Assembly: GCA_030429145.1 (NCBI GenBank)
Contig: JAUIDC010000001.1
Coordinates: 330,001 to 362,000, forward strand
Reading direction: 5' to 3'
Source: Candidatus Saccharimonadota bacterium
Lineage (GTDB): Bacteria; Patescibacteriota; Gracilibacteria; Absconditabacterales; Absconditicoccaceae
Length of the DNA stretch: 32,000 bases
Positions 1 through 32,000 of the stretch are shown in pieces (position 1 is the first letter of the stretch; each line of letters starts with the position of its first letter). The translations under genes and the position numbers were made by a program. Under the pieces are notes generated by a model, which did not search any database, had not been told where the DNA came from, and saw only the letters and a list, made by a program, of their open reading frames with translations.

Positions 1-892
<892 letters not shown>

Positions 893-1077
893 TGTCGTCT
901 TTTAAAAATATGATACGTTTATCTGTTAATGGTCCACATCTGCATCGCTAACATTCTAAAGCATAGAAAAGTCAGACACCCCTATATCTATTGCTAGGTA
1001 GAGAGGCCATCTGACCTTGTTCTCGTTAAAGAAAATCCTACGATTTATCTTGTTAGTTTTCTCGAGCAGTGACTACG

Positions 1078-1105
1078 AGTATAGAGAACCCCACTGCCAT
1101 TTCAA
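1078..1105 (-). promoter_or_regulatory. Candidate sigma70-type promoter for the 23S rRNA
   Basis: On the minus strand: TTGAAA (1105..1100), 16 nt, TATACT (1083..1078), about 185 nt upstream of the 23S 5' end. By-eye match only. Confidence 0.35.
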
Positions 1106-1278
1106 GAGATTTTTTGACTTTTTTCATACCACGTAAACAAGCCTCCCACCTAAACGCTCGAGTTTTGACCATACTTTTGTGAAAAAAATGTTGAGAGTTT
1201 TTACTCTGCACCTAGGGTCTTTTCGATGTGAAAATGTTTTTATTGCAATTGCAGCGCGAGTTTATACTCTCACTAACA

Positions 1279-2385
1279 ATGATGACAAAAAAAACAGCCT
1301 TCGTACACGACCGAATAGCACAGGAGTGAGGCGCTGAATCAGTACTCAGACATCTCATCACTCAGGACCGTCACGACGAGTGAACTCTTTTTGTATTCTA
1401 CAGCAAACAGACGCGGCGAAAGGTAAACGACAAAACATACCGCATCGTTACAGCTCTTCCGCGCTGGCTCAACAACTGGTTCATCACCTGCAACACGAGA
1501 AAGTTTTTCCTACTCTCTACGCTATTCGATTATAGAAACCTTATGTTTTGGTTTCCTCTCCTCACTCGAATACTTTCACGCAAGATAAAAAAATACAAAC
1601 CTGATCATATTATTATCTCATCATTTGCTGCTGCAAAAAATATCAATACATCTATCGCACCAACAACGCTCTATCTCCACTCACCGATGCAATACATCTG
1701 GGAGAACTACTACGACAACCTTCATAAACTTCGCTTCCCTATCAAGCAGCTCTATCAGTTTGCTGCACAATATCTGCGTCCTTGGGACAAGAAAAAAAGA
1801 CAGTACAACACCGTTCTCTTCAATAGTGAATACACACAATCTATTGCAGAAAAACTCTATGACATGTCATGAGAAGTACAATATCCGCCGGTCGATAAAG
1901 TGTTCGATGGATGATATTCGCCCGCAGTATGACATCAGTATTTTATTTTTGTATGAAGAGTGGTAAGGTACGTGAGAGAGATAGATAAGATTATTATGTT
2001 GTTTAATAAGATCGGTGAGCCGTTAGTGATTATGGGAGACGGGCCGGATATGTGATATGCGCAAAGCATTGCTTGACCAAATATTTTGTTTACCGGCCAT
2101 ATCGAAGACGCTGACGAAAAGAAAAAAATGATAGCACAGTCTCGCGGACTCATCAACATCGCCAAGGAGTCATTTTGACTCTCGACTGCGGAAGCACTCT
2201 GCTCTGGCGTCCCTGTCTTTGGATACAATGGCTGAGCTACCAGATATCTTGTCAACGAATCAAACGGCTATCTTGTAGAGGAGAAAGACGAAAGATCACT
2301 CATAGAAGGTCTTGAACATTTTATGCATATGAAATTTAATAAAGAAAAGATTGCGACTGAAGCACAAAAGAAATTCTTCGCATAG
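1279..2385 (+). CDS. Glycosyltransferase, GT-B fold / family 4-like (368 aa, table 25)
   Basis: One 369-codon frame ending in TAG once 10 in-frame TGA are read as Gly. The N-terminus reads FVHDRIAQE-G-GAE and the C-terminus KESF-G-LSTAEALCSGVPVFGY (E-x-F-G...EA..G.PV signature). TGA falls on the conserved Gly in both (1327-1329, 2176-2178). Absorbs track ORF 1543-1872. Confidence 0.8.
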
Positions 2386-2447
2386 TTAGCACTTGATTTT
2401 TGTGATAAAATAGGATATCAGTTAGTGGTATCAAACTTTACTGCATT

Positions 2448-2699
2448 ATGAAAGAACAAACTATATTGCTTGAACTACCCATAGAAGAGATGGACCTGTA
2501 CTCATTAGAGCGTCTTGTTGAGATACTACATACTATAGAAACCCTGGAAGCAAAAGAGTTTTTAGACGACCACCTCAATCAAGGCAACGCTACCAATGAG
2601 TTCTACATGATAGAATATGATACAACATGTCATCTCACTATCGATGAAAATCGCGCAATCACGATTACGGATATTATCGTGGCACCAATAGCTGCATAA
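2448..2699 (+). CDS. Hypothetical small acidic protein (83 aa)
   Basis: Intact ORF with an ATG start and TAA stop, followed by a rho-independent terminator. No recognisable motif. Confidence 0.55.
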   Translation: MKEQTILLELPIEEMDLYSLERLVEILHTIETLEAKEFLDDHLNQGNATNEFYMIEYDTTCHLTIDENRAITITDIIVAPIAA

Positions 2700-2724
2700 C
2701 AGGACTATCTTCTATCCACAAAAT

Positions 2725-2754
2725 CTCCGGCATGTCCGGAGCTTTTTCTTTTTT
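2725..2754 (+). terminator. Rho-independent terminator
   Basis: Stem CTCCGG (2725-2730) / CCGGAG (2736-2741) with a 5-nt loop, followed by CTTTTTCTTTTTT. Confidence 0.7.
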
Positions 2755-2781
2755 GACAATCATTTGCATTGGCTATATAAT
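2753..2781 (+). promoter_or_regulatory. Consensus sigma70 promoter for the pilin-like gene pair
   Basis: TTGACA (2753-2758), exactly 17 nt, TATAAT (2776-2781). Both hexamers are perfect. It sits 42 nt upstream of the ATG at 2823. Confidence 0.7.
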
Positions 2782-2822
2782 GTAGCTATATAGAGTATGT
2801 TATTATTACTATACGACAAAAA

Positions 2823-3302
2823 ATGATGAAAAAAATAATTGTGATATGTCTTGGGCTATATGTGTTATTGACTGGTAGTGCTTTTGCAACTGGAGTCACT
2901 AGCAGCAACAGCCGATGAGATAAATGATCCTCGCCGATAGAAATTTTGGACAACATCGCTGGAGAAGCAAATCAAGAGTACAGGATACAAGAGACCTCAC
3001 TCGATGGAGTCAATGACGATCAGTGAGCATTTGCCGCAAAATACAAGATGGCGAACACCCTCGACAGCATCAGAATAAAGATCGCTCCATATCTGCAGTG
3101 GGCGTTTTTCATTGGTCTAGGGCTGGCAGTCATATTGATCATATACAATGGCATACTTCTCATGACTGGAGCCGTCAGTGGCGAAGACTACAAAAAAGTG
3201 ATCGGCAGAATTAAAAACATCGGTATCGGCGTAGCGATACTCACATGATTTGCCATCATTATCAGACTATTCATCGCCATCCTCTCTTCTGCTCTCTCAT
3301 AA
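2823..3302 (+). CDS. Secreted T4SS-pilin-like (TrbC/VirB2-like) membrane protein, single module (159 aa, table 25)
   Basis: Signal peptide MMKKIIVICLGLYVLLTGSAFA. Then helix, polar loop, helix: ...AVILIIYNGILLMTGAVSGEDYKKVIGRIKNIGIGVAILTGFAIII. Four in-frame TGA read as Gly; TAA stop. Absorbs track ORF 3048-3248. Confidence 0.6.
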
Positions 3303-3340
3303 AAAACAACTCATAGATTACTTTATATATATTGAATATC

Positions 3341-4249
3341 ATGATTAAGAAGATTTTCCTTTGATGCGTAGCTGCCTGCCTCCTAGCCCTCAATGTCGCT
3401 CAGGCTGTACCTCCAACATTTGATCAACAAATTGGGAAGCCTCTCACTACCGACAACAGTGGCAACGACGAAACCGTCATCTCCCCAAATGCTTTTGGTA
3501 TTGATCCTAACAAAACTTTTAAAGAAAATATCTACAATCTTTTTTCACCACTCAACGACAACTCGGTCATCCGAAGAACTCTGAGAACTATCATGGTGGG
3601 TGTGCTTGTCCTTTATATTGCATGGGCCGGCATTGATATGATGCAACATGCAGCGGATGAAACAAGACAGAAAAGAGTCAGAAGAAGTTTCTTATATATT
3701 TGAGTTGGTGCCTTTATGATACGGTGAGCCACATGGATTCTCGGTACTGCTCTACAAGTCGGTACGGTACAAGGTACGCAGTGACTGGTAAGTAATTTAC
3801 AAAACAATGTGCTCTTCCAAATCCTCGCCTTCCTCAAGGGGCTCGCATTCTTCTATGCTATCGTCATGCTCATCTACTACGGCTTCCAGTTTATGAGAGC
3901 ACTTGAAGAAGAGTCAAAGATAAAGGCAGCTAGAACAGGTCTGATCAATGTGATCGTGGCGCTAGTACTTATCAAGATTATCGACTTTATCTTCTTCATC
4001 GCTCAGCAACAAGACTTTGGTTCAAGACTCCAAAACTTCCTTGTTGATGCAGCAAGAATCGCCGCATACGTTCTCTGAGCCGGTATGGTTCTCGCACTTA
4101 TCCGAGGTGGTGTCAGATATCTCACTTCACAAGGTGACGAGGAAAAAGTGAAAGACGCACAGAAGATCATTACAACTATCTTCTTCATTATACTTACCAT
4201 CTTCCTTTTCCTTCTTGTGGTCTATCAGTTGGTAGCCGAGTTTACGTAG
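3341..4249 (+). CDS. Secreted membrane protein with three tandem T4SS-pilin-like modules (302 aa, table 25)
   Basis: Signal peptide MIKKIFLGCVAACLLALNVAQA. Three helix-loop-helix units share one loop motif: AWAGIDMMQHAADETRQKRVRR, IYYGFQFMRALEEESKIKAART and LIRGGVRYLTSQGDEEKVKDAQK. The last resembles the GG.xY.TS.GD....AK motif I recall from CPR/Gram-positive T4SS pilin families. Five in-frame TGA; TAG stop. Absorbs track ORF 3809-4078. Confidence 0.6.
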
Positions 4250-4250
4250 T

Positions 4251-4277
4251 AAAAAAAGGAGCGGTTATTCCGCTCCT
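4251..4277. terminator. Shared terminator hairpin between convergent genes
   Basis: Stem GGAGCGG (4258-4264) / CCGCTCC (4270-4276) with a 5-nt loop. An A7 run lies immediately 5' on the plus strand, which gives a U-run for the minus-strand transcript. A T-run follows about 13 nt 3' on the plus strand. Confidence 0.65.
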
Positions 4278-4297
4278 GCATTCAAATATTTTTTTTC

Positions 4298-4708
4298 TTA
4301 GGCTTCTCCTTGAGGTGTTTTCATCATGGCAATCGATGCTTTCATTTTTTGCAGGAAAGAACCTACATTGTTTTCGAAAGTTACAAAGACTATTTCCATG
4401 AAATAAGTACCGAGCATGTGGGCAAGTCCACACAATAGCAGTAAACCCTCACTTTCCCTTACCAGCATCTCATCAGCCTCCAGTAATGGAACAACCTTGA
4501 CTGTAAACTGCGGATTGAGCAGGAAGCCGGCATATACCGCTTTTATCAGCCCAAGCAACCGAGCATCATGGACTTCTTTCCTCATCTCTTCAACAATTTC
4601 TAGGATATCCTTCTGTGCTTGCTTTGCTTCCTCGGTCCAATCAGAATGATCATCATTTAACTGGAGTGACCGCAAGACCTTTTCTTTTGTAATAGCAATT
4701 AATTTCAT
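4298..4708 (-). CDS. Hypothetical protein (136 aa)
   Basis: Open frame with a TAA stop. I placed the start at the ATG at 4708 (MKLIAITKEK...), because the longer track ORF (to 4909) would overlap the murF start. No motif recognised and no TGA codons. Confidence 0.5.
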   Translation of the reverse strand: MKLIAITKEKVLRSLQLNDDHSDWTEEAKQAQKDILEIVEEMRKEVHDARLLGLIKAVYAGFLLNPQFTVKVVPLLEADEMLVRESEGLLLLCGLAHMLGTYFMEIVFVTFENNVGSFLQKMKASIAMMKTPQGEA

Positions 4709-4830
4709 CAGTATGTGTTTTAGTGTGGCCAATATATTACACATGAATATCATTATGTCAATAGAATAAATCTTTTGCAATAACGTCAATGAATAGATAC
4801 ATTTTTGGTATTTAATTTTAGTAGCAAAGC

Positions 4831-6198
4831 ATGAAACAGAAAATATTACATATATTTTATAAACTCCTTGGGGCGCTCGCTCGCCGTTATCTGAAAAGGT
4901 GGAAGCCAATAGTAATTGGGATCAATGGAAGTGTTGGAAAGACCTCTTGCAGGATGATCATTACGGATATACTCAAGCACTATCTCCCTCACGATGAGAT
5001 TTACACTTCACCGAAGAATTTCAACGGCGAGCTTGGGATGTCGCTAGCCATTTTTAAGATAGAACATTGGTGAGCAAGTCGATCAGCGATGTTTGGTGCG
5101 CTATGGAAAACATTTGTGTTAGCATTTTTTTCAAGAAAGAAACCGTATGATGTGACCATTTTAGAGTATGGGATAGACACTCCTGGAGAGATGTCGTTTC
5201 TCCTCTCTATCGTGAAACCACACATTAGTGTGTTGACAAAAATAGACGCAGTGCACTCGCTCCAGTTTGGAAATCCGCAAGAGATCGCAAAAGAAGAGAC
5301 AAAGCTACAAGTATGAACACTAGAGACCTGCTTTATCAACGAGGATGACAGTTATGGACGCTCTTTACGCGACAAGGTGAATGTAGACATCTTGCGATAC
5401 GATACCAATGAATCTGACGACAAAGAGATTTCAGTAAGATACAATAACTATAAACTCGTTCCTCATGGGAAAACTATTGGGTCGTCGTCTGACATTGCCA
5501 TAGGTATCAAAAAACATCATATTACTACCAACATTCTCGGCAAGTTCAACCATGGGTATATCGCTGTTGGTCTTGCTATCGCAGACATTGTGCACCATAA
5601 GCTACATGGACAGGACTGCACACCTGCAGACGGCAAGACAAAACTAGACCTACACCTCCAAGCAGGCAGGATGACAGTCTTCGAAGGTATTCACAACAGT
5701 GTCATCATAGACAGCTCGTACAATGCATCTCCACTGAGCATGAAAGGAGCTATTAACGACCTTTATCGCATACAAAAAGAGGTTCTACCTGATCATAAGA
5801 TAGTTCTTGTCCTTGGTGACATGCGCGAGCTTGGCGAGTGGGAAGAGCAGCACCATCGCGAGTTGGCTGGATATCTATCGCAATATGGCGACACTATTAT
5901 GCTCCTTGGTGCTACGACAGGCAAATACACTGTTGATGAACTCAAAAAACTCTGATATCCTATGCAGAATGTGCACCATTTCACTCACTATGATAAGCTT
6001 GGTAGCGCTTTGAAAGAACTCCTTACAAATAATAGCGACGACAACTACCTCTTACTATTTAAGGGAAGTCAAAATACGATCTTCCTCGAAGAAGCCATCA
6101 AATATATCCTCCAGGATCCAATTGATGAAGAAAGACTAACGAGACAGTGAGATTGGCGAGCACAAAAGAAAGAATCTGTTATGAGAAACATAAGATAG
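4831..6198 (+). CDS. murF: UDP-N-acetylmuramoyl-tripeptide--D-alanyl-D-alanine ligase (MurF-type Mur ligase, 455 aa, table 25)
   Basis: Track ORFs 4831-5073, 5089-5316, 5377-5955 and 5962-6150 are all in one frame and joined by four TGA. Mur-ligase P-loop GINGSVGKTS; IIDSSYNASP and VLGDMRELG resemble the MurF motifs DDTYNANP and VLGDMLELG. TAG stop at 6196-6198. Confidence 0.8.
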
Positions 6199-6205
6199 AC
6201 GCCTA

Positions 6206-6233
6206 TTGACAATCTTTCTTTGATTTGTACAAT
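6206..6233 (+). promoter_or_regulatory. Candidate sigma70 promoter
   Basis: TTGACA (6206-6211), 16 nt, TACAAT (6228-6233), upstream of the ATG at 6259. Confidence 0.55.
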
Positions 6234-6258
6234 ATTGTCATTTAAGATTAATTCTAGC

Positions 6259-7107
6259 ATGACAAAACTTAGGCTTCCGAAATGGGCTCATGACAATCAG
6301 AGACAAGAGGTATACACGAACAAAAGATATGAACATATCAACTCTTTGCAAAAAGCATGTGGGTCGACGGAAGAAGACCTCTCTGAGCTTCTTTCTATCA
6401 AGATAGACAACCTCTTAGAAGGCTTGAGCTGAGAGTATCTTATTGAAACAAAGAAATATCTCCATAATATTGGGACATATCGCCAGCTTGACCTTGTGTT
6501 GTGCCAGTATAATAAAATAACAGGACAGGAGGATATTTTTAATCCCTACTCGAATCCTTGATACGAGTTTTTCGCCTCTCTTGTCATTGGACATCATTAT
6601 TTTTTTAATAGAGCTCCTGATATCCACTATACGGACACCGATATCGATGCGCGAAATCAAGCCAGAGAAGTGCAAGACCTTCCTCTCGAAGAGACACTTA
6701 GGAATCTTTCATACGATTTTATTATTTCTGGCTATCTGTTTCATGAAGAACTCTTTGAAAAAGATGATAATGGCATATACCGCCTCATCCCAAAAAATAT
6801 AAATAAAGCATGAACACGAACCGATGAAGGCATTGGATTTACCAATAATGAGCTCATTTTCAGAGCGACTCCTACTCGCTCATATACCTCAGAGGAAAAA
6901 GGAGCAGCTGAGATAAGAATCCCTAGAGAGCTCATTCCTCTTTATATCCAAGCGTATGTAGATACCAACCGTAAAGTTTCGACTGAAATCACGAACCTAC
7001 ACACAAAGAAGATATCTCAAGCCTTAGATAGCTTACTCTCTCTTCCTCAATCAGAAAGGAACTCCGCTAAGATGGACCAATTCATCAGGGAAGAGATCAA
7101 AGAATAG
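6259..7107 (+). CDS. Hypothetical protein (282 aa, table 25)
   Basis: Continuous frame from the ATG at 6259 (an in-frame ATG at 6220 lies inside the promoter) to TAG at 7105-7107, with three TGA read as Gly. Track ORFs 6415-6675 and 6741-6935 are antisense shadows; 6581-6802 is an alternate-frame (same-strand) artefact. No motif recognised. Confidence 0.6.
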
Positions 7108-7181
7108 AGCATAAATCCTTGTTTATCTGTACAAAATAACTATATATCAATTAAACTCGTTTATTTTCGTATAATCTGTTC

Positions 7182-7448
7182 ATGAGAAGAGTTCTTTTCT
7201 GGCTTATATTACTCATAGCTTTATTTCTCGTTATTGTACTAGGTGTTGCTGCAAAGCGTAAAATCACTCCAAGAGCTGTACTCCAAGACTGGTTTGGCAA
7301 TACAGCCATTGTAAATGACAATAACAATACTGGTGACACAAACAACAATCCAACGACTGGAGATAACACAAATAACAGTTCAGATCTCTCTGATGAGGAA
7401 AAAGCTGACACCCAGCTATTTCTCGATAGTCTTATAGAAACACAATAA
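7182..7448 (+). CDS. Small membrane-anchored protein with an Asn/Thr-rich low-complexity segment (88 aa)
   Basis: N-terminal TM helix VLFWLILLIALFLVIVLGVAA. TATAAT at 7170-7175 sits only ~7 nt before the ATG, so the mRNA may be leaderless. Confidence 0.55.
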   Translation: MRRVLFWLILLIALFLVIVLGVAAKRKITPRAVLQDWFGNTAIVNDNNNTGDTNNNPTTGDNTNNSSDLSDEEKADTQLFLDSLIETQ

Positions 7449-7471
7449 TTTTATCATTCTTGTTTGGTTAC

Positions 7472-7930
7472 ATGGCAAGCATTATTGTCCACAACGGCGA
7501 GCATTTTGAAAGGGGCAAAACCCGATATGTCGTATTTTCTCTCGTTCTTGTAGTATTGATTGTAGTATCGGTTCTTTTTGAGAATTTTTTCGGTGCTATC
7601 ATCCTCTTTTTACTAGTAGGAGGCTATATTTTGTTTGCTCTTATGAGAAATAAGAAAATATCAATTCGCACCTCTGAACAGGGCCTTGCCATAGCAGACA
7701 AACTCGTCCCGCGAACGCAGCTACTTCAACGAAGCGTCGAACTGGATGCAGAGAGTTGAGAGGTAAAAAATCTCATTATTGTAGCTAAAAATGATAAACT
7801 CATCTTTAGTCTCGACGATGATAAAGAGAGCACAAAGATATTTATGAATGAGCTCAATGAACAGCTTCCCTTAGCGGAAAACTTAGAGTTTTCATTCACT
7901 GAAAAGCTCATCAGAAAATTAAAACTATAA
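7472..7930 (+). CDS. Two-TM membrane protein with a C-terminal soluble domain (152 aa, table 25); topology resembles DUF304/bPH_2
   Basis: ATG at 7472 (the track starts at TTG 7460). Reading through TGA at 7757-7759 extends it to TAA at 7928-7930. Two adjacent hydrophobic helices are followed by ~85 soluble residues. Confidence 0.5.
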
Positions 7931-8018
7931 AATTGTCACAAATAAACTAGTTGATCGTATTTACTAGTAAGCGGGAGAACATCCGCCGCTTAACATCCCA
8001 CAAAAAAACACTCGAAGG

Positions 8019-8063
8019 AATGATACATAAAGCAATCTAGAAGCTTTCATGTATCATTTTTTT
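8019..8063 (+). terminator. Rho-independent terminator (long hairpin plus T-run)
   Basis: AATGATACAT-AAAGC (8019-8033) pairs with GCTTT-c-ATGTATCATT (8043-8058), followed by TTTTT. Confidence 0.6.
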
Positions 8064-8067
8064 ATAT

Positions 8068-8090
8068 AAAAAAGGCTTTTTACAGCCTCC
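8068..8090 (-). terminator. Rho-independent terminator for the small minus-strand gene
   Basis: Minus strand reads GAGGCU-GUAAAA-AGCCUU followed by a U-run (plus-strand A-run 8068-8073). Confidence 0.55.
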
Positions 8091-8125
8091 TTAGACCTAT
8101 GTATGGTCTTTTTCTCATGTGATTT

Positions 8126-8275
8126 CTACCCGATCGGTTTCTTTCCTTGGATGATTCTAATAAGTACCACGATAATAGCGATAACTAGTAGAACATGGAT
8201 CAAACTGCCTCCGATCTTCAGCAGAAGACCCAGTATTCGTAGGACGAATAGAATCACAGCAATAGTGTATAACAT
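8126..8275 (-). CDS. lmo0937-family small membrane protein (49 aa)
   Basis: Minus-strand translation gives MLYTIAVILFVLRILGLLLKIGGSLIHVLLVIAIIVVLIRIIQGKKPIG, then TAG. This matches the remembered family pattern MLYTIAVIL...HILLVIAIVVVLIRIIQGR. It is too short for the track, and track ORF 8103-8285(+) is its antisense shadow. Confidence 0.75.
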   Translation of the reverse strand: MLYTIAVILFVLRILGLLLKIGGSLIHVLLVIAIIVVLIRIIQGKKPIG

Positions 8276-8352
8276 TAGCCTATAATGATTAATAGGTAAA
8301 TAGTGTCTCCCCTCTTATAAGCATGATATAAAGAAAAAAATCAAGCTAAAAT

Positions 8353-8379
8353 AAAAAAATGACAGCATTTCTGCTATCA
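8353..8379 (-). terminator. Rho-independent terminator downstream of tRNA-Lys
   Basis: Minus strand reads UGAUAGCA-GAAA-UGCUGUCA (8 bp including one G-U pair), followed by UUUUUUU. Confidence 0.6.
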
Positions 8380-8385
8380 CTTTTT

Positions 8386-8457
8386 TGGGTCGGGAGGGGA
8401 TCGAACCCTCGACCAGTGGCTTAAAAGGCCATTGCTCTACCACTGAGCTACCGACCC
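8386..8457 (-). tRNA. tRNA-Lys (anticodon UUU)
   Basis: The reverse complement GGGTCGGTAGCTCAGTGGTAGAGCAATGGCCTTTTAAGCCACTGGTCGAGGGTTCGATCCCCTCCCGACCCA folds as a cloverleaf. It has a 7-bp acceptor stem, D arm GCTC/GAGC, anticodon loop CTTTTAA and T arm GAGGG-TTCGATC-CCCTC. CCA is not encoded. Confidence 0.9.
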
Positions 8458-8460
8458 ACA

Positions 8461-8480
8461 AAAAACTGCAAATGCAGTTT
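8461..8480 (-). terminator. Terminator-like hairpin between rpmB and tRNA-Lys
   Basis: Minus strand reads AAACUGC-AUUU-GCAGUUU followed by UU-G-U, only ~3 nt before the tRNA 5' end. It may act as an attenuator or processing site rather than a full stop. Confidence 0.4.
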
Positions 8481-8485
8481 ATGTG

Positions 8486-8674
8486 CTATAATTCAGCCTT
8501 ATATTTCTTATACATCTTTGCTGACATCTTTACTTTCACTTTGATGCCATCACCTAGATCTACTTTTTTTGTGATAAGATTTGGTTTGAAAGCTCTAGAA
8601 GTCGCTCTCATTGAGTGAGATCTGTTGTTTCCAAAAACCGTTTTCTTACCTGATATTTGACACTCTCTTGCCAT
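8486..8674 (-). CDS. rpmB: 50S ribosomal protein L28 (bL28)
   Basis: [33 protein letters not shown] matches the L28 signature (MAR.C...GK....GNN.SHS..T.R.F.PNL). 62 aa. Confidence 0.92.
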
Positions 8675-8706
8675 CGTTAGTTTAGATATTACCGAGTAAT
8701 AAAAGA

Positions 8707-9372
8707 TTAGTCTTCTTTTTTCTCTTCATCAGATGATTCATCCTCATCAGCATCACCAACTTTCTCTCCACCTTCACCAGCTGCAGCTTCTGCATTTTCT
8801 TCTGCAGTAGTCTCTTCTTCTACTTCGTCTTCGATTTCTACTACTGATACGATAGGAAGTTCTTCATCGTCAAGGATAGTTACCTTATCTGATACTGCAA
8901 GATCTTTCACAAAGATACCATCATGTAGTGTTGCAAGACTTGAAACATCTACCTTGATATCATGAGGAAGATCTCTTGGGAGCGCTTCCACGAGTACGTG
9001 ATCTTTCACAAGCTGTACTCTCCCTGTCCCCTCTTTCTCTACAGGAGCAGTTCCTTCAACAACGATAGTCACATTTGCCTCGACTTTTTCGTCGTCTTTC
9101 ACAGCGAGAAAGTCTACATGCTCAACCATATCATTGACTGGATTTACATCTATCTGATGAATAAGCACCAAATGTTTCTCATCTCCTGTCAGATCAACTG
9201 GAGTTGACTCTCCTGCGTGCTGATATGCCTTTAAGAAACTATTTTTATCAAACTGTACGACTGCAGGAGCAGAAAGATGTCTTCCATAGACAATCCCAGG
9301 AATTACACCCTGTTTTCTCAGGTCTTTCACCTTTTTTCCTGTCAGCGTACGCTTCTGTACTACTAGTTCCAT
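8707..9372 (-). CDS. rplY: 50S ribosomal protein L25 / general stress protein Ctc form (bL25), with an acidic C-terminal tail
   Basis: N-terminus [12 protein letters not shown]..., a two-domain Ctc-length body, and a tail rich in D/E ([17 protein letters not shown]...[11 protein letters not shown]). 221 aa. Confidence 0.88.
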
Positions 9373-9405
9373 TATAGTTTTTTCATATAACCAAAGATAA
9401 AATTA

Positions 9406-9777
9406 TTATTTTGCGAGTAGGTCTTTATCCTTTCTTTCTGCCGTGATCTTACTCTTGAATCTTGCATCCTTACCTACCTTTTCTCTGATATAGTAGAGTT
9501 TGCTTCTTCTGATCTTATATTCATCCAAGAGAGCAACCTTCTCAAATTTTGGAAATGAAAGCGGATATACTTTTTCTATCGTATGTCCTGCTACTGTTCC
9601 TCTAATAGTGAAAGTACCATCTGGATGAGAAGGCTTCTTTACCTTCACAACAAGTCCCTTGAATCTCCATGTTCTATCACCAAGCTTTTCATGGATTTCA
9701 AGATACTGGCCGGGCTTGATAGCGGCTATATTATATTGCTTGTCTGCATATATGCTTTGTAGTCTTTGAAAATGCAT
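9406..9777 (-). CDS. rplS: 50S ribosomal protein L19 (bL19)
   Basis: IKPGQYLEIHEKLGDRTWRFKGLVVKVKK...FTIRG..AGHTIEKVYPLSFPKFEKV is a typical L19 core. 123 aa. Confidence 0.9.
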   Translation of the reverse strand: MHFQRLQSIYADKQYNIAAIKPGQYLEIHEKLGDRTWRFKGLVVKVKKPSHPDGTFTIRGTVAGHTIEKVYPLSFPKFEKVALLDEYKIRRSKLYYIREKVGKDARFKSKITAERKDKDLLAK

Positions 9778-9816
9778 AGTAGTTACCAGTATATGATATA
9801 AGTAAATAGCTGTTCA

Positions 9817-9975
9817 TTACAGAGCAGAAGACTGCGATCTTGCTTTAGAATTCATCACCTTGGCTTTCCACTTCTTTTGTTGCTCAAGGTTTTTTCTCGT
9901 ATCCATGATCACGACCTTCTCCACTCTTACGAGCGCTTTGTTGAGCTTTTTCTTAGCGTTTGTTCTGAGTCTCAT
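9817..9975 (-). CDS. Unknown small basic protein (52 aa); weak resemblance to bS21, unproven
   Basis: Not in the track (<60 aa). Minus-strand ATG at 9975 gives MRLRTNAKKKLNKALVRVEKVVIMDTRKNLEQQKKWKAKVMNSKARSQSSAL, then TAA at 9817-9819. It sits between rpsG and rplS. LNKALVRVEK loosely resembles the S21 string (D/E)xALRRFKR. Confidence 0.45.
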   Translation of the reverse strand: MRLRTNAKKKLNKALVRVEKVVIMDTRKNLEQQKKWKAKVMNSKARSQSSAL

Positions 9976-9988
9976 AGAGAGAATGATA

Positions 9989-10240
9989 TTATTGAGATAA
10001 AACTCCTTTTTTATTCATAACTTCCTGCACCATAGCATCAGTGATACCCATATTCTTAAGCTTAGCATCTACCTTCTGCATTGCGTTTCTGATCCACTTT
10101 GTATCTCCTTCTTTTTCTTTTCTCTGAATCAGTACAATCTTATGATTGATAGCTTTCTTATCTTTTTCTCCTGACTTCGCTCTTGCTCTATTGAGATTAT
10201 AGAGAACGTGATTGAAGTTTGATTTATTACACTTAGTCAT
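9989..10240 (-). CDS. Unknown Lys-rich small protein (83 aa) within a ribosomal-protein gene string
   Basis: Intact ORF 34 nt downstream of rpsG and 13 nt upstream of the 52-aa ORF. No family recognised. Confidence 0.5.
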   Translation of the reverse strand: MTKCNKSNFNHVLYNLNRARAKSGEKDKKAINHKIVLIQRKEKEGDTKWIRNAMQKVDAKLKNMGITDAMVQEVMNKKGVLSQ

Positions 10241-10274
10241 GATATATCACGCAATTATATAGACGTAAAAGTTA

Positions 10275-10745
10275 TTATTTAACGTATTTTGCGAGGTAAG
10301 CAAATGCCTTATTTGCTTCTGCCATCTTATGTACTTCTTCCTTTCTCTTGATAGCTGGACCCTGATTAGAGTACGCTGCCATCAACTCTTCAGCAAGCTT
10401 CTTGTACATAGGTCTTCCTTTCTTTGACTTTGCAGCGTCTAGTATCCACTTAGAAGCAAAGAAAAGTTTCTTGTTCGTTTTTACTTCCAATGGAACCTGA
10501 TAGACAGCACCTCCGATTCTTTTTGATTTCACCATGATATCTGGAGCAGCATTTTCCAATGCAGCTTCAAGAACCGCCTGTGGGTTAAGATGTCCATTTG
10601 CTTTAATCTCACCCATTGTATCGCTATAGATTTTTAGTGCCACAGTTTTCTTTCCTTCTTTCATAATATAGTTTATGAACTTCTGGATTTTCTGGTCACT
10701 TGTCGGAAGCCCAAGATATGCAGGCTTTTCAAATTTTTTACCCAT
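10275..10745 (-). CDS. rpsG: 30S ribosomal protein S7 (uS7)
   Basis: ...NAAPDIMVKSKRIGGAVYQVPLEV... and a C-terminal KKEEVHKMAEANKAFA are typical of S7. 156 aa. Confidence 0.93.
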   Translation of the reverse strand: MGKKFEKPAYLGLPTSDQKIQKFINYIMKEGKKTVALKIYSDTMGEIKANGHLNPQAVLEAALENAAPDIMVKSKRIGGAVYQVPLEVKTNKKLFFASKWILDAAKSKKGRPMYKKLAEELMAAYSNQGPAIKRKEEVHKMAEANKAFAYLAKYVK

Positions 10746-10853
10746 GCGTTATGACCCAATAATAATGTAAGTAAAATACGTATTGTGGACAGCCACATCC
10801 ACCCAAGAACCTTTTTGAAATATAATGATATGTATTCTCCAAATCGTTATGAA

Positions 10854-11273
10854 TTATTTAGCCTTTGGTCTCTTGTTTCCGTAGAGAGATCTACCCTGTC
10901 TTCTTGCTTCTACAGGATTAGAGTCGTAGACACCACGAACAACATGATATTTCACACCCGGCAAGTCTTTTACTCTACCTCCACGAACAAGAACCACACT
11001 ATGCTCCTGAAGAGTATGTTTCTCTCCTGGAATATATGCAATCACCTCAATACCGTTTGAAAGTCTTACCTTCGCAATCTTACGCTGAGCCGAGTTAGGT
11101 TTCTTTGGTGTTACCACAGTTACCTTCAAGCATACACCTCTCTTGAAAGGAGCAGGAATATACACTCTCTTGTTTGCCTGTAATTTATTTACACCAAACT
11201 GCAGCGCAGGCGCCTTAGACTTAAATCTTTTTCTCTGTCTTCCTTTTCTAATAAGCTGATTGATAGTAGGCAT
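10854..11273 (-). CDS. rpsL: 30S ribosomal protein S12 (uS12)
   Basis: [12 protein letters not shown]...[11 protein letters not shown]+VRLSNG.EV.AYIPGE.H.LQEHS.VL+[11 protein letters not shown]+YH.VRG is a canonical S12. 139 aa. Confidence 0.95.
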
Positions 11274-11332
11274 TCTTTTTCGTTGCCAAAAATAGAATAA
11301 AAAACATGCTCTTTGACGAGCGTCTTTTGTCG

Positions 11333-11360
11333 ACTATACGATTCTCCTCTGTGATTGCAA
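11333..11360 (-). promoter_or_regulatory. Candidate sigma70 promoter for rpsL-rpsG
   Basis: Minus strand: TTGCAA (11360..11355), 16 nt, TATAGT (11338..11333), about 60 nt upstream of the rpsL ATG. Confidence 0.45.
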
Positions 11361-11381
11361 GTGAAAATAGCGGTTAAATAG

Positions 11382-11408
11382 AAAAAACGAAAGGATATTC
11401 TCCCCTCG
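11382..11408 (-). terminator. Rho-independent terminator after the DUF1003 gene
   Basis: Minus strand reads CGAGGGGA-GAAUA-UCCUUUCG (8 bp including G-U pairs), followed by UUUUUU. Confidence 0.6.
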
Positions 11409-11441
11409 TTATATATTTTATATTTTTATAGAGATTTTAGT

Positions 11442-12002
11442 TTATTGAGAGTCTGATGGTGCAGAATCTTTCGATGTTTTTTCTAGGATGTCCAGCTGTA
11501 TTTGTTGAATTTCCATCAATGTCTGCCATTTTTTCATGAGCAGATGATCTAGTTTCTCATGAAGTGTACGAATCTCAATCTCTGCCTTAAGGTTCACCTT
11601 ATAGTCATTCTCTGCGCGCAGACGATCTCTCTGCGCTTGTCTGTTCTGGCTCATCATGATAATAGGAGCCTGAAGGGCTGCTATAGAAGAAAGACAGAGG
11701 TTAAGCAGGATAAATGGATATTCGTCCCAAGCCCTTTCTCCAAGCGCGATATTGAATCCCATCCAAACAAGCAGAAAGAAGAGAAAGGAAAGGATAAATG
11801 TTCGACTTCCTCCAAAGGTCGCTATCTTATCAGCCATGCGTTGTCCGAAAGTCAGATGCTCCTCATAATTATCGTTGATATTTTCAGACAGTAGTTCTTT
11901 CTGTTTGATGCTACTCAAAACCTCCTCAAGGTCCTCATGATCGGCGTTGAGCATATCTTTGATGTATTGTGCTTTCTCTGAAGTGAGATTTTCGTACTGC
12001 AT
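11442..12002 (-). CDS. DUF1003 domain-containing membrane protein (186 aa)
   Basis: FGGSRTFILSF...W...N......WDEYPFILLNLCLSSIAALQAPIIMMSQNRQAQRDRLRAENDYKVNLKAEIEIRTLHEKLD matches the DUF1003 core as I remember it (PYPFILLNL.LS..AA.QAP.I.MSQNRQ..+DR). Confidence 0.75.
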   Translation of the reverse strand: MQYENLTSEKAQYIKDMLNADHEDLEEVLSSIKQKELLSENINDNYEEHLTFGQRMADKIATFGGSRTFILSFLFFLLVWMGFNIALGERAWDEYPFILLNLCLSSIAALQAPIIMMSQNRQAQRDRLRAENDYKVNLKAEIEIRTLHEKLDHLLMKKWQTLMEIQQIQLDILEKTSKDSAPSDSQ

Positions 12003-12020
12003 AGAGCGATAATTGAGAAT

Positions 12021-12047
12021 GTATACTTTACACTAGTATAAGTATAC
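12021..12047. repeat. Imperfect 27-bp inverted repeat (operator-like) overlapping the DUF1003 promoter -10
   Basis: GTATACTTTACACT | AGTATAAGTATAC, centred on CTAG. The arms match apart from a 1-nt indel and one mismatch. It is flanked by AGAGCG (12003-12008) / CGCTCT (12050-12055). Confidence 0.5.
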
Positions 12048-12069
12048 TCCGCTCTGCCCAAAAAAGCAA
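12041..12069 (-). promoter_or_regulatory. Candidate sigma70 promoter for the DUF1003 gene
   Basis: Minus strand: TTGCTT (12069..12064), 17 nt, TATACT (12046..12041). Confidence 0.45.
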
Positions 12070-12099
12070 AAAAACAGAGATCTTGCATGCAAGTCCCTG
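12068..12099 (-). terminator. Rho-independent terminator after the 130-aa gene
   Basis: Minus strand reads CAGGGACUUGCA / UGCAAGAUCUCUG (a palindrome around GCATGC with one bulge), followed by UUUUUUUGCUUUUUU. Confidence 0.65.
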
Positions 12100-12114
12100 T
12101 TAGTGTCTCCGTAG

Positions 12115-12507
12115 CTAAGCAGCCCAAGAGAAAGAAGATCCTTCAATTCTCTTGTCGTAACCATGGCTTGTCTCTTTCGAATACCAAATAATTTTGATAT
12201 TCATTCCATCATCATGACACCTTAAGAAATGTCCTGAGACGTTTGGCACATGGACTGCGTTACCTTTGTGAAAAACAATAGAATACCCATCGCCTCTCTT
12301 GCTCACCATCCTCGCTTCAGAGGGATAGCTCGGAGGATTTTCAGGATCTATTTTTGCCTCTCCAAAAGGCTCCAAGCAAAGCGTTTTTTCTTTCGCCATT
12401 CCATATGACACAGTCAGTGTCTCACCTGACATAAATCTATCATAATCATCTTTATTCAGAAAGACGTACAGCCAGTTGTTATTGCTCTTACTCTGTTCTG
12501 CATACAT
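12115..12507 (-). CDS. Hypothetical protein (130 aa), TGA-free, with a canonical SD and promoter
   Basis: Intact ORF with ATG at 12507 and TAG stop. No family recognised. Confidence 0.6.
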   Translation of the reverse strand: MYAEQSKSNNNWLYVFLNKDDYDRFMSGETLTVSYGMAKEKTLCLEPFGEAKIDPENPPSYPSEARMVSKRGDGYSIVFHKGNAVHVPNVSGHFLRCHDDGMNIKIIWYSKETSHGYDKRIEGSSFSWAA

Positions 12508-12514
12508 AATGTTT

Positions 12515-12520
12515 CTCCTT
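12515..12520 (-). promoter_or_regulatory. Shine-Dalgarno sequence AAGGAG
   Basis: The minus strand reads AAAAGGAGAAACATT-ATG, with 7 nt between the SD and the start codon. This is the only clear SD I found upstream of any gene in the window. Confidence 0.6.
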
Positions 12521-12534
12521 TTATTTATGTCTTT

Positions 12535-12563
12535 ATTGTATCTTATTTCTATTTAATTGTCAA
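12535..12563 (-). promoter_or_regulatory. Near-consensus sigma70 promoter for the 130-aa gene
   Basis: Minus strand: TTGACA (12563..12558), 17 nt, TACAAT (12540..12535). Confidence 0.6.
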
Positions 12564-12612
12564 CCTATCCTATACCTGGAATGCTTACTCCTCGGGCTCT
12601 CACCAAATCAAG

Positions 12613-13782
12613 TCAGATGAGATAAACGCCTAGTGTTAACAATAGCACAAAGAAAATCATGTTAACAACACCCTCTATAGCAAAGTACTTTTCTGCACGC
12701 AGTCTAAATACTTTTTGAATGATTACCCCTAAAAGTCTTCCTCCGTCCAATGCTGGGATAGGCAATAGATTGAAGAAAGCGAGCGCAAGTGATATCAGCC
12801 CCCCAAACATGAGGAATTGGACTCGGCCACCTGTTTCTATAATAAATTCACCTACGCGAGCTGCTCCGACTGGTCCAGAAAGATTATTGAGAGCGGCCTC
12901 TCTGTCATTTTCACGAGATGAGAAAAGACTTCTTACGATCCCAGCGAGTGCTGGATAGGTCAACTTTGCTTGTGCGATGACCTCCTCTCCTCACCTTACT
13001 ATGGCCTGCCCCAAAGGAAATTGTATAGGTAGTAGATACTCTGTCGAATCGTTTGCCATAAAGATACCCAGCACACACGACTCTGTCGGACAGTCAATAG
13101 ATACTACATATCAAGAGCCTTCTCTTGAGTAATGGAGAGCAATAGTTTGTCCAAGGTTTTCCTTAAGTACATTCCCAAGATTTTGGTTGTTTACAGGCAT
13201 CTCATCTACCGCGGTAATCACATCTCATGACATGAGTCACGCCTTACCTGCAAGCTGTCAGGGCAAGACGTCCAGTATACGAGCCTCTCCTGTCACGACG
13301 CTGCCTGAAACGAATCCCTGCTCTCTCAAATAGTCCTCTGTCGGCATAAGAAGGCTTTCAGACTCTGTAGCAATGAAATTGGCCGGAATAGTCTGGAGTG
13401 GATAGGTTCCATGCCAAAATCCTGCAGAAAAAATAGCCCATGCTGCCAAAACATTCATGACGATTCCTCCCAGCAAAATCACCACCTTATTCCAAAATTT
13501 TGCTCTCAAAAAGCTATCTTTGTTGGTGAAGGCGCCTTCATCTTGTGGGTTCTCACCTTTGATACGCACAAACCCTCCCAGTGGCAACATACGCACTGTA
13601 AACTCTGTCCCCTTTTTATCTTTTCCAAATGAAAAAAGCTTCGGTCACATACCGACAGAAAACTCATGTACCGTGACGCCTGACTTACGAGCAACGATAA
13701 AATGCCCAAATTCATGGATCACGACAAGTACAATTAACAATATAATAAACGCAACTATTGCTACTATCATCTCTTCTATCAT
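12613..13782 (-). CDS. rseP: RseP/RIP-type site-2 zinc metalloprotease (M50 family) with a PDZ domain (389 aa, table 25)
   Basis: One 390-codon frame with six TGA read as Gly. Zinc motif HEFGHF; FSVGM-G-PKL...GTEFTVRMLPLGGFVRI; PDZ segment AGKAGLMSGDVITAVD; C-terminal LSLALAFFNLLPIPALDGG (NxxPxxxLDG motif). Joins track ORFs 13258-13596 and 12613-12963. Confidence 0.85.
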
Positions 13783-13841
13783 CAAAATAAACACCTCAAG
13801 GAATATATTGAAACCCAAGGTATAATCAATAAGAATAGGCT

Positions 13842-14657
13842 ATGTATTATGATACTCATACCCACCTCAATGACGACAAGCTCTATAAAAATTGGAGAAA
13901 ACATCTCCAACATTTTTCTGATAATGGATGAAAATGATTAGTCACCGTAGGAGTAGATGAAGAGTATAATGAAAAGGCGATCGAGATCGCTCGCGAAGCG
14001 AAAAATGAAAAAGTAAGTTGTCGAGTGAAAGCAACCATTGGTTACCATCCAAGCGAGGTATGTTTTGGAAAAATAACACGAGAGAATATTGATGAGAAGA
14101 TGGATGCATTGAAAGCGTTATACGAGAAAGAAAATACAGATATTGTCGCGATTGGAGAATGCGGCATCGATGTACACTACCCTGATGGCTCAGAGAACAT
14201 AGAGCTACAAAAAGAGCTTTTCAGAAGACAGTGTTCTCTTGCCAGAGAGCTTAGACTACCCATTGTCATCCACTCTCGTGACGACTTTGCAAGTACTCTT
14301 GAAGTCATCAGAGAATATAGAGATCAGAAAATATATTTTCACTGCTACGGGTATGGGGCAGAAGAGATAAGAACGCTCCAGGAAACATTTTCTCAGTTGT
14401 GGGTTGGCTTTTGCGGAAACCTCACCTACCCAAAAGCAGAGAATCTACGCGAAGCCATAAGAGTCTGTAAGCCAGAAAACATTGTATTGGAGACTGATGC
14501 TCCCTACCTTTCCCCCCAAGAAGTAAGAGGAAAAACAAACGAACCTGCATATGTTAAACACATCTATCAGTATGCTGCAGAGTTTATGAAACAGCCACTA
14601 ACAAAGTTTAGCCAAGGCATCATGGAAAACGTGAAACGCTTATATGGGCTAAGATAA
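13842..14657 (+). CDS. tatD: TatD-family metal-dependent hydrolase/DNase (271 aa, table 25)
   Basis: The N-terminus MYYDTHTHLND (the H-x-H metal motif) is recovered only by reading two TGA (DNG-G-K-G-LV) upstream of track ORF 14025-14657. Internal GECGIDVHY and LETDAPYL motifs. TATAAT at 13821-13826. Confidence 0.85.
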
Positions 14658-14658
14658 C

Positions 14659-16125
14659 CTAACCTTCAAATCCCTCTCCATAGAACATTTCTGCCTTATC
14701 GATTTCGATATCATGCTTATCATCTTTGTATATCTCTGTATCTTGTACAGAGTTTTTTTGATAACGCACAGCTCCTGAAAATGCACGAGAAGCGATCAGG
14801 AAATTACCCATCCTATTGAGATCTCTATCTCCTGACGAGACATACTTATACCATACCCCATCTGGCCAAGAGGCCAAAAGCGTATTCATAAGCGTATGAG
14901 AAAACTCTGTATCCATCTTTGTATCCATGATCATATTGAGCATTACATATTCGGAGAGCTGCGCAAGATCTGTAAAGAACTCGTGCGTGATAAGCTCTTC
15001 TGGGATAGATGTACCTATGTAGGCATCTACAAGTGTATAGTCATATCTTTTCTTATCAGCAAGCGACTCACGGATATATCCTCTTGCCGACTGAGCGGTG
15101 AAATGGATTTTTTCGTGAAGAGGCTTTTGTTGAAAATAGGTCTCAGCGATAGTTTTCACCGCAGGATCTACATCAATAGTATCGATACGTCCTACATACT
15201 CTCTCTGCGCCATCTCCTCTGGATACGTAAACCCCGCCGCTCAGATGACAAGAATGTTTTTCCTGTTCATGCTTGACGAAACAGTTGCCCGCATGTCAGT
15301 AGCTTGTATCGCTTCACGGATATAGCCAAACCAACTTTCACCCGTTTTTGTTTCTATAGAACTGGCAAATCCACCATTGAGCAACATCGTACGAAAGGTA
15401 CTCCCTCCATAGACATCTTCGCGAACAACGATATGTTGATAAGGACTATCGTATTCTACAAGCACAGCGCTTGTCTCAGTTTTAACAAGAGAGAACCAAC
15501 TGATAGCAACTAGTACAATAATGCCTGCCCATGGTATACGCTTCAGGTAGGCCATCATCAATATGTGACATAGGATAAGCAGGGTTGCTATCACATAGCC
15601 CGTCAACGTCACTCCTCGTCGAGAAAAAAGAACTGTACTCGTGAGTATGCTTCCTACAAATGATCAAAGTGTTGAAACAAATAGTATCTTTCCAGCAGCA
15701 AATCACTTATTACCCTTCGTCAATTCGGTAATCATCGGCATAGTGTGTGACGCAAGCACCACCGGTATGAAGAAAAATAAGAGAGAAAAGAGGAAAAGGG
15801 CAATGACATACGGGAATTGCTGGACAAAATCTACCAAAAACCTCTCCTGGAACGGAAAAACAAGGATTACATAATAGACTCCTGATGCAAAAAGAAACCA
15901 CGAGAGAACATGTGCAACCTGCTTGTCCTTCAAGCGAGAAGTGAGCTTCCCTCCGGTCCAATATCACACAGCTAAAGCAAGAAGAATGACTCATATTACA
16001 ACAGATGTCAATATAATACTTGATCATACGAGCGGTATGGCGTGCCTAAGGGCGACCATTTGCATAGCAAGTGTGGTAAATCACTCTATAAGAACAACGA
16101 GAAGAAGCAAGTAAGACATTGGCAT
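14659..16125 (-). CDS. Fused polytopic membrane domain / spermidine-synthase-like (class I MTase fold) protein (488 aa, table 25)
   Basis: One 489-codon frame with seven TGA read as Gly, joining track ORFs 14659-15213, 15241-15612 and 15703-15933 plus an upstream extension. About 190 aa of TM helices come first. Then SPYQHIVVRED...LLNGGFASS, NILVI-G-AAGF (SAM loop), IDTIDVDPAV...YF and YDYTLVDAY...IPEELITHEFF. The start at ATG 16125 is tentative. Confidence 0.7.
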
Positions 16126-16200
16126 CTGAAACAGTAAAAATTTACAATAACTCCTGTATAGAGAACTCTGAGAAAAAAACAACACGATTGGGGCAAAAAT

Positions 16201-16229
16201 TTGCAAAAAATGGCTTTCTGGAGTATAAT
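16201..16229 (+). promoter_or_regulatory. Near-consensus sigma70 promoter for the 764-aa gene
   Basis: TTGCAA (16201-16206), 17 nt, TATAAT (16224-16229), 43 nt upstream of the ATG at 16272. Confidence 0.6.
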
Positions 16230-16271
16230 TTAGATAGATATTTACCCTATTTGAAATAAAAAGAAAAACTG

Positions 16272-18566
16272 ATGGAAACGGCAATGCCAAGCGTAGATCG
16301 TGAAACGCAGCAGATCATAGCCACCTACCAAAAAATCTACAACCTTATTTTCAGATATGGGATTTTTATTGTACTTGGTGTTATCAGCTTTGGCGTGGTC
16401 CTTATGATAAATCCCCATGCCTACACCATCTACAATGTTGACAACACGTTTAGTAGCTCACAAGAAGAACTACAACCACTACTCCTCTCTGGAGACACAT
16501 ACATTGCAAAGGGAATAACACTTAATCCTCGTGTACCAGCAGATCAGATCAACGTATCAATCCTCCAAGGCTTCGTTGATGTCACTCCAGAAGTACAGAT
16601 GGGATATGGCGCACTTGCAAGCTACAAGGATATTATCTTGCCAATTTCTATCAACCTTGCAGCACATGATACCATCTTCTCAAAGGAGTATTTTTCATCA
16701 GCATACAATCCTGAGGACCTCAATGAGTACGTACAAAACACCATCCTTACCTATCCAGTAAGGAATATTCAAACGACGCTATACAGATACAAACAAGAGA
16801 CTGCAGCAGAAAACGCAAGAACGAGCGCCGACCCTATGCAACCAGAACTTCCACTAACAACTACCCTCCCCGTGGACAATACACAGATCACTCGCCACGA
16901 AGAGCCACCTCTTATCAGTCGTTTTGGACTACAGTGTCTCGGCAACCGTCACATTACCGATTTCTTCTGTCATAAAAACACAGAGGTATTTGTTTCTCGC
17001 ATACCATTTCTTTCGTTTGAAAACAAGCTAGAAGAGATGAGACTCCTTATGGATGACATCGCACAAACGCCATACAAGGAACGCGCTTGTAACAATCTTC
17101 TTTATGCTTTTGGTAGAACTGCACAAACAGACAGAGCGCGAGAGCTCATCTTCACGACTTGCTGACAACAGTACGTTTCATCATATCGTAGGATAGCCGA
17201 CTTCGCTACAGTCATCTTTGAACTACAGTGAATTTCAAATGCAAAGCTCTATACAGACAATGATATTAACATATTTAAACTGCTTTCACTACAACAAAAG
17301 ATCTACCACAATACCCTACAGAAAAACTACGATGTCGGAACTATCGAAGTATATCTCGCCTTTGTCCAAGAGCTCCTTATCAAAAGGCCGGAGATTGATC
17401 AAATCTACAAAGACATGACATATCTCTACAACAATACTTATCTCCGCGACACACTAACGCAAATAGCCATCATCAACAACAATACGAAAGCGATGCTCAG
17501 ACTGACCGACATCGTAAAGAATATCAACGAATGATCAGCTCAGCTACAAAAGTCTGTCGCAAATGCCGAACTGGTTGCCTATATTAGCGATACAACATCT
17601 ACAGCCAGCGCACAACAAAATCTCGTTACTTTCCAAGATCTCTTTGCAAGTAAGTTTACCACTTTTGATAACTTTATCGTCACGAGCCAGAAAGTCGACA
17701 ACGACTCTCTTTCTGCCAAGGTAGAAGGATACTTTATCATCAACGATGGAGAAGAAAGAAAGGTTCTTTTTGCAGGAGACTATCGTTATGACAATGAAAG
17801 CTTCATCCTTACTTACGCATCGTTTCCACAGAGCCCGTACCTAGAGACACTCCTCAATAGGCTCATCAATCAGCAGACGATGCAGGTAGACATCCCCTTT
17901 GTCTATGAGTTTGTCAAAAACAACTATGTAAATGCAAATCGTAGTGTCGCGCTCTGTGACATACTCTCTTCAAGAGTAAGCTTCGAATCATGTACCAACA
18001 CAAATGCTATCTATGACGATGGTCTCATCCGCATTATCTTTGTCTTTGACGGCTACAAGATCACGGCAATAAATAGTAACAAACCAGATCTTACAGAAAG
18101 ACTACGTACCGCAACGAGCAATGTGATCACGACACAAAACAATATCGGGGTCATCGTAAGCGAACTTATTAAATTAGCCAAAGAAGACAATACACAACCA
18201 GCACAGAGCGATGAACTCACGGGTAGCAGTGTCGACACAAATCAGTTTACCATTATCGGTAAGTTCAAACAGTTCCTTGACGTTACACCAGAGAGCATCA
18301 ACCTAAACAATGGGAACTATATCGTAGAATTTGAACTCTTCGGCATCAATTTCATCACCGCTGTGGACATTACCAACAACTATAAGCTATTCCCTATAGG
18401 TATCAAGAAGTCAGAGAGCGAGGTCATTAGGATCAACAACTTCTCTCTCAATCTTATCAATGCCTCCCTCACCGAAATCAACCAGTTTAAGGCAGATCCT
18501 TGGGCTCATATTAGGAAAGTAGACCCTGCCGCATATGAGAATGCTTATCCTAAAAACAATAACTAA
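16272..18566 (+). CDS. Large membrane-anchored hypothetical protein (764 aa, table 25)
   Basis: Track ORFs 16272-17165 and 17880-18566 share a frame. The 714 nt between them are open apart from three TGA. N-terminal TM anchor YGIFIVLGVISFGVVLMI. TAA stop followed by a terminator. No domain recognised. Confidence 0.65.
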
Positions 18567-18583
18567 AACATACTTTACTACAT

Positions 18584-18612
18584 ATCCCTCCTCTTCGGGG
18601 GGATTTTTCTTT
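18584..18612 (+). terminator. Rho-independent terminator
   Basis: ATCCCTCC (18584-18591), TCTTC loop, GGGGGGAT (18597-18604), followed by TTTTCTTT. Confidence 0.7.
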
Positions 18613-18681
18613 ATCACGCATTGTAATTTTTTTTCGTTTCCATACCTTAGGGGCAATAGTTATCTTATCCCCTAGCGAACG

Positions 18682-19677
18682 ATGTACAAAAAACTTTCTT
18701 TAGACGAGTTAAGCTCACTACAAACCTCTTTCTTTGACCGCCTGCAATCACTCTATAAAAGGGAAAGATGTCAGATGCTCAAAGAATATCTTAAAATAGC
18801 ATTTAAGGATGGAAATGATGTCTACTACTTCAGAGAAGGATCAGCATATTTTAGACTAAGTAAAAAGGATAATTGCATTATTTTTGCTGACGAATGAGAG
18901 AAGATAGAGCTTCACGCTTCAGATGAAGACGTCAATCAGCTCCATAATCTCTTGAAGAAAGAGAAGAAGCTTTCAAAAGACATAAAAAACAATCTCAGTA
19001 TCAAAAACATCCTCGATGAAGAGTTTGCATCAGGAGATCGGAGAACTATCAATGGAAAGCCATATATTGTCTATGATATCGAAACCGAAAACGTTACCAG
19101 TAATAATATCGCGACACATAAGTTTACTATTGCTTATGCTCTCATGTCGGACTCTGGAGAGTACAAGCTTATCACCGAAACAAACCTAAAAAAATTCACC
19201 GACTTTCTACTGAACTTTGATGGTTATATCATCGGTTTCAACCATATATGATACGACAACCCTGTTTTATGCTACAATGCTGGGTATAGCACAGCAGAGA
19301 TAGAGCGCCTCGATGAAAAGAGCATCGATCTTTTTCTCTTTGTTTGGCAACTAATGCAAAGAAGAATGAGTCTCAATAAGCTTGGTGCAGCTCTTGTGGG
19401 AGCAAAGAAGACACTTGAGTCAGGACTAGAAGGCGTTGCCTTACGAAAAAAGTATAAAGAAGAATGAGACCAAAAAGCGTACAATCAGTTTAAGAAATAC
19501 TGTAAAAACGACGTCACCATGACCCACCTTATTCTCCTGTACTTTTTGAAGTACCAAAAACTCTCAGGAGAAGATGGGGAAGACATCAGCTTCGATGAAG
19601 ACAAGCTACTTTCCCTTTGAAAGTCACAAGGCAGTGAAGAAAGTGAGCAAGTAACACAAATGTCTATGTTTGCATAA
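18682..19677 (+). CDS. DEDDy-type 3'-5' exonuclease related to the PolB exonuclease domain, with an unknown ~110-aa N-terminal region (331 aa, table 25)
   Basis: Track ORFs 18682-18897 and 18952-19251 and their downstream extension form one frame with four TGA. ExoI is IVYDIETE, ExoII is IIGFNHI-G-YDNPVL and ExoIII is YCKNDVTMTHLI (Y-x3-D). TAA stop at 19675-19677. Confidence 0.65.
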
Positions 19678-19722
19678 GAAATAGAGAAAATATAAGTGGT
19701 TTTATACATTATTTTTTATTCT

Positions 19723-20499
19723 ATGAATTTTTTAGAACGTCTTGCGGACTATTACGATAAAGAAGCAGAAAAGTTTCATCGTACACGTCAGCGTCATCGG
19801 CCCGAGTTCGATATTTTGGCTGAAGAGATCAGAAGACGCTTCTCAAGAAAAAAGAACATCCGCATCCTAGAACTCGGCTGTGGAAGTGGAAGACTTCTAG
19901 GGTATCTCCAGAAAAAAATGCCTAAAAAACAATTTATCTATACGGGAGTGGATATCTCTCGTGGTTTGATCAATATCGCAAAAAAAGACTATCCTGATGC
20001 GACATGGAAGGTGAATAATATGACCTCATTTCTTTCTAGTACCAATCAAGAGTCATATGATATTGTTATCGCTATCGCAAGTTTTCATCACCTCCCCTCT
20101 TTTCGCATGAGGGTAACGACAGCGAATCATATATATAGATCTCTTTCGTATGATGGGTTCTGTTTCTTAACGAATTGGTCTGATAGCAAGCGATTCCGCC
20201 AGAGATTTCGTAGAAGCATCTATACTGCACTGCGAAAAAGCATTGTTTCTTTTGGGATCTACAGGCCAAACGACCTGTTTCTGCCTCGAAAAAGCGACAA
20301 GAAAGACAAAATATTCTTCAGGTATTATCATATTTTCACGCTACAAGAGCTGGAAAAAATCGCAAAGATATCATGATTTGGCGATATACACCAATTCTAT
20401 CTCGACAGTGAGTGAAAACAAACTCATACGAAAAACGACAGCAGAAACAGCTGTAGTATACGAGGGAAGAGCGTGTTTATAGACAATGATAACGAGTAA
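19723..20499 (+). CDS. Class I SAM-dependent methyltransferase (258 aa, table 25)
   Basis: Motif I ILELGCGSGRL and post-I GVDIS. The ATG at 19723 is preferred over the track GTG at 19696. Reading through TGA at 20374-20376 and one more TGA gives TAA at 20497-20499. Confidence 0.75.
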
Positions 20500-20532
20500 C
20501 ATCCCTCTTTCAGAAAGCAATAGTTCATATAT

Positions 20533-20565
20533 AAAAAACCAGAGACTCTTTGTCTTCTGGTTTTT
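20533..20565. terminator. Bidirectional terminator between the convergent methyltransferase and secY genes
   Basis: AAAAAA-CCAGAGAC...GTCTTCTGG-TTTTT: a hairpin with one bulge, flanked by an A-run and a T-run. Confidence 0.65.
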
Positions 20566-20599
20566 CTTATTTCGTTGCATGTCCGTGATTTTATGCGAT

Positions 20600-21925
20600 C
20601 TAGACTCTATCATACTTATGCATAAGTAGTTCTGCATTGACCTTGTTCATGATCTCTTGTACTACACCTACGATGATGATGATACCTGAACCAGTTACGA
20701 TCACAGGTAGTGTACCAAGCGACTGTGTTAATTGCTGAATGAATGGTATGTAAGTCAGTACATACGAGTAGATACCTACTAGACCGAGACCAATACCACC
20801 CCAAAGACAGAGATGTGAAAGCACTCTATTGAGATATCTTGCGGTCTCTGCTCCTGGTCTAATACCTGGAGTAAAGCCTCCTCTCTTCTGCACATTATCC
20901 GCAATCTTTTCAGGATTGAAGACAATCATCGTATAGAAGAACGTGAATGCCACTATCAATAGGAAGTAGATAAGGATAGCCAATACTGAAGGCTGTTGTG
21001 CATAGATATTGAAATTTCTTTCAATCCAGCTTGCAGCGTCCTGTATCGTTTGATTTTGTGTACCAAACTTGATCACGAGCTGTGAAAGCAAGTATGGGAA
21101 CGTAGCAAATGCGATAGCAAAGATGATAGGGATCATTCCGACTGGATTAAGAGGAATTGGGAGCGATGAGCTTTCCTGCACCTTACCCTGCTTTGCATAG
21201 ATAATAGGTACTTCCTTGATAGTTCTCAGCAAGAAAATAGAAAGGATAATCAGCCCCAAGACGATAATAAGCATGAACAAGAGAACACTTATCCAGTCAC
21301 TTCCTGCAGCTGTGATGTCAGTATATACCTTTGAAACAATTCCAGAGACAATGGAAGCAAAGATAATCAAAGAAATACCATTGCTTATACCCTTTTCTGT
21401 AATGCGTTCACCAATGTAGACGAGCATAACCGCACCGATTGTAAGAACGAATGCTGAAAGACATACAAGTCCAAAGTTATTTACATCGATCAACTGCCCT
21501 CCAAGAAGGTAGTTCATGAAATAAGTCATACCTATACCTTGGAGAAAAGCCAATGGAACAGTCAACCATCTTGTGTACTGTTGGATTTTCATACTTCCCT
21601 GCTCTCCCTGCTCCTGAAGCTCTTCGAGAGAAGGAACAATAGCCGTAAGAAGCTGCATGATAATCGATGCATTAATGTAAGCCCCAAGACCCACCGCGAT
21701 AATAGAAAACTGCTCAAGAGATCATCCAAGAAGCATAGCAAAATATTCGAGACCTCCTGCATTACCAAGAGAAGTCTGGCTCAAAAGTGCAGAAACGTCA
21801 ACAAATGGCACTGGCACGATAACAAGTAGTCTGTAAAGAGCCAAAAATGCCAGAGTCCAAAGGATTTTGGTTCTGATCGTTCTACTACGGAAAGCATCAC
21901 CTATACTCGTCAATATTCCTGCCAT
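20600..21925 (-). CDS. secY: Preprotein translocase subunit SecY (441 aa, table 25)
   Basis: Track ORFs 21722-21925 and 20600-21694 are in frame and joined through TGA at 21722-21724, giving ...EYFAMLLG-G-SLEQFSIIAVGLGAYINASIIMQLL (consensus GG...S+FaLGI.PYI.ASII.QLL). TAG stop. Confidence 0.93.
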
Positions 21926-21953
21926 GGCTAATAGTCTTAAAGCTAAAAGTGCT

Positions 21954-21987
21954 AAAGTTCATAAAGCCCCAAGACCTTATGAACTTT
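21954..21987 (-). promoter_or_regulatory. Perfect 11-bp stem-loop in the rplO-secY intergenic spacer (function unknown)
   Basis: AAAGTTCATAA (21954-21964) pairs with TTATGAACTTT (21977-21987) around a 12-nt loop. No U-run follows on either strand, so it is not a canonical terminator. Confidence 0.5.
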
Positions 21988-22000
21988 CTCCTTTATATAA

Positions 22001-22447
22001 CTAGTTTATAGTTCCTCCTGCCTTTTCAATCTTCTCCTGTGCTGATTTTGAAACAGCATCCATTCCAGAGAAAGTAAGTTTTTTCTTCAATTCACCACTA
22101 CCAAGGATTTTTACTTTTTCTCCCTTGTTGAGGATACCTGCTTCAATAAGGGCCTCCTTTGTCACCTCTCCTGAGATCTTCTCATGCTCTTCAAGAACAG
22201 AAAGGTTTACTGGAGTATATTTATCCATCAGCTTGAAGTATCTCTTGAATCCTCTGAGCTTAGGCAATCTTTGGACTAAGGGAGTCTGTCCACCTTCAAA
22301 CCAGGCAGGCAGGCTAGCACCAGCTCTCTGACCAGTACCTTTATTACCTCTCCCTGATGTATTACCTCTTCCTGAACTGTCTCCTCTTCCTCTCTGGATT
22401 CTAGGATCTTTGAGGCCTTTACTTTTTTTCAATGTGTATCCGAACAT
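22001..22447 (-). CDS. rplO: 50S ribosomal protein L15 (uL15)
   Basis: RGRGDSSGRGNTSGRGNKGTGQRAG...FEGGQTPL.RRLPK.GF is the L15 signature. 148 aa. Confidence 0.92.
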   Translation of the reverse strand: MFGYTLKKSKGLKDPRIQRGRGDSSGRGNTSGRGNKGTGQRAGASLPAWFEGGQTPLVQRLPKLRGFKRYFKLMDKYTPVNLSVLEEHEKISGEVTKEALIEAGILNKGEKVKILGSGELKKKLTFSGMDAVSKSAQEKIEKAGGTIN

Positions 22448-22471
22448 GGTAACTTATCGGTAAATATAAAA

Positions 22472-23239
22472 CTATGATGATTTAGCAGTCTTCTTTGCAG
22501 GAGCCTTCTTTGGAGCTCCGCTATTAGATCTTGACCCAGGTTTTCTTCCTCCTGCTCTTCTTGTCTTCTCCTTCTCTTTTTCAGCTTTTTGTGCCGCGAT
22601 AGTCTCCGCTGTATTGTGCTCTGGAAGTGTTGATCTATCTACTTTGTATTGGCTAAGAGCCTGTATAGTCGCAAGCGCGTTATTTAACTTATTGTTTGTA
22701 CCCATAATCTTCGAAAGGATATTAGTATATCCTGCAAGCTCAGCAACTGAACGGAGCGCAGAACCCGCTTTCAAACCTGTACCAGGCGCAGCTGGTATGA
22801 TTCTAATGACAGCAGACTTATACTTGTGCGAAACAGTATATGGCACCGTTCCCGACTCTGTAATAGGTACTACCTTGATGTTCTTATAAGCCTCATGCGT
22901 TGCCTTTCTTACAGCAATCGACACATCAGAACCTTTTGCGATACCAAGACCTATCTTTCCTTTCTTATTACCAACAAGGATGATTGCTCTAAACGAAAGC
23001 TGACGTCCACCAGTATTTACTCTCGTCACTCTTCTTACTTCAAGCAAAAGCTCCTCAAACTCTTTCTTTGGTCTCTCTCTTCTCTCTCCTCTTTCTGGTC
23101 TGTCAGATCTACCACGCTTAGCGTTGTTCTTTTTCGTCGAAGTATCTGATGAGCCCTCAGAAGATGAACTAGCTTCAGCTTTCTGCTCAAGGTCCTTGTT
23201 CTCTTCCTGAGTTTCAGTTACTTTTTCTTCCGTAGACAT
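22472..23239 (-). CDS. rpsE: 30S ribosomal protein S5 (uS5) with N- and C-terminal low-complexity extensions (255 aa)
   Basis: S5 core LLEVRRVTRVNTGGRQLSFRAIILVGNKKGKIGLGIAKGSDVSIAVRKA...IIPAAPGTGLKAG. It is flanked by a ~60-aa charged N-terminal region and a ~50-aa Lys/Ala-rich tail. Confidence 0.92.
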   Translation of the reverse strand: MSTEEKVTETQEENKDLEQKAEASSSSEGSSDTSTKKNNAKRGRSDRPERGERRERPKKEFEELLLEVRRVTRVNTGGRQLSFRAIILVGNKKGKIGLGIAKGSDVSIAVRKATHEAYKNIKVVPITESGTVPYTVSHKYKSAVIRIIPAAPGTGLKAGSALRSVAELAGYTNILSKIMGTNNKLNNALATIQALSQYKVDRSTLPEHNTAETIAAQKAEKEKEKTRRAGGRKPGSRSNSGAPKKAPAKKTAKSS

Positions 23240-23280
23240 GTGTAGTGTAAACTATAAATTAAATATAATTATGATAATAG

Positions 23281-23640
23281 TTAGTTTTTAAGTCCTGCTT
23301 CATTGGCTCCGACAGACACACTTTTTACTCTTCCGTGATATCTCAGTCCGTTTCTATCAAACACGACCTCAGAGACACCATTCTCAATTGCCTTCTTTGC
23401 CACAGTCTTTCCTACCTCAAGAGCTTTTTCTGTCTTTGTCCCTTTCTTCATAGCTTTATCATTTGCTGAAGCGATAACCTTTCCAGAAAGATCAACCACT
23501 TGTGCGTATGTATAAAGGTTAGACTTATTGACAATAAGTCTTGGCAAAGAGCTTGTCGCCTTGATAGTAGTGTTTACTCTGTGTTTTCTTCTTGCATGTC
23601 TAGCAGCTTTGTTCTGCAATGCACGAGTAATATTTTTCAT
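23281..23640 (-). CDS. rplR: 50S ribosomal protein L18 (uL18)
   Basis: RRKHRVNTTIKATSSLPRLIV.KSN...YAQVVD...FDRNGLRYHGRVK..A.GA.EAGL. 119 aa. Confidence 0.92.
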   Translation of the reverse strand: MKNITRALQNKAARHARRKHRVNTTIKATSSLPRLIVNKSNLYTYAQVVDLSGKVIASANDKAMKKGTKTEKALEVGKTVAKKAIENGVSEVVFDRNGLRYHGRVKSVSVGANEAGLKN

Positions 23641-23682
23641 GTCTGTTATACAGATAACAATGATTAAAAAGATATAGTAAGA

Positions 23683-24228
23683 TTATTTCTTAGCAGCCTT
23701 TCCTGCCTTCATCTTCACTTGTTCTCCAAGGTATCTAATACCCTTGCCCTTATAAGGCTCTGGCTTTCTCAAGCTTCTGATCTTTGCAGCAGCTTCACCG
23801 ATACTCTCTTTATTAATACTTGTAAGCGTGATGATATCGTTACCTTTTGAGTCCTTGTCTACTGATGCCGCAACATCCTTAGGAAGCTTGAATACAACTG
23901 GGTGAGAAAACCCGAGGGCAAGCTGAATATTTTCACCCTGCACTTTTGCTGAGAAACCAACTCCGAGCACCTGCAACTTCTTCTCATAGCCAGCGCTCAC
24001 ACCCTCTACCATATTGGCAATAAGTGTTCTTGAAAGTCCCCAAAGGTTTTTCTTGCTGTCATCATCGATAGAAACCACTACCGCATCATCTTTTACCTCA
24101 GCATTTACACCCTCAAGCAATGTATATGAAAGAGTACCCTTACCCCCTTTAACTGACACCTCCTTACCATTGATGGTAACCTCAACGCCTGAAGGGATTG
24201 CGATACTTTTTTTACCTATTTTAGACAT
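23683..24228 (-). CDS. rplF: 50S ribosomal protein L6 (uL6)
   Basis: MSKIGKKSIAIPSGVEVTINGKEVSVKGGKGTLSY...LRKPEPYKGKGIRY.GE. 181 aa. Confidence 0.93.
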   Translation of the reverse strand: MSKIGKKSIAIPSGVEVTINGKEVSVKGGKGTLSYTLLEGVNAEVKDDAVVVSIDDDSKKNLWGLSRTLIANMVEGVSAGYEKKLQVLGVGFSAKVQGENIQLALGFSHPVVFKLPKDVAASVDKDSKGNDIITLTSINKESIGEAAAKIRSLRKPEPYKGKGIRYLGEQVKMKAGKAAKK

Positions 24229-24256
24229 TGTCGTATAAGTAGATAGTTAAAATAAA

Positions 24257-24661
24257 TTAGTAGATTTCTGCAATAAGCTCTCCTCCTATCTTTTTCTGTT
24301 TTGCCACATGGCTTGGCATCAATCCTTGAGATGTTGAGAGAATTCCTATACCGCGACCTGCAGCTACTGGCTTAATCTCCTTATATGAAATATACCAGCG
24401 TCTTGATGGTCTTGAGTAGAACTTAATAACTGGAATGTCATTAATTTCGTCCTCAACCTCCTTAAGATCAATAGAGATTGTTTTCTTATTGCCCTCTGAG
24501 GCTACATCATATCCTATGATAAAACCATACTGCTTTAGCAGCTCAAGTACGTTTACCTTAAAATTAGAATAAACGACACCGTCCACGCGAGTTCTTCTCG
24601 CCATGTACGCATTTTTTATTCTAATCAAGAGATCATGTATAGGAGCGTTTACAAAACTCAT
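24257..24661 (-). CDS. rpsH: 30S ribosomal protein S8 (uS8)
   Basis: PIHDLLIRIKNAYMARR... and a C-terminal GGELIAEIY. 134 aa. Confidence 0.92.
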   Translation of the reverse strand: MSFVNAPIHDLLIRIKNAYMARRTRVDGVVYSNFKVNVLELLKQYGFIIGYDVASEGNKKTISIDLKEVEDEINDIPVIKFYSRPSRRWYISYKEIKPVAAGRGIGILSTSQGLMPSHVAKQKKIGGELIAEIY

Positions 24662-24697
24662 GGAAATAGTTAACAGAAAAATATAAAGGAAAGATTT

Positions 24698-24922
24698 TTA
24701 CCAACTTGCTTTTTTCAAACCTACGATAAGTCACTCTCTCGCGTACTTTCTCAGGCATACTCTACAGATACCGAAGTCTCTGAAGTAACTATTAGCTCTT
24801 CCGCAAAGCTTACATCTGTTGTAATACTTTGTGGCATGCTTCATAGTTTTACCTTCCGCAAGAGCTTTCTCTCTACGAGCATTTAGTTTTGCTTGTTTCA
24901 CTTTTAGTGCATTTCTTGCCAT
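24698..24922 (-). CDS. rpsN: 30S ribosomal protein S14, zinc-binding type Z (uS14; 74 aa, table 25)
   Basis: CxxCGR...CRVC zinc knuckle. Reading TGA at 24731-24733 as Gly recovers the conserved tail ...[16 protein letters not shown] (compare G.IPGVKKASW), then TAA at 24698-24700. The track ORF stops 11 codons early. Confidence 0.92.
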
Positions 24923-24952
24923 GGATAGTGATTAGGATATGGTAGTAAAAGA

Positions 24953-25501
24953 TTATTTCTTCTCAACAAAGATGAACCCTAGTGCTTTCATAAGAGCAAT
25001 AGCATCTTCCTTTGTCTCAGCATTAGTCACAACATTGATTTGAACACCCATCGCTGCTTGTGTATCGTCTGCCATAAGCTCAGGGAAGATAGACTGTGTT
25101 GCAAGTCCGATGTTATAGTTATTATTTGGATCGAAACTCTTTGGATTGAGTCCAACGAAGTCTCTCACACGAGGCATAACGATAGTTGTTAGTTTATGTA
25201 AGAAGTCATACGCCTTGTCTTTTCTCAACGTCACCTTCAACATAACAGGCATATCCTCTCTCAATTTGAAGTTCGAGATCGCCTTCTTCGACTTAATCAT
25301 TACTGGCTTCTGTCCTGTGATAGACATAAGATTCTTCTCAAGGTCAGAGAAATCCTTCACGCCTTTTCTCGTTGCCAAAGAACCAATACCCACACTGACG
25401 ATAACCTTATCGATAGAAGGAACTTGGTGAATATTTTTCTTCTGCAATTCCTTTTGGAGCGCAGTCTTCTTTTCTGACTTATATTGTTGATAGATACTCA
25501 T
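24953..25501 (-). CDS. rplE: 50S ribosomal protein L5 (uL5)
   Basis: VPSIDKVIVSVGIG...; ...ISNFKLREDMPVMLKVTLR..KAYDFL.KL....PRVRDF.G. The ATG at 25501 is preferred over the track TTG at 25516. Confidence 0.9.
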   Translation of the reverse strand: MSIYQQYKSEKKTALQKELQKKNIHQVPSIDKVIVSVGIGSLATRKGVKDFSDLEKNLMSITGQKPVMIKSKKAISNFKLREDMPVMLKVTLRKDKAYDFLHKLTTIVMPRVRDFVGLNPKSFDPNNNYNIGLATQSIFPELMADDTQAAMGVQINVVTNAETKEDAIALMKALGFIFVEKK

Positions 25502-25533
25502 GGGGAGTAAATACAAAGTGATAAAGTAATAGT

Positions 25534-25824
25534 TTATTTGATAGCTTCTTTGCTTGTTTTCAGCACTCTCACTCTTTTTCCGTTTTTATCAGCGTCAATA
25601 CCTACTCTCGAAGCTTTCTTTGCTTTTTCATCATAGAGCGCAATGTTGGAAATATGTACAGGATGAATTTTATCTATGAACCCCTGTCATTTTACCGCCT
25701 TTTTCATCACATTGACTCCTTTTACGACAACCATGTCGCCGTTTACAGACTCAACCGTTGATGTTTTTCCCTTGAACTTACCGGCGATAACAACAACCGA
25801 ATCTCCTGCTTTGATCTTTTTCAT
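25534..25824 (-). CDS. rplX: 50S ribosomal protein L24 (uL24; 96 aa, table 25)
   Basis: MKKIKAGDSVVVIAGKFKGKTSTV (KOW motif). Reading TGA at 25687-25689 gives ...KKAVK-G-QGFIDKIHPVHISNIALYD. TAA stop at 25534-25536. Confidence 0.9.
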
Positions 25825-25873
25825 AATTGGATCGTAGTATACAAGTAAATAGTATGATAGATATATGAAACTG

Positions 25874-26242
25874 TTATATAACCTCCTCTGCAAGAGTAGC
25901 AACGTCCTTGAAGCCAACATCTCTTAGCTCTTTTGCCACAGGACCGAAGATTCTCTTCCCGATTGGTTCATCATCCTCGTCAATAAGAGCAACCGCATTG
26001 TCGTCAAATCTAAGGTATGTACCATCTTTTCTTCTTACTTCTTTCTTCGTTCTGACAACAACAGCTCTCGCAGTGTCACCCTTCTTAAATGAAGAGCTCG
26101 GTGAGGCAGTCTTGATAGCGACCTTTACTCTATCTCCGATAGTTGCTTTGTCTGACATAGATCCCTTGAGGATACCTATGACCTGTGCAACCTTTGCTCA
26201 GCTGTTATCAGCAACGATAACTTTTGATTGTCTTTGTAACAT
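25874..26242 (-). CDS. rplN: 50S ribosomal protein L14 (uL14; 122 aa, table 25)
   Basis: The true N-terminus MLQRQSKVIVADNS-G-AKVAQVIGILKGS is recovered by reading TGA at 26198-26200 as Gly (consensus MIQ..S.L.VADNSGAK). The track ORF starts 28 codons late. Confidence 0.93.
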
Positions 26243-26273
26243 TGTGACAATAAGTAATAATGATAATAAATGA

Positions 26274-26537
26274 TTATACTGCCTGACCGACAACTTCTAC
26301 CAACGCCCATCTTTTAGTCTTGCTGCGTGGATTGTCCTGTCTGATTCTTACAGTATCTCCTGCTTTCGCTGTATTCTCAGCATCGTGAGCGTAGTATTTC
26401 TTTCTTACAGTAAATCTTTTTCTGTAGAGCGGATGCTGCTTGACAGTCTTTGTCATCACAACGATGGTTTTATCCATCTTGTCGCTCACTACTGTACCTA
26501 CAAGCTCTTTGATACTTTTTCCTCCGATAATAGCCAT
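26274..26537 (-). CDS. rpsQ: 30S ribosomal protein S17 (uS17)
   Basis: [14 protein letters not shown]......HPLYRK......KYYAHDE.N.AK.GD.V.I....P.SK.KRW. 87 aa. The start overlaps the rpmC stop by 1 nt (TAATG). Confidence 0.92.
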
Positions 26538-26749
26538 TATTGAGCGAGAGATTTAGAAGATAAAGCGGTATTTACCCTTGCAATGTTTCTTCTGACAGCA
26601 CGAATCTGGTGCGTCTCTTTCAATGCTTTCACATGATTTTTCATCTGAAGCGAAAAGAGCTGCTTTCTAAGATCGTTACGAAGCGCAACAAGATCTTTAT
26701 ATGATTTCTCTGTCAGATCATTCATAAGGAGTTTTTCTTTCTTTGCCAT
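26537..26749 (-). CDS. rpmC: 50S ribosomal protein L29 (uL29)
   Basis: 70 aa and helical, with ...LR..LF.L+M+......+.TH.IR.VRR.IAR..T. It sits between rplP and rpsQ. Confidence 0.88.
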
Positions 26750-26786
26750 TTTATAGTAATGGTTTCTAAGACAATAAAACAGATTG

Positions 26787-27209
26787 TTATCTTACTTCAC
26801 CTTTTTCTACCATCCTGGTAGTCATAGGAAGCTTATACGATGCCTTCTTGAATGCCTCTTCAGCTATTTCTCTGTCGAGCCCACTCACCTCAAAAAGGAT
26901 TCCTCCTTTTTTTACTCTTGCCTGGTAGTGATCTACGTCACCCTTACCAGAACCCATCGGCATTTCAAGCCCCTTCTTCGTGTATGGAACATCCGGGAAG
27001 ACTCTAAACCAGATCTTACCAACCTTTCTTGTATATCTTACGATAACCTTTCTGGCTGCTTCGAGCTGTCTGTTGCTGACGTAGGCACTTGTAGTGGCTT
27101 TCAGTCCATATTCACCAAAAGCAACTTTATTACCTCTTGTCGCCGCACCAGTGATACGCCCTCTCATTTGTTTTCTATATTTCCATCTCTTTGGAGTTAA
27201 GATAGACAT
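26787..27209 (-). CDS. rplP: 50S ribosomal protein L16 (uL16)
   Basis: L.PKR.KYRK..RGR..G.A.RGN.VAFGEYGL+A.....++.RQ+EAAR. 140 aa. Confidence 0.94.
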   Translation of the reverse strand: MSILTPKRWKYRKQMRGRITGAATRGNKVAFGEYGLKATTSAYVSNRQLEAARKVIVRYTRKVGKIWFRVFPDVPYTKKGLEMPMGSGKGDVDHYQARVKKGGILFEVSGLDREIAEEAFKKASYKLPMTTRMVEKGEVR

Positions 27210-27248
27210 CGTAATATTGTGCTATATATAAACTAAATGTGTGAGATA

Positions 27249-27950
27249 TTATTGCATAATTTTTTTCATCGCTTGTTGTTTTTTCACCTCATTAGAGTCT
27301 GTATTGTTCCCTTTCAATTTCACGAGCGTGTCACCCTTTGAGATCCAGACCTTGATACCAATGATTCCGTATTTTGTAAGAGCCGTTGTATAATGATAGT
27401 CGATATCAGATCTTAACGTTTGAAGAGACACTCTTCCTTCTGAGAACTTTTCTGTTCTTGAAAGGTCTACACCACCAAGACGTCCAGATACCTGAACTTT
27501 CACACCAGTCGCACCCTTCTCCATAACTTTCTGGAGAACCATCTTAGCAACGCGTCTAAATGGCATACGAGCCTCTATCTGCTGAGCAGCAAACTCACCC
27601 ATAATCTTAGCCGACAATTCAGGAAGTCTTACATCTTTAAGCACCACCTTGAACTCACGACCGAACCTCTTTTGCAGAAGCTTCGAAAACGACTCCAGCT
27701 TACTTCCCTCTTTACCAAGGATAAGCGCAGGCTTAGCTGTAAAGATGATGACCTCTCCCTCTTTCTCAGTCTTTCTGATAACCACTTTTGCGATACCAGC
27801 TCTGACGAAAGTTTCGTCGATCAATCTTCTGATTTGAATATCCTCTACGAAGAACTGAGCACCTTGTCCTCTTGTTTTAGCGAACCACTCCGACGGCCAC
27901 GTCTTAGTAATACCAGCTCTTAGTCCTCTAGGATCTGCTTTTTGTCACAT
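27249..27950 (-). CDS. rpsC: 30S ribosomal protein S3 (uS3; 233 aa, table 25)
   Basis: ATG at 27950..27948 is followed immediately by TGA (27947..27945), giving M-G-QKADPRGLRAGITKTWPSEWFA, the universal S3 N-terminus MGQK..P.G.RLGI...W.S.W+A. The track ORF starts 42 codons late at a TTG. Confidence 0.93.
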
Positions 27951-27961
27951 GAAATGAAGGA

Positions 27962-28300
27962 TTATTTATTATCTAAAACTACTCTTACAAATGCTCTATG
28001 TTTCACGTATCCGTGAATTCTTGATCTTGCTACAAATCTACTTCTCTTCAACTTTGGTCCGCGACCCACAGTGATATGTGAGATATAGAGCGTTTGTGCA
28101 TTCTGTCCAGCATTGTTTACTGCATTTGCCTGTGCTGACTTGATCACCTTCCAAAGCATTTTTGCAGAAGCTTTTGGCGTATGCTCAAGGATAGTGAGTG
28201 CCTCATCGACATTCTTTCCTTGTACGAGCTTTGCCACAAGCTGCATCTTCTTGTAAGATGTGAGCGCATATTTCAGTGTTGCTGTAAGACTTTTATTCAT
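27962..28300 (-). CDS. rplV: 50S ribosomal protein L22 (uL22)
   Basis: ...KM.LVA.L++GK.V.EAL.IL......K.A......+KSA.ANA.NN...........V..GP.LKR...RA.GR. 112 aa. Confidence 0.92.
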   Translation of the reverse strand: MNKSLTATLKYALTSYKKMQLVAKLVQGKNVDEALTILEHTPKASAKMLWKVIKSAQANAVNNAGQNAQTLYISHITVGRGPKLKRSRFVARSRIHGYVKHRAFVRVVLDNK

Positions 28301-28336
28301 GATAACAACAATTATTGAACCAATAAAACAGTAGAA

Positions 28337-28594
28337 TTAGAACGGATGTCCTCTAAATGATCTTGTCAGTACAAACTCTCCGAGTCTATGACCAATCATT
28401 TCTTCATTGATATAGAGACTAACAAAGCTTTTACCGTTGTGGACAGCCAATGTGAAACCAACCATCTCAGGAGTGATCTGGCTTGCTCTGTCCCACACCT
28501 TAATTACCTTTTTATCTCCGCTTGCTGTCATCTTTTCTATCTTTTTAGCAAGCTTCTCGTTGACGTAAAAGCCTTTTTTTAGCGATCTTGTCAT
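28337..28594 (-). CDS. rpsS: 30S ribosomal protein S19 (uS19)
   Basis: [11 protein letters not shown]...L..K+.........IK.W.R.S.I.PEMVG.T.AVHNGK.F..+.I.E.M+GH+LGEF. 85 aa. Confidence 0.94.
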
Positions 28595-28627
28595 GTAAAC
28601 AATATAGACAAATAAATGAGATATATG

Positions 28628-29473
28628 TTAGTTCTTCGTTCTCTTCGAAACGATGAATTTCGTTGACCATTTCTTCTTGCTTCTTGTTTTCTTTCCGAGC
28701 GGCACTGGACGTCCATTGAAGGCCTTCGGGAATCTCAGACCAATCTCGGCATGTCCTTCTCCACCACCATGAGGATGGTCTACCGGATTCATAGACTTAC
28801 CAAGTACGTGAGGTTTAATACCCTTCCATCTCTGTCTTCCAGCCTTACCGATAACGATGTTTTTATGATCTTCGTTACCAAGTTGACCAATAGTAGCAAA
28901 ACATTTTTCATCGAACTTTCTTACCTCTCCAGACGGCATCTTAATAAACACCAACTGCTGACCCTCATCTTTACCGACAATCTCTCCATACAAACCAGCC
29001 GACTTGATCACCTTTCCTTTCGTGAAAGGCGTAAACTCAAGATTGAATATCTGAAACCCTTCTGGAATGTCTTTCAGTTGCTTTCTGTTTCCAGAAGTCA
29101 AAGCAGCCTGATCACCAGTCATGAAGCTATCTCCTACCGCGATACCTTTCCAAGCAAGCACATATCTTTTCTCTCCATCTGCAAAGCTTACAAGAGCGAT
29201 ACGAACAGTTCTGTACGGATCATATTCGATAGCAGTCACTTTTGCAGGTATATTCATTTTGTCATACCCTCTAAAGTCAACTATACGATAGAGCTTCTTG
29301 TGTCCTCCCCCTCTAAATCTCGATGTCGTTCTACCATACTGGTTTCTTCCAGCAGTAGAACCAATCGTCTTAGTGAGAGATTTCTCTGGTCTCTTCTTTG
29401 TGATATCAGAAAAGTCATATCCTACCATAGAACGTCTTGAGGGAGTGTATGGTTTATACGTTTTCACAGCCAT
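28628..29473 (-). CDS. rplB: 50S ribosomal protein L2 (uL2)
   Basis: MAVKTYKPYTPSRR......RGGGHKK.YR.+DF.R...........IEYDP.R.A.IAL...DGEKRY.LA; MNPVDHPHGGGEG. 281 aa. Confidence 0.95.
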   Translation of the reverse strand: MAVKTYKPYTPSRRSMVGYDFSDITKKRPEKSLTKTIGSTAGRNQYGRTTSRFRGGGHKKLYRIVDFRGYDKMNIPAKVTAIEYDPYRTVRIALVSFADGEKRYVLAWKGIAVGDSFMTGDQAALTSGNRKQLKDIPEGFQIFNLEFTPFTKGKVIKSAGLYGEIVGKDEGQQLVFIKMPSGEVRKFDEKCFATIGQLGNEDHKNIVIGKAGRQRWKGIKPHVLGKSMNPVDHPHGGGEGHAEIGLRFPKAFNGRPVPLGKKTRSKKKWSTKFIVSKRTKN

Positions 29474-29523
29474 AATTACGAGAGTTACGTTGATGATAAA
29501 TAGAAGTTATTTTTGAATAGTGA

Positions 29524-29871
29524 TTAGTCTGCTAGAGATATTTTGTCTCCTTTTTTAAGAGAAACAACAGCCTTTTTGTAAGAGCGTCTTACCAGACTTC
29601 TATTTGCTCTCCCCTTCTCTTTTACCCAAGAGATATTTACAGAAGACGGAGTTACATTGTACACAGTCTGGATAGCCTGCTTCACATCAATCTTGTTTGC
29701 ATCAGAGTGTACTTTGAACATGTACTTGTGAGCACCATCTCCTTCTGTTCCCGCATATGCTTTTTCAGTCACAAGCGGAGCAAGGATGATCTGATACGGA
29801 CTGAGCTTAGCAAGAGCTTTTGGCGATGAAGCCTTTTTTGCTCTCTGTCTGAGTATTTGCTTAAATGTCAT
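29524..29871 (-). CDS. rplW: 50S ribosomal protein L23 (uL23)
   Basis: ...ILAPLVTEKA......KY.FKV...ANK..+K.A+..+Y.V....VN... I chose the ATG at 29871. The alternative ATG at 29913 would overlap the rplD 3' end by 11 nt. Confidence 0.85.
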   Translation of the reverse strand: MTFKQILRQRAKKASSPKALAKLSPYQIILAPLVTEKAYAGTEGDGAHKYMFKVHSDANKIDVKQAIQTVYNVTPSSVNISWVKEKGRANRSLVRRSYKKAVVSLKKGDKISLAD

Positions 29872-29902
29872 GGTAACAAAACGATAATCTTTAAATGAGT
29901 TT

Positions 29903-30538
29903 TTATGATACAAGCTTCTCTATCTTTTCCATAGATCCCTCTAGAAGAAGAATCTTGTCGTACTGCAGAAGATCAACAGGATTGATATAATCAGCAAGGA
30001 TAGACTTTGTACGAGGAATGTTGTTAAATGACTTTATAACGATCTCGTCCTTTTCAGGCATAACAATAAGCGTCTTATTGTTGCTTAGCCCAATCTTACC
30101 AAGAACGCTTGCAGCGTCCTTTGTCTTGATAGCCTTCAACGGAGTTGCCTCGAGCCCCATAAGTTGCTCGTTCTTAGCCTTGAGAGTAATGATACCACAC
30201 AATGCAAGCTTCTTCATCTTCTTGTTCATTGTCTTAGAGTGGTTCACATCATTTCTTGGACCAAAAGCAACACCTCCATGTCTTCTGATTGGAGAGCTAG
30301 CCTCACCCACTCTTGCATTACCAGTTCCTTTCTGTCTGTAGAGTTTTCTACCAGACCCCGTTACCTCTGCTCTTGTCTTTGTGTGAGCGATAGGATGACG
30401 AGCGTTTGCCTGTTGCAGGAGAAAGAACTCATGAATAAGGTCGTCGTTGATTCTCTCATCATTGAAGAGAGCCTCATTGAGCGACAACTTCCCCGTTGCC
30501 TTTCCATCTTTATTGTAAACTTGTATTGTATATGTCAT
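29903..30538 (-). CDS. rplD: 50S ribosomal protein L4 (uL4)
   Basis: ...H.KTRAEV.GSGRK.+RQKGTG.AR.G...SP..R.GGVAFGP. 211 aa. Confidence 0.93.
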   Translation of the reverse strand: MTYTIQVYNKDGKATGKLSLNEALFNDERINDDLIHEFFLLQQANARHPIAHTKTRAEVTGSGRKLYRQKGTGNARVGEASSPIRRHGGVAFGPRNDVNHSKTMNKKMKKLALCGIITLKAKNEQLMGLEATPLKAIKTKDAASVLGKIGLSNNKTLIVMPEKDEIVIKSFNNIPRTKSILADYINPVDLLQYDKILLLEGSMEKIEKLVS

Positions 30539-30573
30539 TGTTACATACCATCGGAAGAATAAATACTATATGA

Positions 30574-31176
30574 TTATGCGTAGAGCGAAAGAAGACTATT
30601 GTATGCCCCTGGCACAGACCCTTTCACTGCGATAAACTTATCATCTCCAATAGTGAGAATATCAACTACTGGTCTTTCATGAAGCGTTACTGTTTCAAGT
30701 CCCATGTGACCCGCATGAGGATGTCCTTTCTGAACTCTTCTTGGCTTTCTATTACCCAAAGAACCTACGTGTCTATGGAATTTAGAACCATGAGTCTTAG
30801 GACCTCCAGCAAGACCAAATCTTCTGATAGCACCCTGATATCCTTTACCCTTTGAGACGCCAGTCAGTGAGACCTTTTCAACACCCTCAAGAAGAGAAAC
30901 GTCAACAGCCGTACCTGCTGTAAACTTTTCTTTGAACTCATCACTTACAGGGAACTCTTTCATCCAAGCGTAAGCGATCTTTTGCCCCTTTTCTTTCTGG
31001 AGTTCTTTCTTGCCACCCGCTAAGATAGCAGCCTCATATCCATCCTTTTCTTGGGTCTTATATCTGACCACCTCCTGTGGAACAATCTGCAATAGCGTTA
31101 CCGCCGTATGCACATCATCCATCCAGAGCTTCGTCATCTCTTTTTTTCTGACCATTAGTCAACCTTTATTAGCCAT
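30574..31176 (-). CDS. rplC: 50S ribosomal protein L3 (uL3; 200 aa, table 25)
   Basis: The start MANKG-G-LMVRKKEMTKLW is recovered by reading TGA at 31159-31161 as Gly (consensus M.KG+LG+K.GMT.I+). Core ...G.SKGKG+QG.++R.......THGS..HR..GS.G. The track ORF starts 7 codons late. Confidence 0.92.
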
Positions 31177-31235
31177 TGGTGTTAGAAATATTTTTTAGAG
31201 TAAAACATTCATCTTTATGCACTATCTTGTATTCT

Positions 31236-31556
31236 TTAGAAAACCTTCACCTCTACAGACACACCAACAGGTATTGAGAGATTTTGAAGATATTCTATCG
31301 TCTTAGGTCCTGTTTCCACCACATCAATGAGTCTTGCATACGTGGTTCTCTCAAACTGCTCTCTTGCATTTTTATAGACAAAGTTTGATCTAAGCACAGT
31401 ATACAGCTTTCTCTGTTTTGGAAGCGGGATTGGCCCTTTCATTTTTGCTCCTGACTTCACAAGAAGGCCGATGATTTTGCTTGCTGAGTTCTCAAGCATT
31501 TTAACATCATAACTCTTCAGTTTAATTCTGAGCTTTGGAGATTTTGCTTCTGCCAT
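31236..31556 (-). CDS. rpsJ: 30S ribosomal protein S10 (uS10)
   Basis: LRIKLKSYD...L+.S...I..........GPIPLP......TVLRS.....K+REQFE.RT+.RLID+. 106 aa. Confidence 0.94.
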   Translation of the reverse strand: MAEAKSPKLRIKLKSYDVKMLENSASKIIGLLVKSGAKMKGPIPLPKQRKLYTVLRSNFVYKNAREQFERTTYARLIDVVETGPKTIEYLQNLSIPVGVSVEVKVF

Positions 31557-31668
31557 ACCAGTTGTTGTTGTGAGGAAAACTAAATATTTTTATAGTAGAC
31601 ATAGACACAGAGAGGAGCTTGTTTCAGCCCCACTCCGCAATCCAACCATCTACATTATGATTATCAAA

Positions 31669-32000
31669 TTACTCGATGATCTTAGTGATAACTCCGGCAC
31701 CAACAGTTCTACCACCCTCACGGATAGCAAATCTGAGACCTTCTTCCATAGCGATCTTGTAGATAAGCTCTACGTTGATCTTAGCGTTGTCACCAGGCAT
31801 GATCATCTCTCTTCCTTCTTCGAGAGAAACAGAACCTGTTACGTCAGTTGTTCTGATGAAGAACTGAGGCTTATAACCAGACATGAAAGGAGTATGTCTA
31901 CCACCCTCTTCTTTCTTAAGCACGTACACCTCTGCTTCGAACTTCTTGTGAGGTTTTACAGAACCTGGCTTAGCAAGAACCTGACCTCTTTCAACTTCGT
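31669..32000 (-). CDS. tuf: Elongation factor Tu, C-terminal part (5' end beyond the window)
   Basis: ...[43 protein letters not shown]...MPGDN....[27 protein letters not shown]+.KI.E. TAA stop at 31669-31671. Confidence 0.95.

What the first reader, a model, noticed from the sequence alone, without database searches (positions are those of the whole stretch)
1279..31176. UGA is decoded as glycine throughout (translation table 25); the fragmented ORF track is an artefact of the standard code
Every gene that the standard-code track splits becomes one full-length frame when TGA is read as sense, and the restored genes end only in TAA or TAG. The sense TGAs land on invariant or near-invariant Gly positions. 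These include uS3 codon 2 (M-G-QK, 27945-27947), uL14 ADNS-G-AK (26198-26200) and the uS14 tail [12 protein letters not shown] (24731-24733). They also include SecY LLG-G-S (21722-21724), uL24 KAVK-G-QGF (25687-25689), uL3 K-G-G-L (31159-31161), RseP GM-G-PKL (13645-13647) and the GT4 E-x-F-G motif (2176-2178). By hand I count about 57 sense TGA in 18 genes. UGA=Gly is known only from Gracilibacteria (BD1-5/GN02) and Absconditabacteria (SR1). That places the organism in one of those groups and dictates how the whole contig must be annotated. The code is already described, but it is the dominant signal in this window.
Basis: partly seen in the sequence, partly recalled or inferred. Interest (0 to 1): 0.7.

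Follow-up and report, generated by a model that had tools for sequence, protein, structure and literature searches.

The report
Absconditabacteria code: UGA=Gly, CGA/CGG=Trp

Summary
I count 58 in-frame TGA codons in 18 of 40 genes. All 40 genes end in TAA (30) or TAG (10).

UGA=Gly is strongly supported:
- Four ribosomal/SecY TGAs sit on columns that are Gly in 65-80 standard-code bacteria.
- RseP codons 46, 182 and 186 and GT4 codons 300 and 319 sit on Gly in solved structures.
- Against seven Absconditabacteria genomes, window TGA aligns with 72 GGN, 53 TGA, 20 other codons and no TGG.
- Pfam scores favour Gly over Trp by 51 bits in total.

"Table 25" is incomplete. The 27 CGA and 5 CGG codons in the window behave as Trp. 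They align with TGG 35 times and with AGA/AGG/CGT/CGC never. One sits on an invariant Trp column of DUF1003. Among all 64 codons, only TGA, CGA and CGG deviate from the standard code. This is the Absconditabacteria code that Shulgina and Eddy predicted in 2021. It places the organism in SR1 rather than Gracilibacteria.

The tRNAs and the loss of RF2 could not be checked.

Verdict: already known, low to moderate interest.

The parts
1279..2385 (+). GT4-type glycosyltransferase, 368 codons. It has 10 sense TGA (first bases 1327, 1381, 1870, 1912, 1930, 1954, 2053, 2074, 2176, 2233) and 4 CGA/CGG (1312, 1414, 1417, 1567).
   Evidence: Pfam Glycos_transf_1 scores 49.8 bits with TGA=Gly and 33.3 with TGA=Trp. 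Codon 300 (ExFG) and codon 319 (GG) align with Gly in four solved GT4 structures.
2823..3302 (+). T4SS-pilin-like membrane protein, 159 codons. It has 4 TGA (2916, 2925, 3024, 3246) and 1 CGA (2913).
   Evidence: Pfam PF18895. Relatives have TGA, GGA or GGC at the TGA sites.
3341..4249 (+). T4SS-pilin-like membrane protein, 302 codons. It has 5 TGA (3362, 3701, 3725, 3782, 4076) and 3 CGA/CGG (3572, 3722, 4103).
   Evidence: PF18895 scores 31.6 bits under code 4, 42.2 under code 25, and 48.4 with CGA/CGG=Trp as well. Relatives have TGG at codons 78 and 128.
4831..6198 (+). Mur ligase (MurF-like), 455 codons. It has 4 TGA (5071, 5314, 5953, 6148) and 3 CGA (5080, 5395, 6157).
   Evidence: Pfam Mur_ligase_M and Mur_ligase_C. 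CGA codon 189 aligns with Phe in the one solved MurF aligned without a gap there; another has a gap. Relatives have TGA or GGN at most TGA sites; the exceptions are GAC at codon 81 and GCG at codon 162, one relative each.
6259..7107 (+). Unknown protein, 282 codons. It has 3 TGA (6430, 6559, 6811) and 2 CGA (6652, 6817).
   Evidence: The frame is open only if TGA is sense. There is no family match and no relative in the fetched loci.
7472..7930 (+). Small membrane protein, 152 codons. It has 1 TGA (7757) and 3 CGA (7523, 7712, 7730).
   Evidence: Relatives have GGA, GCA or TGA at the TGA site. They have TGG at CGA codons 18 and 81.
11442..12002 (-). DUF1003 membrane protein, 186 codons. It has no TGA and 1 CGA (11802-11804, codon 67).
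   Evidence: Column 67 is Trp in 106 of 120 homologues, including proteins named from Rhizobium, Microvirga and Rhodoplanes. The 14 'R' are the window's own protein and mostly its closest relatives. Pfam scores 135.6 bits with R and 140.2 with W.
12565..13782 (-). RseP-type M50 site-2 protease with a PDZ domain, 405 codons. It has 7 TGA (13645, 13258, 13237, 13225, 13111, 12991, 12613) and 2 CGA (12823, 12592).
   Evidence: Codon 46 aligns with Gly in the E. coli, Kangiella and Aquifex RseP structures. Codons 182 and 186 align with the PDZ 'AGL..GD' glycines. CGA codon 320 falls on V, M or F. Relatives have TGG at both CGA sites.
13842..14657 (+). TatD-family hydrolase, 271 codons. It has 2 TGA (13929, 13935) and 2 CGA (14022, 14079).
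   Evidence: Pfam TatD_DNase at 208 bits. The TGA sites are not Gly columns in solved TatD proteins (V or variable), but relatives have TGA or GGA. CGA codon 80 aligns with K, K and E in relatives. It is the one site that looks Arg-like.
14659..16125 (-). Membrane protein with a C-terminal methyltransferase-like domain, 488 codons. It has 7 TGA (16081, 16024, 15991, 15964, 15703, 15664, 15241) and 3 CGA/CGG (15619, 15616, 15289).
   Evidence: All seven TGA sites are GGN or TGA in three relatives. Weak Pfam Methyltransf_3 match.
16272..18566 (+). Large unknown protein, 764 codons. It has 3 TGA (17163, 17229, 17532) and 1 CGA (17139).
   Evidence: Relatives have GGA or TGA at all TGA sites, and TGG, CGA, TGG at the CGA site. 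No family match.
18682..19677 (+). RNase_H_2-superfamily 3'-5' exonuclease-like protein, 331 codons. It has 4 TGA (18895, 19249, 19465, 19618) and 2 CGA/CGG (19039, 19444).
   Evidence: PF13482 scores 30.2 bits under code 4, 37.4 under code 25, and 42.5 with CGA/CGG=Trp. CGG codon 120 is TGG in three relatives.
19723..20499 (+). SAM-dependent methyltransferase, 258 codons. It has 2 TGA (20374, 20413) and 5 CGA/CGG (19798, 20191, 20233, 20287, 20461).
   Evidence: Relatives have GGN or TGA at both TGA sites. They have TGG in at least two relatives at all five CGA/CGG sites. Family columns split into W and R only, for example 84 W and 52 R.
20600..21925 (-). SecY, 441 codons, 1 TGA (21722-21724, codon 68).
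   Evidence: The column is Gly in 65 of 65 standard-code loci. Relatives have GGA, GGT or TGA.
24698..24922 (-). uS14, 74 codons, 1 TGA (24731-24733, codon 64).
   Evidence: The column is Gly in 74 of 74 aligned standard-code loci. Relatives have GGA, GGT or TGA.
25534..25824 (-). uL24, 96 codons, 1 TGA (25687-25689; codon 46 from the ATG at 25822-25824, listed as codon 45 in my tables, which began one codon later).
   Evidence: Relatives have TGA, TGA, GGT, GGT and AAA. In standard-code uL24 the column is Pro next to a 6-7 residue deletion, so it is not a conserved Gly column.
25874..26242 (-). uL14, 122 codons, 1 TGA (26198-26200, codon 15).
   Evidence: Gly in 80 of 80 standard-code loci. 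Pfam scores 146.5 bits with G and 141.6 with W.
27249..27950 (-). uS3, 233 codons, 1 TGA (27945-27947, codon 2).
   Evidence: Gly in 72 of 72 aligned standard-code loci. Relatives have GGA or TGA.
30574..31176 (-). uL3, 200 codons, 1 TGA (31159-31161, codon 6).
   Evidence: Relatives have TGA four times and GGA in A. praedator. The T. thermophilus alignment puts it on Ile of KGILG, so it is not a conserved Gly column outside the clade.
8486..11273 (-). Genes free of TGA, CGA and CGG: bL28 (8486-8674), bL25 (8707-9372), bL19 (9406-9777), two small conserved ORFs (9817-9975, 9989-10240), uS7 (10275-10745) and uS12 (10854-11273).
   Evidence: They serve as the contrast set for codon avoidance in translation genes.
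22001..32000 (-). S10-spc ribosomal protein cluster from uS10 to uL15, plus the EF-Tu C-terminus. It holds only 5 TGA and no CGA or CGG. There is no uL30 gene between uS5 (22472-23239) and uL15 (22001-22447).
   Evidence: These genes gave the codon-by-codon comparison with 80 standard-code loci and with the relatives that carry this cluster.

Best explanation
The window is chromosomal DNA of an uncultured member of Absconditabacteria (candidate division SR1, Patescibacteria/CPR). Its genetic code differs from the standard one at three codons: UGA is a glycine codon, and CGA and CGG are tryptophan codons. Only UAA and UAG terminate translation.

Shown here:
- TGA occupies glycine positions, and CGA/CGG occupy tryptophan positions.
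- All other 61 codons behave normally.
- All three reassigned codons are avoided in translation-machinery genes.

Inferred from published work on this clade and not seen in the window:
- A tRNA-Gly with anticodon UCA reads UGA, and release factor 2 has been lost.
- tRNAs with anticodons UCG/CCG that carry tryptophan identity read CGA/CGG.
- tRNA-Arg(GCG) and tRNA-Arg(UCU) keep CGU/CGC and AGA/AGG as arginine.

The fragmented ORF track is an artefact of translating with table 11. Table 25 repairs the frames but still puts Arg where the cell puts Trp.
For: UGA is sense:
- 58 in-frame TGA in 18 genes, no in-frame TAA or TAG, and 40 of 40 genes end in TAA or TAG.

UGA=Gly, anchored on standard-code organisms:
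- SecY-68, uS14-64, uL14-15 and uS3-2 are Gly in 65, 74, 80 and 72 of the aligned standard-code loci, with no exception.
- RseP-46, -182 and -186 and GT4-300 and -319 are Gly in solved structures.
- 312 TGA codons of relatives fall in ribosomal-protein columns. Of these, 227 are columns that are at least 60% Gly in standard-code bacteria and none is a Trp column. GGA, GGT and GGG give the same proportion.
- Pfam bit scores favour Gly over Trp at TGA by 51 bits over nine families, and Gly is never worse.

UGA=Gly, within the clade (alignments made with TGA masked as X):
- Window TGA aligns with 72 GGN, 53 TGA, 20 other codons and 0 TGG.
- Relatives' TGA aligns with 338 window GGN and 53 TGA out of 475, and with no Trp.

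CGA/CGG=Trp:
- Window CGA aligns with CGA 31, TGG 26, CGG 2 and unambiguous Arg codons 0. Window CGG aligns with TGG 9, CGA 4 and CGG 1.
- By contrast, AGA, AGG, CGT and CGC align with Arg 1134 times and Trp once (Fisher p about 3e-66, although the cells are not independent).
- Window TGG aligns with CGA or CGG in relatives 44 times.
- DUF1003 codon 67 is Trp in 106 of 120 homologues.
- RseP-320 falls on V, M or F, and Mur-189 on F, in solved homologues.
- Pfam favours Trp over Arg by a net 18 bits.
- In a scan of all 64 codons, only TGA, CGA and CGG deviate.
- Usage is CGA 31, CGG 5.8 and TGG 70 per 10,000 codons, and AGA is the main Arg codon. This matches the published figures for Absconditabacteria (PMC8629427, read; restated in PMC13092985 and a 2026 bioRxiv preprint).

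Taxon:
- The best named uL2 and RseP hits are Absconditabacteria, Absconditabacterales, Ca. Absconditicoccus praedator and SR1 RAAC1.
- There is no uL30 gene, as in CPR bacteria.
Against: - No tRNA(UCA), tRNA(UCG/CCG), prfA or prfB lies in the window or in the 9.5 kb of the source contig reachable beyond it. The decoding machinery is therefore inferred.
- All evidence is comparative. There are no peptide data.
- The standard-code anchor for the window's own CGA/CGG codons rests mainly on one invariant Trp column, two hydrophobic or aromatic columns, and Pfam scores. The rest comes from relatives that share the code.
- TatD codon 80 (CGA) aligns with K, K and E in relatives. Three families score slightly lower with Trp (Mur -2.2, TatD -0.3, GT4 -0.1 bits).
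- CGG has only 5 codons in the window.
- Window GC is about 0.40, slightly above the 0.26-0.38 range reported for clades with CGA/CGG reassignment.
Confidence: 0.92

Rival explanations
1. Plain translation table 25: UGA=Gly and everything else standard, so CGA/CGG remain arginine.
For: - UGA=Gly is fully supported.
- TatD codon 80 (CGA) aligns with Lys, Lys and Glu in relatives.
- Mur_ligase_M scores 2.2 bits higher with Arg.
- NCBI-style annotation of relatives translates these codons as R.
Against: - Window CGA/CGG never align with AGA, AGG, CGT or CGC in relatives, but align 35 times with TGG.
- The other Arg codons do the opposite (1134 Arg against 1 Trp).
- There is an invariant Trp column in DUF1003.
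- CGA sits inside hydrophobic membrane segments of pil2 and memMT; RseP codon 320 falls on V, M or F in solved homologues.
- Pfam favours Trp by a net 18 bits.
- The reassignment is published for this clade.
Confidence: 0.04
2. UGA is tryptophan (table 4), as in Mycoplasmatales and some insect endosymbionts.
For: - Reading TGA as any sense codon restores the frames.
- Many database proteins of relatives show W at these columns. That pattern fits gene callers falling back on table 4.
Against: - None of 145 aligned relative codons at window TGA sites is TGG, and none of 475 relatives' TGA aligns with window Trp.
- The four anchored columns are invariant Gly.
- No Trp-majority column is found among 312 relatives' TGA.
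- Pfam is 51 bits worse with Trp.
- Conserved Trp positions use TGG or CGA/CGG.
Confidence: 0.005
3. The TGAs are real stops: pseudogenes, sequencing or assembly errors, or programmed readthrough or selenocysteine at a few sites.
For: None beyond the fact that the standard-code ORFs are broken.
Against: - 58 sites in 18 genes, including essential ribosomal proteins and SecY.
- The frames stay free of TAA and TAG for up to 764 codons.
- TGA is conserved or exchanged with GGN at the same codons in seven independent assemblies.
- The sites map to Gly, not Cys/Sec.
Confidence: 0.005
4. CGA (and perhaps UGA) is decoded ambiguously or inefficiently, so the reassignment is still in transition. This refines the best explanation and does not replace it.
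For: - The reassigned codons are strongly avoided in translation genes. TGA makes up 1.8% of Gly codons there against 18.2% elsewhere. CGA/CGG make up 0% of Trp codons there against 46% elsewhere.
- One CGA site looks Arg/Lys-like (TatD-80).
- The Codetta authors note the possibility of ambiguous translation.
Against: - Avoidance of rare codons in highly expressed genes is expected for any low-abundance tRNA and needs no ambiguity.
- Of 26 CGA/CGG sites with aligned relatives, 25 show TGG, CGA/CGG or hydrophobic residues (one also has Ser in one relative).
Confidence: 0.12

Closest known systems
Absconditabacteria (SR1) genetic code: UGA=Gly plus CGA/CGG=Trp. The UGA change is from Campbell et al. 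2013. The CGA/CGG change was predicted by Shulgina & Eddy 2021, eLife 10:e71402 (PMC8629427), and restated in 2026 papers (PMC13092985; bioRxiv 10.64898/2026.04.02.715157).
   Same: - All three reassignments are seen in the window.
- Usage is CGA about 31 and CGG about 6 per 10,000 codons, inside the published ranges (below 37 and below 7).
- AGA is the dominant Arg codon.
- The nearest named relatives are Absconditabacteria.
   Different: - Nothing essential differs.
- Window GC (about 0.40) is slightly above the 0.26-0.38 reported for CGA/CGG-reassigned clades.
- The tRNA evidence used in the paper could not be reproduced from this window.
NCBI translation table 25 (Candidate Division SR1 and Gracilibacteria code).
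   Same: UGA=Gly, and UAA/UAG are the only stops.
   Different: Table 25 keeps CGA/CGG as Arg. In this window it would mistranslate 32 codons in 13 genes.
Gracilibacteria (BD1-5/GN02) UGA=Gly code (Rinke et al. 2013).
   Same: UGA=Gly. It is the sister lineage within the same class (JAEDAM01 in GTDB naming).
   Different: According to PMC8629427, only some Gracilibacteria are predicted to read CGG as Trp, and CGA is not reported as reassigned there. The best hits for this window are Absconditabacteria, not Gracilibacteria.
Table 4 (Mycoplasmatales and others; UGA=Trp).
   Same: UGA is a sense codon and RF2 is dispensable.
   Different: The amino acid differs. Here UGA columns are Gly and never Trp.
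CGG=Trp in Anaerococcus and in a clade of uncultivated Bacilli of GTDB order RFN20 (PMC8629427).
   Same: An arginine CGN codon is reassigned to tryptophan in a lineage where that codon is rare.
   Different: Those lineages change CGG only and keep CGA=Arg and UGA=stop. Here CGA is the commoner reassigned codon.

Membership tests
Translation table 25 (UGA=Gly, otherwise standard) | In-frame UGA inside conserved genes, with termination only at UAA/UAG | tested here: met
   58 in-frame TGA in 18 genes. 40 of 40 genes stop at TAA (30) or TAG (10).
Translation table 25 (UGA=Gly, otherwise standard) | UGA falls on glycine columns of homologues from standard-code organisms | tested here: met
   - SecY-68, uS14-64, uL14-15 and uS3-2 are invariant Gly in 65-80 loci.
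- RseP-46/182/186 and GT4-300/319 are Gly in PDB chains.
- Pfam favours Gly over Trp by 51 bits.
- uL24-45, uL3-6 and TatD-30/32 are not Gly columns outside the clade.
Translation table 25 (UGA=Gly, otherwise standard) | All other codons keep their standard meaning | tested here: not met
   CGA and CGG align with Trp codons and never with unambiguous Arg codons. There is an invariant Trp column in DUF1003.
Translation table 25 (UGA=Gly, otherwise standard) | tRNA-Gly with anticodon UCA (G1:C72, C2:G71, G3:C70, U73) | not testable with these tools
   The window holds only tRNA-Lys(UUU). The reachable flank holds tRNA-Phe, Ile and Pro. The rest of the 127.9 kb contig and of the genome could not be fetched.
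Translation table 25 (UGA=Gly, otherwise standard) | Loss of release factor 2 (prfB) | not testable with these tools
   Absence cannot be shown from 41.5 kb of one contig.
Absconditabacteria code (UGA=Gly, CGA/CGG=Trp; Shulgina & Eddy 2021) | CGA at tryptophan positions | tested here: met
   - The 27 window CGA align with 31 CGA, 26 TGG, 2 CGG and 0 AGA/AGG/CGT/CGC in relatives.
- DUF1003-67 is Trp in 106 of 120 homologues.
- RseP-320 and Mur-189 fall on hydrophobic or aromatic residues.
- One odd site: TatD-80.
Absconditabacteria code (UGA=Gly, CGA/CGG=Trp; Shulgina & Eddy 2021) | CGG at tryptophan positions | tested here: met
   Four of the five window CGG have aligned relatives. The aligned codons are TGG 9, CGA 4 and CGG 1, with no Arg codon. 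The sample is small.
Absconditabacteria code (UGA=Gly, CGA/CGG=Trp; Shulgina & Eddy 2021) | Rare use of CGA (below 37 per 10,000) and CGG (below 7 per 10,000), with AGA as the main Arg codon | tested here: met
   CGA is 27 and CGG is 5 of 8,690 codons (31 and 5.8 per 10,000). AGA is 289 of 420 unambiguous Arg codons.
Absconditabacteria code (UGA=Gly, CGA/CGG=Trp; Shulgina & Eddy 2021) | tRNA(UCG)/(CCG) with Trp identity, tRNA-Arg(GCG) present, and no tRNA-Arg(ACG) | not testable with these tools
   None of these tRNA genes lies in the reachable sequence.
Absconditabacteria code (UGA=Gly, CGA/CGG=Trp; Shulgina & Eddy 2021) | Organism belongs to Absconditabacteria/SR1 | tested here: met
   - Named best hits for uL2 are 76% to Ca. 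Absconditabacteria, 73% to Absconditabacterales, 70% to SR1 RAAC1 and 69% to A. praedator.
- RseP hits carry the same names.
- Gene order is shared with those genomes.
- No phylogenetic tree was built.
Absconditabacteria code (UGA=Gly, CGA/CGG=Trp; Shulgina & Eddy 2021) | Low genomic GC (0.26-0.38 reported; a correlate, not a definition) | tested here: inconclusive
   Window GC is 0.38-0.44 per 2 kb, about 0.40 overall. This is one 32 kb window rich in ribosomal genes and rRNA, not the genome.
Translation table 4 (UGA=Trp) | UGA falls on tryptophan columns | tested here: not met
   No TGG among 145 aligned codons. No Trp-majority column among 312 relatives' TGA. Pfam is 51 bits worse.
Selenocysteine recoding | A few UGA at Cys/Sec active-site columns, each with a SECIS element | tested here: not met
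   58 sites in 18 unrelated genes, aligned with Gly and GGN. No SECIS family passed the Rfam thresholds.
Candidate Phyla Radiation / Patescibacteria | No uL30 gene in the spc operon | tested here: met
   uS5 (22472-23239) is followed directly by uL15 (22001-22447). The gap is 24 nt.

The most novel reading that the evidence does not exclude
The reassigned codons may still be in transition in this lineage. CGA, and perhaps UGA, could be read inefficiently or ambiguously (Trp/Arg, Gly/termination). That would explain their near-exclusion from translation-machinery genes: TGA is 1.8% against 18% of Gly codons, and CGA/CGG are 0% against 46% of Trp codons. It would also explain the single Arg/Lys-like CGA site in TatD. 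If so, this comparatively GC-rich (about 0.40) Absconditabacteria lineage would be a natural system for watching a sense-codon reassignment at an intermediate stage.
Probability: 0.1. Interest if true: 0.55.

Novelty: already known. Interest (0 to 1): 0.3.

Why it matters
The value is practical, not conceptual.
- Table 11 shatters 18 of 40 genes in this window.
- Table 4, which some gene callers fall back on, puts Trp at 58 glycine positions.
- Table 25, the official choice, still puts Arg at 32 tryptophan positions in 13 genes.

The homologue sets fetched here show the likely consequence in public databases. Columns that should be pure Gly appear as a G/W mixture, and columns that should be pure Trp appear as a W/R mixture. 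The likely cause is mistranslation under tables 4, 11 or 25, but I did not see the codons behind those database proteins. This degrades family profiles and structure predictions for SR1 proteins.

The two reassignments together also diagnose the lineage: Absconditabacteria rather than Gracilibacteria. Neither reassignment is new. UGA=Gly dates from 2013 and CGA/CGG=Trp from 2021.

Tried and rejected
- The one genome-contig scan (uL14) returned only standard-code Bacteroidota, Ignavibacteria and similar. This is probably because the tblastn confirmation penalises TGA-bearing relatives. I used those loci as standard-code anchors. I reached relatives through protein searches and exact contig look-ups instead.
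I ran the TGA-free part of the methyltransferase instead. Its homologues turned out to be mostly from the same recoded clade, so it gave W/R and G/W split columns but no clean standard-code anchor.
- The RseP homologue search likewise returned only clade members.
- TatD alignments to solved structures were uninformative for its two TGAs, which fall on variable or Val columns.
- The look-up of the 100% identical DUF1003 protein showed only the Logan contig, not the 936,577 bp NCBI contig that also carries it. The organism name and the whole genome therefore stayed out of reach.
- A literature search for the run and assembly accessions found nothing.
- No tRNA(UCA), (UCG) or (CCG) was found in any fetched locus.
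- ORF 4298-4753 (-) has no counterpart in relatives, so I left it out of the counts.
- I considered and rejected selenocysteine, pseudogenes and assembly error. The reasons are under the rival explanations.
- I made no structure predictions. They would not bear on the question.

Full report
**Layout of the window.** Under the standard bacterial code the window shows 117 short ORFs of at least 60 aa and many broken genes. When only TAA and TAG are treated as stops, long frames appear on both strands.

Pfam and visual identification give the following genes:
- a GT4 glycosyltransferase (1279-2385)
- two T4SS-pilin-like proteins (2823-3302, 3341-4249)
- a Mur ligase (4831-6198)
- two unknown proteins (6259-7107, 7472-7930)
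- bL28, bL25, bL19, two small conserved ORFs, uS7 and uS12 (8486-11273, minus strand)
- a DUF1003 protein (11442-12002) and a 130-codon ORF of unknown function (12115-12507, minus strand)
- RseP (12565-13782)
- TatD (13842-14657)
- a membrane protein with a methyltransferase-like domain (14659-16125)
- a 764-codon unknown protein (16272-18566)
- an RNase_H_2-type exonuclease (18682-19677)
- a methyltransferase (19723-20499)
- SecY (20600-21925)
- the spc/S10 ribosomal cluster up to uS10, and the EF-Tu C-terminus at the window end

Rfam finds the first about 870 nt of 23S rRNA at 1-896 (minus strand) and tRNA-Lys(UUU) at 8385-8458.

**Check of the observation.**
- I count 58 in-frame TGA in 18 of the 40 genes tabulated.
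- Each of the eight coordinates quoted is a TGA in frame 0 of its gene.
- All 40 genes end in TAA (30) or TAG (10).
- The 8,690 in-frame codons hold no TAA or TAG. The two off-frames of the same genes hold 286 and 341.
- A frame such as the 368-codon GT4 gene, with ten TGAs, could not stay free of TAA and TAG by chance.

**Which amino acid does TGA encode? Standard-code anchors.**
- A scan of one genome per species with uL14 returned 80 loci. All were from standard-code bacteria, mostly Bacteroidota and Ignavibacteria, and each carried the ribosomal operon.
- In these loci the TGA columns of SecY-68, uS14-64, uL14-15 and uS3-2 are Gly in 65, 74, 80 and 72 aligned loci, with no exception.
- In solved structures, RseP codon 46 aligns with Gly in E. 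coli, Kangiella and Aquifex RseP. Codons 182 and 186 align with the PDZ 'AGL..GD' glycines.
- GT4 codon 300 is the Gly of the E-x-F-G motif, and codon 319 is a Gly of the 'GG' motif, in four structures.
- Translating ten proteins under different codes and scoring them against Pfam gives a summed advantage of 51 bits for Gly over Trp at TGA. No family prefers Trp.

- uL24 codon 45 lies on the Pro of 'KKxxKP', at the edge of a 6-7 residue deletion specific to this lineage.
- uL3 codon 6 aligns with Ile of 'KGILG' in Thermus.
- The two TatD TGAs also lie on non-Gly columns.
- These sites do not contradict Gly, because relatives have GGN there. They are simply not invariant Gly positions outside the clade.

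**Relatives.**
- A protein search with uL2 found hits of 66-89% identity. Where the hits carry a name, they are mostly Candidatus Absconditabacteria, Absconditabacterales, Ca. Absconditicoccus praedator or SR1 RAAC1.
- I fetched the corresponding loci from seven genomes. I compared them codon by codon with the window, after re-aligning with TGA (and later CGA/CGG) masked as X so that the test is not circular.
- Window TGA aligns with 72 GGN, 53 TGA, 20 other codons and no TGG.
- TGA in the relatives aligns with window GGN 338 times and with window TGA 53 times out of 475, and never with Trp.
- Given a TGA in a relative, the window has Gly or TGA in 69-88% of cases. For the relatives' GGN codons the figure is 81-94%.
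- Of 312 TGA codons of relatives in ribosomal-protein columns, 227 lie on columns that are at least 60% Gly in the 80 standard-code loci, and none lies on a Trp column. GGA, GGT and GGG give the same proportion.
- UGA=Gly is therefore established as firmly as comparative data allow. Table 4, selenocysteine, pseudogenes and assembly error are excluded.

- In the same comparison, window TGG aligned with an 'arginine' codon in relatives 44 times out of 213. All 44 were CGA or CGG.
- The window itself has 27 CGA and 5 CGG. None is in a ribosomal protein, SecY or EF-Tu.
- Window CGA aligns with CGA 31, TGG 26 and CGG 2. Window CGG aligns with TGG 9, CGA 4 and CGG 1. Neither ever aligns with AGA, AGG, CGT or CGC.
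- The window's AGA, AGG, CGT and CGC codons do the opposite: Arg 1134 times, Trp once.
- Of 26 CGA/CGG sites with aligned relatives, 15 have TGG in at least one relative. Seven have only CGA/CGG (one of them also CTT). Three have hydrophobic residues (one of them also Ser in one relative). One, TatD codon 80, has Lys, Lys and Glu.

**Standard-code anchors for CGA/CGG.**
- The CGA at DUF1003 codon 67 lies on a column that is Trp in 106 of 120 homologues, including proteins named from Rhizobium, Microvirga and Rhodoplanes. The 14 'R' are the window's own protein and mostly its closest relatives.
- RseP codon 320 falls on V, M or F. Mur codon 189 falls on Phe in the one solved MurF aligned without a gap there.
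- Pfam scores rise by a net 18 bits when CGA/CGG are read as Trp. The gains are pil2 +6.2, exonuclease +5.1, DUF1003 +4.6, RseP +3.2 and methyltransferase +1.5. The losses are Mur -2.2, TatD -0.3 and GT4 -0.1.
- A scan of all 64 codons shows that exactly three deviate from the standard meaning: TGA to Gly, CGA to Trp and CGG to Trp.

**Comparison with the literature.**
- Shulgina and Eddy (eLife 2021, PMC8629427) predicted with Codetta that Absconditabacteria have reassigned both CGA and CGG to Trp, in addition to UGA=Gly.
- They report CGG below 7 and CGA below 37 per 10,000 codons and AGA as the main Arg codon.
- They propose tRNA(UCG)/(CCG) as the decoders, and tRNA-Arg(GCG) rather than ACG for CGU/CGC.
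- The window's usage fits: CGA 31, CGG 5.8 and TGG 70 per 10,000, with AGA 289 of 420 unambiguous Arg codons.
- Two 2026 papers restate the reassignment as accepted.
- The window is therefore an ordinary member of a known recoded clade. The pair of reassignments places it in Absconditabacteria rather than Gracilibacteria.
- The absence of uL30 between uS5 and uL15 fits a CPR bacterium.

**Mechanism.**
- Shown here: the codon-to-residue correspondences, the exclusive use of TAA/TAG as terminators, and the avoidance of the reassigned codons in translation genes. TGA makes up 1.8% of Gly codons there against 18.2% elsewhere. CGA/CGG make up 0% of Trp codons there against 46% elsewhere.
- Inferred from the cited work: tRNA-Gly(UCA), loss of RF2, and Trp-accepting tRNA(UCG)/(CCG).
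- I could not test these. The source contig is Logan ERR3428547_4287, 127,872 bp, and the window is contig positions 11-32010. Only 9.5 kb beyond the window was reachable. That stretch and all relatives' loci contain only tRNA-Lys, Phe, Ile and Pro.

**Verdict.**
- The phenomenon is already known.
- The residual open point is whether CGA or UGA are read ambiguously in this lineage. The codon avoidance and the TatD-80 site hint at this, but ordinary rare-codon bias explains the avoidance equally well.

Noticed in passing
window 1312-20463 (32 sites; for example 11802-11804, 12823-12825, 19039-19041): CGA (27) and CGG (5) behave as tryptophan codons, not arginine codons. The finding as given did not mention this, and it changes which code should be used for annotation.
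   Followed up: yes
window 1-896 (-): The 5' end (about 870 nt) of 23S rRNA runs off the window start, which is position 11 of the source contig. No 16S rRNA gene lies upstream of it anywhere in the 32 kb window. A divergently oriented GT4 gene starts 380 nt away. The rRNA genes therefore look unlinked, or the assembly broke inside the operon.
   Followed up: partly
window 9817-9975 (-) and 9989-10240 (-): Two small ORFs (52 and 83 aa) lie between uS7 and bL19. The 52-aa basic protein is 94-100% identical in three relatives, and the nucleotide differences are almost all at third codon positions, so it is under strong purifying selection. Neither ORF matches any Pfam or NCBIfam family. It may be an unrecognised ribosome-associated protein.
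   Followed up: partly
whole window; translation genes 8486-11273 and 20600-32000 against the rest: The reassigned codons are avoided in translation-machinery genes. TGA is 6 of 342 Gly codons there against 52 of 286 elsewhere. CGA/CGG are 0 of 25 Trp codons there against 32 of 70 elsewhere.
   Followed up: yes
public homologues of window genes 11442-12002, 12565-13782 and 19723-20499: Database proteins of relatives show W in Gly columns and R in Trp columns. Examples are a methyltransferase column with 84 W and 52 R, and RseP-186 with 59 G and 50 W. The likely cause is translation under tables 4, 11 or 25. This would be a systematic annotation error for this clade.
   Followed up: partly
window 14079-14081 (TatD codon 80): This is the only CGA whose aligned residues in relatives are Lys, Lys and Glu rather than Trp, CGA or hydrophobic residues. 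It is either a variable surface position or a hint of residual Arg-like reading.
   Followed up: partly
window 20500-22000 and 22448-22471: The operon structure is unusual. There is no uL30, and SecY is not followed by adk, map, infA, rpmJ or rpsM as in most bacteria. It abuts convergent non-ribosomal genes instead. uS12 and uS7 lie 10 kb away, without fusA or tuf next to them.
   Followed up: partly
L082 8351-8617 (source contig beyond the window end) compared with L083-L087: The tRNA cluster upstream of tuf reads Phe-Ile-Pro in the source contig and Phe-Pro-Ile in all five relatives examined. This is a small local rearrangement.
   Followed up: no
window 2823-4249 (+) and 16272-18566 (+): Two adjacent paralogous T4SS-pilin-like membrane proteins (PF18895), and a 764-aa protein with an N-terminal membrane segment and no family match. 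All are conserved in relatives at 53-75% identity.
   Followed up: no
window 4298-4753 (-): A 151-aa ORF with two CGG, overlapping nothing, was called as a gene in the Logan record. It has no counterpart in the fetched loci of relatives, so its status as a gene is uncertain.
   Followed up: partly

What the first reader, a model, noticed from the sequence alone, without database searches (positions are those of the whole stretch)
2753..4277. Consensus-promoter-driven pair of secreted T4SS-pilin-like proteins, the second an in-frame triplication of the pilin module
Two adjacent genes (2823-3302 and 3341-4249) each start with a cleavable-looking signal peptide. They are built from the same unit: a hydrophobic helix, a short loop with G-x3-(M/L/Y)-x4-(D/E)(D/E)-x2-K-x3-(K/R), then a second hydrophobic helix. 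The first gene has one unit and the second has three in tandem. The loops are IYNGILLMTGAVSGEDYKKVIGR, AWAGIDMMQHAADETRQKRVRR, IYYGFQFMRALEEESKIKAART and LIRGGVRYLTSQGDEEKVKDAQK. The last closely resembles the GGxxYxTSxGD....AK motif I recall from TrbC/VirB2-like T4SS pilins of CPR and Gram-positive bacteria. A covalently triplicated pilin-like protein is not something I know to be described. It could be a polyprotein cut into subunits or a fixed trimeric membrane scaffold. The pair sits behind a perfect TTGACA-17-TATAAT promoter, yet the window holds no VirB4, VirB6, VirD4 or relaxase.
Basis: partly seen in the sequence, partly recalled or inferred. Interest (0 to 1): 0.65.

Follow-up and report, generated by a model that had tools for sequence, protein, structure and literature searches.

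The report
Fused triple pilin-like membrane protein pair
Two co-transcribed genes in an ultra-small (CPR) bacterium encode membrane proteins built from the hairpin unit of type IV secretion pilins, one copy in the first and three fused copies in the second; the 1+3 pair is conserved across the lineage, but fused pilin units turn out to be common in related bacteria.

Summary
The window uses genetic code 25 (TGA = Gly). Gene A (2823-3302, 159 aa) and gene B (3341-4249, 302 aa) follow a 12/12 consensus promoter (2753-2781) and lie between two terminator-like hairpins. Both start with Sec-type signal peptides.

B matches Pfam PF18895 (T4SS_pilin) above its cutoff in three stretches. A falls just below the cutoff. 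All six module pairs are related in profile-profile tests.

The 1+3 pair recurs in 44 of 50 species-level genomes of Absconditabacterales/SR1/Gracilibacteria-type bacteria, with the same gene boundaries. The three modules are distinct, ordered types (B1-B2-B3), and more distant standard-code relatives keep that order. The triplication is therefore ancient, not an artefact of TGA read-through.

Proteins with 2 to 11 fused modules are frequent in CPR metagenomes, although I found no paper describing them.

No T4SS gene lies in the window. In relatives, a PrgI/VirB3-like gene lies within 10 kb of the pair in 21 of 50 loci, and a coupling-protein-like ATPase abuts it in one.

Most likely these are T4SS pilin-family membrane subunits, with B working as an uncleaved hetero-trimeric unit. 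The mechanism is inferred, not shown.

The parts
2725..2741 (+). Terminator-like hairpin with a T-run. It closes the upstream 83-aa ORF (2448-2699) and insulates the pair.
2753..2781 (+). Sigma-70-type promoter TTGACA-17-TATAAT (12 of 12). The -10 element ends 41 nt before the A start codon.
   Evidence: In orthologs, 17 of 35 A-upstream regions score at least 10 of 12 against 7.6% of background windows, mostly 28-43 nt before the start codon.
2823..3302 (+). Gene A, 159 aa under code 25, with four in-frame TGA = Gly codons. It has a signal peptide, a conserved extracellular region of about 60 aa, and one pilin-type hairpin.
2823..2888 (+). Signal peptide of A (aa 1-22, ...GSAFA|TG).
   Evidence: Read from the sequence. 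Ala22 is at least 90% conserved.
3078..3299 (+). Pilin module of A (aa 86-159).
   Evidence: PF18895 at 24.4-25.8 bits, E about 1e-5. hhalign to B1, B2 and B3 gives 84-93% probability.
3341..4249 (+). Gene B, 302 aa under code 25, with five in-frame TGA = Gly codons. It has a signal peptide, a conserved extracellular region of about 50 aa, and three pilin-type hairpins.
3341..3406 (+). Signal peptide of B (aa 1-22, ...NVAQA|VP).
   Evidence: Read from the sequence.
3566..3751 (+). Module B1 (aa 76-137; helices 76-102 and 107-137).
3776..4006 (+). Module B2 (aa 146-222). It is the most conserved module and holds invariant F170, F171, N203, K212 and D215.
4016..4246 (+). Module B3 (aa 226-302). 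It is the most canonical pilin-like module, with the loop GGVRYLTSQGDEEKVKDAQK.
4257..4277 (.). GC-rich hairpin between B and the convergent minus-strand ORF. A T-run follows directly on the minus strand and after about 12 nt on the plus strand, so it is probably a bidirectional terminator.

Best explanation
A and B form a two-gene operon under a strong sigma-70-type promoter in a code-25 CPR bacterium related to Absconditabacterales. Both proteins are exported by Sec. After signal-peptide removal they sit in the cytoplasmic membrane as VirB2-like helix-loop-helix hairpins (Pfam PF18895), one in A and three in B. The short K/R-rich loops face the cytoplasm and the termini and linkers face outward.

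B descends from an ancient in-frame triplication. Its modules have diverged into three ordered, orthologously conserved types (B1-B2-B3).

The pair most likely supplies the pilin-type subunits of the Patescibacteria-type type IV secretion system, whose genes are scattered in these genomes. I infer that B works as an intact chain, at least across modules 2 and 3. It would be a fixed hetero-trimeric pilin unit serving as a base, an adaptor or a three-subunit building block, and A would be its single-hairpin partner.

Shown: gene structure, family membership, the repeat, conservation of the pair and the promoter. Inferred: topology, T4SS dependence, absence of cleavage, and the roles of A and B.
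For: Family: B scores 42.2 bits against PF18895 (cutoff 26.6) in three stretches. Single modules score 17-25 bits. There are sub-threshold TrbC/VirB2 hits (18.7 bits) and sub-threshold hits to the Mycoplasma ICE pilin-like family NF045849 (33.7 bits against 40).

Repeat.

Fold: three hairpins at pLDDT 80.1.

Conservation: about 55 full-length ortholog clusters. There are 50 species-level genome loci, and 44 have a one-module gene directly upstream of the three-module gene.

Module order: B1-B2-B3 is kept in distant relatives, including standard-code ones. Module 2 has invariant intramembrane K212 and D215 and is the most conserved part. This fits a machine component better than a variable surface subunit.

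Junction 2 has no signal-peptidase-like site.

T4SS link: a PrgI (PF12666)-like gene lies within 10 kb of the pair in 21 of 50 loci. All nine members tested score 19.5-22.8 bits over model positions 16-88 of 91. A TrwB/TraG-type coupling-protein-like ATPase lies directly upstream of A in L046.

Literature: PF18895/VirB2-like pilins were found in 1,948 Patescibacteria assemblies and lie near virB4 in only 1,135 of them. The pilin genes in the S. epibionticum T4SS cluster are essential. Two genomes of class JAEDAM01, the class the paper assigns Ca. Vampirococcus lugosii to, are listed as VirB4-positive.
Against: - No T4SS gene lies in the 32-kb window, and the PrgI-like gene is absent from it.
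- Every PrgI match is below Pfam's cutoff.
- The coupling-protein-like neighbour occurs in only 1 of 50 loci.
- No sequence or fold match to any solved pilin or VirB6 was found.
- No CPR T4SS pilus has been seen experimentally, and PF18895 was named by homology only.
- Junction 1 carries a conserved (I/V)-Q-G|(S/T) motif after a helix running inside to outside, so one processing event cannot be excluded.
- I could not verify that the window's own genome encodes VirB4.
Confidence: 0.55

Rival explanations
1. Polyprotein. B is cut on the outer face of the membrane, for example by signal peptidase I, into separate single-hairpin pilins. The fusion would serve only to deliver them in fixed stoichiometry.
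For: The second helix of each module runs from inside to outside, as a signal peptide does. Junction 1 has a conserved ...(I/V)QG|(S/T)... motif, with Gly at -1 in 35 of 36 sequences and an aliphatic residue at -3, about 7 residues after the hydrophobic core. Known VirB2/TrbC pilins are proteolytically matured (established knowledge).
Against: Junction 2 has D, N, E or Q at -1 in many orthologs (the window has ...QQQD|F) and an aromatic residue at -3 of the alternative ...YIA|Q site. The fixed B1-B2-B3 order persists over deep divergence. No protease gene is associated with the pair.
Confidence: 0.15
2. Not a secretion-system part. The hairpin is a general CPR membrane-anchor or scaffold module, and the A-B pair has a housekeeping envelope role independent of any T4SS.
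For: The pair sits among housekeeping genes that differ between lineages: murF, rpsO/S1, topA and dnaK. In other CPR genomes the same module forms the N-terminal anchor of PKD-repeat surface proteins of 383 to 1530 aa. The pilin function of PF18895 is untested. None of the contigs examined for distant multi-module proteins carried virB4.
Against: The profile relationship to TrbC/VirB2 and to a conjugative-element pilin-like family. PrgI-like and coupling-protein-like neighbours in relatives. Pilin genes inside the essential T4SS cluster of S. epibionticum.
Confidence: 0.2
3. VirB6 surrogate. B is a pilin-derived six-helix platform that takes the place of the polytopic VirB6/TrbL subunit and nucleates assembly of A.
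For: B is about 300 aa with six transmembrane helices and an outward-facing N-terminus, like VirB6. Module 2 has invariant polar intramembrane residues. A and B are paired one to one as genes. The survey reports no recognisable VirB6 in class Gracilibacteria.
Against: B has no profile or fold similarity to VirB6. The survey statement concerns GTDB class Gracilibacteria, which may not include this lineage. Relatives carry two three-module genes side by side, or variable module numbers.
Confidence: 0.1

Closest known systems
VirB2-like pilin gene arrays of Patescibacteria T4SS (S. epibionticum ML1 cluster SEML1_0006-0019; the TM7x 'Sec secreted array'; PF18895)
   Same: The same Pfam family and the same signal peptide plus hairpin design. 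Several divergent paralogous modules sit side by side. The host is a monoderm CPR bacterium, and no relaxase is present.
   Different: Those arrays hold 2-11 separate genes, often near virB4. Here three modules are fused in one reading frame next to one separate module, far from virB4, in a fixed 1+3 layout conserved across a whole lineage.
Classical conjugative pilins VirB2/TrbC/TraA (PF04956)
   Same: A cleavable leader and two hydrophobic helices joined by a short charged loop. The inferred membrane topology has the loop on the inside.
   Different: Those are single-module proteins encoded inside T4SS operons of diderm bacteria. The PF04956 score here is below the cutoff (18.7 against 27.9 bits), and no match to a solved pilin structure was found.
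Homopolymeric poly-pilins of other CPR bacteria (for example P0101 with 8 modules, P0102 with 6, P0143 with 11)
   Same: Covalent in-frame repeats of the same module behind one signal peptide.
   Different: Their modules are mostly copies of the generic B3-like type, and module number varies. They lie in pilin-gene arrays, some followed by PKD-repeat surface proteins.
Mycoplasma ICE pilin-like protein family Mbov_0395 (NCBIfam NF045849)
   Same: A profile match in three stretches of B. It belongs to a monoderm conjugation-type system related to the Patescibacteria T4SS.
   Different: That protein is an 80-aa single module. The score here is below the cutoff (33.7 against 40 bits).
VirB6/TrbL polytopic T4SS membrane subunit
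   Same: About 300 aa with at least five transmembrane helices.
   Different: No sequence or structural similarity was detected.

Membership tests
Pfam PF18895 T4SS_pilin | Profile score at or above the gathering threshold (26.6 bits) | tested here: met
   B scores 42.2 bits, E 8.7e-11, in three stretches. A scores 24.4 bits, just below the threshold. A orthologs score 14.2-27.4, and one scores above it.
Pfam PF18895 T4SS_pilin | Two hydrophobic helices joined by a short charged loop, preceded by a signal peptide | tested here: met
   Hydropathy. AlphaFold2 hairpins with pLDDT 85-93 in the helices. A-x-A signal-peptide ends read from the sequence.
VirB2/TrbC conjugative pilin (PF04956) | Profile score at or above the gathering threshold (27.9 bits) | tested here: not met
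   The best score is 18.7 bits, E 0.002, for module B1. An A ortholog scores 18.8 bits.
VirB2/TrbC conjugative pilin (PF04956) | Encoded within a T4SS gene cluster with VirB4 | tested here: not met
   No T4SS gene lies in the window. No VirB4 was recognised near the pair in the relatives' loci that were annotated. A PrgI-like gene lies near the pair in 21 of 50 loci and a coupling-protein-like gene in 1 of 50.
VirB2/TrbC conjugative pilin (PF04956) | Polymerises into an extracellular pilus together with phospholipid | not testable with these tools
   This needs cryo-EM or cryo-ET of a cultivated relative.
VirB2/TrbC conjugative pilin (PF04956) | Structural similarity to solved pilins | tested here: inconclusive
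   Foldseek of the whole three-module model finds nothing (best E about 1). PDB profile searches find nothing. A single hairpin was not searched on its own.
VirB6/TrbL | Profile or fold similarity to VirB6/TrbL | tested here: not met
   No Pfam hit at E up to 10. No Foldseek match.
NCBIfam NF045849 Mbov_0395 pilin-like conjugal transfer protein | Score at or above the curated cutoff (40 bits) | tested here: not met
   33.7 bits, E 2.2e-8, in three stretches.
Conserved A+B (1+3 module) cassette of code-25 CPR bacteria (defined here) | A one-module gene directly upstream of a three-module gene with B1-B2-B3 order | tested here: met
   The window. 44 of 50 genome loci. Five further metagenome contexts.

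The most novel reading that the evidence does not exclude
B is never cleaved. It acts as a covalent hetero-trimer of pilin hairpins, either as a pilin-derived membrane platform that stands in for VirB6 or as a pre-assembled three-subunit block of the filament. Fused poly-pilins with 3 to 11 modules would then be a general, so far undescribed way in which CPR bacteria build their essential T4SS appendage.
Probability: 0.2. Interest if true: 0.75.

Novelty: new variant of a known kind. Interest (0 to 1): 0.5.

Why it matters
The Patescibacteria T4SS is the first T4SS reported to be essential for its bearer. It is unusual among monoderm systems in carrying VirB2-like pilins, yet no pilus has been seen and its function is unknown.

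All characterised VirB2-type pilins are single hairpins. Covalently fused pilin units would constrain how such a filament or channel can be built. One example is a deeply conserved hetero-triplication (B1-B2-B3) paired with one single-hairpin gene.

These proteins give concrete targets for proteomics and cryo-EM in the few cultivated Absconditabacteria.

The work also exposes a practical problem. Public protein sets translate these genomes with TGA = Trp or as a stop codon. That breaks or distorts such genes, which may explain why surveys counted pilin genes rather than modules.

Tried and rejected
- Foldseek of both AlphaFold2 models against the PDB returned only generic helical proteins (14-3-3, TRP and ABC transporters) at E of 0.7 or worse and TM of 0.24 or less. 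I discarded these results.
- PDB sequence-profile searches with the full-length alignment and with a single-module alignment found nothing, or a spurious TATA-binding-protein hit.
- The first structure prediction used a 25-sequence alignment and was too weak to interpret (pLDDT 63.6). An 80-sequence alignment raised this to 80.1.
- The 2026 preprint on a novel CPR pilus describes Ig-fold, donor-strand-exchange pilins and is unrelated.
- The Vampirococcus paper mentions no T4SS, and the Gracilibacteria metaproteomics paper adds nothing specific.
- The three polytopic membrane genes and the T2SSE ATPase upstream of the pair in L005 have no Pfam identity and are not widely conserved there.
- Most large ORFs near the pair in relatives looked like housekeeping enzymes by eye and were not scanned.
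- I tried to cross-check VirB4 presence for the genomes carrying the pair in the survey's Table S1. This failed because the stored file is truncated.
- A lipoprotein reading of B's N-terminus was rejected. The Cys at position 9 lies too early in the peptide and is not conserved.

Full report
**Genetic code and gene structure**

Under the standard bacterial code the region is broken into short ORFs. Reading TGA as a sense codon doubles the number of ORFs of at least 150 aa, from 19 to 38, and raises their summed length from 4195 to 10109 aa.

Gene A runs from 2823 to 3302 (159 aa, four in-frame TGA). Gene B runs from 3341 to 4249 (302 aa, five in-frame TGA). At six of these nine positions, at least 30 of 35 orthologs have glycine, encoded interchangeably by GGN or TGA. 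TGA therefore means Gly here (code 25).

The public protein database holds the window's B protein with Trp at these sites (P0001, 98% identical to my translation). The source contig is 936,577 bp long.

**Transcription unit**

A terminator-like hairpin with a T-run (2725-2741) follows the upstream 83-aa ORF. A 12/12 TTGACA-17-TATAAT promoter lies at 2753-2781. A second GC-rich hairpin (4257-4277) separates B from a convergent ORF.

A and B are 38 nt apart, and the scan found no plus-strand terminator between them.

Upstream of 35 A orthologs, 17 have a match of at least 10 of 12 to the promoter consensus, against 7.6% of random 160-nt windows from the same loci. Most of these matches lie 28-43 nt before the start codon. 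The promoter is thus a recurrent feature at this position, although 18 of the 35 score lower.

**The proteins**

Both begin with a basic n-region, a hydrophobic core and an A-x-A end (A: GSAFA|TG; B: NVAQA|VP). This is read from the sequence; no predictor was available.

Hydropathy shows two strongly hydrophobic helices in A and six in B.

B matches Pfam PF18895 (T4SS_pilin) at 42.2 bits, above the 26.6-bit cutoff, in three stretches. A scores 24.4 bits. Isolated modules score 17-25.8 bits. Module B1 also touches PF04956 (TrbC/VirB2) at 18.7 bits, below that family's cutoff.

NCBIfam gives a sub-threshold three-stretch match to the Mycoplasma ICE pilin-like family NF045849 (33.7 bits against a cutoff of 40).

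**The internal repeat**

Single-sequence alignments against shuffles give z = 3.0-4.9 for five of the six module pairs and 1.2 for B1-B3. Profile-profile comparison of module sub-alignments gives 84-97% probability and E from 8e-6 to 5e-10 for all six pairs. The N-terminal regions of A and B are unrelated.

All four module types align in register around one invariant glycine at the end of helix 1 (A G110; B G97, G181, G257).

AlphaFold2 with an 80-sequence alignment gives pLDDT 80.1 and pTM 0.52. It shows three helix-short loop-helix hairpins at 76-137, 146-222 and 226-301.

The loops hold 3-5 Lys/Arg each, and the linkers hold 0-2. This fits loops facing the cytoplasm and termini facing outward. 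The topology is an inference.

**Conservation**

A word-indexed search finds 32 relatives of 166-323 aa (full-length ones are 287-323 aa) down to 34% identity. An exhaustive profile search of 1.84 billion representatives finds 2779 hits at E of 1e-3 or better, including about 55 full-length ortholog clusters.

A scan of one genome per species finds 50 loci. They are labelled Absconditabacterales, SR1, Gracilibacteria, Ca. Vampirococcus lugosii or, by automatic naming, Peribacteria. The closest is 71% identical.

I translated these loci with code 25 and scanned them with a module HMM. In 44 of the 50, a one-module gene lies directly upstream of the three-module gene. Only the fragmentary locus L062 shows an extra module-bearing ORF within 10 kb.

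Of the six loci without the full pair, four begin at a contig end. One (L062) is fragmentary. One (V. lugosii, L050) truly lacks an adjacent A gene.

Five further metagenome contexts show the same pair.

The neighbouring genes vary between lineages: murF and a glycosyltransferase (as in the window), rpsO and S1, topA, or dnaK.

**Age and nature of the triplication**

All three modules are conserved position by position across orthologs. Module 2 is the most conserved (mean top-residue frequency 0.70). It holds invariant F170, F171, N203, K212 and D215, the last two inside a transmembrane helix.

I scored the modules of distant three-module proteins against separate B1, B2 and B3 HMMs. This gives the collinear order B1-B2-B3 for P0139, P0144, P0157, P0160, P0171, P0178, P0159 and P0177. 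One of these, P0159, was checked and translates correctly under the standard code.

The fusion therefore does not depend on TGA read-through, and it appears to predate the divergence of these lineages.

**Fused pilins are not unique to this locus**

The same profile search recovers proteins with four to eight or more modules. Loci from standard-code CPR genomes show varied modules per gene:
- L011: 1, 2, 2, 6 and 1
- L012: 3, 3, 1 and 1 (the last two fused to PKD repeats of 1530 and 703 aa)
- L063: 8, 1, 1 (fused to PKD), then a PKD protein
- L065: 3 and 3
- L066: 11

These longer proteins are mostly repeats of the generic B3-like module. That points to a separate, homopolymeric amplification.

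**Literature**

The Patescibacteria T4SS survey used PF18895 and found VirB2-like pilins in 1,948 assemblies, near virB4 in 1,135 of them. It also found 441 arrays of 2-11 separate pilin genes.

The pilin genes in the S. epibionticum T4SS cluster are essential.

Term searches in these papers and in the library found no description of fused multi-module pilins.

**Link to a T4SS**

The window has no T4SS gene. In relatives there are two contextual links.

First, in about 18 loci the order is tm147 > tm321 > A > B > rpsO > S1. The tm147 protein matches PF12666 PrgI (VirB3-like) in all nine members tested, at 19.5-22.8 bits over model positions 16-88 of 91. All these scores are below the 27-bit cutoff. 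The tm147 gene lies within 10 kb of the pair in 21 of 50 loci. The tm321 protein is a BatA-like membrane VWA protein.

Second, in L046 an 823-aa membrane ATPase lies directly upstream of A. It matches the coupling-protein domain PF10412 above its cutoff (23.4 bits against 20.5) and TraG-D_C below its cutoff. It occurs in only that one locus.

The survey's Table S1 lists two genomes of class JAEDAM01, the class the paper assigns V. lugosii to, as VirB4-positive. I could not check the window's own genome.

**Cleaved or intact?**

Junction 1 has a conserved ...(I/V)QG|(S/T)... motif about seven residues after a helix that runs from inside to outside. This is compatible with a signal-peptidase-I site.

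Junction 2 has D, N, E or Q at -1 in many orthologs (the window has ...QQQD|F). The alternative ...YIA|Q site has an aromatic residue at -3.

Complete processing into three pilins is therefore not supported by sequence. A single cut after module 1 cannot be excluded.

**Verdict**

The A+B pair is a deeply conserved, strongly promoted 1+3 cassette of VirB2-like hairpins.

It is best read as a new variant of the known Patescibacteria pilin arrays. Here three diverged modules are permanently fused and paired with a single-module gene. The mechanism is inferred, not shown.

Covalent fusion of this module is widespread in CPR bacteria but appears undescribed in the searchable literature. That is the most interesting outcome.

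Noticed in passing
L012:2639-11199; L063:9925-16481 (also L064): In standard-code CPR contigs, poly-pilin genes are followed by PKD-repeat surface proteins of 383 to 1530 aa whose N-terminus carries one pilin module. This was seen twice independently. It suggests the module anchors adhesin-like proteins, or incorporates them into the same structure.
   Followed up: partly
L018:1965-3464 and about 17 further loci (for example L024, L029, L034): A PrgI/VirB3-like 147-aa membrane protein and a BatA-like membrane VWA protein lie directly upstream of the A-B pair on the same strand. They may form a four-gene unit in that sub-clade. Both are absent from the window.
   Followed up: partly
L046:6512-8983 (and 3354-5366): An 823-aa membrane ATPase matching the T4SS coupling-protein domain lies directly upstream of A. 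A 670-aa M23 peptidase with a long coiled coil lies two genes further up and could be a cell-wall hydrolase of the same system.
   Followed up: partly
L050:7880-10750: Ca. Vampirococcus lugosii has the three-module gene but no adjacent one-module gene. An AT-rich spacer of about 290 nt precedes B. Whether A lies elsewhere in that genome is unknown.
   Followed up: partly
L005:6154-9419; also L041, L052, L059: Polytopic membrane proteins of unknown function (about 381, 441 and 252 aa), with no Pfam match, precede the pair in L005. The 441-aa type appears to recur near the pair in about six loci. A T2SSE-type ATPase lies next to them on the other strand.
   Followed up: no
window 1-896 (- strand): The 5' part of a 23S rRNA gene (Rfam 680 bits), cut by the window edge. 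It explains the higher GC content and the spurious ORFs there.
   Followed up: yes
window 8385-8458 (- strand): tRNA-Lys (UUU), found by both ARAGORN and Rfam.
   Followed up: yes
window 16272-18566 (+): A 764-aa ORF with one N-terminal transmembrane helix and no Pfam match, probably a large surface protein of unknown function. It overlaps by 19 nt the start of a divergent 543-aa ORF, a multi-helix membrane protein with a methyltransferase-like domain (14659-16290, - strand).
   Followed up: no
P0001 and most database relatives: The public protein collection holds these code-25 proteins translated with TGA = Trp, or cut at TGA (many fragments of 55-170 aa). This inflates Trp content, fragments genes, and could make surveys undercount or miscount such proteins.
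   Followed up: partly
window 22000-32000 (- strand): ORFs that by eye resemble ribosomal proteins and SecY, in the order typical of the ribosomal-protein cluster; they were not scanned. This appears ordinary and places the pair in a core-genome region.
   Followed up: no
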